DNA from: a virus
Lineage: Duplodnaviria; Caudoviricetes
Direction: 5' to 3' (one strand)
Length of the DNA: 58,190 nt
IMG/VR virus record: IMGVR_UViG_3300027861_000036
Span: 1 to 58,190 of that record
Numbering within the stretch: position 1 is the first letter of the stretch; each line of letters starts with the position of its first letter. The notes under the pieces were generated by a model. The model saw only the letters and a program-made list of their open reading frames with translations, was not told the origin of the DNA and made no database searches. The translations under genes and the position numbers were made by a program. This document shows, in pieces, positions 1 to 58,190 of the stretch.

Positions 1-103
1 TTGGAGAATACTCCTCATTTTTTAATGCTGCTCTCCGGATGAAGAACAACTGGTGCTGTTTGTTGAAACACATACACTGTTGTTTTTTGTGTTATAGAAT
101 CCC

Positions 104-319
104 CTATACCGACATGGCATAAGGGTTTTTTGGTTTGACAAATAACCCTTCTTTGATGAAGGAGTTCTCTTGGTCATCAGACCATTTGTCTGTTGCCACT
201 TCCGGCAAACTATGGAGAACTTTTTCTGCTTCCTCTTTTGTAGAGAAAACAAGAAGAGGATGCATAACAGGTTGGGCTTTGCATCCTCTAACAAGGATGT
301 AAACGGTTGTATTCTCCAT
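104..319 (-). CDS. Small hypothetical protein (71 aa)
   Basis: ATG start with an A-rich leader on the minus strand; VFSTKEEAEK resembles small phage early-gene proteins; no family recognised. Confidence 0.5.
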   Translation of the reverse strand: MENTTVYILVRGCKAQPVMHPLLVFSTKEEAEKVLHSLPEVATDKWSDDQENSFIKEGLFVKPKNPYAMSV

Positions 320-385
320 GTTATATAGTTTTTAGACACGGTTAATAAAAATGTAAGGGATGTTTGTTACCTTACTTCAATAGCC

Positions 386-1163
386 ACTTAGCTTTCTTTA
401 TAGAATGCTAAGTCCTACCATTATCTGATGCTTCTAAAGCTGGGTCAGAATCCTCCTGTAAAATGGAACTGCACAGTAAGCATTTATACCTGTTGCTACT
501 TGGCTTAGCATAGCAGGTAAAGCTACAGTTCCTATAAGCTTTTGGGTAGAGAGAATAAACTGACAAGCCAAGGTTGTATAAAGAAAAGTTGGTTGTCATG
601 ATGGTGGCACTTAAAGGGTATCCTTATTAAGCATAATACTATACTATAGCTTACTGTAGTCTTTTATTTTTCTGCAAACATCCGGTTAACAACCTTCTGC
701 TCACAAAACTCTCTACCCAAAGACTAGCCTATAGTAATAGTATATGCTCATAATAGACACCCAATGCCTATTTTTAGCCATATCCATAATAGATATGACC
801 GTGAAAAAAACTAAAATACATGCTTATATGAATGTATGGTGAGTATGATCACCCACTTATTCACACAAACATGCATTTTATTTTGTTTTGCGTGTAAAAA
901 AATACCCTAAACCAAACATAATATGGAACAGTGGTCATACTAATTGGTATAACCCCCGGTAATCTTAGCACTTATTGCAAAATCACCCAAATATAATTTG
1001 GTTTAGAGTATTAGCTTGAATAATTACAAGCGTCTAGGTATGTGCGCATTACACATACCTATTTCTCAACTTTGTCAATGGTGTGAGTAACCATGTTCAG
1101 TAATTGTCACCATGCAGGTAGCAATGCTACGGCAGACATAGTGAACTTGGGGTTGCTAACCCC
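386..1163 (-). ncRNA. Candidate large structured non-coding RNA
   Basis: About 10 stems in an ORF-poor interval, e.g. 812-833/859-880 (22 bp), 901-916/997-1012 (16 bp), 1035-1044/1052-1061 and 616-649/729-762. Most mismatches are A.C on + (G.U on -). Boundaries approximate. Confidence 0.55.
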
Positions 1164-1179
1164 TTCCTCAGGCAAAGGA

Positions 1180-1719
1180 CTACGCTAGTAGACCTTTAGA
1201 CCTGAGGAACGCCACCACGTCTTCCTTCAGCTTGACACTGGCTGGAATCACAACACCGTTAGCTGAGGCGTGAGCCCGAAGCTGAGGGAGTGTGCTTTCA
1301 GCAGTGACAGCTGGAAGCTGTGGTGCAGTGTTGACACAACACCAGTAGCCACCAGTGGCAACGCCACTTTTGGTGATTGGTGCTGTGTCATCCAACAACC
1401 AGTTGGAAACCAGCTGAGAGTCACCGTTGAAAACGGTCTCCATCTGGTTTGTAAACTTGTTGTAGGCAAGACCTTCTGTACACCTGTTCAGAAGTTCTTG
1501 CACTGCAATGTCTGTGATAGGAAGGGCATTGCCCTCACTGTCACAGGGATTGATGAATCCCCACTTCCGTGGGGTTGAATCCTGCACGCGACTGTACCTC
1601 ATGGTACCGTCTGCTTGCAGAGCTCCGCAAGTTTGGTTTCCCGCACTTGTGGAGACGTAGAAGAAGAAGCCACCTGCCTTGGTAGGTCGCGCCTGCTTCA
1701 AGTATACTTTGTGTTTCAT
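1180..1719 (-). CDS. Hypothetical protein with a C-terminal HeH/SAP/Rho-N-like helical motif
   Basis: Likely start is the ATG at 1719 (MKHKVYLK) rather than 1782; C-terminus STLPQLRAHASANGVVIPASVKLKEDVVAFL fits the T..QLR..A...G..IP....K.D.V..L pattern; GC about 50% versus about one third elsewhere. Confidence 0.7.
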   Translation of the reverse strand: MKHKVYLKQARPTKAGGFFFYVSTSAGNQTCGALQADGTMRYSRVQDSTPRKWGFINPCDSEGNALPITDIAVQELLNRCTEGLAYNKFTNQMETVFNGDSQLVSNWLLDDTAPITKSGVATGGYWCCVNTAPQLPAVTAESTLPQLRAHASANGVVIPASVKLKEDVVAFLRSKGLLA

Positions 1720-2004
1720 TACAATGAAATTTAAAGTGTACAATGGCAAAATTGCCACACAGCGGGGGTATCCCAACTGCAAATCTTAGCCGGGGAGCGG
1801 GACTCTAGGACCCACACCCAACCCCAAACACATAACATTGTTATCACCTATTTCTGTATTACCGGGGTTATTTGCTGGTGTCCTTTTTTTTGTTGTTATT
1901 AGAGATATTTGTTTATAAAGAGTTAATGTTGTATTATGGAGGGGGGGTTGTTTAGGGTTTATGTAAGGGGTATTGCATTTTGTTAATTATAAAAGTTTAT
2001 TATT

Positions 2005-2286
2005 ATGGGGGATTATAAAAAGGTGGATTTTGGTGGGGACATTAGTGATGAGATGTTGGATTTGGCATTTGATAATAGTTACCGGATATTTATTGGGGAG
2101 GCTACATTTAAGGAGATTGTTAAAGATAATGATGATGGGGTTGTTGTGTTGGCTCATGACCCAGGGGAGGGTTTTACTGATGAGAACCTGGAGGATATAA
2201 TATTGTATTATGAGTATGTGGAATATTATGAGAGGTGTGGGGTGTTAAAAGATTTAATTAAGGAAAGGAGTAAAAAAAAAGGTTAA
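2005..2286 (+). CDS. Hypothetical acidic protein
   Basis: 93-aa ORF heading the + strand gene run; C-terminal EYYERCGVLKD is UVR-like. Confidence 0.65.
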   Translation: MGDYKKVDFGGDISDEMLDLAFDNSYRIFIGEATFKEIVKDNDDGVVVLAHDPGEGFTDENLEDIILYYEYVEYYERCGVLKDLIKERSKKKG

Positions 2287-2312
2287 ACTTTTTTAATTTA
2301 CTTGAGAATTTT

Positions 2313-2327
2313 TATATTTGTATTATT
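2313..2327 (+). promoter_or_regulatory. Putative promoter (TAnnTTTG followed by TATTATT)
   Basis: TATATTTG matches the Bacteroidota sigma-A -7 consensus TAnnTTTG; similar elements sit in the gaps at 12592, 17594 and 43464. Confidence 0.35.
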
Positions 2328-2350
2328 GTAAATATAAAAAGGTATATGTT

Positions 2351-2656
2351 ATGGAACAGGAAAAAGTAATTAAAGAAGAGCAGCCTGATGTGCAGATGTC
2401 TCAGGATGAGTTGAATGAGAGAAGGGCTAAGGTCACAGAGTTTTACAGGGATAACATTGAGCATCTTACTGTGCAGTTGGAGTATGAGAAGATACTGACA
2501 GAGATAGAGGAGCACCGTGCAAAGAGGTTGCAGGCTCAGATGTTTATAGCTGAGGCTATGGCAGCACAGCAGGAAGATCCTACACGTACTCAGGCACGTG
2601 AGGAATTTGATGAGGCTATGGATACAATGGCTAAGAGAACTTTAAAACGTACATGA
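2351..2656 (+). CDS. Hypothetical coiled-coil protein
   Basis: E/Q/A-rich helical ORF; start more likely MEQEK (2351) than 2318; stop overlaps the next start (ATGA). Confidence 0.75.
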   Translation: MEQEKVIKEEQPDVQMSQDELNERRAKVTEFYRDNIEHLTVQLEYEKILTEIEEHRAKRLQAQMFIAEAMAAQQEDPTRTQAREEFDEAMDTMAKRTLKRT

Positions 2657-3567
2657 TGGAGACATTAAAGGTTGGGTCTAAGGGTATTAATGTTGTTAAT
2701 TTGCAGAGTATTTTGCAGATAACGCAAGATGGTTTGTTTGGCAGGAAGACAGAGGTTGCTGTCAAGAACTTTCAGATGTACAGGGAGTTGAAGGCAGATG
2801 GTATTGTTGGTATGGAGACATGGGCAAGTTTGTTGTCACATGTTGGTCCTATAGAGGCAATAGATCAGGATTCAGATCTTCAGTATTTTGAGACAAATTA
2901 TGATCAGCGTATAGAGAAGTATTATTTACCTAAGGGTGAGTATGTTGAGCATAAGTATAATAATAGGTATTGTTTTTTGCATCATACTGCAGGGAGGGAA
3001 AATCCTTATAGGGTTATAGATTCTTGGGGTAGGGATGACAGAGGAAGAGTGGGTACTGAGTTTGTGTTGGGGGGGATGAGTCATACTACGGGAAATGCAG
3101 ATAATGATGGGATTATGGTTCAGGCATTTCCTGAGGGTAATCATGCCTGGCATCTTGGAAAGACTGGTTCGGGGATGATGAACAAGGCTAGTGTAGGAAT
3201 AGAGATTTGTTCTATGGGTTATTTGGATAATGATTATAAGACTTATGTTAATAGTAAGTGTTTAGCATCTCAGGTGTGTAAGTTGGTAGAACCTTTTAAG
3301 AATAGGGTTTACTGGCATAAGTATTCTGACCGTCAGTTGGAGGAGATAGAGAAATGGATAAAGTATATAGGGGAGAGGGATCAGATAGATATGCGTTTGG
3401 GTTTAAAGCAATGGATTAAGAAGTATGGTCCTTCAAAGGCTTTTGATTTTCAGGAGGATGCTTATTATGGTAAGGTTGAAGGGTTGCTGACACACACAAA
3501 TGTCAGGAAAGATAAATATGATTGTTTCCCGGACCCTGGTCTGGTGGATGTTATCATGAGTTTATAG
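2653..3567 (+). CDS. Endolysin: N-terminal peptidoglycan-binding domain plus Amidase_2 N-acetylmuramoyl-L-alanine amidase
   Basis: LKVGSKG..V..LQ..L....DGLFG..TE.AV..FQ....L.ADGIVG..TW (PG_binding_1); HHTAG, AWHLG, SVGIEIC and THTNVRKDKYDC amidase motifs. Confidence 0.9.
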   Translation: MMETLKVGSKGINVVNLQSILQITQDGLFGRKTEVAVKNFQMYRELKADGIVGMETWASLLSHVGPIEAIDQDSDLQYFETNYDQRIEKYYLPKGEYVEHKYNNRYCFLHHTAGRENPYRVIDSWGRDDRGRVGTEFVLGGMSHTTGNADNDGIMVQAFPEGNHAWHLGKTGSGMMNKASVGIEICSMGYLDNDYKTYVNSKCLASQVCKLVEPFKNRVYWHKYSDRQLEEIEKWIKYIGERDQIDMRLGLKQWIKKYGPSKAFDFQEDAYYGKVEGLLTHTNVRKDKYDCFPDPGLVDVIMSL

Positions 3568-3741
3568 GGCAGGCTTGGTATTAATTTATTATTAATCATA
3601 TCGGGGTTTGATGGTTCTTTAATGTCAGCCTGTCTTTAAGATATAGGGAAGGGGAGAAACTATTTTTATTTAATTTTATTATTTAATTATGGGTTAAGAT
3701 GTTTCGTTTATGACTAGATTAAACTGCCCCCTTCTCTTTTT
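3566..3741 (+). ncRNA. Two tandem large-loop stem-loops (candidate sRNAs; the second is terminator-like)
   Basis: Stems 3566-3584/3619-3636 and 3645-3654/3728-3737, both with G.U pairs on +; the two loops resemble each other; T-run after the second stem. Confidence 0.4.
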
Positions 3742-3753
3742 AAAATTTAAAAT

Positions 3754-4125
3754 ATGGCAATTGTAAAAAAGGTGGGTAAGAAGGTAAAGGTCAGCATAGA
3801 AGAGACTATTAAGTATCAGATAATAACATATTGCTTCTTTAAAAAGATTCACATCAGTAAGTCAGACCTTGCATTCTTAGCTGAGTTATCAAAGAATGAT
3901 GGTATTGAACTTACAATGTTCTGCAATCTTGTTGCAGAGAAACAAATCTTTAAGAGTACACAGTCTGCAAGAAACGCTGTTACAAAAGCAGAGAAGAAAA
4001 ACCTGGTTGTTAAAAATGGAGGTAATAGAAAGACTATAAGTATATCCAAAGATATTAATGTGCAAACAAAAGGATTAGTTCTTTTAGATTTTAAAATCCT
4101 GGGTAATGAAACCAAAGAAGCATAA
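3754..4125 (+). CDS. Basic, probably winged-helix DNA-binding protein
   Basis: Lys-rich 123-aa ORF; STQSARNAVTKAEKKNLVVKNG resembles a recognition helix plus wing. Confidence 0.6.
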   Translation: MAIVKKVGKKVKVSIEETIKYQIITYCFFKKIHISKSDLAFLAELSKNDGIELTMFCNLVAEKQIFKSTQSARNAVTKAEKKNLVVKNGGNRKTISISKDINVQTKGLVLLDFKILGNETKEA

Positions 4126-4474
4126 AGAGTTTAAAAAAGGTATAGCACAGGAGATTGGTGTTCATCAAAATGTTGTTGATGATTTTATTAAGTTCTATTA
4201 TGATAAGGTGAGAGATGGTCTGTCTACACTGGGCTATCCAAGGGTTTATGTGGATTGTCTGGGGACCTTTGTGGTTCGTAAAGGAAGACTTGACAAATCA
4301 ATCAAGAGGAATAAAGATATCCTTGGTAATATTAGTAAGCAGACATACAAGGGTTATGAGAAAAGTGTCATTGTAGCTGAGAAGCTTAAGAATATGGAAA
4401 GGGTGCAGGCAGATTATGAGCAAATTTTTAAAGAGAAAGCAGCTTTCAAACAAAAGAAAAATGGATCTAAGTAA
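4106..4474 (+). CDS. HU/IHF-like DNA-binding protein
   Basis: IAQEIGV....VDDFI helices and VYVDCLGTFVVRK, resembling the HU/IHF V.I.GFGTF.V motif. Confidence 0.65.
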   Translation: MKPKKHKEFKKGIAQEIGVHQNVVDDFIKFYYDKVRDGLSTLGYPRVYVDCLGTFVVRKGRLDKSIKRNKDILGNISKQTYKGYEKSVIVAEKLKNMERVQADYEQIFKEKAAFKQKKNGSK

Positions 4475-4784
4475 ATACATGAACGCATTTAAGAATACCG
4501 GTCAAATTCTTGAGGGTATAAAGAATAATGTTTTTAAGTCAGAACATATTGAAGCAGAGGCCGCTAAGAGATGGGCCACCTGTTTGAATTGTCCATTCCT
4601 GGATATAATAGGTAAGGATTGTTTGATAAAAGGAGCTGCCCCCTGTTGTTCTAAATGTGGTTGTTCATTAAAATATAAAACAAGAGCTCTATCTAGTGAT
4701 TGCCCTGTGGGTAACTGGAATGCTCTCATGGATGAAGAAACTGAAGATACACTAAAAGAAAAAATAAACTATAAAGAACCATGA
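4461..4784 (+). CDS. Small Cys-rich (zinc-binding) protein
   Basis: R...CLNCP, CSKCGC.L..K and CPVGNW; start MDLSKY at 4461. Confidence 0.7.
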   Translation: MDLSKYMNAFKNTGQILEGIKNNVFKSEHIEAEAAKRWATCLNCPFLDIIGKDCLIKGAAPCCSKCGCSLKYKTRALSSDCPVGNWNALMDEETEDTLKEKINYKEP

Positions 4785-5593
4785 GTGTTATATTCAAAGA
4801 AGAAGGTCACACATATGAAAGTAATGATGGAGAAAATATAAAATGGATTAGTGTCACAACACTGATAAGTAAATTTAAACCCAGGTTTGATGCTAAAGCT
4901 ATGGCTATTAAGTCTTCTAAGAATAGAAGGTCTAAATGGTGGGGTATGCATCATGAGGATATAATGGCTATCTGGAAAAAGGAAACAGATAGGTCTTGTA
5001 AACTTGGAACATGGTATCATAATCAAAGAGAAAATGATATTCTTGATTTTAAAACCATTGAGCGTAATGGTACTGAGGTTCCTATTATAAAACCTGTGTT
5101 TAAGAATGGTGTAAAGGTTGCTTCCCCACAAAAACTTACAGAAGGTGTCTATCCTGAACATCTTGTTTATCTTAAATCTGCACATATCTGTGGACAGGCT
5201 GATGTTGTTGAAGTTGTAAACGGTAAAATAAATATTACAGATTACAAAACCAACAAAGAGATCAAAGAGAAGGGTTATACCAACTGGGAAGGGGTAACAT
5301 CTAAGTTGTTTCCTCCAATTAATAGCCTGGATGACTGCCATCTAAGTCATTATAATATCCAATTAAGTATTTATGCGTATATAATACAGAAGCATAACCC
5401 CAAATTAAAAATAGGGGATCTGATTATTCAACATGTTAAGTTTAAACAGTTGGGTGTGGATGAGAATGGTTACCCTATAAATGAATTGGTGAAAGGAGAA
5501 CCTGTTATTGAAGAAACTAAAATTTATAAACTCCCTTATCTTAAAGATGAGGTGAGAAGTATTATAATGTGGCTAAAAGATAATAAATTATGA
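4781..5593 (+). CDS. PD-(D/E)XK (Cas4/RecB-like) exonuclease
   Basis: SVTTLI, GTWYH, GQADVV, ITDYKT and YNIQLSIY motifs. Confidence 0.85.
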   Translation: MSVIFKEEGHTYESNDGENIKWISVTTLISKFKPRFDAKAMAIKSSKNRRSKWWGMHHEDIMAIWKKETDRSCKLGTWYHNQRENDILDFKTIERNGTEVPIIKPVFKNGVKVASPQKLTEGVYPEHLVYLKSAHICGQADVVEVVNGKINITDYKTNKEIKEKGYTNWEGVTSKLFPPINSLDDCHLSHYNIQLSIYAYIIQKHNPKLKIGDLIIQHVKFKQLGVDENGYPINELVKGEPVIEETKIYKLPYLKDEVRSIIMWLKDNKL

Positions 5594-6108
5594 TAGTAAG
5601 ATTATTTGATATCCAAAATGGGAAAGTAGTGCCCTCAGAACATTGCTATACAATGAAGTTCCTAAAAAGAATTATGGAAAATTATCCTGATACATATAAT
5701 AAGGTATACCAATACTTGTTTTATATGACTTGCCCGGATCCAGATCTTAATCCATTCTTTAATCTACCGGAACATGAAAAAGAAGATATTATCATAGATG
5801 AGATAGAATTAGAAGAGTCTGTAGAAGATGCTAATATAAGGTATGGGGTGGAAATGTGTGAAAAATTATATCAGACACCAACCTTTAGAGCTTATATTGG
5901 TATTAAGTCTATGTTAGATAGATTAGCAAGATACATGGAGGTAACACCAATAGAACATGGTAGAGATGGTAACATAAACTCTATGGTAAATGCTGCAGCT
6001 AAGTTTGAACAAATTAGAAACTCCTATAAAGGAGCTTTCCATGATATAAAGAAAGAACAAGAAAGTAGAGTACGTGGAGGACAGGGTTTAGCTTATGATC
6101 AAATGTAA
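5590..6108 (+). CDS. Conserved helical protein, possibly terminase small subunit
   Basis: Position shortly upstream of TerL; helical with an RVRGG C-terminus; function inferred from synteny only. Confidence 0.5.
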   Translation: MIVRLFDIQNGKVVPSEHCYTMKFLKRIMENYPDTYNKVYQYLFYMTCPDPDLNPFFNLPEHEKEDIIIDEIELEESVEDANIRYGVEMCEKLYQTPTFRAYIGIKSMLDRLARYMEVTPIEHGRDGNINSMVNAAAKFEQIRNSYKGAFHDIKKEQESRVRGGQGLAYDQM

Positions 6109-6219
6109 AATATGGAGTACTTAAAAGATATATTATTTCAAAATCTTACAAAAGAAGAAGAAATAAAAATAGAAGGGGATACAAAGTATTTAATAAATAA
6201 TTCATTTAAAACCAATAAA

Positions 6220-6492
6220 ATGAAAATAATACCAATTGGTAAGAAGGTGTTGATTAAAGAACAAGAAGCACCAAAGTATTTTAAAGGTTCAACCATTTTA
6301 ATTCCTGCAACTGCTCAGGAAAAACAATATAAAGCTTATATTGTAGCTGTAGGTAAGGAAGTAGATGAAGTAATTGTAGGAGATTTAATCCAATATTCTA
6401 CTTACGCTAACCCTACAGAAATGTTTCATAATGATGAAAAACATTATCTTATTAATGTACAGGATATATTTGCAATAATTATAGATGCATAA
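6220..6492 (+). CDS. groES: GroES/Cpn10-like co-chaperonin
   Basis: MKIIPIGKKVLIK, IVAVG, VIVGDLIQY and YLINVQDIFAII match Cpn10; start placed at ATG 6220 (track start 6112 adds 36 non-homologous residues). Confidence 0.85.
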   Translation: MKIIPIGKKVLIKEQEAPKYFKGSTILIPATAQEKQYKAYIVAVGKEVDEVIVGDLIQYSTYANPTEMFHNDEKHYLINVQDIFAIIIDA

Positions 6493-8671
6493 AAAAATAC
6501 CTACATATAAGAATGGTAAGTGGGATATAACAGAATTTAATGATGATAAAGAATTTAGAGAGTTTCTTTTGAAGCTGTTTAAAGAACCCGGTCATTATAA
6601 TTTTGATGAAACCGCTCATATGTTTAATGAGCAGGCAAGATTTTTTGATAAACATAAGTTTTATTGTAATAAACCTTTCAGATCAAAAGATTTTATCACT
6701 TACTGGAACGATCAAAAGTATAAGTGTAGAAATGGTGCCATCTTTCATAGTAAGAATGGCACTTGGTATTTAACCAGGGATTATTACATGTGGTTAAACT
6801 TTCTACCTATATATGATAAGGAAGAAAAAAAGTATGGATTTGCAAAAGTCAGAGATGCCCAATATCATATGGCATTATATGAGATTCTTGCAGAATTGCA
6901 TAATGAGCATGCTGCTATATTAAAGAAAAGGCAGATAGCATCTTCTTATTTCCACATGGGAAAGATAATAAATCAATATTGGTTTGAAGAAGGTAGTATT
7001 TGTAAGATAGGTGCTTCACTTAAAGACTATATTAATGATAAAGGCTCTTGGAAATTCTTAGATGAATATAAAGATTTCTTAAATGAGCATACTGCTTGGT
7101 ATAGGCCAAGTAATCCGGAGAAGATTTTAATCTGGCAGCAACAGATTGAAGTACGTATAGATAATAAGAAGATAAAAAGGGGGTTAAAGTCTAAAATACA
7201 AGGAGCATCTTTTGAAAAGAACCCTACTACAGGTGTTGGTGGTCCATGTACTATATTCTTCCATGAAGAAGCAGGTATAGCTCCTAAGATGATGCAGACA
7301 TATGAGTATTTACGTCCTGCAATGGCATCCGGTATGATGACAACAGGTATGTTTATAGCTGCAGGTTCCGTTGGTGATCTTGATCATTGTAAACCATTGA
7401 AAGAGATGATATTAAATCCCAGAGTTCATGGGATTTTTGCTGTTAAAACAAACCTTATGGATGCTGATGGAGCTATTGATATGGCAGGTTTGTTTATCCC
7501 GGAGCAATGGTCAATGCCCCCTTTTATAGATAAGTTTGGCAACTCTTTAATTGAAAAAGCATTAGAAGCTATAGTTAAAGAAAGAAAAACCTGGAAGGCT
7601 GAGTTAAATGCTGAGTTATATCAACTTAGAATATCCCAAAAACCAACAAACATTGCTGAAGCTTTTGCGTATAGAAAAGAATCTATCTTTCCTCAAGGTA
7701 TAATAGCACAACAACTAAAGAAAATAGAAGATAAAGAATATAGTTATGAGCATATTGAGCTTGAGAGAGATCAAACAGGGATAATAGCTAAACGGTCAAG
7801 AAAGCAACCAATATCTACTTTTCCCGTAAATAAAAAGCAAGTGGATAAGACTGGGTGCCTTGTTGTTTGGGAAAGACCGGTGAAAAATCCTGAGTTTGGA
7901 ATGTATTATGCTAGTATTGACCCTGTTTCTGAAGGAAAAACTACAACATCTGACTCTTTATGTAGTATCTTTGTATATAAGAATCCTGTAGAGATAATAA
8001 GAGAAACACCAGAAGGTTTTGAACATATTATAGAAAAAGATAAAATTGTTGCTGCCTGGTGTGGAAGATATGATGATATAAATAAAACACATAATCAATT
8101 AGAATTGATTATACAATGGTATAACGCATGGACTATTGTTGAGAATAATATATCATTGTTTATTCAGCATATGATAGCTAAAAAGAAACAAAAGTATCTT
8201 GTACCAAAACAACAGATACTCTTTTTAAAGGAATTAGGTTCTAATAGAAATGTATTTGCAGAATATGGCTGGAAGAATACGGGTAGTTTGTTTAAAAACC
8301 ATTTAATATCTTATGCTATAGAATTTCTTAGAGAAGAGATAAATGAAGAGCTTGATGATAATGGTGAAGTTATGTCTGTTACATTAGGTATAGATAGAAT
8401 ACCGGATCATATGTTGTTAAAAGAGATGGCAAGTTATTATCCTGGATTGAACGTAGATAGGTTAGTAGCTTTCTCAGCGTTAATAGCTTTTGCTAAAATA
8501 CAGCAATCAAATAGAGGCTATCATAAAAGAAGAGAAACAGATGGATCAAATAACTTGGAGAAATCAAAAAATTTGTATAAATTAAAATACAACCCTTTTA
8601 AGAATATAGGGAAGAAAAAAAGAATTGAAGGTGGTGGTCATAAACGCTCCCCTTTTAAAAACTTTAAATAA
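6485..8671 (+). CDS. terL: Terminase large subunit
   Basis: LKKRQIASSY (Walker A-like), IFFHEEAG (Walker B), SIDPVSEG and NVDRLVAF (RNase H-like nuclease); directly upstream of the portal. Confidence 0.9.
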   Translation: MHKKIPTYKNGKWDITEFNDDKEFREFLLKLFKEPGHYNFDETAHMFNEQARFFDKHKFYCNKPFRSKDFITYWNDQKYKCRNGAIFHSKNGTWYLTRDYYMWLNFLPIYDKEEKKYGFAKVRDAQYHMALYEILAELHNEHAAILKKRQIASSYFHMGKIINQYWFEEGSICKIGASLKDYINDKGSWKFLDEYKDFLNEHTAWYRPSNPEKILIWQQQIEVRIDNKKIKRGLKSKIQGASFEKNPTTGVGGPCTIFFHEEAGIAPKMMQTYEYLRPAMASGMMTTGMFIAAGSVGDLDHCKPLKEMILNPRVHGIFAVKTNLMDADGAIDMAGLFIPEQWSMPPFIDKFGNSLIEKALEAIVKERKTWKAELNAELYQLRISQKPTNIAEAFAYRKESIFPQGIIAQQLKKIEDKEYSYEHIELERDQTGIIAKRSRKQPISTFPVNKKQVDKTGCLVVWERPVKNPEFGMYYASIDPVSEGKTTTSDSLCSIFVYKNPVEIIRETPEGFEHIIEKDKIVAAWCGRYDDINKTHNQLELIIQWYNAWTIVENNISLFIQHMIAKKKQKYLVPKQQILFLKELGSNRNVFAEYGWKNTGSLFKNHLISYAIEFLREEINEELDDNGEVMSVTLGIDRIPDHMLLKEMASYYPGLNVDRLVAFSALIAFAKIQQSNRGYHKRRETDGSNNLEKSKNLYKLKYNPFKNIGKKKRIEGGGHKRSPFKNFK

Positions 8672-11427
8672 TGAAAGTATTTAACGCATTACAATTAAAG
8701 AAAGGAGCTAAAGGTGAAGGACACTCTCCATCTTCAAGCCTTACACAACCAATTCAATTCCTATCAGCAAAGAAAAAAAATGATGATTGGGCTGCATGGA
8801 ATATAGATTGGCTTGAACTACAGGGAATTGAGTTTTTAAGATTAAACTCAAGAAGACTTCTAAAAAATTATAAACTTGCCAAAGGAATTATAGATAAGAC
8901 AGATTATATTATAGAGGAAGATAATGACTATAAAGATCTTGTTGATGTATTAACTAAAGAAGATGAATCTGCATTAGAGTTAAAGTTTTACCCTATTATA
9001 CCAAATGTAATTAACGTTCTCTCAGGAGAATTCTCTAAAAGATTCTCTAAAGTACAATTCAGAGCTGTTGATGACCTTTCATATAATGAGATGCTTGAGC
9101 AGAAAAGAGGGATGATAGAAGAAAATCTTCTGGCGGATGCTGAATCTAAACTTTTAGCTAAGATGTTAGAGATGGGTGCAGACCCTCAAAGTGAAGAGTT
9201 TCAACAACAGTTATCTCCTGAAAATTTAAAGACATTACCTGAGATAGAAGATTTCTTTAGTAAGGATTACCGTAGTTTAGTGGAAGAGTGGGCATCACAT
9301 CAGTTAAACGTTGATGATGAAAGATTTAAAATGCAGGAGCTTGAGGAAAGAGCATTCCGTGATATGCTTATTACAGACAGGGAGTTCTGGCATTTTAAAA
9401 TGATGGAGGATGATTATGATTTAGAACTTTGGAATCCAATACTAACATTTTATCAGAAATCTCCAGATACAAGATATATATCAGAATCTAATTATGTAGG
9501 TAAACTTGATTTAATAACTGTATCAGATGTTATAGATAAGTATGGTTATCTCATGAGTGAGAAACAATTAAGTTCTTTACAAGATATATATCCTGCAAGA
9601 TCAGCTCTTTATCAAGTGAATGGTTATCAAAATGATGGAACATATTATGACCCAAGCAGATCCCATAAGTGGAATACAGAAATGCCGGGGTTAGCTTATA
9701 GACAATATGTAAGTAATTGGTCTAATGATCCAGGTAAAGGAGGAGATGTTGTAAGTGCTATTTTAAATGAGAGTGAGGATTTAACAGCGTGGGGAGAAGG
9801 TGAGCTATTAAGAGTGAGCACTGTATATTGGAAAACCCAAAGAAAAATAGGTCATCTTATTAGTATAAGTGAAGATGGTGAAATTGTGCAGGATTTAATT
9901 GATGAAACATATAAAATTACTGTAAAACCTCTTTATGATAGTAGTATAATTAAACAGAAATCTAAAGAAACTCTTGTCTATGGAGAACATATAGATTGGA
10001 TTTGGATTAATGAAGTGTGGGGTGGTGTAAAAATAGGACCTAATCTACCTGCATTTTGGAGATCTAATATAGGAGATAATCTAAACCCTATATATTTAGG
10101 TATTAATAGAAAAAAACCTGGACGTATCCCATTTCAATTTAAGGGTTCTAAAACCCTTTATGGCTGCAAGCTCCCTGTAGAAGGCAGAGTATTCTCTGAT
10201 AGAAATACAAGATCTGTAGCTCTTGTTGATTTAATGAAAGCATATCAGGTAGGGTATAATATGGTGAATAACCAAATTGCAGATATCCTTATTGATGAGT
10301 TGGGTACTGTTATAATGTTTGACCAAAATGCTTTACCAAGACACTCAATGGGTGAAGATTGGGGTAAAGGGAATTATGCTAAAGCATATGTGGCAATGAA
10401 AGATTTTCAAATGCTACCATTAGATACCTCTATTACTAATACAGAAAACGCTACAAATTTCAATCATTACCAAACTCTGAATATGGAGCAAACTAATAGG
10501 TTGATGTCAAGAATTCAATTAGCTAATTATTTTAAACAGCAATGTTTTGAAGCTATTGGAGTAAACCAACAACGTTTAGGAGCTCCTATTGGACAACAAA
10601 CAGCTACCGGTGTAACACAAGCTCTTAATCAATCATATGCTCAAACAGAAGTTTATTTTACACAGCACTCAGATCAATTGATGCCCAGAGTACATCAGAT
10701 GAGAACTGATTTAGCACAGTTTTATTGTAGTACAAACCCCAGTGTAAGATTAAGCTATACAAACTCTGAAGCAGAAAAGATTAACTTTATCATCAATGGT
10801 ACAGATCTTTTACTAAGAGATTTTAATGTATTTGCAACTACTAAAACAAATCATAGAGCTATTCTTGACCAATTGAAACAATTAGCAATTCAGAATAATA
10901 CATCAGGAGCATCTATATATGATCTTGGTAATATTATTAAAGCTGATTCTATTGCTGAAGTTTCAGACATATTAAAAGATGCTGAAGCTAAACAGCAGGG
11001 TATGAAAGAACAAGAGATGCAACAACAACAACAAATGCAACAAGAGCAGATACAAGCTCAACAACAACAGGAGCAGATGAAGTTGCAGTTTGAATCTCAG
11101 GAGAATGATAAAGAAAGACAAAAAGATATTACTGTAGCAGAAATCAGAGCTGCAGGTTATGGTGGTGGGCAAGATGTTAATCAAAATTTAGAATCTGATT
11201 ATGTAGATGCAATGAAAGACATCCGGGAAACTACTAAGTATAGAGAACAGATGAATATGAAAAGAGAGGAGATGGTAAATACTAATAGTCTTAGCAAAGA
11301 GAAAATGAATGTTGAGAGAGAACGTTTAAAAACTCAAAGAGATATTGCAGCTAATAACTTGGAGATAGCCAGAGAAAATAAAAACAAGTATGATGTAGAA
11401 TCAAAAAAGAAAAAGAAAGATAAATGA
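8671..11427 (+). CDS. Portal protein (crAss-like)
   Basis: 918 aa directly after TerL; FYPIIPNVINVLSGE, GVNQQRLG and a Q-rich coiled-coil C-terminus as in podophage portals. Confidence 0.85.
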   Translation: MKVFNALQLKKGAKGEGHSPSSSLTQPIQFLSAKKKNDDWAAWNIDWLELQGIEFLRLNSRRLLKNYKLAKGIIDKTDYIIEEDNDYKDLVDVLTKEDESALELKFYPIIPNVINVLSGEFSKRFSKVQFRAVDDLSYNEMLEQKRGMIEENLLADAESKLLAKMLEMGADPQSEEFQQQLSPENLKTLPEIEDFFSKDYRSLVEEWASHQLNVDDERFKMQELEERAFRDMLITDREFWHFKMMEDDYDLELWNPILTFYQKSPDTRYISESNYVGKLDLITVSDVIDKYGYLMSEKQLSSLQDIYPARSALYQVNGYQNDGTYYDPSRSHKWNTEMPGLAYRQYVSNWSNDPGKGGDVVSAILNESEDLTAWGEGELLRVSTVYWKTQRKIGHLISISEDGEIVQDLIDETYKITVKPLYDSSIIKQKSKETLVYGEHIDWIWINEVWGGVKIGPNLPAFWRSNIGDNLNPIYLGINRKKPGRIPFQFKGSKTLYGCKLPVEGRVFSDRNTRSVALVDLMKAYQVGYNMVNNQIADILIDELGTVIMFDQNALPRHSMGEDWGKGNYAKAYVAMKDFQMLPLDTSITNTENATNFNHYQTLNMEQTNRLMSRIQLANYFKQQCFEAIGVNQQRLGAPIGQQTATGVTQALNQSYAQTEVYFTQHSDQLMPRVHQMRTDLAQFYCSTNPSVRLSYTNSEAEKINFIINGTDLLLRDFNVFATTKTNHRAILDQLKQLAIQNNTSGASIYDLGNIIKADSIAEVSDILKDAEAKQQGMKEQEMQQQQQMQQEQIQAQQQQEQMKLQFESQENDKERQKDITVAEIRAAGYGGGQDVNQNLESDYVDAMKDIRETTKYREQMNMKREEMVNTNSLSKEKMNVERERLKTQRDIAANNLEIARENKNKYDVESKKKKKDK

Positions 11428-11777
11428 AACTGACATCTACACATATTATATTCATTGTGCAATCAGTTTTTATACTGATATTATTCTTAGTGATAGTGTT
11501 TAGAAAACCGCCATCACCAACAGTAGTAGATTACAATAGAATAAAATCTCAAATAGAAGAATCTATAAATACACTTAAGTCTGAATTTGATTCCCTGAGT
11601 GGAGAAAATACACTTCTTTATAAAAAGATGGACTCCTTGAAATACCAGATGCCGGATAATAAGAAAAGCTTAGATAAGATTAACAGAGAAATAAAAAGAT
11701 TAAATGAAACATATATTATTAGTAATTATAGGGATAGCTCTGATGCTGCCCTCATCCGCAGACTGTCAGGAGGATAA
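11424..11777 (+). CDS. Membrane-anchored coiled-coil protein (i-spanin-like)
   Basis: N-terminal TM helix (IIFIVQSVFILILFLVIVF), Pro linker, heptad region. Confidence 0.55.
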   Translation: MKLTSTHIIFIVQSVFILILFLVIVFRKPPSPTVVDYNRIKSQIEESINTLKSEFDSLSGENTLLYKKMDSLKYQMPDNKKSLDKINREIKRLNETYIISNYRDSSDAALIRRLSGG

Positions 11778-12138
11778 AGTTCTGATTGAAAGAGATGTGC
11801 TTATAAGAATAGCATCTCAACTGGATAGTTTTGAGGTTCTAAAAAAATTAGAGATTGAATATCTTTCTTTTAAAGACTCTTGTGTTATATTAACAAATAC
11901 TCAAATGGAGTATATAGGAACACAGGATATGTTGATATTTAATAAGAGTAAGCAAATAGAAAATTTACAAGCCTCAGAAACTGAGTATAAAGGATTAGTT
12001 GATATTAATGAAAATCTTGTAAAAGTATATCAGAAAAAAGCTAAAATTGGAAGACGTAATACTGTTATTAGTCTTGTAGGCGGAGGAGTTTTAACACTAG
12101 GATTAACAACAGCTTTGATAATAAGCATAGTTCAATAG
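11704..12138 (+). CDS. Signal-peptide protein with a C-terminal TM helix (spanin-like)
   Basis: MKHILLVIIGIALMLPSSADC leader, coiled coil, C-terminal VISLVGGGVLTLGLTTALIISIV; overlaps the previous ORF by 74 nt. Confidence 0.55.
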   Translation: MKHILLVIIGIALMLPSSADCQEDKVLIERDVLIRIASQLDSFEVLKKLEIEYLSFKDSCVILTNTQMEYIGTQDMLIFNKSKQIENLQASETEYKGLVDINENLVKVYQKKAKIGRRNTVISLVGGGVLTLGLTTALIISIVQ

Positions 12139-12200
12139 TGCTTATTTAAGAAATTAAGTAAAATATTAAATAAGGATAGTTCTTAATAAAGATAAGTATT

Positions 12201-12325
12201 GGGGGAGTTTAAATCTATTCTTGGTAGGACATTTATTTTACTTCCCCTTTATTTGTTTGATTTGTGTTTTTAATTTGTGCGCTAGGGAGTTAGGTTTCAA
12301 GTGCTTAGCTCTCTAGTTTTATTTT
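12201..12325 (+). terminator. Hairpin, U/G-rich linker, then intrinsic terminator (possible sRNA)
   Basis: Stem 12201-12208/12240-12247; 14-bp stem 12281-12294/12304-12317 with G.U pairs on +, followed by TTTATTTT. Confidence 0.6.
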
Positions 12326-12328
12326 ATT

Positions 12329-12517
12329 ATGAAAAAAAAAGAAAATTTACTTGCTGTAATTAGTAGTCCTGAATACAATGCTACAGTTACAGCTTTTGTT
12401 GTTAACAGCACAGTTAGCATTAAGGGTTTAGTGTACAATGTGGAAAACAAGAAGAATACTAATTATGAAGTAAATCTTGTATTATTCCCTGATGGTACAG
12501 CTAGAGTCATAGAATAA
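12329..12517 (+). CDS. Small hypothetical protein
   Basis: 62-aa ORF filling the gap, with an alternating beta-strand-like pattern. Confidence 0.4.
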   Translation: MKKKENLLAVISSPEYNATVTAFVVNSTVSIKGLVYNVENKKNTNYEVNLVLFPDGTARVIE

Positions 12518-12591
12518 AAGCCTTATATTTTTTTTAGCTATATACTATTTAAATTATTTTTTATACAAAAATATTTTAAGTTTAAAAGATA

Positions 12592-12608
12592 TAACTTTGC
12601 GTATATTA
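12592..12608 (+). promoter_or_regulatory. Putative promoter for the capsid genes
   Basis: TAACTTTG (TAnnTTTG) then CGTATATTA, about 40 nt before the scaffold-like gene. Confidence 0.4.
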
Positions 12609-12640
12609 TCTTATAATTAATTTTTAAAACCAACTATATT

Positions 12641-13897
12641 ATGACAAACGAAACAAAAAACATGGAGACATCTGTGGAAACAGTAGACATTAACCTTGAT
12701 GAAATTTTTGATGGTGCTCCATCTGCAGAAGGTGTTACATTACCTGAAGAAACTAAAGGTAATATTTTTAAAAACTTAAGTAGTGATGTTGATTTAACAT
12801 TTGCAGAAACCGCTGATGTAGAAGAAACTGAAGAAACTGAAACAGAAGAAACTGGAGCAGAATTCAAAGCTGAAACTTTTAAAAAAGCTGAAGAAGTATT
12901 TGATGAATTAGATGATTTAGATGATGAAGTAGAACAAAAAGTAGAAAAAAGAGGAAGAAAAAGAATAAGTGGTATTTCTGATGTATTTTCAAAGCTTATT
13001 AAAGATGATAAGATTGTTCCGTTTGATGATGATAAAAATTTAGAAGATTATTCTGCTAAAGACTGGGAAGAACTTATTGAAGCTAACCTTGAAGAAAGGG
13101 CTAATCAAGTAAGAAGAGAAACCCCTAAGCAGTTTTTTGAAAGTTTACCTGAAGAATTACAAATTGCAGCAAGATATGTAGCTGATGGAGGTCAGGATTT
13201 AAAAGGTTTGTTTTCTACATTAGCTTATGTTGAAGAATCCAGACAACTTGATGTATCTGATGAAGGAGATCAAGAATCAATTATTAGAGAATATCTTTCT
13301 GTTACAGGATATGGTGATAGAGAAGAGATAGAAGAAGAAATTGAAATTTGGAAAGATTTAGGAAAGCTTGAAAAACAAGCTTCTAAATTTAAACCAAAGT
13401 TAGACAAGATGAAAGAACAGGTTGTTGCTAGAAAGCTGCAAGAGCAGGAAATGAAAAGAGCACAGCAAGAACAAGCATCAAAGCAATATATGTCTAACGT
13501 ATATCATACGTTAAAAGATGGTACATTAGGTGATGTTAGAGTTGATAAAAAAACACAAGCCATGCTTTATAATGGCTTAGTGCAACCTAACTATCCTTCA
13601 GTAAGTGGTAGAAATACAAATCTATTAGGGCATCTTTTAGAAAAATACCAATTTGTTGAACCTAATTACACATTAATTGCAGAAGCTTTATGGTTATTGT
13701 CAGATCCTGTACAGTATAAAGCAAAGATAATGAGTAAAGGAGCACAGAAAAACATAGAGAAAACTGTTAGAAAGCTTAAAACAGAACAAGCTAATAATAC
13801 TACTACTTCTCACGGCATTCAAAAAACTGAACAAGCCGCAAGTAGAAAATCAAAAAAGAAATTACAAAGATCAAATAACATATTTAGAAGAATTTAA
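12641..13897 (+). CDS. Acidic scaffolding-like protein
   Basis: Very D/E-rich N-half, coiled coil and basic C-tail; directly upstream of the MCP as in crAss-like phages. Confidence 0.7.
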   Translation: MTNETKNMETSVETVDINLDEIFDGAPSAEGVTLPEETKGNIFKNLSSDVDLTFAETADVEETEETETEETGAEFKAETFKKAEEVFDELDDLDDEVEQKVEKRGRKRISGISDVFSKLIKDDKIVPFDDDKNLEDYSAKDWEELIEANLEERANQVRRETPKQFFESLPEELQIAARYVADGGQDLKGLFSTLAYVEESRQLDVSDEGDQESIIREYLSVTGYGDREEIEEEIEIWKDLGKLEKQASKFKPKLDKMKEQVVARKLQEQEMKRAQQEQASKQYMSNVYHTLKDGTLGDVRVDKKTQAMLYNGLVQPNYPSVSGRNTNLLGHLLEKYQFVEPNYTLIAEALWLLSDPVQYKAKIMSKGAQKNIEKTVRKLKTEQANNTTTSHGIQKTEQAASRKSKKKLQRSNNIFRRI

Positions 13898-13929
13898 TTA
13901 ATTATAAACATTTTAATAAATTATCAATT

Positions 13930-15546
13930 ATGGCAACTCCGGTTTTAAATAATGGAATTTTCCTTAGGGATACTAACTATAAAGCTAGTTCACATATTGA
14001 TTCATATCACCTGACTCAAATGCTTGGGTCTGCAGAACCTATGGATATGGGACCTGTAGATTTATGGGCTATGACACAAAAGGTAGAAATGCCTTTGTAT
14101 CAAATGGCTTCTTTTGGTGGTAAGAATACAATTCTTGTGGATAATGCACGTGGTGAGTATAAATGGCAAACTCCTGTTGCACAAGATTTACCTTATATTG
14201 TTGGGGATATAGATCCAGGATTCGCAACTAAAGGTATTGACGGGCATACATTTAGGGTTAAATTATCAAAAAGATCATTTGGGCATGGTGATATTATCAC
14301 TTATGACAAATATAATGGTCTTGAACTTTACATTACAGCAGATGATATTCTACCTGCAGGTGATGGTTTTATTTACACAGTTCAACTTGTAAATAATAAT
14401 AACAATGCTTTTCTTGACAATGCTTATTTAGCTTCTGGTACTAAGTACTTCCGTAAAGGTTCTGCCAGAGGTGAGTATGGTGAAAGATTTTCTGACATCC
14501 AAACAGGATCTGGTTTCCGTGAATTCTACAACTTTGTAGGTGGTGCTGAAGCTCATGTTCATTATTCTATTTCATCTAAGGCAGACCTTATGATTAAAGG
14601 TGGTCTTAATGCTGATGGAACAGTACCTGTAACGGAAATTTGGAGAAATTTTGATACTGGAGCAAACAAATCTGTTGCAAGTATTGAAGAACTTGTTGCA
14701 GGCATGGGTAAAGCAGGTGCTAAAAAAGCATTTGACAACGGTTCTTTATCAAGAACGTTTATTACAAATCTTGAAGCGGCTCATTTATCTAAAATTGCAA
14801 ATGACATTGAGTGTTATTTAATGTGGGGTAAAGGTGGTAGAATCAAGCAAGATGGTCCTGATGATATCAGACTTTCTGTAGGTCTTTGGACACAGCTTGA
14901 TAACTCATTTAAAAGAGTGTATAACAAAGCTTCATTTAATCTTGACATGTTTAAGTCTGAACTTTATAACTTTTATCAAGGTAAAGTTGAGTTTAAAGGT
15001 CCGGATCCAAAAAGACAACTCATTGTTCAAACAGGTATTGGCGGTATGCAGTTGATTAATAAAGCTATTGCTGATGAAGTTTATGGTTCAGGTCTTGTAC
15101 AGAATGCCACTGAAATTGGGGCTGTATCTGGAAAAGGTATGGATCTTGACTTTGGATTTGCATATACAAGCTTTACAATTCCATTCCTTGCTAACGTTAA
15201 GTTTGTTCTTAATCCTGCATTTGACAACCTCCATACAAATGATATTGAGAATCCTCTTATTGATGGAAGACCTCTAAGCTCATTTAGCTTTATCATTTTT
15301 GATGTAACTGAAGAAGGTAATGATAACATTCACTTATTGAAACTATCCTGGGATAATCAACTGAAGTGGTTCTATCAAAATGGAACTATGGATTATATGG
15401 GAAGAACTCAAGGGTTTGCATCTACCGGAAACTTCAATGGCTATAGAGTTTATATGACTCAGACTATGCCAGCGATTTGGGTGAAAGATCCAACTAAAGT
15501 TTTAAAAATTGTTATGAGGAATCCTGTAACAGGAGGCTCATTCTAA
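13930..15546 (+). CDS. Major capsid protein
   Basis: 538 aa in the MCP position; YLMWGKGG, GLWTQL, VQTGIGG and IWVKDPTK resemble crAss-like MCPs; high-expression codon usage; followed by a terminator. Confidence 0.85.
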   Translation: MATPVLNNGIFLRDTNYKASSHIDSYHLTQMLGSAEPMDMGPVDLWAMTQKVEMPLYQMASFGGKNTILVDNARGEYKWQTPVAQDLPYIVGDIDPGFATKGIDGHTFRVKLSKRSFGHGDIITYDKYNGLELYITADDILPAGDGFIYTVQLVNNNNNAFLDNAYLASGTKYFRKGSARGEYGERFSDIQTGSGFREFYNFVGGAEAHVHYSISSKADLMIKGGLNADGTVPVTEIWRNFDTGANKSVASIEELVAGMGKAGAKKAFDNGSLSRTFITNLEAAHLSKIANDIECYLMWGKGGRIKQDGPDDIRLSVGLWTQLDNSFKRVYNKASFNLDMFKSELYNFYQGKVEFKGPDPKRQLIVQTGIGGMQLINKAIADEVYGSGLVQNATEIGAVSGKGMDLDFGFAYTSFTIPFLANVKFVLNPAFDNLHTNDIENPLIDGRPLSSFSFIIFDVTEEGNDNIHLLKLSWDNQLKWFYQNGTMDYMGRTQGFASTGNFNGYRVYMTQTMPAIWVKDPTKVLKIVMRNPVTGGSF

Positions 15547-15559
15547 TAGTATACTTTAA

Positions 15560-15588
15560 GGGAGGGGCTAACACCTCTCCCATTTTTT
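15560..15588 (+). terminator. Intrinsic terminator after the MCP
   Basis: GGGAGGGG-ctaaca-CCTCTCCC followed by ATTTTTT. Confidence 0.8.
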
Positions 15589-15607
15589 GATTTTAAAATA
15601 AAAAGAT

Positions 15608-15817
15608 ATGTCTATTTATAAAAAAGCTCCGTTTACAAAGGTGACAGAACTAACAAATTCACCGGTATCTAAACTTGTAGCATCTAAAGGAGCAGGTAAA
15701 GAATTAAGAATATTTGCCAATAATGCTGCTGCCAAAGCTGCAGGATTAGCTAATGGAGATTTATATATTGAACAAGTTTTAAATCAGCAGTTATTGTGCG
15801 TTGTTCACACAGTTTAA
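15608..15817 (+). CDS. Small virion (head fibre/decoration-like) protein
   Basis: FANNAAAKAAGLANGDLY resembles a short motif seen in phage fibre proteins. Confidence 0.55.
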   Translation: MSIYKKAPFTKVTELTNSPVSKLVASKGAGKELRIFANNAAAKAAGLANGDLYIEQVLNQQLLCVVHTV

Positions 15818-15844
15818 CATTTTAAAATAAAAACCAACAAAATT

Positions 15845-16861
15845 ATGAGTGATTACACAATTATAGAAAAATATCAACAAAGTAAAAGCAAGTCTATTGC
15901 TATTAGACCTTATTTTAATCCTAATAAAGAAAATATGGGTTTACAGCAATATGGGATGGCTTTACATGATGGTGTTTGGCATCAGGAATCTTTAGCTTGT
16001 TTAGAAATGAATGGGATTAAAAGATATGTTACAGGACTAAATGAATTTGCACCAGAGGTTAAACTCTTGCCCCCTGGTGAAAAAGAAATTAAAATAAAAG
16101 AAATAAGAAAGGTTATTGCACAGTTAGAACAAGATTTAGCGGCTAATGTTATTGATCCGGAAGATAAAGAATTTTGGAATAAGGTGACATTATTAAAACC
16201 CGGTAATGATAAGTTTTGGTCTAAGATTCAAATAAGATGTGGCAATGAACCTGTTTATTTAGATCCTGTAAAAGACCCTTATGATTTAATAAAACTATAT
16301 GCTATTAATGCGGGTGGTTTTTCTATAGTTGCTAAATCATTAAAGGCTGTAAAATCCTCTGTTAAAGAACAAAAATTTTATTTAGATCAATTAGAGGAAA
16401 CAGTTAGTACAAGAACTGAGTATAAGAAGTTAAGGAATAAAGCACTTGCACAACTACAAAACTTATTTGATAAGAACTCAACTAAATTATTGTATGTTGC
16501 TAAATGTGTGGATATTGATAGTACTCAGTATGTTAAATCTACACCAAATGATATTGTTTATGAAAACATGGATAACCATATAAATGGTGATGGTGGAGAA
16601 TCAAACAAAAAAAGAGCTGCGCAATCATTTATAGATGCAGCAAAAGATACAATGAAAAACCTAAAGTTAAAAGCTTTAGTCAAAGATGCTTTATTTTATA
16701 GGTTTATTACACCTAAAGCTAATGGCTGGATTGAAACTTTAGATGGCAACGTTAAGTTGGGTAAAAAAACCACAGAAGTTGTTGCTCATTTAAAAAATCC
16801 TGAAAATGAGGAAACTTTAAATGCGCTTATGGATAAGGTTCAAGCTTATTGGAATACATAA
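15845..16861 (+). CDS. Conserved crAss-like head-module protein of unknown function
   Basis: 338 aa in the post-MCP block; AAAACCAAC leader. Confidence 0.7.
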   Translation: MSDYTIIEKYQQSKSKSIAIRPYFNPNKENMGLQQYGMALHDGVWHQESLACLEMNGIKRYVTGLNEFAPEVKLLPPGEKEIKIKEIRKVIAQLEQDLAANVIDPEDKEFWNKVTLLKPGNDKFWSKIQIRCGNEPVYLDPVKDPYDLIKLYAINAGGFSIVAKSLKAVKSSVKEQKFYLDQLEETVSTRTEYKKLRNKALAQLQNLFDKNSTKLLYVAKCVDIDSTQYVKSTPNDIVYENMDNHINGDGGESNKKRAAQSFIDAAKDTMKNLKLKALVKDALFYRFITPKANGWIETLDGNVKLGKKTTEVVAHLKNPENEETLNALMDKVQAYWNT

Positions 16862-16873
16862 AAATATTCAGAT

Positions 16874-17581
16874 ATGAATAATGATACCCTTAAAATAAAG
16901 CTTAAACAGAGGCTTAATAAATTAGCAAGTAATGATTATGACAATATAGAAAATTGGCAGATCATTGAAGCTTTTAATAAAGCTCAGATTGAGTGGGTAA
17001 GAAGACAGTTACATGGAAATAATCTTTATAAAGAAGGTGATGAGCTTTCAAAAAGAAGAATTGATGATTTACAAATTCTCTTGGTTGAATTACCATTAAC
17101 AGGTAGTGAAGATGACAGGTATTTTGAATCTGATAATTTCCCTGTAAATACATACTTGGAATATAAAAGGATCAGTGCTAAAGCAACCAATAATTGCTGC
17201 ACTGAACCTTTTTTAATGACCGTCTATTTAGCTGAAGAAGCTAATGTTGAGCTTATTTTTAGAGATCCTTTAAAAAATCCAAACTTTGAATGGGGTGAAA
17301 CATTCTGTACAATGTTGGGTAATAAAATAAGGATTTATAGAATGCCTGACTTTAGCATTGTATCACCGGTATTAACTTATTATAGAAAGCCAACATACAT
17401 ACAATTTCTAGGTGTTTTAAATCCATATACATCAACAGTATCTGTAGTTGATGTACCTTGTGAGTTTAAAGATGATATTGTTGAGTTAATGTTAGATGAT
17501 ACAGCAGCTATAATAGCTGGAGATATTGCAGATTTCAATCAAATGCAAAGAGAACAACAAGCTGCAGAAAGAAATAATTAA
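16874..17581 (+). CDS. Head-tail connector/ring protein
   Basis: FNKAQ...V, DDLQ.LL and YYRKP motifs typical of crAss-like ring proteins. Confidence 0.65.
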   Translation: MNNDTLKIKLKQRLNKLASNDYDNIENWQIIEAFNKAQIEWVRRQLHGNNLYKEGDELSKRRIDDLQILLVELPLTGSEDDRYFESDNFPVNTYLEYKRISAKATNNCCTEPFLMTVYLAEEANVELIFRDPLKNPNFEWGETFCTMLGNKIRIYRMPDFSIVSPVLTYYRKPTYIQFLGVLNPYTSTVSVVDVPCEFKDDIVELMLDDTAAIIAGDIADFNQMQREQQAAERNN

Positions 17582-17665
17582 AAACTGTAGTGTTATCTTT
17601 GGATTGATTTTAAATTTTATTATATTATATATTATTTTCGTTTAGTAAATTAAAACTTTTTAAAA

Positions 17666-19159
17666 ATGGCTTATTTTAATCATGCATTTTGCAAATCATT
17701 CCTAGCAACTTCAATAGTTGCTGATGGAGTAAATACATCCGCATTTACAGCAGGTGAGTTTGGTGCTGTAGAAGGACCTTATGATTGGTTGTCAGTTATG
17801 CCTCCAACAGGTCTTACAACAAATAACTTACTGTTTTTAGTGCAGGGTAGTTTTCACACACAGGATCAAATTGGTAATAACCCAGGTCATGGCGGTTATT
17901 CAGAATCAATTAAATCCAAAGGTATAAACCCACGGTATGTAACAAGGCTTTATTCTTCTAGTTGTCAAACAGCTACTGCTGCAACAACTCAGATTTGTGT
18001 TGCTTCTGATTGCGCACCTTGTGGAGAGAATTTATTTGTACGCTTAGATGTTAAGGGTTCCCCTGCATTACGCTTTCTAAACCACAATGCTTATGCAATT
18101 GGTGATAGCTCAGGTGATGCTGCTGCAAATGGAGGTCCACTTCCAGGACTTTGTTGTGCAGATACTCAGGAATTCCTTGATCCGGCTATGGCTTTAGCAG
18201 GTGCTATGCAAATGGTATTAGCTGATCCAATTATAGCACCGTTTGTTGCTGAAAGTGGTGCAGGAATGGCAGTAACTAAAGATGCTGCTTCACCTCAAAC
18301 TGATTTTGATGGTATTACCACGTTTAGTGCAATTGTTCCTGGTACAACTTATGTTACTGCTACAAATGTACCTGTAACAGGTGGTACTGGAACAGGAGGT
18401 ACTGTAGATATTACAGCAGTTGCTGGAGCAGTTACTGCTGCGGTAGTCAACAATCCCGGAAACGGTTATACACTTGGTGATGTAGTAACCATAACAGGTG
18501 GTGATGGAGCTGCAACATTAACATTAGCTACTCCATCTGCAGATGCAGGCAGCTTTACATTTTCTCAAATACTTAATGGACCTTATGATCCTTCTGTTGA
18601 TCCAGTAGCTGATGTGGTTACTGCTTGTGCATCAGTAGTTGGTGCATATGTTGACTCACAGTTTGGTATTTGTTCATTTGATACCAGAGATCATTATGAA
18701 ATGGAACCTGTGCAAATTATAGGATCTGTTCTTGATGAAACAGGTAATCCTTGTAATGATTGCGGTGTTATTACAAACACAGAAGGTGTTATGGAGCAAA
18801 TGTCAGGTGAAACTGTACTAAGACAATTACTACTTACAGAAGCTTATCTTCAAAACCCTTATAATCAAGGTAATAAAGATAGTGCAAGAATCAGACAGAT
18901 TGAATTATCTGATGATATAACAGGTGCTGTAACTAGAGCAGATCTTTATAAAACATATTATCTACAACACAGTATTCCAAGAATGAACAATCCTTCTGGA
19001 GTATTTGATAATGATCAATATGTTTATCAAATATTTGTCAAATGCGATGATGCAACAACAATTGCTGCTATGGAAACATTGTGGGGTGGTATTGCAACTC
19101 TTTGTGGTACTTATGGTAATCCAATTGCATATGATCCTGATGCTGATATTATAGTATAA
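17666..19159 (+). CDS. Abundant structural protein (auxiliary capsid-like) with a Gly/Thr-rich insertion
   Basis: High-expression codon bias and its own terminator; inserted GGTGTGGTVDITAVAGAVTAAVVNNPGNGYTLGD unit of fibre type. Confidence 0.6.
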   Translation: MAYFNHAFCKSFLATSIVADGVNTSAFTAGEFGAVEGPYDWLSVMPPTGLTTNNLLFLVQGSFHTQDQIGNNPGHGGYSESIKSKGINPRYVTRLYSSSCQTATAATTQICVASDCAPCGENLFVRLDVKGSPALRFLNHNAYAIGDSSGDAAANGGPLPGLCCADTQEFLDPAMALAGAMQMVLADPIIAPFVAESGAGMAVTKDAASPQTDFDGITTFSAIVPGTTYVTATNVPVTGGTGTGGTVDITAVAGAVTAAVVNNPGNGYTLGDVVTITGGDGAATLTLATPSADAGSFTFSQILNGPYDPSVDPVADVVTACASVVGAYVDSQFGICSFDTRDHYEMEPVQIIGSVLDETGNPCNDCGVITNTEGVMEQMSGETVLRQLLLTEAYLQNPYNQGNKDSARIRQIELSDDITGAVTRADLYKTYYLQHSIPRMNNPSGVFDNDQYVYQIFVKCDDATTIAAMETLWGGIATLCGTYGNPIAYDPDADIIV

Positions 19160-19170
19160 TGTTTATTACA

Positions 19171-19211
19171 TAAGAAGGTAGTGTTAACAGCACTGCCTTC
19201 TTACTTTATTT
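19171..19211 (+). terminator. Intrinsic terminator
   Basis: 15-bp stem TAAGAAGGTAGTGTT/AGCACTGCCTTCTTA followed by CTTTATTT. Confidence 0.75.
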
Positions 19212-19224
19212 AAAAATAAGAATA

Positions 19225-19803
19225 ATGGCTGATAAACATATTTTAAGCTTAGAGGTCCCTTTAGTAACAAATTGTGAGATATTGACTATAAGAGATACAA
19301 GTCAATATACACCATTATTACCTGTAGATTGTCCTGAGTTATTAATAACAACACCGGGGTTTAACACTGCTTCACTAATTAAGTTGGATCAGTTTTTTCC
19401 TATTCAAACCTCATCTTTTGATATTAATATTTCAGCTTGCCATTTAAACTTACAAACAATAAATTGCGGGACAGAAAGATCTCCTTTACCAGATGGTGTA
19501 TACATAATTAAATATAGTGTAGCACCAAATGATAAAGTCTATGTTGAGTATAATCACTTGAGGATTACCAGTTTAATAAATATGTATTACGAAGTTTTAT
19601 GTGATATTGATTTAGATACATGTGAACCTTTTAGTGCAAGAAAAGACCTTATTGATGAACTTCAGTACATTAAAACATTAATTGATGGTGCTGTATCAAA
19701 AGTTGAATTTTGCAATAGCCCTCATTTAGGGATGGATATGTACAATTATGCATTAAAAAGATTAAACAAAATAACCTGTATGACAACAGGTTGTTGTGAG
19801 TAA
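19225..19803 (+). CDS. Virion structural protein (Ig-like N-part, helical C-part)
   Basis: LPDGVYIIKYSV beta motif; located in the structural module. Confidence 0.6.
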   Translation: MADKHILSLEVPLVTNCEILTIRDTSQYTPLLPVDCPELLITTPGFNTASLIKLDQFFPIQTSSFDINISACHLNLQTINCGTERSPLPDGVYIIKYSVAPNDKVYVEYNHLRITSLINMYYEVLCDIDLDTCEPFSARKDLIDELQYIKTLIDGAVSKVEFCNSPHLGMDMYNYALKRLNKITCMTTGCCE

Positions 19804-19813
19804 AACCAACGTT

Positions 19814-20002
19814 ATGAAATGCAAACATTGCAATAAAGGCTTTAGTTGTGGATGTCAAAAAACTAAAGCTGCTGATGGTAATATAGTGCACAAAGGTTGT
19901 GTGCGGCAATATAATGCTTCTAAAGGAATCAGGCATGTTACTAATGATACGCTGACAAATTCCATAAATAAAGCAAATTTAAATTTATCAAACAGAAGAT
20001 AA
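19814..20002 (+). CDS. Small Cys/His-rich protein
   Basis: MKCKHC....CGCQ...HKGC; ATG 19814 is preceded by AAAACCAAC (track start is a GTG at 19796). Confidence 0.65.
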   Translation: MKCKHCNKGFSCGCQKTKAADGNIVHKGCVRQYNASKGIRHVTNDTLTNSINKANLNLSNRR

Positions 20003-21076
20003 ATGAGCAGTATAGTTAAGAAAATAGAGGTAGAACAAAAATTTGCACAGGCTGTCTACAAAGATTTTAAAGCTAAAAGATTTGGCTTAACTCCATGCTG
20101 TTATTATGATCTTGAAAAGATTAAAATTAAAAAATACCTTTGTGATTACCAAGAACAAAAAGTTCTTGATGATGCTCTTTTACCTACAGAAGATTTAGAT
20201 ATAATTAATGTAGATTGTGATGATTTACCTGTGCAGCCAATCCCAACACCTCCTGATGATACACCAATAGTAGAACCAACTGAAGCTTGTAGAAGTATTC
20301 AAATAAATGGTTTTGACCAGCGTGTATTCCTTGACGGAACTACCAATGCTTATTCATTATTTAATTACCAGCAAACTCAAAGTCATTCAACCTGGGTAAA
20401 GTTTCCTCCTCTTGCACCTGTTGGAGAAAGACAAGATGAAATATTTATTCTTTTTAGTAGGTATTATTTATCAGGTACGGGTGAACCAGGAGATTATGGA
20501 TTAGGAATAGCTTATTTTAGAGATTATGATGTGTTAGGTAATGTTACAGGATACTTTTTGTTTATACTTAGCAACCAAGTAAATGCAAACCAATTTCTTT
20601 ATAAAGAAATTTTTTATGATATAACAACAACAGATTGGTTTAATATAACTCTTACGACAGATGCTGATGACCCAAATAATACAAAATTTTATGTTAATGG
20701 TGTTGAAATAACATCTGTTGTAACAAGTTTCTCTAGCTTAGTGTCAAGTATAGGATATAATAATGAAGATTATGAAATAGGTTCTATAACAAATACAGGA
20801 CCTGAAAGACCTGATATATATACAGAGTTTACAGTTCATTCACATAGAGTTTGGAATACTATTTTATCTCCTGCTGAAATTGTCAGTGAATATAATTTAG
20901 GATTTAAAAGACTGGTTCCTGTCTTAGATGGGAATTGTGTTATAGATATACAATGTTCTGCTTCAGTTTGGAATGGTTCAGAATATGTTGTTCCAGAAAA
21001 TAAATTACCAACATCATGGTTTACAGAAAATGCTTTGCAAACAGATTTAGTTAACGATTGTCCACAAGGAATATGA
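20003..21076 (+). CDS. Structural protein with a C-terminal LamG/concanavalin A-like domain
   Basis: [26 protein letters not shown] and [17 protein letters not shown], after a Pro/Asp linker. Confidence 0.75.
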
Positions 21077-21315
21077 CAAATAGAATATTTATAGTAGATT
21101 CATCAGATCCAAATCTTGCCATAATTATAACTTATTGTGTACAAGACTTGGGTACATGCAGAGAAAGAAAAGACGGTTTAAAAAAATTAGTTTATCTTTA
21201 TCCTTATGATGAGATAAACCATCCTGAGTTATCCGGATATGTAGAATATACTAAAGAACAAATGAAGTTGTTTTTAAATGATGAGGATTGGACTGGTAGT
21301 TTTCAACTCACTTAA
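21073..21315 (+). CDS. Small hypothetical protein coupled to the LamG gene
   Basis: ATGA overlap with the upstream stop at 21073-21076. Confidence 0.6.
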
Positions 21316-21339
21316 ATTATAACACATAAATAAATAAAC

Positions 21340-24300
21340 ATGTTACCTATAAATAACAATAACCAATCTCCTTGTGTACCCGTATCTTCTAACTGTGTTA
21401 TATGGCAAGGTCCAGATATAGAATGTATTAATTTATGTAATGGTGACACAATAAGTGATGTAGTAGGTAAATTAGCTACAGAGCTTTGTGCCCTTATAGA
21501 TGCAACATGTGAATGTAATCCTGATTTAAGCGGGTTAACTTTAAATTGTTTACCCCCAGGTACTACTTTAGATTTAGACAATGTATTACAAGCAATTATA
21601 GATTATATATGTGCTTTATCTCCAACATCGGGTGATATTCCAATGATAAACTTACCTGTTTGTTTACACTATACAACACCTGCAGGAACTGTAACTCAAT
21701 TACCTCTGTATCCTGAATTTACAGATCTGATAGGTAATACAATATGTAGTATTCTTAGTGATATTGATCTCATTAATAGTCAAATAATATCTATTCAAAC
21801 TAGATTGGGTGTATTAGAAGCCTGTGTACTCCCATGTGCTGTGCTTCAATCAACGCCTGAAGTTATTTCAAAATATTTTTTTCCTGGCATGTTAACTCCT
21901 GTCACTACTTTATTATTAGCTGTAGAATCTTCTTTAGGTTCACTGATAAATGCTGTAGGTAACGTTAATAAAATCAATACAGCAATATCTGCACAAACAG
22001 TAACTTCTGGTACACAATCTTTAACATCCACAGCTACATATGGTAATAAAGCAAGTTGGGTTAAAAATCCATCTAGTCTATCAGAATCTCATCAAGATCA
22101 ATGGGTTGTTATTGGAGATCTTTATGCTGCAGTAAAAGATATTAAGGAGAACTTTGCTAATACAGGTTGTGATTCTATAGATTTTGGGTTTATATATAAT
22201 ATTATTAGAGATGGTTCTAATATACCGGTTAGTTTAAATCTAAATTTTACAAGTAGTTCAATCCCTTCTTCTTATTCAGATTGTGGTGCGGGTACAGAAG
22301 TTATCATAACAGATTCAAATGGATCTTCTTTATCTTCAAGTGTGAATGTAGCTGCATTGCAGAATAACCCTGCGGGTGCAAATATATCACTAACAGGATT
22401 AAATGTATTTAGTTCAATAACTGTTCAGGTTAATTTCTGTGCTTCAGATGATGTAAACACATGTCAGGAAAAAAGTACACAAATAATAGCATTACAGACA
22501 CCTTGCCCCACAAACGTTACTGTTATAAATGTTACAGAGAGTACAGCAACAGTTAACTTTGCAAATAATTTAGGTACAGGTGTTAATTATGAAATAACTA
22601 TAACGGATGTAAATACATTAGTTGTAGCAGGCAGTGCTTCAGTATCACAACCACCTGCTCAAATAACTCAAGTATTTGCAGGATTAGCTGATGGGACAAT
22701 ATATGAGGTTGATATAACTATCACAAATAACGGTGTACCTACAAATTGCTCACCTGTTTTATTTACAACAGCTGGTATAAATTGTGATACGTTTTCTACA
22801 ACAAATACAGGGCTTTCTGGTGTAAATGATATTTATTTAGGATATACAGATGCTGGTGGTATTCAAACACCATATTATTATAATCCTGATTTACAAAATA
22901 TTTTTATTGGTGCACCTGCTGTCCCATTATGTTATTCACCTACAGTAACACCTAACTCTAATATAATTGTTCCAGCAACAGGTGTTGTAACAATGACATT
23001 AAATTATGGATTAGTACCAGGAGTATCAATTGTTATTGAATCAAGTATAGATGGTGTTAACTACACTAATCCTGATGTAGGAGCTGATGGAGTAAGGGTT
23101 TACACATCAGGTGTAACCTCAGGCTCCTTATATTTAAGAATTTACGTTGATTGTACAACCAGTATAAGTGACTATACAATTTTTAGATATGATTTTACAA
23201 CTACACAATGGCTTATACTACAAAGCCCAAGTGATTGCAGGAATGATATTTATGAATCAATAGCAGATGCGTGTCCTGCAGGTGTAAAGGTTGGTAGACA
23301 AACACTAACGTGTGATGGTACTATATACAATATATTTGGTGGAGGTGTTGATTCATATTGGTACTTTATAAGAAAATATGTACGTTCAGGTGTAACATTT
23401 TATGTATATGCCGGATGGACACAAGCAACAGGTGTAACAAGCATATTAGAATGTTGTGCTTGTCCTGCATTTATATTAACTGACCGTGTAAAACTATATG
23501 TTCAAGAAGGACAAACATTAGCGTTTAGTGCACCTTATGTTTTAGGAGATGGTGATCCTATAGTAACAGTAGTGCAAACAACTACAAATGGAACATTAAC
23601 ACAATTAGCTCCAGGATCTAATGCGTTTAGTTATACCAATAATCCTGCGTTTTCTAAATATGCTGATACACTTCAGGTTCAAATAGCACCTCAAACCATA
23701 GGTGATTGTGAAAGTTCAATAGTAACTATACAAATTCAAATAATCCCATGTGATATAAGCATGGAGTATTTGGATCAACCACTTTTTGCATTTATTGATA
23801 CAAATACATATACTGATGTAGAGGGTGCAAATATCAGAACTGCTTTAATAAATCTGATTGCTGATTGGAATGCAATTTGGGGTTATGTTGGTAGTTTATA
23901 TTTCATTCCTACAACAAGCAGTAGATGGCTTGGATATCAAAAAGCTATTGTAGATGATGGAGTTAGTGCTAATTTAAGTGTGGTTCCTGCATGGGCAGCA
24001 TTAGAATTATTACCAACATCATGGTCAGGAGGAGCACCTATTTATAAAAATGGTGTTTTCATGGTTGTATTCAGCAATGAAGCAGCAACTGATTATCATG
24101 ATACAACATTAGCTGCTGGATTTGCAGGTGCTGTTATACAACCGACAGTGGCATATTTAGAAGATGCTAATGCATATGCAGATTCTTTAAATGGAACAAC
24201 AAATACAGCATGGGCTACAGGACTTGGTTTATTTAATAATCAATTCCCTGATGGTTTTAATAGTATATACTTTCCTTTTACAACTAAGTTTTCTACAGGA

Positions 24301-25125
24301 GCAGAAGCAGCTAATATACTAATGAGTCTTGCTGCATATACTGGAGAAATGATACCTCCGAATGAATATGGGGTACATACAATAGTTGATGTATCAGGAT
24401 ATTTAATGCAAGGGTTAGTTCCTTCTACAACAAACCCATATCAAGGAGCTGTACCACCAGCACCGGGACCTCCAATTGAACCTTTATATACACAGGGTTG
24501 GTTAATGTTTTTAGATAATGAATATAGAACTGATACATATGCTAATATTGCAGGAGGTTTAGGAACAGATTTTAGAGATTGGTCAACAAAAATGGGATAT
24601 ACAGCTATACAATGTACAGGCGGTTATACAGTAGCATCTGTAGGAACATTATTATATTTATTTGAAAGATGTGATACGGGGTTAGTAGATCTTGTAGAAA
24701 TTATAACACCAGCTTTATATCCTACGTATGGTTTATCTTACCGTTCAGCTTTAGCAAATAACTCATTAGGTATAGATGTTTGTTTTAAATTTATAGGATA
24801 TGGTGTGGGATCACCTGCCTGGGAGTTATCAGCGTATACAGTTGAACCTGGTTGTGAAACATGCTTTACAGTATTCTTAGTAGAGGATTGTGTAAGTGGA
24901 TTCCAATATAAAGTAGATATGACAGGAGAAGTAGGAGTTACTGTTGGAGATATTTATAAAATCACAAATAATGGGGCAGACTTTATACCAGGTGATGGTA
25001 GAGATGATTGGCTTACAACTGATGCTAAGTGTGTAAGTATTATATCTGGAGAAACAGTTGCTGAACTTTCAACAGTTACTATTCTTGGATTTGCAGATTG
25101 TCCTTTATGTATATTAACATTATAA
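21340..25125 (+). CDS. Cys-rich tail fibre/appendage protein with FN3/Ig-like domains
   Basis: N-terminal Cys-rich and coiled-coil region; FN3-like CPTNVTVINVTESTATVNF...GLADGTIYEVDI; T/G/V-rich. Confidence 0.65.
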   Translation: MLPINNNNQSPCVPVSSNCVIWQGPDIECINLCNGDTISDVVGKLATELCALIDATCECNPDLSGLTLNCLPPGTTLDLDNVLQAIIDYICALSPTSGDIPMINLPVCLHYTTPAGTVTQLPLYPEFTDLIGNTICSILSDIDLINSQIISIQTRLGVLEACVLPCAVLQSTPEVISKYFFPGMLTPVTTLLLAVESSLGSLINAVGNVNKINTAISAQTVTSGTQSLTSTATYGNKASWVKNPSSLSESHQDQWVVIGDLYAAVKDIKENFANTGCDSIDFGFIYNIIRDGSNIPVSLNLNFTSSSIPSSYSDCGAGTEVIITDSNGSSLSSSVNVAALQNNPAGANISLTGLNVFSSITVQVNFCASDDVNTCQEKSTQIIALQTPCPTNVTVINVTESTATVNFANNLGTGVNYEITITDVNTLVVAGSASVSQPPAQITQVFAGLADGTIYEVDITITNNGVPTNCSPVLFTTAGINCDTFSTTNTGLSGVNDIYLGYTDAGGIQTPYYYNPDLQNIFIGAPAVPLCYSPTVTPNSNIIVPATGVVTMTLNYGLVPGVSIVIESSIDGVNYTNPDVGADGVRVYTSGVTSGSLYLRIYVDCTTSISDYTIFRYDFTTTQWLILQSPSDCRNDIYESIADACPAGVKVGRQTLTCDGTIYNIFGGGVDSYWYFIRKYVRSGVTFYVYAGWTQATGVTSILECCACPAFILTDRVKLYVQEGQTLAFSAPYVLGDGDPIVTVVQTTTNGTLTQLAPGSNAFSYTNNPAFSKYADTLQVQIAPQTIGDCESSIVTIQIQIIPCDISMEYLDQPLFAFIDTNTYTDVEGANIRTALINLIADWNAIWGYVGSLYFIPTTSSRWLGYQKAIVDDGVSANLSVVPAWAALELLPTSWSGGAPIYKNGVFMVVFSNEAATDYHDTTLAAGFAGAVIQPTVAYLEDANAYADSLNGTTNTAWATGLGLFNNQFPDGFNSIYFPFTTKFSTGAEAANILMSLAAYTGEMIPPNEYGVHTIVDVSGYLMQGLVPSTTNPYQGAVPPAPGPPIEPLYTQGWLMFLDNEYRTDTYANIAGGLGTDFRDWSTKMGYTAIQCTGGYTVASVGTLLYLFERCDTGLVDLVEIITPALYPTYGLSYRSALANNSLGIDVCFKFIGYGVGSPAWELSAYTVEPGCETCFTVFLVEDCVSGFQYKVDMTGEVGVTVGDIYKITNNGADFIPGDGRDDWLTTDAKCVSIISGETVAELSTVTILGFADCPLCILTL

Positions 25126-25137
25126 AATAAAAATAAA

Positions 25138-25704
25138 ATGGCATGTAATTGTAATAAATGTAATACCAGTAAAAACTGCGGATGCAATGATACTGCACTA
25201 TCAACACCATGCACATACTCTGATTGTAGTGTAGGGTCAGAAAGATGTGCAGATATACAATGTGCTGAATGTGTTAGTTATTGCGGGACTACATTTGAAG
25301 TTGGAACTCTTGGTAGTATATTAAAAATAGAGTCTGGAGAAAGACTAGATTCTATTATACAAAAATTTGCTTTAATCCTTAGTCAAGGATTAGGGGCTTG
25401 CACATCAGATGATGTGCATCATGCACCGTATAATGTATTTGCTACAAATATTACAAATAACTCAGCAACAATACAATGGAATAATGTTTCTACAGATACT
25501 CAAACTTTAACTGTAGAATATTATCAACCAATAATAGGTTGGCAAATTGCTACAAGTGGTTTGGTAAATACAACATTAAGTTATGAATTAATAACGCTTC
25601 TTCCGGCTACAACTTATAAAGTTAGAATAGTATCTTCAGATGCAAGTGTACCTACACCTCTCACATGTTCAAGTGTAGTTATAGTATTTGATACATTACT
25701 TTAG
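25138..25704 (+). CDS. Cys-rich protein with a C-terminal FN3 domain
   Basis: MACNCNKC N-terminus; APYNVFATNITNNSATIQW...LLPATTYKVRI is FN3-like. Confidence 0.75.
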   Translation: MACNCNKCNTSKNCGCNDTALSTPCTYSDCSVGSERCADIQCAECVSYCGTTFEVGTLGSILKIESGERLDSIIQKFALILSQGLGACTSDDVHHAPYNVFATNITNNSATIQWNNVSTDTQTLTVEYYQPIIGWQIATSGLVNTTLSYELITLLPATTYKVRIVSSDASVPTPLTCSSVVIVFDTLL

Positions 25705-25706
25705 AA

Positions 25707-25782
25707 AAACAACAAGGTGGTAGTTGGTTGGTTTTCTATTACTGGTTGGAGGAGTCTTGGCATCAAGGCTCCTTTGTTGTTT
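25707..25782 (+). ncRNA. Three-way-junction small RNA candidate with a UUGGUUGGUUUU loop
   Basis: Closing stem 25707-25715/25774-25782 (9 bp perfect); hairpin 25716-25723/25736-25743 (3 G.U); hairpin 25750-25759/25764-25773 (1 G.U). Confidence 0.6.
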
Positions 25783-25834
25783 ATATAAAGGAGTAAACTT
25801 TTTTAATTATTAATTTTTTTGTAAATTATACCCC

Positions 25835-26398
25835 ATGATAAATAATTATAAAGAACCGGATGTAAAAGGGCCTAGATTTAGGAATAAAAGATTAGGGTTT
25901 TTAAATACAAAAACATTTAATGAATTTAGAAAAGAATTTCCTGCATATAAGAACATTGATAATTCTAAACTAAAGAAAATCATTAAATTATACAACAAAA
26001 ACTTATGGGAAGGAGTAATAGAACATAGGGATGGTGTTGAATTACCTAATTCTTTAGGATATTTATTTATTGGTACATGTCCTCCACCAAAGAATGTAAA
26101 CACAAATTATGCATTGTCAAAACAATATGGCAAAGTACTCAGCAATAAGAATTGGGAAACAGATGGGAATATAGCAAAGATAGTTTATACAAATTGGGCT
26201 GCTAAATATAAGTTTAAACACAGAGAACTTTGGAGGTTTGAAGCATATAGAGACTTTAAAAGAACGGTTGCTAAAACATATCCTGATAACTGGACAAAGT
26301 ACATCTACATGCCAAAAAAGCATAAAATAGCTAATATGTACTATGATAAGACTGCAGAGCAAGAAGCTTTAAAAACTTATAATGAATTTGAAATCTAA
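25835..26398 (+). CDS. crAss-like IHF/HU-fold tail-module protein
   Basis: GVELPNSLGYLFI and F...RDFKRTVAK; position before the ring and muzzle genes. Confidence 0.6.
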   Translation: MINNYKEPDVKGPRFRNKRLGFLNTKTFNEFRKEFPAYKNIDNSKLKKIIKLYNKNLWEGVIEHRDGVELPNSLGYLFIGTCPPPKNVNTNYALSKQYGKVLSNKNWETDGNIAKIVYTNWAAKYKFKHRELWRFEAYRDFKRTVAKTYPDNWTKYIYMPKKHKIANMYYDKTAEQEALKTYNEFEI

Positions 26399-26403
26399 AT
26401 AAA

Positions 26404-27075
26404 ATGGCAACAATAGGAGAAGTAATATCACGTATAAGGGGTCAGGTAAAAGCAGAGGTACAAGATGCTTTTGTTACAGATAGATATATCTATAGCTTAA
26501 TAACAAAATTTGCTCAAGTATTAATGAGGAGGCAGGATTTTGCTAATAAACTTATGAAGTTTAATGCTGTATGGAAGAAGTTGCCTTATGTAGAATTAAT
26601 AGAAGTGGATAAGGTTGAAGCTGATTGTGTAGGTGTTAAATCTGGTTGTACAATAAAAAGAACTAAGGATAAATTACCAGACATGATAGAAGGATATTGG
26701 GGACCGTTAATTAGAACAGTAAGTTCTATTGATGGCTCAATAGAGATTTATCCTACACAACCTGGCACATATACTTCTATAACAAAAACCACATCCTTTA
26801 GATATAACAAGAATAAATATTTTTGGTATCTAAATGGTTATTTGTATTTTCCTAATCTTGATTGGGATGCGGTAAGGGTGGAAGCTGTTTTTGATGATAG
26901 CATAGGTGATTGGTTATGTGATGAAACAGAAGCTTGCATACCAAGATATGAACAAGAAATGAATATACCTGAAGCTTTGTTTGCTGAAATAGAAAGTCAA
27001 ATTTTACCTGTTATGATGAATACATTAAAAATACCACCAGAAGATTCTGATAACAAAATAAATCCACATAGATAA
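26404..27075 (+). CDS. Tail ring/tubular protein
   Basis: T..EVISRIR, TDRYIY and YFWYLNGYLYF motifs; synteny. Confidence 0.65.
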   Translation: MATIGEVISRIRGQVKAEVQDAFVTDRYIYSLITKFAQVLMRRQDFANKLMKFNAVWKKLPYVELIEVDKVEADCVGVKSGCTIKRTKDKLPDMIEGYWGPLIRTVSSIDGSIEIYPTQPGTYTSITKTTSFRYNKNKYFWYLNGYLYFPNLDWDAVRVEAVFDDSIGDWLCDETEACIPRYEQEMNIPEALFAEIESQILPVMMNTLKIPPEDSDNKINPHR

Positions 27076-27959
27076 TGAGTGTATCACATAAATATAGAAC
27101 CTTTGATCAGTTGTTTGAAGATGTATCAATAGATTTTGCTACATATACATTAGAAGGAATGGTGCAACCTCAACAACTTATAAAGGTAGCTACAAGAGTT
27201 AATTATGATTTAGGTCTTAGGATTCACAGAACTAAGCAAGTAATATTAGACATAGAACATGGTAAAGCAAGATTACCTTATGATTTTGCATATTTAAACT
27301 ATGCTTTTAGATGCGGAGAATATACTATAGCTGATAGATTACCATCTGGAACACATGTGGAAACATTTAATGATGTTCCTTATGTTCCCGCACCTGGTGA
27401 GTCAGGTCCTTGTGAAGATCCTGAGTGTAGAGATGTATGTGTTATAAAGACATGCGCTGATACACATGAATATCAATTGGTTCAAAGAATAGGCCCTGTC
27501 AAGTACAGAACGTTTACAGCATTTAGACCTTTAAGGATTAAAACTGTAAATAAATATGTTTGTGATTGCCCTAATATAAATGAACAAGCATATGATATAG
27601 CTGAAATAAAAGATGGTTTTATGTTAACAACTTTTGAAACGGGTAAAGTATATATAAGCTATCAAGGTGCTATGGAAGATAATGAGGGTAATCTATTAGT
27701 GTTAGATCATCCTTATTGTAATGAATATTATGAGTATGCTTTAAAGCAAAGAATATTAGAGAACATGGTATTTGCAGGAGAGAATGTATCTAATCAATTA
27801 GGTTTGGTTGAAAATAGATTAAGAGCTGCAAGGAACAATGCTTTATCTTTTGTTAATACACCAGACTTTAAAGAGCTACAGGAAGTTTGGAGAATAAACA
27901 GAAAAGCACAGTATCATAATTACTATAATATGTTTAAAAGTTACCCAACTTTGGGATAA
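27075..27959 (+). CDS. Tail tubular/ring protein (P22 gp4-like position)
   Basis: ARLPYDF and TTFETGKVYISYQG; directly before the muzzle gene. Confidence 0.65.
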   Translation: MSVSHKYRTFDQLFEDVSIDFATYTLEGMVQPQQLIKVATRVNYDLGLRIHRTKQVILDIEHGKARLPYDFAYLNYAFRCGEYTIADRLPSGTHVETFNDVPYVPAPGESGPCEDPECRDVCVIKTCADTHEYQLVQRIGPVKYRTFTAFRPLRIKTVNKYVCDCPNINEQAYDIAEIKDGFMLTTFETGKVYISYQGAMEDNEGNLLVLDHPYCNEYYEYALKQRILENMVFAGENVSNQLGLVENRLRAARNNALSFVNTPDFKELQEVWRINRKAQYHNYYNMFKSYPTLG

Positions 27960-27965
27960 TACATT

Positions 27966-30900
27966 ATGGCTAAGAAATCTAAGAAGACAACAAATCCAAA
28001 TAATACATCTTCAACAGAGGTTAATCTCTTTACTAAAGGGATGAGTAAAGATGTCAATGCTTCTTTTCAGGGAAAGGAAACATGGTATCATGCAATAAAT
28101 GCATATAATAACTCTGTTGATGGTGATGTTGGTGTAATAGGTAATGAACCAGCTAACTTAGAATGTGCAAAAATACCTTATACAATTATAGGGGCTATTC
28201 ATAAACAAGGTGATGAATGGTATATATTTTCCACAGATGATGTTAATTCAGAGATAGGTCTTTTTAATGATAGTGAGTGTGCGTACACTACTATTGTTAA
28301 TGCTCCGTGTTTAAGTTTTAACAGGAAGTACTTAATAACGGGTGCATCCAAAGAGAATTTTGATTGTACTTGGCAAGTGTATTGGGATGATAATCTAAAT
28401 CCATCAAGAACACTAAATGTAGATGATATACCCTGGATACAAAATGATATTAGCACACCGGGTTCCCCATGTAAAGAGTATCAGGATACAATAATTCTTG
28501 ATTGTGAAAAGATTAGATTAGCTCCTTTAGTTAAAACACCTTGTGTTAAATTAACTAAAGCTCAAGATGGTGGTCAAATAGTAAATGGTTCATATCAGGC
28601 TTTTATTGCATATGCTTTAAATGGTCAGAAGGTAACAGATTATATTGGTGTTTCTAATATCCAAAGTTTGTTTGACCATTCAGAGTTTGCGGGTTCTTTA
28701 AATATAACAATAGAAAATCTTGACCAAAGGTTTGAAGAGTTTGAACTTGTTATATTAAGCAATACTAAAAACCAACATGTTGCTAAAAGAATTGGGTTGT
28801 ATAGTACAGCACAAACAGCAGATCCATCACAAACATCTTTATTGCCAAAAGTAATATCATTAGATTTTATAGATCCCGCTTTAATAAGTACACCATTTCC
28901 AATCCTTTTTAAAAAGAGCCCTGCATATGAAAAATCAGAGGCAATGTATGTTGTTAATGATTGGTTATTAAGACAAGGACCTACAGAACAGTTTGATTTT
29001 AATTATCAACCAATAGCTAATTTAATTAAAACAGAATGGGTTGTAGCTCAATATCCAGCAAGTTATTACTTTAAAGGTGGTAATAAGACAAGTTTTATGA
29101 GAGATGAGCAATATGCTTTCTTTATAAGATGGATATATAATACAGGAGAAAGATCTGCTTCATACCATATTCCAGGAAGACCGCCTAGAACAACCACTAG
29201 TTTTCCAACACCAGGTACAAATCAATTTGGGGAAGTTATAAATGAAACTGATGATGCAATATGTCCAGGGAATTGTTTTCCTACAGAAATGAATTTTCAG
29301 GCGTATAATACAGCCACACTTATAACTGTAAATGCTAGTATACCTGTAGGAGATGGCGGAACTATAATATCAACAGGTGATATGGGTTATTGGGAATCTA
29401 CAGAAAGATACCCTGCAACAAAACCTGAGATATGGGATTCTACTTATATAAACCCTAATACAGGTGTTAATTTAGCTAATACAACAGATACAAGATATGA
29501 TTTATGCGGGCAGCCTATAAGGCATCACAAAATGCCAACAGAAGAGTTACATTCTTCTTTGCATTTATCAACAGAAGATGGTCAAAACATAAGAATATTA
29601 GGTGTACAATTCAAGAATATAATAAGACCTAAGTATAATGATGGTAGTTATATAGAGAATATTGTAGGATATGAGGTTCTAAGAGGTTCAAGAGAAGGTG
29701 CTAAATCTATTTTAGCAAAAGGTATATTCCGTAATATGAGAGAATATACAATACCTGACGCAGAAGATTTAATTGGTGACCCTGTACAAGGAATATATCC
29801 TAATTATCCATATAATGATTTAGATGATGACCAATATTTTCAAGATGATAGGATTAAAACAATAGGGTGTCATGGTTATACTGCTTCTATAGATGTATAT
29901 AAACCATTAGAAGGTTATAGGCAAGATGTATTTACTTTTCATTCTCCAGAGTTAATGTTTAAAAGACCTTTCTTATCTGCACATGAAACAAGGATATATG
30001 GAACATTGCATGGGCAAGCAGAAGGTCAATTTGTACCATCTGAAAAACATCCTAAAAATAAACTTCTTAGGAATGGTGCTATTATTATAGCATCTATAAT
30101 AGGTGTAGGATATGCAATGCAAAAGATAAGAGGTAAAGTAACAAAGAAATCATTACCTCTACAAATGAATAATCAAGGGTTAACATGGCCTCATAGTGGG
30201 CTTGGTACACGTTCAGGTCTTATTTATGAAACTATACTTGGATCAGGTGAAATGAGTGATAAAGGAGGTGGCAATATACTATGGGGAGTAGCGGGAGATG
30301 GATATAGTCCTCATATGCCTGGTGAACAACTTCCAACAAGTATTGCTGGACTTGATAATATAGCTGCTATGGGTGCCGCAGAAGGAGCAATACAAGCGGT
30401 AATAACAGCGTTTCTTACAGGGGAAGAAGGAGGTAAATTTGCAGCAATAGGGGATGGTGGAGAAACAACAACAAGTTTATATGAATCAATGAATACTTCA
30501 CGGTTAGCAGCTGGTGTATTACCCGGTACATTTGGTGCAGGTATGCAGATAGATATAGAAGAAAGTGAGCAAATGGGTGGTCCTGTTGGTTTTAGAAACT
30601 TAACAGGATTCACTGCTTTTCTCACTCACTTTATGGTAGGTACTGATGAGATTATTGAATTGTTTTATAATCTTATTTCATTAAATAATTTTGCATATAA
30701 GCACAACTCACATGGGCAATATACAACGTTTCAAAGAACCCTATTTTCTGATGATAACTATAGAAGAAAGAATATAGATGCAAATTATATAGGAAGTTCT
30801 TTTCAAACTTTTGGAGAAACATCATCATCTTCAGGATTATTTAAAATAAATAATTTATTCAGACCTGATACTGTAGCTATTAATACAGACGGTATTTTAA

Positions 30901-33900
30901 CAAATCCAAGAGTAATAGATAATTCCCGTTATACACTTGGAGAATTAGGTGATCCTTATTTAGAAGATCCTACTCTTAAAGTAAAAAGACCTATATCTTG
31001 TTTATATGGGGCTTTAAAATTTGATTTTGAAAATCAATATGGTCAGCTTGAAGGTGTTAAGCAAGTTCAAATGAGAGGTTGTGTAGAATATGTAGACTCT
31101 TCAAACCCTGATGGTTTTTCATATTTTACAGAACCTCTGTTTTCAGGAGATGTATATATCAATAGATATACAGAAAAAACAATCATGCCTATATTTACAG
31201 ATTTTATGTATGGGCAACCGGATGAAACAATATATGATTATATTAAAAGAATAAATATACCTTATCCAAGGTATTGGATGAATACAGAAAAATATCAAAT
31301 AGGTAAATTAATTGATGGTTTTCTTAATGGAACATTATTTGCTACTTTTTCAGGTGGTAATACTCCAGACCTTATACCAGAAGATTTATTTTATTTAGAT
31401 AGACATGCAAGTTCATGTGGGGCGTTTCTTGTTCAACAAACTTTAGGTACAGGAACCCCTACAGCTAATAATGTAGACCCTAATCCAATATTTGCAATGA
31501 GATTTGCATATATGTATACGCATGTAAATGGTATACAGGATTTCTTTGTAGAATCTGAATTAAACATAGCACAAAGAGACTGGGAAGATATAGCAGCTAA
31601 AAGACATTATGATCCATATTTATATACAAGTATAAGAGATTTATTTCATGCTGATATAATCAAGGATGATAACTTTTATAAATATGATTCTCCATTAAGT
31701 GCTTCTAGGTTTATTACAAATTTACAATCTTATGGTAATGTACAACTAAGAGATTATGATCCACAGGTAGCAGAAACATGTTTTTCATTCTATCCTAAAA
31801 GGTTAATCTATTCTCTTCAGGCAAGAAAAGAAACCAGAAAAGATTTTTGGAGAGTCTTCCTTCCCAATAATTTTAAAGACTTTAAGGATAAGGTTAATGT
31901 TATTAAACCTATAAATAAAAGCGGTGCTATAATATTCTTCCCTTATAGATCACCTCAGATGTTCCAGGGTTTAGATACATTAAGAACTGATTTAGGTACA
32001 AAGCTTACAATAGGTGATGGTGGATTATTTAGCCAACCATTTCAAAATCTTGTAAATGCAGACTTAGCAAATGAATATGGTTCTTGTGAAAGTGCAAGAA
32101 GTGTTGTTAATACACCACTTGGTATATTCTATTTATCTCAAGCACAGGGTAAGGTATTCCAATATGGACGTTCCCTTAAGAATATTGCAAATAACGGAAT
32201 GAAATGGTGGTTCAATAAATACTTACCATCCATCTTAATAAGAGAGTTTCCTGAATTAGCAGAAACAGAGTTGGGAGATAACCCTGTTGTTGGTGTTGGT
32301 TGTCAATCTGTATATGATACAAACAATGACATAGTCTACTTTATGAAGAAGGACTATAGTGTTATAGATGAATACAAAACTAACATTCAATTTGACATAG
32401 GTAACTGTCAGTTTTATTTTTACCCTGATGGGTGTGATACATCTACCTGTAGATTCCCTATAACATTAGGAGATATTACTTATTTTAATGATGCATCATG
32501 GACTGTATCTTATGATCCAAAAGCTAATGCTTGGATATCTTTTCATGACTGGCACCCTGAATTAGTGATGCCAAGTATAAATCATTTCTTGACAACCAAA
32601 ACAGAACCTGCAGATCCAACACAACATTATTGCCCACCGGGGTATATTTATAATCCACAAACAGGTGATTGTGAAAGTTTAGTAACAGAGACAGTACCAG
32701 GATTTGCAATATTAGAGGATAATATACAAACTATAACTATAAGCGACTGTCCTCCAGGATACACATTAAATCAGCTTACAAATATATGTGTAGGATTAAC
32801 AACTAACGCAACCGTATCACCAACTACATATTTAGTAGCACCCATTGTAAGCAATCCTGTGTTTGGTATAGTAGGAACTAGATTTTACAATGGAGCTTTT
32901 GGAACAGGACCTTTTATTTCAACTACTGCATCAACAGATTTATTTGATTCTAATAATAACCCTGTAGCTTTTAATTTAAGACCAAAAGGTTCTATATCAA
33001 ATGACCCTTGGTGGAGGAGGTTAAGAGATGGTGGTGTATGGACTACATTAGTGTGTCCATCATTAGGCGGCTGCCCATCTACTTGTGGTAGTCTTAATTG
33101 TACAAATCTGCCATGTTGTGAATGGATTGGATTTATTACTTGTGTAAATATAACGGAATCAAAAGAATATTGTTTTTTAATAGCTGCTGATAATGCGGTA
33201 AGAGTATTTGTTGATGGTAATTTATTTGCAGATTTAAACTTTAGTGCTAATGTGACATTTCAAAGAATGCATGTTATACCTATATTTTTAACTGCTGGAA
33301 CGCACTCTATTACAATGGAAGGGTTTAATAATGACCAATCAGGGGGATTTGTAGGTGAAATTTATAATTTAACATTACAAGAAGCTCAAGATACTAATAT
33401 TATAGGTTCAGAGTTTAACTTAATAAACTATAGACTATGGTCATCACGTCAAGAACAACAGTTTAATACTGGTCAGTTTTCAGGTAATACATGTCCTCCC
33501 GGTTATAGTTTAGTTTTTAGTGCAGATTGTGGAGAATTAATATGTGTTCAAATTGCAAATCCAGAAGTAACATGCGGTTGTGAACCTGGGTATACAATTG
33601 TATATCCTGAATTACAACTTGATAATGTTACTGTTTATAATGTGTTAGATACAGGACCTTGTAGTATAGATGTTGAAATTTCACCTGCTGTACCCGGTAC
33701 AGATCCTGGACCAGACCCTTTACCATTACCAATAGCACCTTCATGCCCTGTAGATATAGTATTTGTAATGCAAGCAGATGATAGTACTACTGATGATTTT
33801 TATGGTGGTCTTAGACAAAGAGAGGTAATGATAGATTTTGTTCAACGGTTTTTAGTAAATCCAACTATACAAGCAGCCTTAAATGCAGGAACATTGCAAT

Positions 33901-35681
33901 TTGGTGCAACATTAGCTGCGCAAAATAATGGTGAACCTTCTTGTCAATTATTTAATTCATTTGCTATAAACCCACTTGGGTTTGAAAATGAGAGATATAA
34001 CTTTCAATTTGGCAGCGGTGGTAATGAGTTTATGTCAAGTACAGAACCAAGTACAGGTTTAAACCCTGTTACACTTGCTCAAGCTATTGTAAATTGGATG
34101 TACAATGAATGGATTAGTACTAATAAACCACCTGATACTAAAAGAAGAGCTGATTATGGGCAAAGATATGCTGTTACTGATGTAATAAATTTAAGAGGGG
34201 CTAACTCACAAAAAGGAGATAGGAGTTTAGATCCTAACTATAAAGCTTATGTAATTCATGTTACATCAGTAGTAAATGATTGGTTTGCTCCACCAGGTTG
34301 TTCTCCGCAATGCCATGATAAGAGTCAAGTATGTTTAGCACCTTGGAGTTCTGGTGTACAGGGTTTAATTTTAATGCTTGGTTCTGTACCAACAGTTAAC
34401 GCTCTAGCAGCTGGTAATTGCGATCCTTTTACAGCGCAATTTCCAGAACCCTGGCTTGCACCATTAAATAATGGTAATCCAAATACTATTTGGGGAGTAC
34501 CTAATTGGCATCCGTCAGGCCCTGTGCATGACGCTGATATGGATGCAGCTGTTCAAGGAATGGTAAATTATATATCTATTGAATGCCCGTTTATACCAAT
34601 AGACCCAAGTCTTTGTGCATGTTATGAATTTATATTGACATCTACAGGTGATTCTGATACAACATTTGCCTTAGTAACCTGTGAAACAGGAGTCTTAGCA
34701 ACCCCTGTAGTTGTTCTAAACGGTGAATCTGTAACTATGAGTTGTGCTAGAAATGCTTATGCAACAGCAGGTACAGGTACAGTTACATATGTTAGTACAA
34801 CACCATGTGGAAGTTATAATTGTGAAGGAACTACAGGAACAGAAGCTGTTATTAACACATATGAAGCTATATGTAGAAAAATAGATTGTGGTTGTTTACC
34901 GGGGCCTACACCACAAACTGTAGTTGAACAAGTAGGTACTTGTGATATACCTAATTTAATATATGATATAGGATATCCATCTGTTTCATTACCTACAATA
35001 ACTTGTAATTATGATATCATATACGCAACACCACCAAGTAATGCAACAGGTGGTATATGGAGGCATAATTACAGATGTGATTTGTATGCTAACTATTATG
35101 GTGTTGATTACCCTTGGGAAATAGAGTTTGTAGAAACTACGGGGCAAATGGTAAATACTGTAAGAAGTTTAGAATACCAGTTAGAAGCTTTTGTATATAA
35201 AGGTAATTTAATAAATGGTTGTGGAGATGACAGATGGCATGATTTAGATTTCAACTTTGATGAATCTATAATTTATAATACTGAGCAGGTATCCGGGTTA
35301 CTAAGATTAGAACTAAACCCTAAAGAGGATCCTTTAGCTATGATACAATATCCCATTATAAGTAATACTGATATTAGAATCCTTTATTCTAAAGAAGAAC
35401 AAAAATACAGGTTCAATCAGTTTTGGGATGTTACTAAAGATAGAGGAGAGTTTTTTAATCAAACACTTGGTGTTTTTGTAGAAGAGCCAATATTCATAAC
35501 TCAGCTAAACGGATACATTAAAGATTTAAACTCAGTAAATCTTAATTATATAAAAGACAGTGACCAACGTAAAAAGTTTAGACACTACTATAACAAATTC
35601 CTTTTAAGAAGAAGGATATCTGGTAATAGGAAGATGCTATTAAAAATAAATAATGCTAAATTAAACTTATCCTTTAGATGA
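27966..35681 (+). CDS. Tail muzzle/stabilisation protein (P22 gp10-like) with a large Cys-rich insertion
   Basis: FTKGM.KD, NEPAN, FMRDEQYAFFI, WTVSYDP...WISFHDW and IWRHN motifs of crAss-like stabilisation proteins; 2571 aa. Confidence 0.75.
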   Translation: MAKKSKKTTNPNNTSSTEVNLFTKGMSKDVNASFQGKETWYHAINAYNNSVDGDVGVIGNEPANLECAKIPYTIIGAIHKQGDEWYIFSTDDVNSEIGLFNDSECAYTTIVNAPCLSFNRKYLITGASKENFDCTWQVYWDDNLNPSRTLNVDDIPWIQNDISTPGSPCKEYQDTIILDCEKIRLAPLVKTPCVKLTKAQDGGQIVNGSYQAFIAYALNGQKVTDYIGVSNIQSLFDHSEFAGSLNITIENLDQRFEEFELVILSNTKNQHVAKRIGLYSTAQTADPSQTSLLPKVISLDFIDPALISTPFPILFKKSPAYEKSEAMYVVNDWLLRQGPTEQFDFNYQPIANLIKTEWVVAQYPASYYFKGGNKTSFMRDEQYAFFIRWIYNTGERSASYHIPGRPPRTTTSFPTPGTNQFGEVINETDDAICPGNCFPTEMNFQAYNTATLITVNASIPVGDGGTIISTGDMGYWESTERYPATKPEIWDSTYINPNTGVNLANTTDTRYDLCGQPIRHHKMPTEELHSSLHLSTEDGQNIRILGVQFKNIIRPKYNDGSYIENIVGYEVLRGSREGAKSILAKGIFRNMREYTIPDAEDLIGDPVQGIYPNYPYNDLDDDQYFQDDRIKTIGCHGYTASIDVYKPLEGYRQDVFTFHSPELMFKRPFLSAHETRIYGTLHGQAEGQFVPSEKHPKNKLLRNGAIIIASIIGVGYAMQKIRGKVTKKSLPLQMNNQGLTWPHSGLGTRSGLIYETILGSGEMSDKGGGNILWGVAGDGYSPHMPGEQLPTSIAGLDNIAAMGAAEGAIQAVITAFLTGEEGGKFAAIGDGGETTTSLYESMNTSRLAAGVLPGTFGAGMQIDIEESEQMGGPVGFRNLTGFTAFLTHFMVGTDEIIELFYNLISLNNFAYKHNSHGQYTTFQRTLFSDDNYRRKNIDANYIGSSFQTFGETSSSSGLFKINNLFRPDTVAINTDGILTNPRVIDNSRYTLGELGDPYLEDPTLKVKRPISCLYGALKFDFENQYGQLEGVKQVQMRGCVEYVDSSNPDGFSYFTEPLFSGDVYINRYTEKTIMPIFTDFMYGQPDETIYDYIKRINIPYPRYWMNTEKYQIGKLIDGFLNGTLFATFSGGNTPDLIPEDLFYLDRHASSCGAFLVQQTLGTGTPTANNVDPNPIFAMRFAYMYTHVNGIQDFFVESELNIAQRDWEDIAAKRHYDPYLYTSIRDLFHADIIKDDNFYKYDSPLSASRFITNLQSYGNVQLRDYDPQVAETCFSFYPKRLIYSLQARKETRKDFWRVFLPNNFKDFKDKVNVIKPINKSGAIIFFPYRSPQMFQGLDTLRTDLGTKLTIGDGGLFSQPFQNLVNADLANEYGSCESARSVVNTPLGIFYLSQAQGKVFQYGRSLKNIANNGMKWWFNKYLPSILIREFPELAETELGDNPVVGVGCQSVYDTNNDIVYFMKKDYSVIDEYKTNIQFDIGNCQFYFYPDGCDTSTCRFPITLGDITYFNDASWTVSYDPKANAWISFHDWHPELVMPSINHFLTTKTEPADPTQHYCPPGYIYNPQTGDCESLVTETVPGFAILEDNIQTITISDCPPGYTLNQLTNICVGLTTNATVSPTTYLVAPIVSNPVFGIVGTRFYNGAFGTGPFISTTASTDLFDSNNNPVAFNLRPKGSISNDPWWRRLRDGGVWTTLVCPSLGGCPSTCGSLNCTNLPCCEWIGFITCVNITESKEYCFLIAADNAVRVFVDGNLFADLNFSANVTFQRMHVIPIFLTAGTHSITMEGFNNDQSGGFVGEIYNLTLQEAQDTNIIGSEFNLINYRLWSSRQEQQFNTGQFSGNTCPPGYSLVFSADCGELICVQIANPEVTCGCEPGYTIVYPELQLDNVTVYNVLDTGPCSIDVEISPAVPGTDPGPDPLPLPIAPSCPVDIVFVMQADDSTTDDFYGGLRQREVMIDFVQRFLVNPTIQAALNAGTLQFGATLAAQNNGEPSCQLFNSFAINPLGFENERYNFQFGSGGNEFMSSTEPSTGLNPVTLAQAIVNWMYNEWISTNKPPDTKRRADYGQRYAVTDVINLRGANSQKGDRSLDPNYKAYVIHVTSVVNDWFAPPGCSPQCHDKSQVCLAPWSSGVQGLILMLGSVPTVNALAAGNCDPFTAQFPEPWLAPLNNGNPNTIWGVPNWHPSGPVHDADMDAAVQGMVNYISIECPFIPIDPSLCACYEFILTSTGDSDTTFALVTCETGVLATPVVVLNGESVTMSCARNAYATAGTGTVTYVSTTPCGSYNCEGTTGTEAVINTYEAICRKIDCGCLPGPTPQTVVEQVGTCDIPNLIYDIGYPSVSLPTITCNYDIIYATPPSNATGGIWRHNYRCDLYANYYGVDYPWEIEFVETTGQMVNTVRSLEYQLEAFVYKGNLINGCGDDRWHDLDFNFDESIIYNTEQVSGLLRLELNPKEDPLAMIQYPIISNTDIRILYSKEEQKYRFNQFWDVTKDRGEFFNQTLGVFVEEPIFITQLNGYIKDLNSVNLNYIKDSDQRKKFRHYYNKFLLRRRISGNRKMLLKINNAKLNLSFR

Positions 35682-38600
35682 TGAAAAGAACTAACAGAAA
35701 AAAAGAGAGCAGAGGTTTACCAGGTGGACCACATGAACAGTTTACATATGTAACAGGTGTATTCTCACAGGATATGTATCATGTTCCTAAAGCTCAAAGT
35801 GGAATAGAGCAGCCTATTCTGTATGTAGATTCAGAAGATGATGAGAGGTATAAAAGTTATATAGACAGTTTGATACCTTTTAATGCTATGGTAAAACAAT
35901 ATAATATTGAAGGTAATGCAAGAGGTAAATCAGATTGGGAAAAAAAGACAGAACTTTATTCATCTATTAAAAACTTAGATGATTGGATGAATGCTGCTTT
36001 TGGTGGAAATCTAATGGCTAGAGATTATGATATGGGTGCTGATGATCCTACAGGTTATATTGAAGATGAATACAAAAAATTAAAAAGAAAATATCCAAAT
36101 GAACCTTTAAGATATGACTCTGAAATAGAAAGATGGACAACAAAAGATTTAAATTACAATAAAAACTATGATGAAGTTGGTGAAAATATAACACCAGAAT
36201 CTGAATTTTATAATGTCCCTTTAAATTTAAAAGATGCAATAAAAAAAGGTGAAGTAGATAAAGGTGATATAGAATTATTAAAATACTATGAGTCTTTAGG
36301 TATTCCAAACGAAAGAATAGGATATTATAATTCTCCTGACGTTTATTCTGATAAAGTAAAAGCAATAGGTAATTGGATGGGCAAAGCATGGAATCCTGTT
36401 TATCCAGAACCAAAAGTTCAGGTCAATGTTAAAGGTAAACAACCTTTAGAAAAACTTAAATTTAAAGAAATACCACAACCTGATTATAGAATACATGACT
36501 ATATGAAGATGGAAGGAATGGATCCTTCTCCAGAAAATAGAGACATGTGGGCTAAGATGCTTGGTATAAAAGATTATATAAGAACAGCAGAACAAAATGA
36601 AGAACTGATAAAGAGATTAAAAGAATACAAAAAGAATCCTATAAGAGCTCAATACGGAGGTAATATTTCTACAGAAGGTTATAAAAGAAATAGTAAAGAT
36701 GTAAATAACCCTTTTAATGTAATTATGGGTGACCCAAGTGGTACACCTATAACTATGGGAGGGGTAGACTTTGCTGTAAAGGGTGTAGACAACTTAGGTA
36801 ATGAAAAAATAATGTATCCAGGAGCAGAGTATCATTTCCCTGGTAGCATGGTTTATGAAACACCTTTTAGGAGAGCTCAAGAAGGTAATGGTGAAAAAGA
36901 AGTACAACAAATATATGATTTCAATGGTAGTAAATGGAAAATAAAAGATGGTGTTTATGAACAAGTATCTGATGACGCACCAGTAACAAATGCTCATACT
37001 ATTGATAGAAGCTCTGCTTATGCTAAAAATAAATCTGAAAGGCTTTTTAGAAATATAACACCTCAAGGCTATGGTGATCTTAAAACAAATTTAGAAAGAT
37101 ATAAAAGATATAAAGGTGATCTAGGCAGAGATAAAGAAGATGTTTTATGGCAGAGTGCAAAAGATTCTCCTACAGGAAAACCTATTTACTATAATCTTCC
37201 TAAGAGAGATGATATGTTTAGACTATATCTAGGTTTAAATCAAGAACATAATAGTTTTACTCCTCAATTAGATTATAAACCATCAAAAGCAAAAAATCCA
37301 GATGCTTTATATTGGAAGCCTAACTATTGGGATGATGAAATGAAACAGTATCTTCTTGATTATTCTCTTAATCCGATAGGGTTAAGAGATAATAAACTTG
37401 TATATGATAATAAAATTTTTAATGAAAGAAGTGATGTGTTTCTTCCTAAGTTAGAAAGTTTAGAAGCAGAAGGTATGGATTGGTCAGACCCTCAAACAGC
37501 TGAATGGGTTGCAGATAATCCATTGGGAGATTTTACTGTAACTAAAGGTGAAGATGATCATGGAAAATACATATCTATTTATGATAAAATAGATTTTAAC
37601 CCTTTTCAAACAGGAGATGGCTCATCTACTAATGCAGCAGGCAAAGCATTACAACTTTATATGAAATCTCAAGGTTATGACGTTGACGAGAATACTGAAG
37701 CCGCATCTTTATTAGGGGCTGGTAAACCCTATGAAATTTATGATAGAATCTATTATGATGATAAGACTGGTAAAATTATTAAATCACCGTTAATTAATAA
37801 ACAAAAAGGTGGCAGTAATATTCAAACACCTTTGAGGGGTGCCCAACAAGGAATAGAAGTACCAACCAAAAATCAAATAGCTAATGATCCTGAATTAATG
37901 AATTGGGATAACTATAATACACCGCTTACTAAGAAGGAACAAAAAGAATTTAAAAAATGGATGAAAGAAGCAAATATTCATCCCTGGGACAGAGGAGCTT
38001 ATGATATACAAGGGTATTGGAAAGAACAAGTTAAAGGTAAAGGTTTTGATAGTGTAGATGATGATGGGCATAGACCAGATACATATAAAAAACCAAATCA
38101 TCCTACATTTTCTATGCAATCTAAATATGCAGATCATCCAGGTGTTGAAGCAGGTTTTTGGGATGGCCCTGATTATTATGCACCATCCACACATAGAAAC
38201 TTATATGGATTAGATTATTATGACTGGATGAATTCAAGAGAGCCTGATAGACCTGAAAAGCTTGCGGGTTATATGGAGAAGCCTATTATTGTTACACCAA
38301 AACAACAAGGTGGTAGTAATATTCAAACACCTTTAAGGAGAGCTCAACTAGGAATAGAAGGTGCTAGTACTTATAACATTGGTTACAGACCTAAGTATCC
38401 TTTAAATGCTTCAGAAAGTACAAGGGTAGAACCAATTGCAATACCTACAACTGCAAATCTAAATTCATATGCGGATTTTATGAGTAGTAAAAGATTTCAT
38501 AAAGATTGGATGAGCTCTCCCATGCATATGCAAATGCTTAAAAAAAGTGCACCAGATAATTATTTAGATATTTTAAAAACAAGACTTCAAAATATTAATA

Positions 38601-41600
38601 ATGCAACTATACGTGATAGATTTATAGAAGGTGATCAATATATACCAGGTTCACTTTTTTCTGGCAGCCCTGCTGGCGGTTATGCTCAAGGGTTAAATTA
38701 TGTTAATCAATCCCCTTTATATAAATCCATAGAGCGAAGAAATATGCCCCACATGAGACAATATAATGAATTTTTTTTGGATTTACCCACGCATGAATTA
38801 TCTCATATACAAGATTATAAAAATTCTTATTTAGGTAAATTTAAGACATTATTTGGGGGTGATCAATATGATTATCAATTTACAAATCTTCCAAAATCAG
38901 ATGTTTCTTTTATAAGAAATTTAAAAATAAAAGATAATAAATTAACTAAAGAATCAGAAGAATATTATTCTGATCCAACCGAAGTAAGGGCTAGGTTAAA
39001 TGAAATTAGACACTCTGCAATAAGAAATAAACAATGGGATCCGTTTAATGAAAAAATGACACTTAAAAAGTTAAAATGGTTAAATCTTGATATTATGAAG
39101 CCTGGTGGTTTAGATGATTTACAACAAATTTATAGCGATGAACAGATAATAGATTTATTAAATACTGTTTCACAAACAGATGATGATCAAATTTACAATA
39201 ATGAAAATAGAACTAGCTATGCACAATCTGGTGGTGAATTTCAAAAGTTAGTTAACAAATACACAACACAAGGTTGGTCTTCTCTCAATCCTCAAGAACA
39301 GCAGTTCTACAGAGAGACTTATCAGAGAGGTGGTTCAATACCTCAATATCAAAGGGGAGTGGAGACTGAAGATGAACGAATAACAAGAGAAGGAAATGCT
39401 GACTGGATGAGGGGTTGGATGGAAGCACAACCTATAGAAAGGAGAGATTCAGCATGGGCTCAAGAAGGATGGAGAGAATGGGAAAGCCACATGAATCTCA
39501 GGGAAATAGAAGAGAGGGAGGCGGAAATAGAGAGAGAAAAGAATAATTCTTGGGGTAGTAAATATCCTTATAATAAAATCAAAGAAGGATATGATTGGTT
39601 AAAAGATAAGTTCCCAATGCCTTTTCAAGAAGGTGGTGATTTACCAAGCTATCAAATACAGGGAGAAACAGATGTTGAACGTGCTGACCGTATAAATTTA
39701 CTTCAATACAACTTTGATGAACGAGAGTTTGATTATATAAGGAATGAACTAGAAAGTGGTAGATGGAATGAACTTTCACCTAAAGAACAAGAGTTTTATA
39801 GAAAGAACCAGCCTGTTATGCGTCCTGTACAGAATAAATTTGGCATGGAAGGGATGAAAATAGTGCAGGGTAGTGGTGATGATTTAGAATGGATACCTAA
39901 TATATATAAAGGTGTAATACCAACTATTAATGTTACAGCTTCACGCCCAGATGATGTAAATCCTGTTATAAATGCTATGCGTACAGGAAGAGATAATTTA
40001 CAAAATGAAATAGGGAAAGCAGTAGAAGAAGGAACTCCTTGGGGTGCAATGAAAAGAATGTATAAACACGGTCCTAAACATTATTATGATGCAACAAATG
40101 TAGCTTTAAGAGATGCAGTTACTTTAAATAAAGTACCACATTTTGGTGAATGGGCTAAACTGTTAGATGTTGCAGAAGTAGCTCCGGTAGGAGGGCTTGT
40201 TACTCAAGGGTTAAAAGCCCCTATTAAATCAGGCACTAAAGCAATAGCCAAACAAGTAAAACAAATTCCTTCTACTATAAAAGGACTACCCAAAGAACTA
40301 AAAAATTTAGATACTAAAGCTGGGGATTATTATTTTGGAAAATATGCTCGTATGAGGGATATAGAAACAAATGCAAATAAATATTTAAAGGAAGGTTTAG
40401 GTATAAAAAAAGGAAGTATAAAAGATAATGACTTAGCTATAAAATATAATCATAAAAACCGTGATTTTCAGATTACAGTTAAAGGGGTAGGAACAGAAAA
40501 GGATAGAATCACCGGTTATATAAAACTTGGGGATAAAGAATGGAAAAAACCACCTTCTTTTTTTGGAAGCATATTTGGTAAAAAACCAACTTTTAGTTCA
40601 CAAATATCAAAAGAACTGGATTTCCCATATTCTAAAGCATCAGAGTTAGAGGGTACAGGTTTAGGAGCTGAGGTAGTAGCCGCTATGAATAAAGCAATTA
40701 AAGATAAAGCAGGTACTTTATATAGTTCTAAGTCACATTTTGATGACGGAATAACCAGATATTTACAAGAGTATTTAAAGGAAAGGGTATTGCCTGGTGA
40801 AAACTTTACTAAATCTACTCAGTTTTTTTTAGATGATTTAAAAAAAGCAGTGGGAAATGATTATTCTAAAAATGCAATAAGAAAGTTTCAGGAGTTGCCA
40901 GAAAATCAATGGATTATTAAATCATATATAGACAAGTTAAGATGGCAATATAAAATGGCAGGGGGTGAGTTAGGAATAGAAACGTTAACTTCTGATAAAG
41001 AACAAGAGTATCAATCTGGTGGTTCTACAAGTTCTTTATGGGAAACAAAAACTGGTTTACCTTGGAGTGAAGCTAAAGCAAGAGGTTTATCTGACGGTAC
41101 ATATAGTTCTAATGTAGCGTTAAGAAAAAAACTTTTAAATGATGAAATAAATTTCCCTAGTACACCTGTGGTAAATGATATACAGCCTATAATAACTCCA
41201 CAAGCAACTCCACAAGTAACTCCGGAAGTACAAGAAGATGTAAACTTTGATCATCTTACATTTGATGAAGCATTTGGAAAAGCCAGAGAGATGTATGGGC
41301 CTAATAAAATATTTAAATATAAAGGACATTTAAAAAATACTAATAGATCTGGTGAACCATTTGAACCTTCAGAAGAAGAGCTTACTAAGTGGGGGATGGG
41401 TACTAAAAAAACAAAGGAGAAGATAAAGAAAGTTAATGAAGATATAGTTAGTCCATATACAGTTGATGATAGATTAGAAATAGAAGATGTTTTTGAACCT
41501 AGTAGAGAATGGGAAAAAGAAGCAATGAAAAGATTGCAAAAAGAAGTAGAAAGTGGTGAACCCGGTATGCATGAGAAAAAAACATGGGAGTATCAAAAGA

Positions 41601-43444
41601 AAAAAGTAAAAGGTGAGAATACTAAATCACAAGCAGATCTTATAATTGATTATCAAAGTAAAAATAGTAAAGGGACTTATGCAATAGTAGATAAAACTAA
41701 AGGGTTATTGCATATTTATAAACCTGGAAATAAAACGCCTTATACAGCAGCTATTGATTTAGGTGAAAATAAAGGGGATGCGCAAACAGTGACTAAACCT
41801 AAAGATTTAAATAATGATGGTACAATTACTGATGCAGATAAACGTAATAATAAATTTATACCTAATTGGAGTGCTGGTAATTTAACTACAGGAGCTGGAA
41901 AATATTATATATCTAATATTTTACCTAATGGGGTAGATGGGTTGCCATTATTTAATATGATGAATGAAAGGCAGTATGAAAATTATAAAAAAACAGGAGA
42001 TGTTCAAAATGTTTCTACAAGCTTTCATACAGGGTATATAAAAGATAATCCCACAAGAGTATCACATGGATGTATAAGATGTAATAAAGCTAGTTTAGAT
42101 CAATTAATGAAAAGTATGCCTGTTTTATCTGAAGTATTTATATTACCTGAAGATAAAGATAATAAGTTTATGATTCAAGATGGTAAGTTAATATTTAAGG
42201 CCGGTAATAAATCAAAGTTTTATGAACATGGTAATATTATGTATAAAAAAGAAAAAGATAAAAAAGGAAATGAGCATTGGTATGCAAGTGATAAAAATTG
42301 GAAAACTAAGGGAAATCTAACAAAACAAAAAGTTGAAAATAAATTTAATATTGATGAAACTGGTAGTTTATCAGGTGGATTACCTGAAATATCTGTAACT
42401 CCTGGTCAAAAATATCTTGATAAAGGTATTGGGGGAAAGTTTAAAAAAATTAAAAATGTAGGTGGAATCTATGATGAATTAAATAAAAATGCTATTAATT
42501 TAGGATATAATATTTATGAAGATGAAAAAGGTATTATACGAAAAGGACAAGGTGTTAATAGGTCTGTTAATACATTGAATTATAAACCTATAGATATTAA
42601 TTTAGATAAAGCAAGATTTAATGAAAATATATATGATCCAGATCCAACAGGATATTCTGTAGTAACATTAAGAAATAAAACTCAACAAAAAGTAGTAAAT
42701 AGTTTTGTAGAATCTCTTAAAGATAATAAGAGAAAAGTAATGAAAGAAATGCAAATAAGTGGGGATGTATATAATGATCTAGTACCTATAGCTTTTGGTA
42801 TATTTGGTAATGAAACTACTTTTGGTCAAGAAAATACTGCTGGTGGAAATATGGCAAGAGCTTTAAATAAAGGTGGTAGAAAAGCAATAAATTGGCTGTT
42901 TGATGCAGATTTAAATCCTTCAAGTAAACCTGATTATAAATCAGCATATGAAACATATGGATTAACGGATGATGAAAATAGTGTTGGATTAACACAATTA
43001 AGATGGTCAGAAGTAAAAGGAGAACCTGCTCTTCTTAAGAAATTAAATAAGTTAGGAATTAAAAGTAATAAAGATTTAATGGATCCTGAAAAAGCAGCGT
43101 TAGCAACTATAGCAAGATTAGCTTTTTTAATAAATAATAGAGTGGGTGTAGATAAAAATGATTTGATGAACACATTACCTGGTCATTGGGGTGGTAGTTC
43201 AAAAGATGGTAAACAAACATATATAAATAACGTTAAGAAAAATAGCAGATATATAAGTGTGTTACAAAAACAGAAGGGTGGAGAGATAACAGCCTTATAT
43301 AAAGAATATGCGGATGGTAAAAATATTTCTTCTTCTGCAAGGAAAGCATATGATAAACTAAATAGAATGTATTATACAGAAGCTAAACAGCAAGACATGT
43401 CTCCTACTAATTATATAATGACTCATGTTATAGGAAGTAAATAA
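35678..43444 (+). CDS. Giant modular (polyvalent) cargo protein: zincin metallopeptidase, GNAT-like, L,D-transpeptidase and lytic transglycosylase-like domains
   Basis: HELSH...E (38792/38981); EGTGLG (40649); FH...SHGCIR (42023/42062); GNETTFG...SVGLTQL (42806/42980); 15 Q-x-G(G) linkers. Confidence 0.75.
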   Translation: MMKRTNRKKESRGLPGGPHEQFTYVTGVFSQDMYHVPKAQSGIEQPILYVDSEDDERYKSYIDSLIPFNAMVKQYNIEGNARGKSDWEKKTELYSSIKNLDDWMNAAFGGNLMARDYDMGADDPTGYIEDEYKKLKRKYPNEPLRYDSEIERWTTKDLNYNKNYDEVGENITPESEFYNVPLNLKDAIKKGEVDKGDIELLKYYESLGIPNERIGYYNSPDVYSDKVKAIGNWMGKAWNPVYPEPKVQVNVKGKQPLEKLKFKEIPQPDYRIHDYMKMEGMDPSPENRDMWAKMLGIKDYIRTAEQNEELIKRLKEYKKNPIRAQYGGNISTEGYKRNSKDVNNPFNVIMGDPSGTPITMGGVDFAVKGVDNLGNEKIMYPGAEYHFPGSMVYETPFRRAQEGNGEKEVQQIYDFNGSKWKIKDGVYEQVSDDAPVTNAHTIDRSSAYAKNKSERLFRNITPQGYGDLKTNLERYKRYKGDLGRDKEDVLWQSAKDSPTGKPIYYNLPKRDDMFRLYLGLNQEHNSFTPQLDYKPSKAKNPDALYWKPNYWDDEMKQYLLDYSLNPIGLRDNKLVYDNKIFNERSDVFLPKLESLEAEGMDWSDPQTAEWVADNPLGDFTVTKGEDDHGKYISIYDKIDFNPFQTGDGSSTNAAGKALQLYMKSQGYDVDENTEAASLLGAGKPYEIYDRIYYDDKTGKIIKSPLINKQKGGSNIQTPLRGAQQGIEVPTKNQIANDPELMNWDNYNTPLTKKEQKEFKKWMKEANIHPWDRGAYDIQGYWKEQVKGKGFDSVDDDGHRPDTYKKPNHPTFSMQSKYADHPGVEAGFWDGPDYYAPSTHRNLYGLDYYDWMNSREPDRPEKLAGYMEKPIIVTPKQQGGSNIQTPLRRAQLGIEGASTYNIGYRPKYPLNASESTRVEPIAIPTTANLNSYADFMSSKRFHKDWMSSPMHMQMLKKSAPDNYLDILKTRLQNINNATIRDRFIEGDQYIPGSLFSGSPAGGYAQGLNYVNQSPLYKSIERRNMPHMRQYNEFFLDLPTHELSHIQDYKNSYLGKFKTLFGGDQYDYQFTNLPKSDVSFIRNLKIKDNKLTKESEEYYSDPTEVRARLNEIRHSAIRNKQWDPFNEKMTLKKLKWLNLDIMKPGGLDDLQQIYSDEQIIDLLNTVSQTDDDQIYNNENRTSYAQSGGEFQKLVNKYTTQGWSSLNPQEQQFYRETYQRGGSIPQYQRGVETEDERITREGNADWMRGWMEAQPIERRDSAWAQEGWREWESHMNLREIEEREAEIEREKNNSWGSKYPYNKIKEGYDWLKDKFPMPFQEGGDLPSYQIQGETDVERADRINLLQYNFDEREFDYIRNELESGRWNELSPKEQEFYRKNQPVMRPVQNKFGMEGMKIVQGSGDDLEWIPNIYKGVIPTINVTASRPDDVNPVINAMRTGRDNLQNEIGKAVEEGTPWGAMKRMYKHGPKHYYDATNVALRDAVTLNKVPHFGEWAKLLDVAEVAPVGGLVTQGLKAPIKSGTKAIAKQVKQIPSTIKGLPKELKNLDTKAGDYYFGKYARMRDIETNANKYLKEGLGIKKGSIKDNDLAIKYNHKNRDFQITVKGVGTEKDRITGYIKLGDKEWKKPPSFFGSIFGKKPTFSSQISKELDFPYSKASELEGTGLGAEVVAAMNKAIKDKAGTLYSSKSHFDDGITRYLQEYLKERVLPGENFTKSTQFFLDDLKKAVGNDYSKNAIRKFQELPENQWIIKSYIDKLRWQYKMAGGELGIETLTSDKEQEYQSGGSTSSLWETKTGLPWSEAKARGLSDGTYSSNVALRKKLLNDEINFPSTPVVNDIQPIITPQATPQVTPEVQEDVNFDHLTFDEAFGKAREMYGPNKIFKYKGHLKNTNRSGEPFEPSEEELTKWGMGTKKTKEKIKKVNEDIVSPYTVDDRLEIEDVFEPSREWEKEAMKRLQKEVESGEPGMHEKKTWEYQKKKVKGENTKSQADLIIDYQSKNSKGTYAIVDKTKGLLHIYKPGNKTPYTAAIDLGENKGDAQTVTKPKDLNNDGTITDADKRNNKFIPNWSAGNLTTGAGKYYISNILPNGVDGLPLFNMMNERQYENYKKTGDVQNVSTSFHTGYIKDNPTRVSHGCIRCNKASLDQLMKSMPVLSEVFILPEDKDNKFMIQDGKLIFKAGNKSKFYEHGNIMYKKEKDKKGNEHWYASDKNWKTKGNLTKQKVENKFNIDETGSLSGGLPEISVTPGQKYLDKGIGGKFKKIKNVGGIYDELNKNAINLGYNIYEDEKGIIRKGQGVNRSVNTLNYKPIDINLDKARFNENIYDPDPTGYSVVTLRNKTQQKVVNSFVESLKDNKRKVMKEMQISGDVYNDLVPIAFGIFGNETTFGQENTAGGNMARALNKGGRKAINWLFDADLNPSSKPDYKSAYETYGLTDDENSVGLTQLRWSEVKGEPALLKKLNKLGIKSNKDLMDPEKAALATIARLAFLINNRVGVDKNDLMNTLPGHWGGSSKDGKQTYINNVKKNSRYISVLQKQKGGEITALYKEYADGKNISSSARKAYDKLNRMYYTEAKQQDMSPTNYIMTHVIGSK
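37799..38360 (+). repeat. In-frame 61-bp direct repeat (37799-37859 and 38300-38360)
   Basis: KQKGGSNIQTPLRGAQQGIE versus KQQGGSNIQTPLRRAQLGIE; 7 mismatches in 61 nt; 501-nt period. Confidence 0.9.
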
Positions 43445-43463
43445 AAATTATTACTTTCCCTTT

Positions 43464-43478
43464 TAATTTTGTATATTA
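43464..43478 (+). promoter_or_regulatory. Putative promoter
   Basis: TAATTTTG (TAnnTTTG) then TATATTA in the 58-nt gap before 43503. Confidence 0.4.
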
Positions 43479-43502
43479 AGTATATAACCATACATAAAAA
43501 AT

Positions 43503-46500
43503 ATGAAAAAGATAAATAAAAAAAGTTTAAAGCAACAAGGTGGGCAGTCTGTTAATCCTCAACAACAACAGATGATGCAACAACAGCAACAGCAACAGCA
43601 ACAGCAGGGGCAACAACAGCAACAAGATCCTACAGCAGAACTTGCTGCATCTTTTTCTGAGATGGTTGATAGTGGATATGAACCAAAACAGGTGATAATG
43701 CAATTCATTGAATATGAGGTGCCTGAAGAACTTATTTATCAAACTCTTTTAAGAGTTGGATATTCTGAAGATGATGTACAAGCATTATTTACGCAGGTTA
43801 GTGAGGAAGTACAACAAACATCTAATGAACAGAGGTCAATGATGCAACCTCAACAGCAGATGTCACAAGCACAAAGAGGGGTGGAAAGTGAACCACATCC
43901 TTTAGATGATAGAGGGCAAAGTTATGATCAGGGAAATAATGAAGGTTATTGGCCTACACCTAAAAAAGAACCTCGCTGGTCTATTCCAATTAACAAAGCA
44001 CCCTTTAATAGTGATAAAGATAGAAAAACTTGGATACAGGCACAAAAGAACTTGCGAAGGATGGAAGCCATAGAAAAAGAAATATTGGCAGAGGAAAACA
44101 TACGCAGAGCACAATATGGTAAAGAACATCAATATAATATAAAACAAGATGAAGGTATTGTTAATAACTATGGAGCAAGAGTTAGGAATTGGATGAGTCA
44201 AATTGACCCTAGTGCTGGTTATAATAGAGGTGATACATTAAGTAAAGGGTTAAAACTTGCTCAAACATTAGGGGATACATTCAAACCTAAGTATAGCTTT
44301 AGCCGGGGTATGAACCCTTTTAGTAAGAAGGATAAAGATGGCGATGGCTTTGCAGATGGCTGGTTTATGGATTCAAAGAAAAAGAACTTATTAAAAAAGA
44401 ATTTAAGACAAAGAGATAAAAAAATAAGAAAGTTACAAGGTAGAAGCATAAAGATCCATGAAAATGATCCTAATAAATATAGGTTTAATAGCATGGGGGA
44501 TTTTATTACAACACAACAATATGATGATGATGTAAAGAAATATAGTACAGCACAGTTTGTATCACCAACAAATAGTTATAAAGGTTATGCTTATGATTCA
44601 GACCCAACACCTTATATGACACCACAACAAAAAAAGGATTATTGGCAACATAAACAAGAGTTTGGTACAGTGGGTGATTTCTGGAAAGATCCTGTTACAG
44701 GTAAAAGTAAAAAACCAAAAAAACAAAAAAAGTCTAAATGGCATTATATGGACTTTATGAAAGGTTATAAATATGGTGGTGATTTAGACAGGTATCAAGT
44801 TCTAGGTGAAACACCATTACCACTTGACTTAAAAAATGATTTAGCAGGAACTTTTTTGCCACCACTTGATGATAATTTTGAAGCATGGAATTTGGATGAG
44901 TGGCAAAAAAGAAAAAATTCTTATAAGAATAAAGCCTTATCTATTGCTTTACCCATAAAACCTGAAGCAGGAATGAGAGGGTTTTTTGAAGGATTTGATA
45001 TTAAAGGTTCAGGTAATATTGGAGATAGATTAAACTTAAGAGGGGGATTTGGAAGTAATTTTAATGCACAAGATCCAAAAATTAAATATAATGCAGGAAT
45101 TACATATCAAGCTAATCCCAGCATATCTTTAAGTGCAGATATGGGGGGTAATCAAAAAGGTATTTCTAATTATAAGTTTGGTCTTAAATGGAAACATCCA
45201 AAAAAATCAACAAAAAACCATGTTTACAAATATCAAGCTGGAACTGAAACACCCCTATCTCCTTTAGAACCTATTACATTTAAAGATTGGTACCGAAAAA
45301 ATTTATATAGAAATTCAGGTATACCACCATCTGAGCTAAATGCATTGTATGAAAAAGAAACAGGATATGATGCTAATTCTCCAGCTGTAGATGTAGATGG
45401 TACAAAACCTTGGACATCACCTGAGTTTATGCCACCAAAAATTACAGATCCTAATAAGTCTAAAAGAACATGGAATCAAATAGGAAATGTAGTGGGTAAA
45501 GTAGGGGAGATAGGTTATCAAGCTGCTGATTTTGTAAATGAAGCAGCTAAAGCATGGCAAGATTTAGCAAAGCCAGTTCACACTGCAGATGATCTTTATG
45601 ATATTACACAAAATCCTGCAGGTGGACAAGGATATTGGGATGTAAACTCAGGATATTTACAGCAGCCTGAAAAAACACTTGAAGGTTATGGATGGGCACA
45701 AAGAGGTGGTAGTTTACCAAGATTTCAAGCTCTAGGTAGTGTTAATCAAAATACACTTAACCCTGATATATACGGTCAAAGAATTCTTGGTAATACACCA
45801 ATTGATTATAGAGATCCTAAATTAGCAGCAATGTTAAGTGCTATGCAAGCACAAAAGAAAGGTGTTAGTAGAGGTGTAACAGGTATATCAAATACACCTA
45901 AGAAATTACCAAGGTCTTTTGTTCCTGCTTCTGAGTCTACAAGTACTCAAGGGCCTATAATACTTACAGACCAAGAATTAAAAAATAAAAATTGGAGAGA
46001 AAATGTTTTACCAACTTTAAGTGCTGAAAGACAACAGCAATTTAATGATTATGAAGCTCAAAAAAAGAAAGATAATTCTACTTTTGCAAGTAGATTAATG
46101 GAAGCACCTGGAGTATTTCTTGATAATACTTTTGGCACATCCGCTGATCCAAATGTAGTAGCACCAACTGTTTTACCAACAGATCCAAGATTCTATGACC
46201 AGGTATTTCAAGGCATGAATATGGCCACTACAATTCCGGCTTATATAAATTCATATGCTGATTATATAAGTGGGAAAAGAGAAGACCCGCAGGATTGGAG
46301 AGGGATATTTCCAAGTGGCATACAAGAAAAGCTTGGTAAAAAAGATGGTGAACAGAACAACATTATAAACTCTTTACGTAATGACCCAGATTTTTGTAAA
46401 AAATATCCTTTAAGATGCGCTGCTGAAGAAATGGGACTTGGATTTTGGGGGCTTCCTGGTAGGCTTGGTAAAAAAGTTACTGGAAAACTTGCTAAGGGTT

Positions 46501-48788
46501 CTAAGGGTGCTGCTAAAGATATCAGTAAGGAATTTACTGAAGAATTTGTAAATGCTGATGAAATAGCAGAGATGAAAGCAATGCTTAAAAGTATGAACGA
46601 TGATCCAGCTTTTAAAGAATTGTCTGAAGCAACTGATCTGGAAGGCATGTCAAAAGCGGTTAAAAATATGAGCCAAAGAGATGTTGATGCCCTTGAAAAA
46701 TCAATGGATGATTGGGTAAAAAAAACAGATGCTGATGAAATAATACCTCAAGAACTGGAGAACCAACAATATTGGATAGAAAAAGCAGGGAAATCCTTCC
46801 CAAATGCAAGGAGAAGTGAAGATTATGAAAATTTGGGTATGTTTGACCATTTTGAAGATTGGCTAAGAAAAAAAGGACAGGTTCATCAAGCAAAAAAATC
46901 AGGTAAAAAAAGAATAAAACAAGAAAGGAAACTTTTAGAAGATGAGGGTTATCCTAAAGGAATGACAGATGATCAAGTATGGCATGCAATAGAGAGAAAA
47001 AGGCTGGATTATTTGCAATTGGGTAGGATAAGAGATGATGTTCGTGGAAACATAGGAAAAGGGGGGAGACAGAAATGGGAAATAGATCCAGATCACAAAC
47101 AATGGTGGGAGAAAAGTGTAGTAGAACAAGAACAAGATGTTTGGGATGAAGCACACAAGAGATGGCGGTCACCCTATGATCCTCAAACGGGAAAAATGAA
47201 AGTTGATTGGCAGGTTAATAGTTTAGATAGAGATTTGTTGAAGGGTTCTACTGAAGATTTTGAGGAATTAATGGATTATATGAAAAACTTTAAAAAAACC
47301 GGTGGTATGATACGTAAAACACAAAATAGAAATTTAGATAAATATCAAGGTATTACAAGAAGTGAAGTGGGTAAAAAAAAGAAAGATCCACGTTTGTATA
47401 ACTGGTCAAATCTGGAAGATAAACAAGCACATTACGAACATTGGCCAAATGTATTTGCACAGGAAGAGGAGAGAAGGCAAAGCAGATTATTAAATGATCC
47501 AGAGTTTAGATTTACTGAAGGTCAGGATTTAGGTATAGACTATAGACTTGATAACCCTAATGAAAGATATGGTGATAGAGCAAATGCAAATTTTATGGCA
47601 TTCTATAACCAACAAGGTAACCGTATGTTTAGAGAAAAAGCTATACCTAATGCAGAGATGTTAAGGGAGTTTGTGCAAAAAGCTGGCAGTGATGCTGGTA
47701 CACCTGAAAGTATGGCAAGACAACGTGCATGGTTAAATCAAAATTATCCAAATTTAGATGCTAGAAATACTAGATTCTTAAGACAACAAAGGGGTGGTGG
47801 TCTACCAAGTTATCAGATAGAAGGAGAAATACCAAATCAAAAAACTATGGATTATCTAGCTGGTAAATATAATCAAACTGCTACAGATGGTATATATAGA
47901 GATTTTGATAAAATTGAGAAACCTAATATAAAGGAGTTATTTCGCAGGTATAATGAAATGTATGTAGAAAAAGAAGGAATGCCATTTACTACTATAGGAA
48001 CGGCACCGATTACAGCTAAAGATGCTGCATTGACGGGTAACTATGCACAGTATATGAGAGAAAATCCAAACATACCTGTTCAAACAATACATACTCAAAA
48101 TAGTACTATACCGCCAGCTTTGCAAAGACAAAGGGGTGGTGGTGATAAATATAGAACAAGAAATATACCACCTATATCTCTTATATATGAGCATATGTAT
48201 AAAAATGATCCTAAACCTAGCAGTAATTGGCTACAACATATAAAAGATAGTTACCCTAAAGGAGGGTATAGAGGTTCGCAAGATTTCCCACCTTATCTTA
48301 CAGAATTTTATGCAGATGCGGAAGCCTTTAAACCAAAAAGAGGAGGTTTTGTAGATGAGTGGGGAGAACCTTTACCAGATAATTGGGAAAGAAGATGGCC
48401 GGGTAGAAGGCGTGAAGATGCATTTTGGAATGTTCATTCTAAAAATGATTCTATGGGTGATGCTCCTTTTGACCCTTTAAAACCAAGGAAAGGACAAGAA
48501 GATAAATGGGAACAACTTAAAGAAAAAGTAAGATTTAATCATAGAAATGATGAGACATGGATGGACTATAGTGATCCAAGTATTACTCGTCCAAAAGGTT
48601 ACAAAAAAGGTGGTAACATAGATTATGGAAACTACATGCCTGTAGATATGTATGGTCATCAAAATGCTTTTAGTACATTTAGAAGACCTGTATATCAATA
48701 TGGTGGACAACCAACAAACATAGTAGAAGTTGATGATAGAATGATTCAAAAATTAATTGCAGCTGGTGCTGACATAGAATACTTATAA
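43503..48788 (+). CDS. Giant modular cargo protein with a poly-Gln N-terminus and Q-x-GG linkers
   Basis: 1761 aa; about 14 linker motifs; beta-barrel-like segment at 44991-45197. Confidence 0.7.
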   Translation: MKKINKKSLKQQGGQSVNPQQQQMMQQQQQQQQQQGQQQQQDPTAELAASFSEMVDSGYEPKQVIMQFIEYEVPEELIYQTLLRVGYSEDDVQALFTQVSEEVQQTSNEQRSMMQPQQQMSQAQRGVESEPHPLDDRGQSYDQGNNEGYWPTPKKEPRWSIPINKAPFNSDKDRKTWIQAQKNLRRMEAIEKEILAEENIRRAQYGKEHQYNIKQDEGIVNNYGARVRNWMSQIDPSAGYNRGDTLSKGLKLAQTLGDTFKPKYSFSRGMNPFSKKDKDGDGFADGWFMDSKKKNLLKKNLRQRDKKIRKLQGRSIKIHENDPNKYRFNSMGDFITTQQYDDDVKKYSTAQFVSPTNSYKGYAYDSDPTPYMTPQQKKDYWQHKQEFGTVGDFWKDPVTGKSKKPKKQKKSKWHYMDFMKGYKYGGDLDRYQVLGETPLPLDLKNDLAGTFLPPLDDNFEAWNLDEWQKRKNSYKNKALSIALPIKPEAGMRGFFEGFDIKGSGNIGDRLNLRGGFGSNFNAQDPKIKYNAGITYQANPSISLSADMGGNQKGISNYKFGLKWKHPKKSTKNHVYKYQAGTETPLSPLEPITFKDWYRKNLYRNSGIPPSELNALYEKETGYDANSPAVDVDGTKPWTSPEFMPPKITDPNKSKRTWNQIGNVVGKVGEIGYQAADFVNEAAKAWQDLAKPVHTADDLYDITQNPAGGQGYWDVNSGYLQQPEKTLEGYGWAQRGGSLPRFQALGSVNQNTLNPDIYGQRILGNTPIDYRDPKLAAMLSAMQAQKKGVSRGVTGISNTPKKLPRSFVPASESTSTQGPIILTDQELKNKNWRENVLPTLSAERQQQFNDYEAQKKKDNSTFASRLMEAPGVFLDNTFGTSADPNVVAPTVLPTDPRFYDQVFQGMNMATTIPAYINSYADYISGKREDPQDWRGIFPSGIQEKLGKKDGEQNNIINSLRNDPDFCKKYPLRCAAEEMGLGFWGLPGRLGKKVTGKLAKGSKGAAKDISKEFTEEFVNADEIAEMKAMLKSMNDDPAFKELSEATDLEGMSKAVKNMSQRDVDALEKSMDDWVKKTDADEIIPQELENQQYWIEKAGKSFPNARRSEDYENLGMFDHFEDWLRKKGQVHQAKKSGKKRIKQERKLLEDEGYPKGMTDDQVWHAIERKRLDYLQLGRIRDDVRGNIGKGGRQKWEIDPDHKQWWEKSVVEQEQDVWDEAHKRWRSPYDPQTGKMKVDWQVNSLDRDLLKGSTEDFEELMDYMKNFKKTGGMIRKTQNRNLDKYQGITRSEVGKKKKDPRLYNWSNLEDKQAHYEHWPNVFAQEEERRQSRLLNDPEFRFTEGQDLGIDYRLDNPNERYGDRANANFMAFYNQQGNRMFREKAIPNAEMLREFVQKAGSDAGTPESMARQRAWLNQNYPNLDARNTRFLRQQRGGGLPSYQIEGEIPNQKTMDYLAGKYNQTATDGIYRDFDKIEKPNIKELFRRYNEMYVEKEGMPFTTIGTAPITAKDAALTGNYAQYMRENPNIPVQTIHTQNSTIPPALQRQRGGGDKYRTRNIPPISLIYEHMYKNDPKPSSNWLQHIKDSYPKGGYRGSQDFPPYLTEFYADAEAFKPKRGGFVDEWGEPLPDNWERRWPGRRREDAFWNVHSKNDSMGDAPFDPLKPRKGQEDKWEQLKEKVRFNHRNDETWMDYSDPSITRPKGYKKGGNIDYGNYMPVDMYGHQNAFSTFRRPVYQYGGQPTNIVEVDDRMIQKLIAAGADIEYL

Positions 48789-48790
48789 TT

Positions 48791-51634
48791 ATGAAAAAGA
48801 TAAAAGTAAATTCATTACCTGAAGGTTTTAAAGTCATAAACGGCAGAATTGTTGAAGCTAAAAAACACGGTGGTAATACTACTGGTGACCAATCTCAATT
48901 TGGTTTAGTAACAACTGGTACTAATTCTTCAGAAAATATAGATGAAACATCTGTTAGGTATAGTCTAATGCGTGTACCTAAAGATGAAGCAAACATAGAA
49001 GCTGAAGGAGGAGAAACTGTTCTTACAGATCTTAATGGTGATGGCAAGTTTGGTCTTTATGATATTAGAGGTCCAAGGCACAATAAAGGTGGTGTCCCTT
49101 TAAACTTACCCCCACAATCTTTTGTCTTTTCAGATTTTAATAAACTTCTCTTTAATAAGAAGGAAATGGCAGAGTTTGGTCTTGAGACTAAAAAAAGATT
49201 AACCCCTGCTAAAATATCTAAGAAGTACGGGCTTAATGAATATCATGGTAAAATCAATGATGATTATGCAGATGATATTCAAGTGACAAGTGCTGAATTA
49301 ATGTTAGCTAAAAACGGAGGACAATTATCTAAATTAGCTTTTATGCAAGAAGCTAAGAAGAATTTTTCTGATGGTGTCCCTGTATCATCACATCCTTATT
49401 TAATTTCTATAGGTGAAGACCCTATAGAGTTTACAGCAAAGATTGAAGAGATTTCAAGACAGCAGGCTCAACAACAAATTATAGAAGGTCTTCCACCAGA
49501 ACAACAAATGCAGATAGCTCAGTTACAGCAGTATATGCAACAAGTAGATCAGCAGCAGCAAGGACAGCAACAAGGACCTCAAGACCAAGGTATGCAGATG
49601 CCTCCTGAGATGCAACAGATGCAAGGTATGCAACAAGGAATGCCTCCTCAAGGTCAGGGTATGATGCCTCCACCTCCTGATATGAATCCTCAACAGATGG
49701 CACAAATGGGTTATGAGATGCAAGATATGGGAGAGTATAATCCATATGATATGCCTATGGCTCAACAAGGAGGAGGTGGGTTCTGGGATATATTAAAAGA
49801 GGCAGGTACAGGTGTTTATGACGAAATGCAAAAACAAGAAGAAGAAAGAAGAAAGAATGCAAAAATAAAAGACCAAGAAGAGAGGATAAAGAGATTAATT
49901 CAAAGATTGGACAATGAAGGTATTTTACCAGATGCGGTAAGAAATAATCCTGAATTATTATTAAATAGAGATATAAGAGAGGCGTTACGAGCTGCATCTG
50001 AAAGTTTAAATGACCTTGATCAGTATGATCCACCACTAACAGTGGAAGAAGTTGCATCTAATGTTAATGATCTAGTAAATCAACAAGCACAAGAATTACC
50101 TAATTATACAACACAAAGTACAACGCAAACTACAACACCAGGCCCAGATCCTGATGATCCAAAAAAGAAAAAGAAAAAGAAAAGGAATGGTAAAAAAACA
50201 GAAAGAGCATATGATCCAGATATAGATGATGAAGGTTTTCATAGAGCTGAAGATGTAAAGGTAGGTGAGGAATACTATCAGCCAGTTCAACGTCAAGGTC
50301 CTGAAGGATATGGTGGTGCCAGTAAAAATGTAACAGGTTATGAAGAAGGATGGGAGAAAAAATATGATAAGTATGAAGAATTAATGGAAGCTATTGAAAA
50401 AGTAGATGGACAAGGGGAAATAAAAGAAGTACGTGACTTTCAATTATGGCATAATAATGAGTATATTCCTAATACAGTTAAGGAGTATGGAGAGCAAATG
50501 AAAGCTGCAGGTAAATCTTGGACAACAGCAGATGAAACTTATTGGGTAAATAAACTTCTTAAAGAGCATGGTTTTGATTCTACCAAAGATGGTAGACATT
50601 TAGATGGTAAATGGGGTACATTTACATCTTCAAGAAGACCTTTTCAATTTGACCCTATTACAAACGAACCTGTTAAACAACCTGAAACACCAGTTGAACC
50701 AGTTGAACCAAAAGTTAAAAAACCATTAGAAGTACCGGATTATGCATCTACTTATAGACCTCCTGTATGGGCTCCTTGGATGCAAGACTTAATATTAGAG
50801 GATGCTATTGCAGATACAAGAATTAATAAATATGGACCTTGGCAACCACCTGTTCAGAAACCTGAATTAGATTATGTGTTAGAAGATCCTACAAGAGGTA
50901 TAGCAGCTCAAAATGAACAATTTAATATAATGGCTCAAGGAATGGGTGCTATTATGGGATCTCAACAATATGCTGCAAACATGGCAGAACAACAAGGAAA
51001 AAATGCTGCAAATTTAGCTAACTGGATTGGTTCTGTAAATAACAGGAATGTTAGCACTATAAATAAAACCTTTGGTCAACAAGCTAAATATGATTGGATG
51101 GCTAACCAAGAACAAGACAGAAGGAGCGTTGCAGTTCATGATGGATGGAATAAAACAAATGAGCTTTATGACCAACAGATAAATGCCAGAAATAAAGCTG
51201 CTGCAGAACAAAGGGTTAATACAATAACAAATGCTGCAAACACCTTTAATTTAAATACTATAAATCCTTATTATGCCATAGACCCTAGAACAGGAGGTAT
51301 AATAAATCAGATTAATAGTAAAGCCTGGGATTATGCTGAACAACCAACAACTCAAAGTCTTGCAGTAAGAACGGGTCAATTTGTTAGGGATTATGAAGCA
51401 GAGAATCCTGGAAAAACACCTTCAGATAAAATGATAGAAACATGGATGAAGAATCAGTATCCTCAACAACAAACAACTCAAGAAACAAACATGCAAAGGT
51501 GGTATAATAATCAACCTTCAGGAGGTTTTGATAGTAGAAGAGGATATTCACAAGCAGGTGGTCAATATATGCAAGAAGGGGGAGAAGTAAAACCTATAAT
51601 TGTTCCATTTTTTATAGGTGCTACAGGAATATAA
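48791..51634 (+). CDS. Putative cargo/internal virion protein with an EAEGGE-H-FSD N-domain and a Q/M/P-rich region
   Basis: ANIEAEGGETVL, GPRHNKGGV and FVFSD; DGKWG.FT PG-binding-like motif; ends with tandem SQAGG and MQEGG motifs. Confidence 0.65.
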   Translation: MKKIKVNSLPEGFKVINGRIVEAKKHGGNTTGDQSQFGLVTTGTNSSENIDETSVRYSLMRVPKDEANIEAEGGETVLTDLNGDGKFGLYDIRGPRHNKGGVPLNLPPQSFVFSDFNKLLFNKKEMAEFGLETKKRLTPAKISKKYGLNEYHGKINDDYADDIQVTSAELMLAKNGGQLSKLAFMQEAKKNFSDGVPVSSHPYLISIGEDPIEFTAKIEEISRQQAQQQIIEGLPPEQQMQIAQLQQYMQQVDQQQQGQQQGPQDQGMQMPPEMQQMQGMQQGMPPQGQGMMPPPPDMNPQQMAQMGYEMQDMGEYNPYDMPMAQQGGGGFWDILKEAGTGVYDEMQKQEEERRKNAKIKDQEERIKRLIQRLDNEGILPDAVRNNPELLLNRDIREALRAASESLNDLDQYDPPLTVEEVASNVNDLVNQQAQELPNYTTQSTTQTTTPGPDPDDPKKKKKKKRNGKKTERAYDPDIDDEGFHRAEDVKVGEEYYQPVQRQGPEGYGGASKNVTGYEEGWEKKYDKYEELMEAIEKVDGQGEIKEVRDFQLWHNNEYIPNTVKEYGEQMKAAGKSWTTADETYWVNKLLKEHGFDSTKDGRHLDGKWGTFTSSRRPFQFDPITNEPVKQPETPVEPVEPKVKKPLEVPDYASTYRPPVWAPWMQDLILEDAIADTRINKYGPWQPPVQKPELDYVLEDPTRGIAAQNEQFNIMAQGMGAIMGSQQYAANMAEQQGKNAANLANWIGSVNNRNVSTINKTFGQQAKYDWMANQEQDRRSVAVHDGWNKTNELYDQQINARNKAAAEQRVNTITNAANTFNLNTINPYYAIDPRTGGIINQINSKAWDYAEQPTTQSLAVRTGQFVRDYEAENPGKTPSDKMIETWMKNQYPQQQTTQETNMQRWYNNQPSGGFDSRRGYSQAGGQYMQEGGEVKPIIVPFFIGATGI

Positions 51635-51692
51635 ACCTTTAAAGTGTATGCAATACATTTTAAAGATTCAATAAATTATATTAATTTAGATT

Positions 51693-54600
51693 ATGGCAAC
51701 ATATGTACCGGGTATTCCAAGCTATATGCCAACATGGAAAACCTTCACACCAGACTATAAGTTTCTAAGTGATGTTTTAGAAACAAAGACAAATAGATAT
51801 AACACTAACCATAAAGAAATTAACGATCTTTATAGTAAGGTTGTTTATGCTGATTTATCAAGAGAGGATACTCAAAATTTAAGAGATCAATATGCTAATG
51901 GATTAGGTGCTCAAATGCAAAAAATAGCAGGTATAGATTTATCTATAATGCAAAATGTAGATGCTGCTAAAGCATTGTTTAAACCTTTTTATGAAGAAGA
52001 TATAATAGTAAAAGATCTTGTACACACAAAAAATTTAGCTACACAGCAAAGACAGGCTGAAGCTATGAGAACATCTTTAGATGATGAAATAAGAAGACGT
52101 TATTGGTCTACAGGCATGGAGGTTTTACAATTTAAACATCAGGATTTTATTAATGCTACAGAAGAAGAAGCATTAGCTATGCCTTTGCAAAAATTTGTAC
52201 CAGATGCAGATCTTTATAATATGACAATGAAGTATTTAGAAGGTCAGGGATATAATGTAACATTACCATCTGAAAGCCCGGATGGTAAATGGATAGTAAA
52301 AACCACTAATGGTGCTGTAATAACTAAACAAGCATTAGCAGATGCAACAGCAGCATTAGCAGATGATCCTTTAGTACGAAAAGCTTATGAAGCAGATGCT
52401 TATGTAAGATCAAGAAAACATGCAGATAAAGCAATGGAAGAAGGGTCTGCTGCATCAGTAACAGAGGGGATGGCACAATGGGGCAGAACTGAAATAGAAA
52501 ACACAACAAAGCAAATAGGTACAAAAGTAATTGAACTGGAAAAACAAAAAGTTTACTTATCAAAGCAAAAAGGAAAGTGGGATAAGTATGATAAAAAATA
52601 TGGTATTATACCCGGTAGTCCTGATGATGTAAACAGACAAAAAATATTAAGTGCTTTAGATGCTACAAATGTAGATATAAACAGATATACCAAAGCAGCA
52701 GAAGAAGCTACACAATTGATGACTGATGGTGATGATAAGCAGATAATAAACAGAGCTTATAACATTTTTATGGCTAATAATATTAATGGTGATATAGCTG
52801 AAGCAGCATTAAATTATAGTAATAAAACTAAAAAAGTAGAGCTTGAGGTTAATCAATATAAAATGAATGAGATTAAATTTAATCAAGATATCTATTTAAA
52901 AAACTTAGGGCATCAGCATAGAATGTCTGAAATTAAATTTAAACAAGATTTAGAGGATGCAGCAAAAGAAGAAGAAAATAGATTAAACCAAGCTGTACGA
53001 GATATTTTAACAGGTGGCACTGGAAGCAGTATGGGAGATGCAACTATACCTTTAGGATCACGTGATCCGGATTATGTAGGTGATTATCAAAACGGAGTGG
53101 TAAAAGATAATACAGAATTAGTTAATGATGAAGCACAAGCTGTAGCTGAACTTTTAGCAGAAAATTCAACTGATGAGCAAAAACAAAGTAATGAATATGT
53201 TTTAGATGGGGAATGGGCAGGTGAAGGTGCAACTATAATAAATAATGATGATGGCACTGTAACAACAAAGGTGAGCGGGGTTAATTTACAAAGTGTATTA
53301 GCAAATGAACAAAACAGAGAAGCTTTTCAAAATCTATATCAAATAAAATCTTCAGAGGTTAGTAATATAGACAAGCAAGCATCTCCAGATGATAAAGGTG
53401 TAATTGCAAGCAACTTTAATAAATTTAGAAATTTAAGAGATAGAAGATTTAAGTTAGAAGATGCAGATACCAAGTATAATGAAATGCTTTATAAAAATTG
53501 GCAGGAATTAACTAAAAAAGTGACTAAAGCAAGTGTTGAATATGATGGAACAGTTTCTGAACCAACAACGTATGATGAGATATTAAAAAGTATTTTTGGT
53601 GTGAGAGCTGGTGATGATCCTTCAATATTAGATCCTGTTACAAGCTATTTGTTTGGCCCAGAAGTAGCTAAAAATCAAGCAGCTTCTAGGATAAGAAAAA
53701 GAACAAAAATAGAAGAAGAAGAAGAAAGAAAGCATATTGCTATTAATAAAGCGTTATTTAAAACAGATAATAATGGCAAAAATCCAAGATTAAGAACACA
53801 AGAAGAATATGCTAACTATCTTATAAAAGAAAATCCTGAATTAGGAGATTTAATGTCAGCAGAAAATGAAAACACAGTATGGAATGCAATAAAAGTTTCA
53901 AGCGGATGGTCAAAACCTTCTGTAAATTATCCACAAGCAGCAGAAGGTCGTTTAAAAGAGCATCTTGTAGAAAAATATAACCAGCATGTAGCAGTATTAA
54001 ATAAAGCTACATCAGGTAGATTTAATATACCTACTTCAGTTGATGATGTAGAAGGAGCAAGTCAACGATATAAAGGCGGGACATGGTCAGATGTGCATGA
54101 TTATGGCTCTAAACCAGGAAATGCTGGAGATATACTTCAACATGGGCCTATAACTCAAGTCATTACACCAGGAAGCTATGATTTAGATCAGGTTATTATG
54201 TTGGATAGTTATGTAGATCAGTTAAAAAATGGACAAGAAAATATCTATAGACTTGCAGATGGAGAAATAGCTGATACTGAAAAAGCAGAAAGAGTATTAG
54301 CTTATGCTAATGAGCATCTGTTAAGAGGTAGTGGCTCAGGAGAGCAAAAAGAAGCATTAACTATAGTATATAATAAAATGACTCCTGGTGGAGATCCTGA
54401 TAATCCTGACCCTACTAATCCTGTTGCTGCATATACAATAAAATTAAACCCTCAAGTTGTAAAAGATTTAACAACAGCAAGTTCAGGTTCAGCACAAACA
54501 AATATTCTTGACGCAGGTGATCTTGCTAATTATTCTACTATTAAAATAGAGTTTCCGTTAGAAAGTGATTTAAGCCCCTATAGTGTTGAAAATCAAAAGT

Positions 54601-54914
54601 TTTCAGCAGTAGATTATAAATTAAAAGCATCAAAAAATGGTTCATATTCAGAAACTATACCTAATGGGGGATCATACACAGTACGTCAAACAGCAGGTGG
54701 TGTATGGATAGATGTACAACCTATGAATTTTAAAAAAGGAGGTGATAATAATGCATGGGGGATGTATGCAGATGATTGGATACCAAAACAGCTAGGAAAT
54801 AAAAAGGACTGGGATAAAAATATAGATGCAGCTGTAGCTAAATTATTAGAATTTTCTAATATTAATACAATTAATAAAAGAGCTAAAGCTCTTGAGCTAA
54901 GAAATAAAAAATAA
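51693..54914 (+). CDS. Putative ejected/internal virion protein (helical)
   Basis: 1073 aa, coiled-coil-rich N-half, within the cargo block. Confidence 0.65.
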   Translation: MATYVPGIPSYMPTWKTFTPDYKFLSDVLETKTNRYNTNHKEINDLYSKVVYADLSREDTQNLRDQYANGLGAQMQKIAGIDLSIMQNVDAAKALFKPFYEEDIIVKDLVHTKNLATQQRQAEAMRTSLDDEIRRRYWSTGMEVLQFKHQDFINATEEEALAMPLQKFVPDADLYNMTMKYLEGQGYNVTLPSESPDGKWIVKTTNGAVITKQALADATAALADDPLVRKAYEADAYVRSRKHADKAMEEGSAASVTEGMAQWGRTEIENTTKQIGTKVIELEKQKVYLSKQKGKWDKYDKKYGIIPGSPDDVNRQKILSALDATNVDINRYTKAAEEATQLMTDGDDKQIINRAYNIFMANNINGDIAEAALNYSNKTKKVELEVNQYKMNEIKFNQDIYLKNLGHQHRMSEIKFKQDLEDAAKEEENRLNQAVRDILTGGTGSSMGDATIPLGSRDPDYVGDYQNGVVKDNTELVNDEAQAVAELLAENSTDEQKQSNEYVLDGEWAGEGATIINNDDGTVTTKVSGVNLQSVLANEQNREAFQNLYQIKSSEVSNIDKQASPDDKGVIASNFNKFRNLRDRRFKLEDADTKYNEMLYKNWQELTKKVTKASVEYDGTVSEPTTYDEILKSIFGVRAGDDPSILDPVTSYLFGPEVAKNQAASRIRKRTKIEEEEERKHIAINKALFKTDNNGKNPRLRTQEEYANYLIKENPELGDLMSAENENTVWNAIKVSSGWSKPSVNYPQAAEGRLKEHLVEKYNQHVAVLNKATSGRFNIPTSVDDVEGASQRYKGGTWSDVHDYGSKPGNAGDILQHGPITQVITPGSYDLDQVIMLDSYVDQLKNGQENIYRLADGEIADTEKAERVLAYANEHLLRGSGSGEQKEALTIVYNKMTPGGDPDNPDPTNPVAAYTIKLNPQVVKDLTTASSGSAQTNILDAGDLANYSTIKIEFPLESDLSPYSVENQKFSAVDYKLKASKNGSYSETIPNGGSYTVRQTAGGVWIDVQPMNFKKGGDNNAWGMYADDWIPKQLGNKKDWDKNIDAAVAKLLEFSNINTINKRAKALELRNKK

Positions 54915-54920
54915 AAAATA

Positions 54921-57900
54921 ATGGGATATCCTGAGACACCGTTAATACCAACAAATAGCACTTTTACATATGAAAATGTAGATGATCTTATTACAACTCC
55001 TGATATGTCAGAGTTAGCACGGACTCTGGATCCTGAGTATATGGGTATGATTGATAGCTTAGTGCCTATTATAAATCCATATTCTATACCTTCTGTTGGT
55101 AATTTAAATCAACCTACACCAACAAGAGCTACTTTAACATATGACCCCTTAAAACAACAGACACCTCCTGATTATTCAACTGAAGAAGGAAAAAGAAGGG
55201 GTATACAAGATTTATTTAATAATATAGATAAAGCTAGTAAAGACACATCTGTATTTGATCAAAAAGATCCCGTTAGATCAAATATAGCAGCAACAAATTT
55301 TGAGCGTTACTATCATCACCCAAACTTTAAAAAATTAGGATGGCAGCCTTATAGAGATAATGAATCCTACTATAATGCTAATTCAACTTTCACTGATGAT
55401 TTAGGTAGAATGTGGGGTCAGTTACAAAATTTAACAACAACAGGTTTTGTTTCTGCTTATAGATCCTGGGGTGATATGTTTGATAATGATGCATATTTCA
55501 CAGGAAAAGATTTAGATTCTGCAAGAGAATTCTCAGATGCTATGAGAATTGGTAATTCAACAAGAGAGGGTATTGGTCATTTTGCAAATAATATATTATT
55601 ACAATCTGGTTATACAATAGGTATTATAGGTTCAATAGCTGCAGAAGAACTTGCATTAGCAGGTGCTACAGCTTTAACAGGTGGTGGTTTTGCTCCTATA
55701 GCGGGTGTAAAAACAGGAGCTAATGTAGAAAAAGTTGTTAGAGCTACTGGTAATCTTTTTGGTATTAAAAAAGCATGGAATGGTAGTAAAGCTATGCTAC
55801 AATCTTTTAATAATGTTGATAAATCAAGAGCTTTTTATCATACTTTAAAAGCTACACCGGGTGCTTTAGCTAAAGGGTTAAAGCATGTTGTAGCACCTGA
55901 AACAATGTATGCTTGGAAAAGATTAGGCACTACAAAAAATGTAACACAAAACTTATCTAATTTTTTAAAGTCATCATCTACGTATGGTGCTTTTTATAGA
56001 GATATCAGAGGTTTGAATTATGCATTGTCAGAATCTAAGATGGAGGGTGGTATGGTATATGACCAGGTTATGGCTAATGGTTATGCTATTAAATCTGCAG
56101 AAAACAATGGGGGAGCATTGACAGATGAACAAATGAAAGCTGTGGTTGAAGGTGCTAATAATGCTGGATATTATACTACATTAACAAACGCACCTGTTAT
56201 ATACATTACAAATCAATTAACACTTGGTAATGCATTTGGTGCTTATAGAAAATCATTATCAAGATTAATTGGAGATGGAATTAAAGGGTTACCTAAAGGG
56301 ATAGCTAAAGGGAAAACTTTTATTAAAGGTAAAGCTGCAAAAGATGTTTTTGTAAATGTAGGAGATGGTTTTAAAGGTTACCTAAAAAGAATTAAAACTG
56401 TAGGTTTTGGTAAAGCTGGTGTAAGTGCCTCTCTTAGATATTTTAGTGCTAATGTTGGAGAAGGAATTCAGGAATTAGCACAGGAAGCAATTGCTCATGG
56501 TACAGAACACTACTGGCAAGCAATTATTAAAGATCCGGCAGCACAAAATTATGATGTATGGAAAACCAGCATAAGTTCTGCTATGGGTAGTCAATTTAGT
56601 GCTCAGGGTTTTGAAACGTTTATGTCAGGTTTTTTAATGGGTGGTATTGTACAAGGACCACAAAAGATTTTATTTCAAGGTATACCAGGTTTAAAAAACC
56701 ATATTTTTAATAGGGAACAGACAGCGACTTATAAAAAGGGAAGAAAAGCTACTATAGATGGGCTTGTTGATACATTTAATAAGCAGTGGAACAGAGGTGT
56801 TGTAAATGACTTGAATCTTCTTATAGATCCAAGTAAGGTTAATCTTGTAGCACAAAAGAATGCTTCAGATAATAAAAAACAAGATGCGCTTAATCAAAGT
56901 CAATATGACTTTATGGATGCAGAGTTAGACTCAAGGTTTCAAAATGCTGTTACTATTATAGATAATGGTAGCATGCACTTGTTTGAAGAACAAATGCAGG
57001 ATTATCTAAAACTTACCAATGAAGAATTAGCTGAAGCATTCCCTTCATTTAAAGATGATATTGAAAATGGTAAGTTAAAATCAAAAATCCAAAAACAACT
57101 TACATTCCTCAAGCAGCTTAAAAAAAGTGATACCAGCCTTAAAGATCTATATCCAAGTCCTGTTGATTTAAGCCAGTTTAAAGAAGGTACTAAAGAGCAT
57201 TTAGATGCTGTATTAGAGGATATGGCTTGGAAACACGCTAGGAATTTAGCATTGTTTACAAGAACAGATTTTAAGAATACATTGGAAAGAATGAATTCTA
57301 TATTTGAAACTCTACAAAATGATCCTGTATTTGAAGGTATGGCAGCAAATGATATTACGGTTGTACTATCAAAAAAAGGTTTAGCTAAAGAACTTTTATT
57401 TCTTAAACAAGAAATAGACTTGTTGGATGATTCTGCTGAAAACAAAGAGCAAAAAAAGAATAAAACAATTAAGTATACAGAGTTATCTAAAATAAGTGAT
57501 ATTTTATATGGTGAGAAAAATCAAAAAGATGGAGAGTTTGATTCTGCAAAAATAGATAAATTCTATAGTAGATTTAGACTGTATATTAAAAAGCTAGCAG
57601 GGATTAATCAATTTCAAAAAAAGGTTTTTGAAGATGAGAGTGCAATACAAGAGGTTTTAATAAAAGTAATTGACCATATAAAATTAGGAGAGAGAGCTGA
57701 TGCTTATGCACGTTCTATAGAATATTTAAATAATCCTGAAAGTTTTAAGGAAATAGCTGATAGACAAGCTGTGTATTTTAAAGAGTTGCATAAAAATTTA
57801 AAAACACACTTTGAAGATAATGTCAAGGATTCTATAAAAAATGATGAGATTAATCAGTTTTTAAACGCATTAGCACAACAAGGTGTCTATGTAGATCCGG

Positions 57901-58190
57901 AACAATTAGAAGTGTTTATTAAAACAGGTGATGTAAATGCAATTACTAAATATTATAGTGAAGATGGGAAAGTAACAGAAGGTAATTTTATTATAGAGGT
58001 GCTTAAACGTTCATATACAGAAGCAACAAAACCTGAAGCACTTAAAGTAGAAACTGAGGCTGGGGAAGATGAAGGTGATTTTGTTGAAACAACTAAAGAT
58101 ACATCTGATTTACTTGATGAATATAATTTAGAGCAAAGCCCTCCTATAAAAATATATAATACAACAAATATAGAATCACCATTTATAGCT
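54921..58190 (+). CDS. Giant cargo protein with membrane-channel-like hydrophobic helices; 3' end truncated by the window
   Basis: ATG at 54921 (MGYPETPL) and the last codons are in the same frame (1090 codons); GYTIGIIGSIAAEELALAGATALTGGG, ANVGEGIQELAQEAI and FMSGFLMGGIV; absent from the ORF track, consistent with having no stop in the window. Confidence 0.8.
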   Translation, partial: MGYPETPLIPTNSTFTYENVDDLITTPDMSELARTLDPEYMGMIDSLVPIINPYSIPSVGNLNQPTPTRATLTYDPLKQQTPPDYSTEEGKRRGIQDLFNNIDKASKDTSVFDQKDPVRSNIAATNFERYYHHPNFKKLGWQPYRDNESYYNANSTFTDDLGRMWGQLQNLTTTGFVSAYRSWGDMFDNDAYFTGKDLDSAREFSDAMRIGNSTREGIGHFANNILLQSGYTIGIIGSIAAEELALAGATALTGGGFAPIAGVKTGANVEKVVRATGNLFGIKKAWNGSKAMLQSFNNVDKSRAFYHTLKATPGALAKGLKHVVAPETMYAWKRLGTTKNVTQNLSNFLKSSSTYGAFYRDIRGLNYALSESKMEGGMVYDQVMANGYAIKSAENNGGALTDEQMKAVVEGANNAGYYTTLTNAPVIYITNQLTLGNAFGAYRKSLSRLIGDGIKGLPKGIAKGKTFIKGKAAKDVFVNVGDGFKGYLKRIKTVGFGKAGVSASLRYFSANVGEGIQELAQEAIAHGTEHYWQAIIKDPAAQNYDVWKTSISSAMGSQFSAQGFETFMSGFLMGGIVQGPQKILFQGIPGLKNHIFNREQTATYKKGRKATIDGLVDTFNKQWNRGVVNDLNLLIDPSKVNLVAQKNASDNKKQDALNQSQYDFMDAELDSRFQNAVTIIDNGSMHLFEEQMQDYLKLTNEELAEAFPSFKDDIENGKLKSKIQKQLTFLKQLKKSDTSLKDLYPSPVDLSQFKEGTKEHLDAVLEDMAWKHARNLALFTRTDFKNTLERMNSIFETLQNDPVFEGMAANDITVVLSKKGLAKELLFLKQEIDLLDDSAENKEQKKNKTIKYTELSKISDILYGEKNQKDGEFDSAKIDKFYSRFRLYIKKLAGINQFQKKVFEDESAIQEVLIKVIDHIKLGERADAYARSIEYLNNPESFKEIADRQAVYFKELHKNLKTHFEDNVKDSIKNDEINQFLNALAQQGVYVDPEQLEVFIKTGDVNAITKYYSEDGKVTEGNFIIEVLKRSYTEATKPEALKVETEAGEDEGDFVETTKDTSDLLDEYNLEQSPPIKIYNTTNIESPFIA

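What the first reader, a model, noticed from the sequence alone, without database searches (positions are those of the whole stretch)
386..1163. Candidate large (about 800 nt) minus-strand structured RNA
Seen: there is no convincing ORF here, but helices are nearly continuous: 386-392/407-413, 499-506/565-572, 616-649/729-762 with inner 657-664/719-726, 779-784/792-797, 812-833/859-880, a multibranch domain closed by 901-916/997-1012 holding hairpins 933-940/947-954 and 958-963/982-987, then 1014-1018/1027-1031, 1035-1044/1052-1061, 1078-1083/1108-1113, 1118-1122/1126-1130 and 1149-1154/1158-1163. All four mismatches in the 22-bp helix, and the single mismatches in the 901, 933 and 958 helices, are A.C on +, i.e. 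G.U on -. This fits selection on RNA pairing rather than DNA palindromes. The strand matches both flanking genes. Known: phages encode large structured ncRNAs (GOLLD, ROOL). I do not recognise this as tmRNA, RNase P or a group I/II intron.
Basis: partly seen in the sequence, partly recalled or inferred. Interest (0 to 1): 0.8.

Follow-up and report, generated by a model that had tools for sequence, protein, structure and literature searches.

The report
Orphan hairpin-rich noncoding RNA tract, marine crAss-like phage
An 800-base gene-free stretch in the small-gene arm of an uncultured marine crAss-like phage folds far better than chance, and only on the strand of its neighbouring genes, so it is very probably a real non-coding RNA built from a chain of long hairpins, but it has no retrievable relatives and its function is unknown.

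Summary
All 14 listed helices exist. The minus strand of 340-1180 folds at -274 kcal/mol, z -9.2. The plus strand gives z -4.4. G.U pairs sit only on the minus strand. No ORF opens under four genetic codes. Rfam and ARAGORN find nothing.

The reading as "one large structured RNA like GOLLD or ROOL" is only partly supported. Every strong helix is local, so the tract is a chain of about ten hairpin modules. Two modules are followed by U-runs. Contigs of relatives in other seawater samples diverge at or near module borders. No homologue could be fetched, so covariation was not tested. No RNA run holds the stretch.

The flanking genes, and the first early-arm gene of related phages, are also over-folded on both strands, without conserved pairings. 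The tract is therefore the extreme, RNA-specific part of a wider hairpin-dense island.

Best reading (0.45): a modular non-coding part of the early transcript that shapes transcript ends and stability and leaves stable hairpin RNAs. The closest published analogue is the abundant early intergenic RNAs of Cellulophaga phage phi14:2. This scan has noted similar tracts in other crAss-like phages.

The parts
1180..1722 (-). Upstream gene m180 (180 aa from the ATG at 1722). It has a beta-rich N-terminal part and a C-terminal HeH/SAP-like helix pair. GC is about 51%, and its DNA is over-folded on both strands.
   Evidence: ORF. Four homologues at 74-96% identity (alignment A1). The profile search finds 19 proteins with E up to 0.001, among them full-length P0005 and P0007. 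P0007 has a Pfam HeH match at 25 bits, below the cut-off of 28.9. AlphaFold mean pLDDT is 58. Folding z is -7.3 (minus) and -10.0 (plus) for 1180-1870.
1149..1163 (-). 6-bp G+C-rich hairpin that starts 17 nt after the m180 stop codon.
1095..1146 (-). 19-pair hairpin (2 G.U, one C.C mismatch). It is about equally good on both strands.
   Evidence: z is -2.6 on both strands for 1095-1163. Contigs of relatives in runs X3 and X4 diverge at 1094/1099, at its border (table 7).
1014..1061 (-). 11-pair hairpin (1035-1061) plus a 5-pair hairpin (1014-1031).
   Evidence: z is -5.3 (minus) and -5.2 (plus). Helices verified.
896..1012 (-). Three-way-junction domain: a 17-pair closing stem (901-917/996-1012) holding two 11-pair hairpins. 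A run of seven U follows (902-896), two of them inside the stem.
   Evidence: z is -6.1 minus against -1.9 plus, with 0 of 200 shuffles as good on minus. Helices. The U-run is read. The simple terminator scan did not flag it.
800..892 (-). Long hairpin of 38 pairs (5 G.U, one bulge, two mismatches). An A-run and a run of seven U (810-804) overlap its base.
   Evidence: z is -6.9 minus against -3.2 plus.. A contig in run X3 diverges at 870, inside its arm. A weak half-match to the relatives' control box lies at 870-831: 9.8 bits, reached by 2 of 200 shuffles.
777..799 (-). 10-pair hairpin with a 3-nt loop.
606..768 (-). 163-nt composite hairpin with stacked helices of 6, 32, 10, 11 and 4 pairs (9 G.U in all) and a 10-nt internal loop at 709-718.
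   Evidence: z is -6.2 minus against -3.6 plus for 616-762..
541..553 (-). Single-stranded segment perfectly complementary (13 nt) to 709-721, that is to the internal loop of the 606-768 hairpin plus 3 nt. It is a candidate pseudoknot or alternative pairing.
   Evidence: Inverted repeat I18. A perfect inverted repeat of 13 nt is reached by 2 of 150 dinucleotide shuffles. The loop is unpaired in the MFE.
353..598 (-). Weakly structured 3' third with small hairpins 561-598, 465-532, 378-449 and 353-375. It overlaps an unsupported 63-aa ORF (408-599).
   Evidence: z is -2.0/-0.3 for 465-598 and -2.65/-2.6 for 378-449. The ORF is, has no homologue and no PHROG match.
104..319 (-). Downstream gene m71 (71 aa), also over-folded on both strands.
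   Evidence: Weak DUF7336 match at 18.8 bits, below the cut-off of 25. The only database match is the window's own protein. z is -5.5 plus and -5.9 minus for 104-339.

Best explanation
The tract 386-1163, with its core at 600-1163, is the non-coding part of a minus-strand transcription unit in the variable small-gene ('early-type') arm of a marine crAss-like phage. It lies between m180 and m71. It is a chain of about ten autonomous RNA stem-loop modules, not one globular RNA.

Shown: the helices exist; they are far better than chance; they favour the minus strand through G.U pairs; nothing codes here; no known RNA family matches.

Inferred:
(1) The tract is co-transcribed with m180, because only 17 nt separate the stop codon from the first hairpin.
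(2) The long duplexes (17-38 pairs) and the two hairpin-plus-U-run modules act in cis. They pause or end transcription, give entry sites for a double-strand-specific RNase, and block 3' exonucleases. This sets how much m180 and m71 message is made and leaves stable hairpin RNA fragments.
(3) The modules are exchanged between related phages by recombination at their borders.

Whether the stable fragments also act in trans, as a decoy or sponge, is open.
For: Folding and strand bias: (numbers are in the observation check).

RNA rather than DNA. The strand asymmetry is large with RNA energies and nearly vanishes with DNA energies (z -6.57 minus, -5.75 plus). In the helices that fold on both strands, the transition-type non-Watson-Crick positions are all G.U on minus and none A.C on minus.

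Modular, local architecture. Every helix with domain z of -5 or lower spans 165 nt or less.

U-runs. They follow the 3-way junction (902-896) and the 38-pair hairpin (810-804), read.

Non-coding in a compact genome. No other stretch of 200 nt or more lacks a plus ORF of 60 aa or more in 2005-54900. Alternative codes open nothing.

Linkage and mosaicism. An 854-nt contig from another seawater run covers 723-1574 with 79 differences and 9 gaps, so m180 and the 5' half of the tract stay joined at roughly 90% identity. Other contigs match 990-1094 or 870-906 and then run into unrelated sequence at 1094/1099 (a module border) and at 870 (inside a hairpin arm) (tables 7 and 8).

Position. In related phages the same place, just downstream of the first minus-strand gene, is also gene-free. 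It holds a conserved box without RNA structure, then hairpin-bearing non-coding sequence folded better on minus than on plus in 7 of 8 loci tested, z(minus) -0.5 to -5.1.

Precedent. In the crAss-like Cellulophaga phage phi14:2, two long intergenic regions of the early arm are transcribed above most genes, appear at the earliest time point and stay abundant; their function is unknown (bioRxiv 10.1101/2020.03.07.982082, passages read).
Against: There is no transcript evidence of any kind.

No homologous sequence could be aligned, so no pair is supported by covariation.

The simple terminator scan did not flag either U-run hairpin (6 sites found in 1-2400, none in 386-1163), and their stems are far longer and more A+U-rich than textbook terminators.

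Eight hundred bases is very long for a purely cis-acting spacer.

The flanking coding regions, and the first genes of relatives, are over-folded on both strands. That fits a DNA-level cause for at least part of the island.

The phi14:2 intergenic regions are not over-folded (z -0.3 and -1.2 on the transcribed strand), and one of them turns out to be a tmRNA, so the analogy is only positional.

That this arm is 'early' is inferred from gene order in crAss-like phages, not shown.
Confidence: 0.45

Rival explanations
1. It is one discrete trans-acting large ncRNA of about 560-800 nt with a defined tertiary fold, in the manner of GOLLD, ROOL or phi29 pRNA. It may work together with the neighbouring HeH-domain protein m180.
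For: Its size and strand-specific folding. A 13-bp perfect complement joins the largest internal loop (709-718) to a downstream single strand (541-553) and could be a pseudoknot. The global MFE closes the whole tract with 450-463/1164-1180. m180 stays joined to the 5' half in a roughly 90% identical relative. m180 carries a nucleic-acid-binding HeH/SAP-like motif.
Against: All strong helices are local. The 13-bp match is reached in length by 2 of 150 shuffles. The outer closure is 13 pairs with a mismatch and is only partly kept in the centroid. Long near-perfect duplexes are unlike the short conserved helices and junctions of the known large RNAs (recalled). Relatives' contigs break at or near module borders. 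No Rfam match. No RNA-protein test was made.
Confidence: 0.2
2. It is a DNA-level element: hairpin-prone DNA, folding as cruciforms or as single strands, at the head of the early arm. It could serve entry of the virion RNA polymerase, which prefers single-stranded DNA, or replication or packaging. The RNA fold would then be a by-product.
For: The hairpin density does not stop at the non-coding tract. 1180-1870 has z -7.3/-10.0 and 104-339 has z -5.9/-5.5. The first minus-strand gene of 8 of 8 tested relatives has z of -4.4 or lower on at least one strand, down to -10.3, with no consistent strand bias. Twelve homologous first genes share no consensus structure, which suggests generic foldedness. 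The phi14:2 virion RNAP transcribes single-stranded and denatured DNA but not double-stranded M13 DNA, transcribes its own double-stranded genome only weakly, and shows no common early promoter motif. N4 virion RNAP uses hairpin promoters (recalled).
Against: Inside 600-1012 the pairing is strongly one-sided. The asymmetry is much larger with RNA than with DNA energies. The better-folding strand is the non-template strand for the flanking genes, whereas N4 hairpins form on the template strand (recalled). phi14:2's own early arm is only mildly over-folded (mean z -1.5 over 13 windows).
Confidence: 0.15
3. It has no function of its own. It is an accumulation of selfish or accidental palindromic modules (MITE-like insertions, or template-switch 'quasipalindrome' mutations) in a hypervariable arm that tolerates junk.
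For: The whole m180-tract-m71 cassette is absent from 80 of 80 related loci and from 5 of 5 near-complete related genomes. Breakpoints fall at or near module borders. Pairings are not conserved in the neighbouring gene family.
Against: There are no other copies of any module in the rest of the window or in the 80 loci. One 21-nt probe found nothing in 185,579 species genomes, and four probes (28-mer and three 18-19-mers) found no relative in IMG/VR; exact probes miss copies that differ by even one base. No target-site duplications or terminal inverted repeats were seen. The complete absence of A.C against many G.U on one strand is not expected from neutral decay. Pieces are 93-100% identical across independent samples.
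Confidence: 0.12
4. The 3' third is not RNA structure but a small protein gene (ORF 408-599, 63 aa, minus strand). The structured RNA would then be only about 600-1163.
For: It is the only ORF of 60 aa or more in the tract and lies on the right strand. This part folds weakly (z -2.0 and -2.65).
Against: No homologue among 5.8 billion proteins (not even the window's own copy is on record as a called gene). No PHROG match.
Confidence: 0.08

Closest known systems
Early long intergenic non-coding RNAs of Cellulophaga crAss-like phage phi14:2 (g004-g005 and g005-g006 junctions; bioRxiv 10.1101/2020.03.07.982082, passages read)
   Same: A marine crAss-like phage. Gene-free stretches of about 700 nt among small genes of the early arm, on the same strand as the flanking genes. 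The function is unknown.
   Different: There is no sequence similarity. The phi14:2 stretches are not over-folded (z -0.3 and -1.2). One of them is a tmRNA by ARAGORN and Rfam, which the window's tract is not. The phi14:2 RNAs are shown to be transcribed; the window's tract is not.
Promoter-early stem-loop (PeSL) cassettes of T4-type phages (PMC2839356, abstract read)
   Same: Stem-loops in a hyperplastic region rich in non-essential small genes. Recombination between the cassettes shuffles modules, which fits the breakpoints at or near hairpin borders.
   Different: PeSLs are short, repeated, conserved cassettes with a strong sigma-70-like promoter. Here the modules are all different, much longer, present once, and no promoter excess is seen (9 sites found against 7.1 expected).
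RNase III processing hairpins between early genes of phage T7 (recalled, not looked up)
   Same: Intergenic duplexes of 20 bp or more with internal mismatches on the mRNA strand, which cut and stabilise a polycistronic early message.
   Different: T7 has one hairpin of about 60 nt per junction. Here about ten modules fill 800 nt. Cleavage has not been tested.
GOLLD and ROOL large phage-associated RNAs (recalled; both recalled to be Rfam families)
   Same: Size class (500-800 nt) and phage context.
   Different: No match at gathering score or at E up to 10. The architecture is long near-perfect local hairpins, not many short conserved helices with pseudoknots (recalled). No family of relatives is known.
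Gene-free 'control box plus hairpin modules' leaders of marine crAss-like phages
   Same: The same place in the genome (head of the minus-strand small-gene arm), the same build (a chain of hairpin modules with strand-specific G.U), and the same kind of phage. I found the box and a core hairpin independently in this window's relatives.
   Different: The window lacks the core hairpin (best E 2.8). It has at most a half-remnant of the box (9.8 bits, reached by 2 of 200 shuffles). Its folding is far stronger (z -9.2 against -0.5 to -5.1 in 8 relatives).
Genome-scale ordered RNA structure (GORS) of some RNA viruses (recalled)
   Same: Strong excess folding energy across coding and non-coding sequence without positionally conserved pairs, as in the first genes of this phage clade.
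   Different: This is a DNA phage. The effect is confined to one genome arm, and in coding regions it is present on both strands.

Membership tests
Any Rfam 15 family (including tmRNA, RNase P, group I/II introns, GOLLD, ROOL, OLE, HEARO, as far as they are in the library) | Covariance-model score at or above the family's gathering score | tested here: not met
   There are 0 matches in the whole window at gathering score. At E up to 10 on 1-2100 there are 11 matches, most of them miRNA-precursor families; the best is 23.2 bits against a gathering score of 94.
tRNA / tmRNA | Cloverleaf or tRNA-like domain with a tag reading frame | tested here: not met
   ARAGORN finds 0 genes in the window. 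The same tool finds the phi14:2 tmRNA, so the method works on this kind of phage.
Group I / group II intron | Interrupts a host gene whose exons join into one frame, and has a ribozyme core | tested here: not met
   No Rfam intron match. The flanks are two complete small ORFs, not exon halves. No reverse transcriptase is found in the window (PF00078).
   The box is found in 27 loci of the 82 sequences searched. In the window only the upstream half matches, 870-831, at 9.8 bits, E 0.0013 in 2 kb. Two of 200 dinucleotide shuffles reach that score. The invariant 3' block is not matched.
Marine crAss-like 'control box + core hairpin + modules' leader | Conserved core hairpin of about 45 nt | tested here: not met
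   It is found in 15 loci. The best window match has E 2.8 and is on the wrong strand.
phi14:2-type early intergenic lncRNA | Abundant, early and persistent transcript from a long intergenic region of the early arm | not testable with these tools
   No RNA run is listed for this stretch. The position and the gene-free nature are met. There is no sequence similarity.
PeSL cassette (T4-type phages) | Sigma-70-like promoter joined to a terminator stem-loop, repeated through the region | tested here: not met
   Promoter-like sites: 9 found against 7.1 +/- 2.6 expected, none placed before a module. No repeated cassette.
Intrinsic terminator | G+C-rich stem of 5-20 pairs, loop of 3-8 nt, followed by a U-run | tested here: inconclusive
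   The scan flags no site in 386-1163. Runs of seven U do follow the 3-way junction and the 38-pair hairpin, but the stems are A+U-rich and much longer than the consensus.
RNase III processing site | Cleavage of the duplex by RNase III | not testable with these tools
   Duplexes of 17-38 pairs exist. No cleavage data.
CRISPR repeat mimic (RNA anti-CRISPR) | A solitary unit resembling a host CRISPR repeat | tested here: not met
   A recalled end motif of Cas13b-type repeats gives 5 window matches against 2.6 expected, none in 1-2000. This is a weak test: the host and its repeats are unknown.

The most novel reading that the evidence does not exclude
The first ~1.9 kb of this arm (m180 coding sequence, hairpin tract and m71), and the equivalent first gene of the whole phage clade, are under selection for generic single-strand foldedness. 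This is tied to the crAss-type virion RNA polymerase, which needs single-stranded template and has no promoter motif. Hairpin-prone DNA would let the polymerase in and keep template and product apart. The RNA copy of the non-coding tract, optimised with G.U pairs, would then persist as a stable structured RNA. That would be a structure-specified, sequence-free way of starting phage early transcription.
Probability: 0.12. Interest if true: 0.85.

Novelty: new member of a known kind. Interest (0 to 1): 0.5.

Why it matters
crAss-like phages are among the most abundant viruses in guts and oceans, and how their early genes are expressed and regulated is poorly understood. The one studied marine member makes abundant early non-coding RNAs of unknown function. 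This window adds an extreme example: the most strongly folded 600 nt of the 58-kb record, with a clean strand-specific G.U signature. It also shows that the first gene of the same arm is over-folded on both strands throughout a clade of more than 80 uncultured marine phages, without conserved pairings. If these properties reflect how the ssDNA-preferring virion polymerase works, or how early messages are shaped, they give concrete sequences for biochemical tests. If not, this is one more orphan structured spacer of a hypervariable phage region.

Tried and rejected
Homologue hunts that found nothing:
- blastn (distant mode) against 50,697 phage records.
- blastn of 1-2000 against 80 related loci; only a 30-nt match.
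- tblastn of m180 and m71 against the same loci, 0 of 80.
- DNA search of 5 near-complete related genomes; one 29-nt match at E 0.004.
- A single-sequence covariance model of the 3-way junction (R1) against those 5 genomes and against 38 of the 80 loci plus the window (only the window itself matched).
- The search for related loci with m180 or its alignment in viral, metagenome and genome collections, and with m71.
- A degenerate pattern for a conserved m180 peptide in metagenome contigs: 5 stretches, none related.
- Four exact probes from the tract in IMG/VR (one chance 18-mer match) and one probe in genome contigs.
- Earlier scan notes, searched by place and by sequence: none.

Sequencing runs. 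No RNA holder is listed. Read laying printed only 40 of 128 differences, none inside the tract, so population covariation could not be read.

Scripts that failed or were weak. The ungapped hairpin finder missed bulged hairpins, including the window's own, so I draw nothing from it. The GC-regression z-values are confounded by strand skew; I rely on the shuffle-based values instead.

Ideas dropped:
- Hidden ORF under TAG=Q, table 4 or TAA=Q.
- Retron, DGR or group II element: no reverse transcriptase in the window, although the record is only about 49% complete.
- Cas13b-repeat mimic.
- Window position 1 as a true genome end: the 127-bp terminal repeat of relative G005 looks like an assembly overlap (my inference) and says nothing about real ends.
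- m180 as a homologue of the relatives' first gene: hhalign E 0.009, probability 4.5%, a lead only.
- m180 structure: pLDDT 58, too poor for a fold search. The protein atlas gave only scores of about 0.80.
- A second structured spot at 12130-12650 is a small ORF with flanking hairpins, z -3.1.
- Literature: no paper holds all of 'large structured RNA', 'phage' and 'metagenom'. 'Crassvirales' with 'non-coding RNA' and 'secondary structure' gave 4 papers, none on such RNAs.
- Supplementary tables of the phi14:2 paper (transcript levels, primer-extension sites) were not seen. They may bear on where its intergenic RNAs start.
Full report
WHAT THE WINDOW IS. The window is a whole IMG/VR virus record of 58,190 bases, linear and estimated 49% complete. 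From 2005 onwards all long ORFs are on the plus strand. They include an endolysin, a large terminase subunit (phrog_6681, E 3e-60) and a portal (phrog_6547, E 4e-89). The terminase is only about 25% identical to those of named crAss-like phages (143 records, all below 60%). It is 76-80% identical to those of 80 uncultured viral contigs kept from 563 relatives. Runs that hold parts of 1-2400 are seawater, cold-seep and marine-sediment metagenomes. Bases 1-1870 are the start of the oppositely oriented small-gene arm. By analogy with other crAss-like phages I call it the early arm; that is an inference.

THE OBSERVATION. The 616-649/729-762 helix needs bulges, and RNAfold gives it 32 pairs. The minus strand of 340-1180 folds at -274.2 kcal/mol, z -9.23 against 20 dinucleotide shuffles. 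The plus strand gives -224.2, z -4.37. Taken by domain with 200 shuffles each, the strand-specific core is 616-762 (z -6.2/-3.6), 800-892 (-6.9/-3.2) and 901-1012 (-6.1/-1.9). The 5' hairpins 1014-1163 are equally good on both strands. The 3' third, 378-598, is weak (z -2 to -2.65). The minus MFE holds 32 G.U pairs and no A.C single mismatch. The plus MFE holds 12 G.U and 5 A.C single mismatches. With DNA energies the two strands are nearly equal (z -6.57 and -5.75), so the asymmetry is of the RNA kind.

Nothing codes here. The longest same-strand ORF is 63 aa (408-599), without any homologue. Three alternative stop-codon readings open nothing longer than 92 aa within the tract. No other stretch of 200 nt or more in 2005-54900 lacks a plus ORF of 60 aa or more.

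KNOWN FAMILIES. Rfam 15 gives no match at gathering score in the whole window. At E up to 10 it gives 11 matches, most of them miRNA-precursor families, all far below their cut-offs. ARAGORN finds nothing. There is no reverse transcriptase in the window. The flanks are complete small ORFs, so this is not an intron.

ANATOMY. All coordinates are read 5' to 3' on the minus strand.
- A G+C-rich 6-pair hairpin begins 17 nt after the m180 stop (1163-1149).
- A 19-pair hairpin follows (1146-1095).
- Then come an 11-pair and a 5-pair hairpin (1061-1014).
- Next is a three-way junction closed by 17 pairs (1012-901), followed by a run of seven U, two of them inside the stem.
- Then a 38-pair hairpin (892-800) whose base overlaps an A-run and a run of seven U.
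- Then a 10-pair hairpin (799-777).
- Then a 163-nt composite hairpin (768-606) with a 10-nt internal loop.
- Last come smaller hairpins down to 353.
All strong helices span 165 nt or less. One long-range candidate exists: 13 perfect pairs between the internal loop region 709-721 and 541-553. Two of 150 shuffles give an inverted repeat that long somewhere. The simple terminator scan flags none of the modules.

RELATIVES. I could not obtain a single homologous sequence of the tract. The searches are listed under Tried and rejected. In short: 0 of 80 related loci, 0 of 5 near-complete related genomes, nothing in GenBank phages, IMG/VR, JGI metagenome contigs or 185,579 species genomes, whether by BLAST, by exact probes, by a covariance model of the three-way junction, or through the flanking proteins.

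The upstream protein m180 does have four relatives at 74-96% identity on short public contigs, which the tools cannot fetch. Laying the contigs of four other marine runs on 1-2400 shows that relatives exist. One 854-nt contig spans 723-1574 with 79 differences and 9 gaps. Others cover 852-1002 (11 differences), 990-1094 (2) and 581-731 (1). Three contigs leave the window's sequence at 1094/1099, the border of the 19-pair hairpin, and one leaves at 870. The tool printed only 40 of 128 differences, none in the tract. So the tract is conserved at the 90-100% level across samples and is mosaic at or near module borders, but covariation remains untested. No RNA run holds it.

THE SURROUNDINGS CHANGE THE PICTURE. 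The coding region next door is as over-folded as the tract. 1180-1870 gives z -7.3 on minus and -10.0 on plus, and 104-339 (m71) gives -5.9/-5.5. Two ordinary gene windows give -0.3 to -1.1. One endolysin window gives -4.6 on its sense strand.

m180 is a real gene. It keeps an open frame and a recognisable C-terminal HeH/SAP-like motif in relatives whose C-termini differ in sequence, and it has more distant full-length relatives.

In related phages the first minus-strand gene sits in the same position. In most loci it belongs to a family of about 110 aa; in some (L068, L058, L065) to a different family of about 150 aa. It is likewise G+C-enriched and over-folded. In 8 of 8 loci tested at least one strand has z of -4.4 or lower, down to -10.3, with no consistent strand preference. 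Yet 12 homologous copies of that gene share no consensus structure at all.

Across one relative (L012), 10 of 14 windows of the minus-strand arm have z(minus) of -2.8 or lower, while the two windows beyond the junction are near 0. Two other relatives average -2.2 to -2.8, and phi14:2's early arm averages -1.5. So there is an arm-wide tendency to fold, strongest at the head of the arm and not tied to conserved pairs.

WHAT RELATIVES HAVE AT THE SAME PLACE. Downstream of their first gene, 27 loci keep a box of about 120 nt (alignment A4) with phased short repeats and an invariant A+T-rich 3' block. RNAalifold finds no structure in it, so it is probably a DNA control element. Fifteen loci keep a small conserved hairpin 100-150 nt further on. 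The remaining gene-free sequence folds better on minus than on plus in 7 of 8 loci, but modestly (z -0.5 to -5.1). The window lacks the small hairpin. It has at most a remnant of the upstream half of the box, inside its 38-pair hairpin (9.8 bits; 2 of 200 shuffles reach this).

Earlier notes of this scan on other marine crAss-like phages describe the same layout: a control box, then swappable hairpin modules, 'not one giant RNA'. I treated them as leads. The box and the core hairpin I found independently. The window's membership in that family is not shown.

LITERATURE. In phi14:2, the one marine crAss-like phage with transcriptome data, two long intergenic regions of the early arm are transcribed above most genes. 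They appear at the first time point and stay abundant, and their function is unknown. Its virion RNA polymerase transcribes single-stranded or denatured DNA but not double-stranded M13 DNA, and its own double-stranded genome only weakly. Early transcripts share no upstream motif (bioRxiv 10.1101/2020.03.07.982082, passages read). I fetched that region. Neither stretch is over-folded, and the second one contains a tmRNA. The parallel with the window is therefore positional, not structural.

T4-type phages have promoter-plus-stem-loop cassettes in hyperplastic regions that mediate modular shuffling (PMC2839356, abstract read). The window's modules are not repeated and carry no promoter signal.

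INTERPRETATION. I think the tract is a real minus-strand non-coding RNA region made of independent hairpin modules, co-transcribed with m180. It most likely acts in cis on transcript ends, processing and stability and leaves stable hairpin fragments (confidence 0.45). A single trans-acting RNA with a defined fold (0.2), a DNA-level role of the whole hairpin-dense island (0.15), selfish or accidental palindromes (0.12) and a small gene in the 3' third (0.08, not exclusive) remain open. The steps that would decide between them need DNA of the unfetchable relatives and RNA data.

VERDICT. The tract matches no known RNA family. It is best filed as a new, orphan example of the little-understood structured non-coding tracts in the early arms of crAss-like phages. 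Interest 0.5.

Noticed in passing
L089 (NC_021806, Cellulophaga phage phi14:2) 4031-4500, plus strand: The 'g005-g006 long non-coding RNA' region of phi14:2 contains a tmRNA gene. ARAGORN gives a tag peptide of 11 residues. Rfam tmRNA scores 46 bits, one bit under the gathering score, E 2.6e-16. The RefSeq feature table for this stretch lists no RNA gene, and the preprint calls the function undetermined.
   Followed up: partly
window 1180-1870 and 104-339; L012 4350-4800, L018 4380-4830, L026 4130-4600, L055 4190-4600, L061 3150-3620, L068 2850-3430, L058 2150-2750, L073 2520-2990: The first gene of the minus-strand arm is G+C-enriched and folds far better than shuffles on BOTH strands, in the window and in 8 of 8 related phages tested (z -4.4 to -10.3 on the better strand). 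Twelve homologous copies share no consensus structure. This is unexplained. It could be selection for generic foldedness of DNA or RNA at the head of the arm.
   Followed up: partly
L018 4272-4389, L012 4235-4351, L003 3690-3806, L028 3993-4110 and 23 more loci (minus strand); alignment A4: A conserved non-coding box of about 120 nt lies 88-200 nt downstream of the first minus-strand gene. It has three short repeats phased about 10 nt apart and an invariant A+T-rich 3' block, and no RNA consensus structure. It is probably a DNA control element, a promoter or operator.
   Followed up: partly
L073 2230-2320, L050 1424-1511, L061 2853-2957 and 12 more loci (minus strand): A small, highly conserved hairpin of about 45 nt lies 100-150 nt beyond the box. 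It is identical over 47 nt between some otherwise diverged loci. The window lacks it.
   Followed up: partly
window 12138-12641, plus strand: The second most structured spot of the late region (z -3.1 plus, -1.05 minus). It holds an unlisted small ORF of about 62 aa flanked by hairpins.
   Followed up: partly
window 1-2400 against runs X3 and X4: Contigs of related phages follow the window up to 1094/1099 or from 870 and then continue with unrelated sequence (table 7). Recombination breakpoints fall at or near hairpin-module borders.
   Followed up: no
contig ends of L005, L020, L025, L039, L046, L060, L062, L075 and the window itself: Many independent contigs of this phage group end 5.3-8.3 kb upstream of the terminase gene, that is in or next to this arm. 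This may reflect assembly breaks in a hypervariable or hairpin-rich region. The 127-bp terminal repeat of G005 looks like an assembler overlap (my inference).
   Followed up: partly
L061 1463-1536, minus strand: A tRNA gene inside the small-gene arm of a related phage (74 bits). It explains one folding hot spot seen.
   Followed up: no
window 1180-1722 (m180) against proteins P0006, P0008-P0010: The N-terminal 55-60 residues of m180 match many repeated stretches (12-22 per protein) in giant proteins of 1,364-2,063 aa that carry beta-propeller-type repeats. This may be a shared beta-strand repeat unit or a compositional match.
   Followed up: no

Follow-up and report, generated by a model that had tools for sequence, protein, structure and literature searches.

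A conserved hairpin joined to a terminator in uncultured marine phages, with a loop complementary to a leader box before phage start codons

What is the role of a short folded segment that follows the stop codon of a phage gene, ends in a terminator, and exposes a loop complementary to a word placed just before several start codons of the same phage? The question was raised by positions 25707-25782 of the IMG/VR record IMGVR_UViG_3300027861_000036, a linear record of 58,190 nt that is ~49% complete and that was analysed over its whole length, hereafter the window. An initial annotation of the window had proposed that this segment gives rise to a trans-acting small RNA which tunes translation of phage, and possibly host, messages. 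Nearly all long ORFs of the window lie on the plus strand, including genes for an endolysin, an exonuclease, GroES, the large terminase, the portal, a protein of 418 aa and the major capsid protein (13930-15546), together with further structural genes and three giant ORFs; no tRNA or tmRNA was found in the window. When the locus was compared by blastn and tblastn with 50,697 phage records, no match was obtained. No cultured phage has a capsid protein more than 27% identical to this one over the full length; that value is reached by a Leptolyngbya phage, and with the Cellulophaga phages phi17:2 and phi4:1 the identity is 32%, confined to one quarter of the protein. RNA-seq exists for phi14:2 (Drobysheva et al., bioRxiv 10.1101/2020.03.07.982082); its data are not transferable to the present lineage, which has no close cultured relative. 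In open-access full text covered by word searches, and in passages of the phi14:2 study, no report of a comparable phage RNA or of an AACCAA leader box was found. The window was analysed next to ten relatives, 11 genomes in all; five of the ten are complete, and the complete relatives have genomes of 112-118 kb. Gene calling in these genomes was crude: the longest ORFs beginning with ATG and reaching at least 60 aa were taken as genes, overlaps were removed greedily, and 723 starts resulted.

The segment lies on the plus strand within a gap of 130 nt between an ORF of 188 aa (25138-25704, p188) and an ORF of 187 aa (25835-26398). The p188 gene, on the same strand, codes for a protein with a Cys-rich N-terminus and an fn3-like C-terminus, the Pfam fn3 match having E = 4.8e-5, below the curated cut-off. 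A Cys-rich N-terminus is seen both in p188 (MACNCNKC...) and in a 62-aa protein encoded at 19814-20002 (MKCKHCNK...), and an fn3-like domain is also part of an upstream protein of 1261 aa. The strings on which the initial annotation was built are all present, namely the loop TTGGTTGGTTTT at 25724-25735, GGTTGG at 25744-25749, and GTTGGTTTT at 25727-25735. Folded alone, the 76 nt reach a minimum free energy (MFE) of -26.8 kcal/mol with z = -4.1, and none of 200 shuffles was as stable; in a context of 145 nt the z-score is only -1.6. From 5' to 3' on the plus strand, the element begins with an A-rich flank (25705-25715) carrying CAAC at 25710-25713, which forms the 5' strand of a helix P1 in the MFE structure. 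It is followed by a hairpin, HP1 (25716-25743), whose predicted 8-bp stem (25716-25723 with 25736-25743) carries the 12-nt loop UUGGUUGGUUUU (25724-25735), and by a linker (25744-25748) with GUUG at 25745-25748, which is the 3' strand of P1 and belongs to a second GUUGG word. The last part (25749-25782) is an intrinsic terminator by both fold and terminator scan, with an 11-bp GC-rich stem (25749-25759 with 25764-25774), a GCAU loop and then UUUGUUGUUU, so that a GC-rich stem-loop and a U-rich tract stand 3' of the stop codon on the coding strand.

The MFE structure thus consists of the 4-bp P1 helix (CAAC 25710-25713 with GUUG 25745-25748), HP1 and a separate terminator hairpin, which departs from the three-way junction first described. 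For the window, a fold of this kind is given by the centroid alone, and the MFE has no closing stem. RNAalifold likewise gives two hairpins without a closing stem; of 65 distinct elements only 37 have an A-run of at least five that could supply the 5' strand of that stem; and one clade has its stop codon right against the hairpin. GGUUGG is located at 25744-25749 as described, but it is largely paired in the MFE through CAAC/GUUG and not, as had been supposed, unpaired. The copy in the window is slightly atypical, having G at loop position 3 and an interrupted U-tract. A 19-nt exact direct repeat links its 5' flank and first hairpin arm (25706-25724) to 38299-38317, inside the coding region of an ORF of 2588 aa; the similarity ends at both edges, and the repeat may be due to chance or may be a recombination scar.

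Is this structure peculiar to one record or is it conserved? Relatives of p188 were found in 49 viral contigs at 43-86% identity, and in all 48 that have downstream DNA the element directly follows the p188 stop codon. A wider profile-based search gave 80 loci, all 80 with the element, in 64 distinct versions. A covariance model found one match with E < 1e-3 in each of the 11 genomes, and one match in each of both further complete genomes tested; no extra copy was found in the 11 genomes beyond one weak match (E = 0.68) in G004. Two records gave no match to the model, and both are fragments that end before the expected place. Stem covariation was examined in 43 distinct sequences, and 6 of the 8 HP1 pairs change on both sides, for instance as GTGATAG/CTGTCAC, GTGGTGG/CTACTAC, GGTGATAA/TTATTACC and GCAAGTGG/CTACTGC. 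In HP1 and P1 together, 90% of cells are paired against 30-62% when the partner strand is slid, and none of 500 shuffles reaches the observed value. HP1 and the terminator hairpin are predicted independently by RNAalifold, with 11 of 13 pairs compensatory.

The two hairpins are conserved in different ways. The family consensus loop of HP1, UUUGUUGGUUUU, a U/G loop on a stem of 7-8 bp, is almost invariant despite p188 identities down to 43%; the variants found are UUGGUUGGUUUU in the window, UUCGUUGGUUUG, UUGUUGGUUUG, UUUGUUGGUUCU, UUUGUUGGUUAC, UUUGUUGGUAUAU and UUUUGUUUGGUUUU, besides a few length variants. The terminator stem in relatives differs in sequence yet pairs, with compensatory changes at all of its 6 pairs and a T-run after it. 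A crude script accepted 56 of 65 distinct relatives as terminators; the nine that it flagged, the window's included, had been misparsed at T-runs inside the loop, and by eye eight of these nine, again including the window's, are a clean hairpin with a T-run, the tail of L268 being T-poor. Both strands of P1 (YAAC on the 5' side, GTTG on the 3' side) are present in 57 of 65 distinct elements, neither in six and one in two. Since the sequence of P1 is mostly constant, covariation speaks neither for nor against this helix, which as a modelled structure is plausible. An H-type pseudoknot between a 5' CAACAA and UUGUUG of the loop was considered as a defining feature and rejected; it is possible in the main clade only, CAACAA being missing in the stop-abutting clade and in L255, L268 and L318. 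With compensatory pairs across divergent homologues and a syntenic position, the hairpin is a genuine RNA structure, conserved and with a near-invariant loop. It belongs to no described RNA family. A search of the whole window with Rfam 15 gave no family at its gathering threshold, and at E <= 10 the region 25600-25900 gave four chance-level matches only, none of them to C4.

Downstream of the element a further set of signals was observed. On the plus strand at 25811-25834, before the 187-aa gene, lies a conserved T-run with a GTAAATTATA box, of which the window holds a single exact copy. A T-run with a GTAAATTATAA box stands ~10-15 nt before the ATG of this gene in 79 of the 80 relatives listed, L003 being the one without it, and in most relatives a short covarying terminator hairpin with a AAATTTCAT-like conserved loop precedes it. 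The T-run box is probably an expression signal (promoter or leader) of the 187-aa gene and marks the next transcription unit. Most relatives also carry an extra gene of ~1.3 kb between the element and the 187-aa gene (e.g. L094, 2150-3500), with an N-terminus like M..LK.K..ESLKWKK...YCA. The window does not have this gene, and neither do G007, G008 and G010.

The possible partner of the loop is a box in front of phage genes. As reported at the outset, AAAACCAAC occurs at 12626, 15830 and 19802, with 6, 6 and 3 nt separating it from the ATGs of 12641, 15845 and 19814, and AAAACCAAT occurs at 6208, separated by 3 nt from the GroES ATG at 6220. The latter start is sound, since the PHROG match to the longer, mechanically called ORF (6112-6492) sets in only at its residue 37 and Pfam Cpn10 spans residues 2-87 of the protein read from 6220. 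All four boxes are on the plus strand. The box at 12626-12634 precedes the 418-aa gene next to the major capsid gene and is found in 11 of 11 orthologues (predicted duplex with the loop, -12.4 kcal/mol); for the box at 15830-15838, before the 338-aa gene, AAACCAA is found in 11 of 11 orthologues (-10.5 kcal/mol); the box at 19802-19810, before the 62-aa Cys-rich gene, recurs in 8 of 11 orthologue leaders (-10.6 kcal/mol); and the variant box at 6208-6216, before the phage GroES (Cpn10) gene, recurs in 4 of 9 (-8.8 kcal/mol). None of the 11 genomes has the box in front of the capsid gene, p188 or p187, and none of the 10 in which a start of p357 could be read (G004 gave no ATG) has it in front of that gene. 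The capsid gene has a different conserved leader, ...AACAATCAATT before the ATG, in the window (13900-13929) and in orthologues. Between the capsid gene and the 338-aa gene, most relatives carry a terminator-like palindrome, TGTACATAATTATGTAC, with TTTTGAG behind it; the sequence of the window differs there.

The box is enriched and its position is fixed. The window has 10 copies of AAAACCAAY where 2.9 are expected, a count that none of 100 shuffles reaches, and four of the eight plus-strand copies stand directly before start codons. Enrichment of the leader motif, proposed earlier as a check, was borne out among the relatives: AAACCAA was found 44 times in the 22 nt before the 723 starts, 17.8-fold over genome background, and is the sole non-A/T word among the 25 commonest 7-mers before starts. 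Within 40 nt of starts there are 55 AACCAA words, 42 of which end 4-8 nt before the ATG. Minus-strand genes bear the box as well, in 14 of 281 cases, and a few phages (L243, L245, L251) have two or three AACCAA boxes in tandem. In 46 distinct leaders of the 418-aa gene the distance from box to ATG is fixed, whereas the distance from the box to a TATATTGTATATATA-like upstream box varies from ~2 to ~25 nt; a fixed spacing to the ATG together with a variable spacing to the promoter-like box argues for a role at the level of mRNA rather than as a promoter. In G001-type phages the box follows the promoter-like box by 2 nt, and there it may not lie fully inside the mRNA. A conserved TATATT(G/A)TATAT(A/G)TA box was observed upstream of the 418-aa gene (12590-12625 in the window) at variable distance from the leader box, and is a candidate late promoter element; a promoter-family search of the window with two conserved upstream boxes gave nothing above chance. 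The leader box itself may simply be a translation-enhancing word.

The leaders around these boxes are of a particular kind. In line with what the initial annotation said of Bacteroidota, they lack Shine-Dalgarno (SD) sequences, GGAG standing before 1.7% of starts against 3.9% in the background, and they are A-rich, with A peaking at -13 to -11 (62-66%) and at -3 (64%). In Flavobacterium johnsoniae, A-12 and A-13 stimulate translation, near protein S1, according to Baez et al. 2019 (PMC6847099). The leader pattern found here matches this Flavobacterium type, and at the usual spacing of 6 nt the AAAA of the box occupies -14 to -11 and so overlaps the F. johnsoniae-type A determinant. These leader statistics point to a Bacteroidota host. 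The element was also found in two bacterial MAG records, one of Flavobacteriales (L335) and one of Pseudomonadales (L336); the latter is a contig of 114.7 kb, a whole phage genome binned into the MAG, and both records are binning associations, not host proof. A Pseudomonadales host is argued against because the leaders are SD-poor. An SD-like pairing of the box with 16S rRNA was considered and rejected, as the 16S of the Flavobacteriales MAG, itself a binning association, has no TTGGTT and its 3' tail ends in ...GGCTGGAACACCTCCTTT; the idea that the loop mimics rRNA is unsupported for the same lack of TTGGTT. The 16S of the Pseudomonadales MAG has one GTTGGTT at about position 1416. The host targets that had been envisaged are not supported, since GroES is a gene of the phage itself, with conservation in 9 of 11 relatives.

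How closely do loop and box correspond? The complement of the consensus loop is AAAACCAACAAA, and in 34 of 38 distinct leaders of the 418-aa gene a perfect complement of at least 10 nt was found, being 10, 11 and 12 nt long in 9, 19 and 6 leaders, respectively. Within one and the same genome, loop and leader match over 8-12 nt in all 11 genomes. In random intergenic 12-mers of these genomes, TTGGTTTT has a frequency of 0.0017. When the loop was paired in silico with 33 start regions of the window, the four boxed starts were the four best, the next reaching -7.8 kcal/mol. No phage with the box and without the element was found among the complete genomes, which leaves no natural 'knock-out' for comparison. 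A conserved seed and conserved complementary sites at translation-initiation regions, as are looked for in a small regulatory RNA, are thus both present. The energies are to be read with the base composition in mind: the pairing is largely an A-run against a U-run, cheap at 33% GC, with CCAAC:GUUGG as the only specific core, and ~1% of 40-nt windows on the plus strand reach -10.7 kcal/mol, the level of the weaker targets.

No signal of co-variation between the two partners was obtained. In a rank test on 15 distinct loop/leader sets, the duplex energy of each loop with its own leaders was compared with that for the leaders of other phages, and the own 338-aa and 62-aa leaders ranked 1, 8, 8, 4, 2, 3, 12, 6, 12, 14, 11, 15, 13, 2 and 3 out of 15, a test whose power is limited by the rarity of loop variation. 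In G007 and G008 the loop variants cut the match to their own 418-aa-gene leader to 8 nt, from 10 and 12 nt respectively, uncompensated. Compensatory-looking cases are only G006, with CCAAA in the leader and UUUGG in the loop (8 to 9 nt), and L318, with an extra upstream GTAACCAAT box.

Based on these findings, a base-pairing RNA derived from a 3' end, which would mask the leader box, is tentatively put forward as the best reading, at somewhat less than even probability. The element would form the 3' end of a late structural-gene block, and late transcripts would end at its terminator. A stable 3' piece of ~70-80 nt, made of hairpin and terminator, would then persist as a 3'-end-derived small RNA and accumulate as late transcription proceeds. 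Its loop UUUGUUGGUUUU would base-pair with the AAAACCAAC(AA) box 4-8 nt upstream of a few phage starts, the prime candidate target being the 418-aa gene beside the capsid gene, with the 338-aa gene, the 62-aa gene and, in some phages, GroES as other candidates. Such pairing would mask the A-tract (-14 to -11) used by the SD-blind ribosomes of Bacteroidia, and translation would be lowered or timed. It is from the sequences that we infer a discrete RNA, its pairing in vivo and the direction of its effect. A bolder version, which is very doubtful, holds that box and loop make up a translation code private to this phage lineage, with the RNA as a surrogate 'anti-leader' in trans. The same proposal, in the equally doubtful part that concerns its action, has the RNA bridging boxed late mRNAs to the ribosome or switching head-assembly genes on or off.

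Several other explanations have to be weighed against a masking RNA. The hairpin could be a recognition module for a protein or enzyme, set on a terminator, such as a site for a phage or host RNA-binding protein, a signal that directs RNase processing or stabilizes the 3' end, or an element that modulates termination, its complementarity to the leader box then being coincidental. Protein-binding hairpins, too, are marked by an unchanging loop on a covarying stem, GUUGG occurs twice (in loop and linker), the hairpin is fused to the terminator in every genome, and the rank test shows no co-variation of loop and leader, loop variants being rare. This explanation is rather unlikely, since it leaves unexplained both the complement of 10-12 nt in 34 of 38 leaders of the 418-aa gene and the fact that the sole non-A/T word among the top 25 7-mers is the loop complement, and no candidate protein was identified for it. 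Pairing could also take place in cis: long late mRNAs, boxed at 12626, 15830 and 19802, would pair the 5' leader with their own 3' loop and so close the message, affecting its stability or ribosome recycling, with no free small RNA involved. The layout would allow it, as all three boxed structural genes share the strand of the element and precede it, no opposite-strand gene intervenes, and the element is the first strong terminator-like site on the plus strand after 20000. The distances, however, are 6-13 kb, terminator-like hairpins lie between some of these genes (in relatives downstream of the capsid gene, in the window upstream of 19802), boxed genes occur on the opposite strand as well (14 of 281) and GroES lies in another block, all of which make pairing in cis quite improbable.

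The remaining explanations fare worse. That the element is an ordinary tandem-hairpin terminator, devoid of sequence-specific function, agrees with its position after a stop codon, its GC-rich hairpin and its U-tract; it is highly doubtful given that terminator stems drift freely whereas the 12-nt loop of HP1 is essentially fixed across 64 distinct versions, and fixed while the flanking protein is 43-76% identical. The occurrence of the same 9-mer on both strands might suggest that a regulator of the phage recognizes AAAACCAAC as double-stranded DNA and that the loop carries the same site in opposite orientation. The box keeps its distance to the ATG and not to the promoter-like box, and the inverted copy sits in the loop of a covarying hairpin, which is meaningful only when single-stranded, so a DNA site is very unlikely indeed. 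Least probable of all, and barely credible, is a small peptide from GTG 25717 (about V-V/I-V-C-W-F-S...). An in-frame start does exist in 62 of 64 distinct versions (the rare start GTG in 57, ATG in 4, TTG in 1), with an A-rich leader just upstream. Against it, third codon positions show no excess of variation (mean column entropy 0.82, 0.71 and 0.73 for positions 1, 2 and 3), the would-be wobble positions in the loop never vary, stem changes are non-synonymous yet preserve base pairs, the would-be peptides measure anything between 11 and 44 aa and end in unrelated C-termini, and a start codon is missing from 2 of the 64 versions. A small protein-coding ORF was rejected on codon-position entropy and on the variable start, stop and length.

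The masking RNA tentatively preferred here can be set beside known systems. CpxQ, SdhX and DapZ are bacterial base-pairing sRNAs derived from 3' UTRs, which share the terminator of their mRNA. Like them, the element directly follows a stop codon, ends in the gene's own intrinsic terminator and carries a conserved single-stranded seed upstream of the terminator hairpin, and the proposed targets are translation-initiation regions. It differs in being encoded by a phage, in having a non-SD box as its target, in being known from sequence alone, and in the form of its seed, which is an apical loop instead of a 5' single strand. To our knowledge, no Hfq-type system exists in the likely host phylum. 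The antisense RNAs c4 of phages P1 and P7 and CI of P4 (Rfam C4) are cut from a leader and control immunity. They too are short stem-loop RNAs of a phage operon whose loops pair with ribosome-binding regions of the phage's own genes, but the present element has no sequence or structure match to Rfam C4 and lies at the 3' end of a lytic-type structural module.

Its 3' half resembles any intrinsic (Rho-independent) terminator, with a GC-rich stem, a 4-nt loop and a U-tract, conserved in function and not in sequence; unlike such terminators, it has an extra upstream hairpin with an invariant loop. The best Rfam match is the Bacteroides sRNA GibS (RF04182), from a host phylum similar to the one that the leaders point to. 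Membership in that family was rejected, the match scoring 18 bits against a gathering score of 115 at a chance-level E of 2.9. For pairing in cis, the closest likeness is to the BTE-type 3' cap-independent translation elements of plant RNA viruses such as BYDV, which kiss a 5'-UTR loop and recruit initiation factors. There, too, a 3'-terminal hairpin loop is complementary to the 5' leader of the same message; the BTE-type elements differ in belonging to eukaryotic RNA viruses and in recruiting initiation factors.

Regulatory RNAs in phages of Bacteroidota-type hosts are almost unknown, and how translation is tuned without SD sequences is an open question. The locus offers a testable pair, a single-copy hairpin with a fixed 12-nt loop and a box at a fixed position over the A-tract, both partners being conserved across ~100 uncultured marine phage contigs examined. 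Under the very doubtful 'anti-leader' proposal, switching would be tied to the accumulation of late-operon 3' ends in a host that ignores SD sequences, and the RNA, if that were true, would be an RNA-based, SD-independent selector of start sites. If the pairing is not real, the hairpin is still a new conserved RNA motif in need of a ligand. If it is real, these phages would provide a compact model for translational control independent of SD sequences and for regulators derived from 3' ends in lytic phages.

What the first reader, a model, noticed from the sequence alone, without database searches (positions are those of the whole stretch)
35678..51634. Three giant cargo ORFs punctuated by about 35 Q-x-G(G) linkers: a candidate virion effector polyprotein system
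Seen: a motif [AYFKMQR]-[QK]-x-G(G), with a few looser variants, recurs between compositionally unrelated blocks. In ORF 35678: AQSG 35792, AQYGG 36647, AQEG 36875, KQKGG 37799, AQQG 37841, KQQGG 38300, AQLG 38342, AQSGG 39221, YQRGG 39320, YQRG 39347, FQEGG 39623, YQIQG 39650, KMAGG 40952, YQSGG 41009, KQKGG 43268. In ORF 43503: KQQGG 43530, AQRG 43869, AQYG 44109, YKYGG 44766, YQAG 45231, AQRGG 45696, KKTGG 47292, QQRGG 47784, RQRGG 48126, YKKGG 48600, YQYGG 48693, plus three YQ/FQ companions. In ORF 48791: KKHGG 48860, AKNGG 49307, AQMG 49700, AQQGG 49760, SQAGG 51548, MQEGG 51569. Every recognisable catalytic domain lies between motifs and none is cut by one. I did not notice the motif recurring in the capsid or tail proteins. 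Known: crAss-like phages eject large cargo proteins, and Gly-Gly sites mark cleavage in viral precursors (adenovirus protease (M/I/L)xGG-x, ASFV pp220/pp62 GG-x). Inference: the motif is a maturation-protease site that frees many small effectors from one packaged precursor, or a repeated capsid-loading/ejection tag.
Basis: partly seen in the sequence, partly recalled or inferred. Interest (0 to 1): 0.9.

Follow-up and report, generated by a model that had tools for sequence, protein, structure and literature searches.

The report
Conserved junction motif in phage cargo proteins
Three large internal-virion genes of a marine crAss-like phage are strings of swappable protein modules joined by a short conserved glycine-containing peptide, which is real and widespread; whether it is a cutting site is not shown.

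Summary
All 32 listed coordinates are correct. [AYFKMQR][QK]xGG occurs 22 times in the three ORFs against 1.9 expected, and twice in the other 20 ORFs. The loose four-residue form is about half chance, and at least one listed site (AKNGG 49307) is a chance match inside a helix.

The motif is longer than reported: [YFA]-[QK]-x-G-G-[ES]-L-P-K-A-Q-x-G-x-E, with either half able to stand alone. In orthologues the second Gly is often dispensable.

It lies in low-confidence (probably disordered) linkers between modules. 68% of local-homology ends fall within 15 residues of a motif, against a null of 22-25%. Module gains and losses between close relatives have their junctions at the motif (6 of 7 indels). 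The junction DNA forms dispersed direct repeats.

The motif is enriched 5-8 fold in 149 distant homologues and is present in cultured Cellulophaga phage phi17:2. It is not enriched in crAss001 cargo proteins.

No protease of six families tested was found. The one zincin-like module is absent from five relatives.

Best reading: a conserved hinge and recombination junction of a cassette-type, hypervariable internal virion protein family. Cleavage (about 35%) and a docking tag (about 25%) remain open.

The parts
35678..43444 (+). ORF1, 2588 aa. Layout: N-terminal leader, then modules A-E, small helical modules, YkuD, and a C-terminal module, with junction motifs between them.
43503..48788 (+). 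ORF2, 1761 aa. The N-terminal leader with KQQGG and the C-terminal peptide are conserved. The interior is hypervariable.
48791..51634 (+). ORF3, 947 aa. The N-terminal domain (1175 homologues) and the C-terminal part are conserved. The middle is variable and begins after the tandem junction motifs.
35678..35791 (+). ORF1 N-terminal leader (RGLPGGPHE...), ending at the junction AQSGIE (35792).
   Evidence: A leader GLPxG[PA]N is present in the first 40 aa of 36 of 149 homologues. It is conserved in relatives G001 and G004.
36647..36886 (+). Module B (about 70 aa), bounded by AQYGG (36647) and AQEG (36875). It is the conserved N-proximal module of ORF1-type proteins.
   Evidence: 60 near-full hits, 50 of 60 with a motif within 45 aa downstream. 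Also found at the N-terminus of phi17:2 gp041.
37799..37858 (+). Composite junction KQKGGSNIQTPLRGAQQGIE, upstream of module D.
   Evidence: repeat D7, 61 nt, 89% identical to the copy at 38300; KQKGG at pLDDT below 50; AQQG at the domain edge
37859..38293 (+). Module D (about 145 aa, KKPNHPTFS signature). Function unknown. It is the most widely shuffled module.
   Evidence: 65 near-full hits at varied positions in other proteins. pLDDT above 90. No Pfam or Atlas assignment.
38300..38359 (+). Composite junction KQQGGSNIQTPLRRAQLGIE, downstream of module D.
   Evidence: pLDDT below 50
38360..39223 (+). Module E, a zincin-like domain with HELSH at aa 1039 and an invariant Glu at aa 1095.
   Evidence: HE[LIF]SHxxD in most full-length homologues and E1095 in 41 of 41. 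No Pfam hit at E<=1. Absent from 5 relatives.
39221..39364 (+). AQSGG, then a 30-aa helical hairpin, then the composite YQRGGSIPQYQRGVE.
   Evidence: both motifs at pLDDT below 50; hairpin at 81-89
39623..39667 (+). Composite junction FQEGGDLPSYQIQGE.
   Evidence: repeat families D2 and D4; pLDDT below 50
40952..41023 (+). KMAGGELGIE ... YQSGG junction pair.
41678..42142 (+). YkuD (L,D-transpeptidase fold) domain. SHGCIR is present in the translation.
   Evidence: Pfam PF03734, E 1e-6, above the cut-off. Sequence.
43268..43441 (+). KQKGG plus the conserved C-terminal module of ORF1.
   Evidence: 42-48% identical in G001, G003 and G004. 19-20 homologues cover it.
43530..43544 (+). KQQGG in the ORF2 N-terminal leader (MKKINKKSLKQQGG).
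   Evidence: The same position carries the motif in the G001, G003 and G004 orthologues and in P0153.
43869..44126 (+). AQRGVE and AQYGKE, flanking a module that is replaced by a different module in P0153.
44766..45248 (+). YKYGGDLDRYQVLGE ... YQAGTE, flanking a module of about 140 aa that is absent from P0153.
   Evidence: DNA repeat families D2 and D4
45696..45737 (+). Composite junction AQRGGSLPRFQALG.
   Evidence: D4; conserved in P0153
47784..48614 (+). QQRGG(GLPSYQIEGE) ... YKKGG, flanking about 270 aa that are absent from P0153. The junction is exactly at GG.
48693..48785 (+). YQYGG plus the conserved C-terminal peptide of ORF2 (NIVEVDDRMIQKLIAAGADIEYL).
   Evidence: Conserved in G001, G003, G004 and P0153, and recognisable in the cyanophage Lbo-JY46.
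48860..48874 (+). KKHGG in ORF3.
   Evidence: G27 and G28 are kept in 120 of 120 orthologues. The site lies in a segment with pLDDT below 50.
49700..49777 (+). Tandem junction AQMGYE ... AQQGGG, at the border between the conserved N-domain and the variable middle of ORF3.
   Evidence: A304 in 110, G307 in 114, E309 in 107, Q325 in 106, G327 in 94, and E or D at 329 in 94, each of 120. pLDDT is low or borderline.
51569..51631 (+). MQEGGE plus the conserved extreme C-terminus of ORF3.
   Evidence: G930 in 113, E932 in 106, and P939, F940 and G943 in 117, each of 120. Position 931 is K in 88 and G in 12.
49307..49321 (+). It is a chance match, not a junction.
   Evidence: GG is kept in 2 of 120 orthologues. 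The site is inside helix 162-189 with pLDDT above 90.

Best explanation
The motif is the conserved junction peptide of a cassette-built family of hypervariable internal (probably ejected) virion proteins. The family belongs to a widespread environmental clade of distant crAss-like phages.

Each ORF has conserved ends: an N-terminal leader and a C-terminal module or peptide. The interior is made of independently folding modules of 30-300 aa.

Between modules lies a probably disordered stretch that carries [YFA]-[QK]-x-G-G and/or [AYF]-Q-x-G-x-E. The full form is YQxGG-[ES]-LPKAQxGxE.

The junctions do two things.
- As protein, they act as hinges that keep modules autonomous. The chain can then be stored and threaded through the tail piece by piece.
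- As DNA, they form dispersed direct repeats at which in-frame recombination inserts, deletes, duplicates or swaps whole modules. This lets the payload diversify quickly while capsid and portal stay nearly constant.

Shown here: the enrichment; the position in low-confidence linkers; the coincidence with module boundaries; indel junctions at the motif; the DNA repeats; conservation at orthologous sites; and occurrence in many distant homologues.

Inferred: that the proteins are packaged and ejected; the hinge role; and recombination as the cause of the indels.

The peptide is conserved at protein level even near chain ends, and after single-module proteins. I therefore think it also has a recognition role, either processing or docking. 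These are listed as rivals, but neither excludes this explanation.
For: Enrichment:
- 22 strict matches against 1.89 expected, with 0 of 2000 shuffles reaching that count.
- In 149 cluster representatives: 381 against 49.0.
- In the 87,442 residues of those proteins that do not align to the window proteins: 152 against 27.5.

Module boundaries:
- 237 local alignments from 149 proteins. 68.1% of their ends lie within 15 aa of a listed motif.
- The null means are 21.9% and 25.0%. 13 of 5000 circular shifts and 0 of 5000 random placements reach the observed value.
- Share of near-full hits with a motif within 45 aa (upstream / downstream): module B 9/60 and 50/60; C 9/17 and 7/17; D 40/65 and 45/65; E 13/22 and 20/22.

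Structure:
- AlphaFold2 of ORF1 aa 700-1340 (44-row alignment): 8 of 9 listed motifs lie in or overlap segments with pLDDT below 50, between domains with pLDDT above 85. One lies at a domain edge.
- ORF3 aa 1-340 (54 rows): 2 of 4 are clearly low, 1 is borderline, and 1 is inside a helix.

Indels:
- P0002 against P0153: three module differences, each bounded by motif copies. One junction is exactly at QRGG|/KKGG|.
- P0008 lacks modules C and E, with the junction TPKQEGG|EFQKL.
- P0004 lacks module A, between AQSG and AQYGG.

DNA:
- 61-nt repeats at 89% identity flank module D.
- A 28-nt repeat in 3 copies (82-89%) sits at the B/C, C/D and D/E junctions.
- 49-nt and 30-nt repeat families (71-80%) link ORF1 and ORF2 junctions.
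- Gly codon GGT makes up 32 of 43 in motif GG against 202 of 377 elsewhere, p=0.009.

Constant frame, variable payload:
- Portal is 75-84% identical in the best 80 of at least 600 related loci. MCP is 80-91% identical in 33 loci.
- ORF2 has one similar-length homologue in the 5.8-billion-cluster library.
- ORF2 reaches at best 29% identity over part of its length in 2 of 5 relatives' genomes.

Orthologous conservation: see the ORF3 sites above.
Against: - One of seven indels does not fit. P0004's 1717-aa deletion (aa 704-2420) has its left end 5 aa before KQKGG and its right end inside a module, away from any motif.
- Low pLDDT may partly reflect thin alignment columns rather than true disorder.
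- Junction DNA copies are only 71-89% identical. Efficient homologous recombination between them is therefore not assured.
- The codon bias is modest and could reflect translational preference.
- Motif density varies among close relatives. For the union pattern: window 46 against 8.8 expected; G003 19 against 7.7; G001 16 against 6.3; G004 5 against 4.8, that is, no enrichment.
- A pure hinge would not need a 17-residue consensus. Nor would it need to sit 10-30 aa from chain ends, or after stand-alone single-module proteins. The hinge-plus-recombination account is therefore probably incomplete.
- Virion location rests on gene order, and on the annotation of phi17:2 gp041 as 'virion structural protein'. 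It does not rest on data for this phage.
Confidence: 0.7

Rival explanations
1. Processing sites. A phage or host endopeptidase cuts after G-G or after G-x-E in the exposed junctions, either inside the capsid or after ejection. This frees the modules as separate small proteins. It is compatible with the junction and cassette picture.
For: - The sites are exposed and mostly conserved on the N-terminal side: position -3 Y/F, position -2 Q/K.
- They are often doubled, with a start-to-start spacing of 8 residues in 44 pairs.
- They occur 10-30 aa from chain ends, like pro-peptides.
- They occur after stand-alone single-module proteins.
- The modules carry unrelated activities: YkuD and a zincin-like domain.
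- The core G-x-E resembles the cutting sites of T4 gp21 and phiKZ gp175 for internal head proteins. x-G-G resembles adenain, ASFV and ubiquitin-like sites. Both comparisons are recalled, not tested.
- Processing of phage 'polyvalent' proteins by embedded zincin peptidases has been proposed (PMC5512222, passages).
Against: - No candidate enzyme was found. Pfam C48, C5, C39, S78, S77 and S49 give 0 of 5 genomes each, two of them complete.
- No protease family was found in the head-module ORFs.
- The zincin-like module is absent from 5 relatives.
- The consensus also extends about 12 residues to the C-terminal side (L-P-K-A-Q-x-G-x-E). That is long for a cutting site.
- Some 'modules' would be 30-aa peptides.
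- Other proteins of the phage do not avoid the motif: 1 observed against 1.5 expected in the window. The test has low power.
- Three crAss papers were checked for the word stems of cleavage, proteolysis and protease: two had none bearing on virion proteins, and the third is the proposal cited above.
Confidence: 0.35
2. Docking or tether motif. The junction peptide is a short linear motif that binds a conserved partner without being cut. The partner could be the capsid interior, portal, scaffold or tail channel, or a host envelope protein. The binding would load the payload into the procapsid or ratchet it out during ejection.
For: - What stays constant in otherwise unalignable proteins is the termini and this peptide, while MCP and portal are 75-91% identical.
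- The consensus is long and bipartite, with conserved Leu, Pro and Lys, which is typical of binding motifs.
- It occurs at chain ends and after single-module proteins.
- It occurs in phages of different host phyla: Cellulophaga phage phi17:2 and, weakly, Leptolyngbya phage Lbo-JY46. This argues for a phage-side partner.
- GG-[SD]-L resembles encapsulin cargo-loading peptides. This is recalled only.
Against: - No partner is identified.
- Nothing positive supports binding.
- G004 carries few motifs although its capsid genes are equally conserved.
- crAss001 cargo proteins lack the motif.
Confidence: 0.25
3. Chance or compositional artefact of Q-, G- and K-rich low-complexity sequence.
For: - The loose four-residue pattern is expected 24 times by chance.
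- ORF2 and ORF3 contain poly-Q tracts that generate QQQG matches.
- At least one listed site is a chance match.
Against: - Shuffles that keep composition never reach the observed strict count.
- The motif is conserved at orthologous positions in 120 proteins.
- It coincides with module boundaries.
- It is enriched in non-homologous parts of 149 other proteins.
Confidence: 0.02

Closest known systems
Polyvalent proteins of phages and conjugative elements (Iyer et al. 2017, PMC5512222; passages read)
   Same: - Very large multi-domain proteins thought to be packaged and delivered with the DNA.
- They combine cell-wall-active and peptidase domains.
- There is extensive domain shuffling.
- Processing by embedded zincin-like peptidases has been proposed.
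   Different: - That paper's main text has 0 occurrences of 'linker', 'glycine' or 'crAss', so no conserved junction peptide is described there.
- None of the window's modules reaches a Pfam LPD or MPTase family at E<=1. There is only a weak Atlas lead to LPD23 for module E, score 0.90.
Cargo proteins C1/C2 (gp45, gp46) of Bacteroides phage crAss001 (PMC10172136; passages)
   Same: - The gene position is the same: after the giant tail-associated protein and before giant ORFs.
- The tail ring protein family is shared (Pfam CrAss_Ring_2, E 2.6e-20).
- Both are presumed to be stored in the capsid and tail barrel and ejected partly unfolded.
   Different: - No sequence similarity at E<=1e-3.
- No motif enrichment in gp45-gp50 (strict 1 against 0.64 expected in gp45, 0 in the other four).
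- Portal identity is only 23%.
Glycine-rich motifs (GRMs) of T-even gp38 adhesins (PMC3157838; abstract and passages)
   Same: Conserved Gly-rich motifs separate hypervariable segments. Genetic exchanges occur within or near the conserved motifs.
   Different: GRMs form the folded core of one small domain and separate loops. Here the motifs sit in linkers and separate whole domains in proteins of 900-2600 aa.
Gly-Gly and G/A/S-x-Glu processing of viral precursors: adenain, ASFV pS273R, ubiquitin-like proteases, T4 gp21, phiKZ gp175 (recalled, not read here)
   Same: Short sites with small residues at P2 and P1, or Glu at P1, at boundaries of internal virion proteins.
   Different: No matching protease family was found. 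Cleavage is untested. The second Gly is not conserved at orthologous sites.
Pre-toxin boundary motifs of polymorphic toxins, such as VENN in CdiA and PxxxxDPxGL in Rhs (recalled)
   Same: A short conserved motif marks the point at which variable modules are exchanged.
   Different: Those systems have one boundary per protein and one variable tip. Here there are many boundaries per protein and many modules.

Membership tests
Viral Gly-Gly polyprotein processing system (adenain / ASFV pS273R / Ulp-like, clan CE) | Recurrent x-G-G sites at boundaries of mature products | tested here: met
   22 strict sites against 1.9 expected. The sites lie at module boundaries. But the second Gly is dispensable at orthologous sites.
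Viral Gly-Gly polyprotein processing system (adenain / ASFV pS273R / Ulp-like, clan CE) | A cognate clan CE cysteine protease encoded by the virus | tested here: not met
   Pfam Peptidase_C48 and Peptidase_C5 give 0 of 5 genomes each, two of them complete. Other clan CE families were not tested.
Viral Gly-Gly polyprotein processing system (adenain / ASFV pS273R / Ulp-like, clan CE) | Cleavage products observed in particles | not testable with these tools
   There are no proteomic data for this phage. Supplementary files of papers were closed.
Head-protease substrates of T4 / phiKZ type (x-Glu sites in internal head proteins) | Prohead protease of the assemblin-like, S77, S78 or S49 families in the head gene module | tested here: not met
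   Pfam S77, S78 and S49 give 0 of 5 genomes each. No protease family was found in ORFs between portal and tail genes. The phiKZ gp175-type family was not tested.
Polyvalent proteins (Iyer et al. 2017) | Two or more unrelated effector or enzyme domains in one polypeptide of a phage or plasmid | tested here: met
   ORF1 holds a YkuD domain and a zincin-like HExxH+E module, along with at least five further independently shuffled modules.
Polyvalent proteins (Iyer et al. 2017) | Membership of the described LPD or MPTase domain families | tested here: inconclusive
   No Pfam hit at E<=1 for modules A-E. There is a weak Atlas lead to LPD23 for module E, 0.90.
Polyvalent proteins (Iyer et al. 2017) | Packaged in the virion and delivered to the host | not testable with these tools
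   Only indirect evidence: gene order, and the record's label 'virion structural protein' for phi17:2 gp041, which shares module B.
Crassvirales cargo proteins C1/C2 | Homology to crAss001 gp45 or gp46 | tested here: not met
   tblastn found no match at E<=1e-3.
Crassvirales cargo proteins C1/C2 | Gene position between tail and muzzle genes and giant downstream ORFs, in a crAss-type virion module | tested here: met
   Terminase, portal, MCP, CrAss_Ring_2, a 2571-aa structural protein, then the three ORFs, then large ORFs. The same order holds in G001, G003 and G004.

The most novel reading that the evidence does not exclude
The junction peptides are true processing sites, cut after G-G or G-x-E by a protease of a family not yet recognised, from the phage or the host. 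The three genes would then encode virion-packaged polyproteins. Each particle would deliver dozens of separate small effectors, and the repertoire would be reshuffled by recombination at the very sequences that encode the cutting sites. This would be a polyprotein strategy in a tailed phage comparable to that of eukaryotic viruses.
Probability: 0.3. Interest if true: 0.85.

Novelty: new variant of a known kind. Interest (0 to 1): 0.62.

Why it matters
Internal and ejected virion proteins are the least understood part of crAss-like and other podovirus particles. Here an abundant environmental clade shows a simple grammar for them: a fixed leader, then a variable number of modules each ending in one conserved junction peptide, then a fixed tail. 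The clade has at least 600 portal relatives in IMG/VR. The library holds 2882 related clusters for part of ORF1 and 1175 homologues (of 520-1658 aa) for the ORF3 N-domain.

This grammar explains how these genes can be unalignable between phages whose capsids are 80-91% identical. It gives a rule for cutting such giant ORFs into units for structure and function work. It also offers a defined peptide whose role can be tested in a cultured phage, Cellulophaga phage phi17:2 or phi4:1. The roles to test are cutting site, docking tag or hinge.

If the junctions tolerate module exchange, as the natural variants suggest, they may also be a natural scaffold for loading foreign protein modules into phage particles.

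Tried and rejected
- Complex prediction of the major capsid protein (14-row alignment A2) with ORF1 aa 1300-1342, which holds FQEGGDLPSYQIQGE, gave no verdict: score 0.00, controls not run. It is not used as evidence either way.
- Foldseek against the PDB gave no match at E<=0.001, either for the ORF1 700-1340 model or for the ORF3 1-340 model.
- phmmer of the three whole proteins against PDB sequences gave nothing below E 0.29.
- ESM Atlas gave no usable hit for module D and only unnamed clusters plus a weak LPD23 lead for module E.
- tblastn of ORF1 against 50,697 phage records gave no match at 1e-5.
- The search for related loci with ORF2 in IMG/VR found 484 pattern matches, none confirmed.
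- The zincin-like module as the general processing enzyme is rejected. It is absent from 5 relatives, and several homologues have a degenerate HExxH.
- Avoidance of the motif in other phage proteins, as a footprint of a protease, was not significant: 0-2 observed against 0.7-2.2 expected per genome.
- Other ideas were considered and dropped. Bacteriocin-type double-glycine leaders: no C39 family, and Q/K instead of a hydrophobic residue at the fourth position before the cut. Autoproteolysis at GG-Ser/Thr/Cys: the residue after GG is not restricted to nucleophiles. Transglutaminase-type Q/K cross-linking: it would block ejection, and nothing supports it.

Full report
**What the window is.** The window is a whole virus record of 58,190 bases, estimated about 49% complete. 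All large ORFs lie on the + strand. It encodes, in order:
- terminase large subunit (6485-8671), portal (8671-11427) and major capsid protein (13930-15546);
- a crAss-type tail ring protein (26404-27075; Pfam CrAss_Ring_2, E 2.6e-20);
- a 2571-aa virion structural protein (27966-35681);
- the three ORFs of the finding, followed by further large ORFs.

The portal is 23% identical to gut crAss-like phages, 26% to Cellulophaga phage phi17:2 and 32% to Leptolyngbya phage Lbo-JY46. So this is a distant crAss-like phage. At least 600 loci in IMG/VR encode a related portal; the 80 best kept are 75-84% identical.

**Check of the observation.**
- Against 2000 residue shuffles of the three ORFs:
  - [AYFKMQR][QK]xGG: 22 observed against a mean of 1.89 (maximum 9).
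  - QxGG: 17 against 2.10.
  - The loose four-residue form: 53 against 24.4, so about half of the loose matches are chance.
- The other 20 ORFs of 150 aa or more hold two strict matches.
- AKNGG (49307) is a chance match. Its GG is kept in 2 of 120 orthologues, and it lies in a confident helix.
- SQAGG (51548) is not conserved.
- An unlisted strict match, MKPGG, lies inside a folded module.

**What the motif really looks like.** Many sites are bipartite: YQRGGSIPQYQRGVE, FQEGGDLPSYQIQGE, YKYGGDLDRYQVLGE, QQRGGGLPSYQIEGE, and KQKGGSNIQTPLRGAQQGIE (twice).
- In 148 distant homologues, residues around GG are biased. Position -3 favours Y/F, -2 Q/K, +2 E/S, +3 L/I/V, +7 Q and +8 G.
- 210 instances of [AYF]QxG[^G] show the extended consensus G-G-[ES]-L-P-K-A-Q-x-G-x-E-[IV]-P.
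- The spacing from the start of [QK]xGG to the start of the second half is most often 8 residues, in 44 cases.
- At orthologous sites in 120 ORF3 relatives, the second Gly is often replaced. For example, position 931 is K in 88 and G in 12.

The conserved core is therefore closer to [QKR]-x-G-x-E than to x-G-G.

**Position relative to modules.** A search of 1.84 billion representatives with ORF1 aa 300-1499 found 2882 proteins at E<=0.001.
- The matches are local. They define modules B (aa 325-400), C (403-705), D (728-872), E (895-1180) and smaller ones.
- These modules occur at quite different positions in other proteins. Module D, for example, is found at residues 22-151, 1330-1458 or 2813-2950 of its carriers.
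- Of the ends of 237 local alignments, 68.1% lie within 15 residues of a listed motif.
- The null means are 21.9% (circular shifts; 13 of 5000 reach the observed value) and 25.0% (random positions; 0 of 5000).
- In the carriers the modules are again followed by the motif. Module D is typically followed by P-x-P-L-x-Y-[QK]-x-G-G. Counts per module are given under Best explanation.
- Complete-looking single-module proteins still carry the motif after the module.

**Structure predictions.**
- ORF1 aa 700-1340 (44-row alignment, mean pLDDT 63). Module D and part of module E are confident. All segments with pLDDT below 50 correspond to the stretches between modules. 8 of 9 listed motifs fall in or overlap them, and AQQG (aa 722) sits at the edge of module D.
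- ORF3 aa 1-340 (54 rows, mean pLDDT 70):
  - KKHGG and AQQGG fall in low-confidence stretches.
  - AQMG is borderline.
  - AKNGG lies in a helix.

Low pLDDT is not proof of disorder, but it agrees with the homology boundaries.

**Gain and loss of modules at the motif.**
- ORF2 has one similar-length homologue, P0153. The two differ by three module-sized changes:
  - One module between AQRGVE and AQYGKE is replaced.
  - About 140 aa between YQVLGET and YQAGTET is present only in the window.
  - About 270 aa is present only in the window, with the junction exactly at QRGG|...KKGG|NIDYG.
- P0008 lacks modules C and E, with junctions inside the motif (TPKQEGG|EFQKL). P0004 lacks module A, between AQSG and AQYGG.
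- One further deletion in P0004 (aa 704-2420) has only one end near a motif. That makes 6 of 7.
- The DNA encoding the junctions forms direct repeats:
  - 61 nt at 89% identity on both sides of module D;
  - a 28-nt repeat at three successive junctions;
  - 30-49-nt families at 71-80% identity shared by ORF1 and ORF2.
- GGT is over-used for the motif glycines: 32 of 43 against 202 of 377, p=0.009.

**Spread of the motif.**
- In the 149 representatives:
  - The strict motif occurs 381 times against 49.0 expected.
  - In parts not alignable to the window proteins it occurs 152 times against 27.5 expected.
- For the union pattern in syntenic ORFs of three relatives (portal 76-82% identical): G003 19 against 7.7, G001 16 against 6.3, G004 5 against 4.8. 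Other ORFs are at or below expectation.
- Positions are conserved at the ORF2 N-terminus, the ORF3 N-terminus and the ORF1 C-terminus.
- The cultured Cellulophaga phage phi17:2 has the motif in gp041 and gp042. gp041 shares module B and is labelled 'virion structural protein' in its record.
- The cyanophage Lbo-JY46 has two FQxGG sites in a syntenic 674-aa protein, together with the ORF2-type C-terminal peptide.
- crAss001 gp45-gp50 show no enrichment and no similarity.

**Constant frame, variable payload.** MCP is 80-91% identical in 33 related loci, and portal is 75-84% identical. ORF2, by contrast, has no confirmed relative in IMG/VR by pattern search. In 2 of 5 related genomes its best matches are 29% and 27% identical over a part of its length. 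Each of the three ORFs keeps its ends and varies its interior.

**The cleavage question.**
- No protease that would explain cutting was found.
  - Pfam C48, C5, C39, S78, S77 and S49 give 0 of 5 genomes each.
  - No protease family matched the head and tail ORFs.
- Module E is zincin-like. It has HE[LIF]SHxxD in most full-length homologues, an invariant Glu 56 residues downstream (41 of 41), and degenerate copies in several homologues.
- Module E is absent from five relatives, so it cannot be the general enzyme.
- Other phage proteins do not measurably avoid the motif.
- The crAss001 structure paper and a Crassvirales review contain no passage on cleavage, proteolysis or proteases of virion proteins. 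I saw only term look-ups in these, not whole texts.
- The polyvalent-protein paper proposes zincin-mediated processing but does not mention linkers or glycine.
- A library search for crAss-like + 'cargo proteins' + proteolytic returned 0 papers.

These few searches do not show that the motif is unpublished. Supplementary tables of virion mass spectrometry could not be opened.

**Verdict.** The motif is the junction peptide of a cassette-built, hypervariable family of internal virion proteins. The best-supported mechanism is a flexible hinge whose coding sequence also serves as a recombination junction. The closest analogy is the glycine-rich motifs of T-even gp38 adhesins, where exchanges occur at the conserved motifs (PMC3157838).

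The peptide is conserved at protein level even near chain ends. A recognition role is therefore likely in addition. I put cleavage at about 35% and non-cleaved docking at about 25%. The question is directly testable in Cellulophaga phage phi17:2 or phi4:1.

Noticed in passing
window 35678-35791: ORF1 begins with a conserved leader (..RGLPGGPHEQFTYVTGV..). A GLPxG[PA]N leader is present in the first 40 residues of 36 of 149 distant homologues and in relatives G001 and G004. It may be the anchoring or first-out end of the protein.
   Followed up: partly
window 48708-48785; L094 14534-16558 (- strand): ORF2 ends in a conserved peptide (NIVEVDDRMIQKLIAAGADIEYL). It is kept in G001, G003, G004 and P0153, although the rest of the protein is unalignable. 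It is recognisable in the cyanophage Lbo-JY46 (..EEIDLSPEEVAKLIELGYDFEVV).
   Followed up: partly
window 51596-51631: The extreme C-terminus of ORF3 (..VPFFIGATGI) is conserved as V-P-F-[YF]-x-G-x-x-G in 113-117 of 120 orthologues. It is a short hydrophobic tail of unknown role.
   Followed up: partly
window 43559-43628 and about 49463-49690: A poly-Gln tract lies after the ORF2 leader, and a Q/M/P-rich low-complexity stretch of about 75 aa lies before the ORF3 tandem junction. CAA/CAG repeats link the two (families D1, D3 and D6).
   Followed up: no
window 38360-39223: The zincin-like module E has active-looking and degenerate copies among homologues. Some proteins carry two copies, one of each kind.
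   Followed up: partly
protein P0004 (97% identical to ORF1 aa 326-703): A close variant of ORF1 of only 577 aa lacks aa 704-2420, with 'KS' microhomology at the joint, and also lacks module A. This could be a natural deletion, a defective variant or an assembly chimera.
   Followed up: no
window 1-2000 and 2653-3567: The first 2 kb has a higher G+C (0.413 against about 0.30-0.37 elsewhere) and a - strand ORF. ORF 2653-3567 matches endolysin and amidase families.
   Followed up: no
window 54921-58190: The last ORF runs off the end of the record. The syntenic ORFs of relatives are 4505 and 5447 aa and carry the motif only at background level.
   Followed up: no
window 11424-12138: Two small overlapping ORFs (117 and 144 aa) with hydrophobic N-termini lie between the portal and a 418-aa acidic, probably helical, scaffold-like ORF. 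None matches a family.
   Followed up: no
L094 34787-37231 (- strand), Leptolyngbya phage Lbo-JY46: An 814-aa protein next to the annotated tail fibre repeats W-G-V-Y-Q-x-G-[ST/N] three times. This is a different, folded-repeat-like context for a YQxG string.
   Followed up: no
homologues P0004-P0152: A further short motif, GGWL[DN]xY, occurs 29 times in 18 of 149 proteins, often near junctions or chain ends. It is absent from the window's three ORFs.
   Followed up: no
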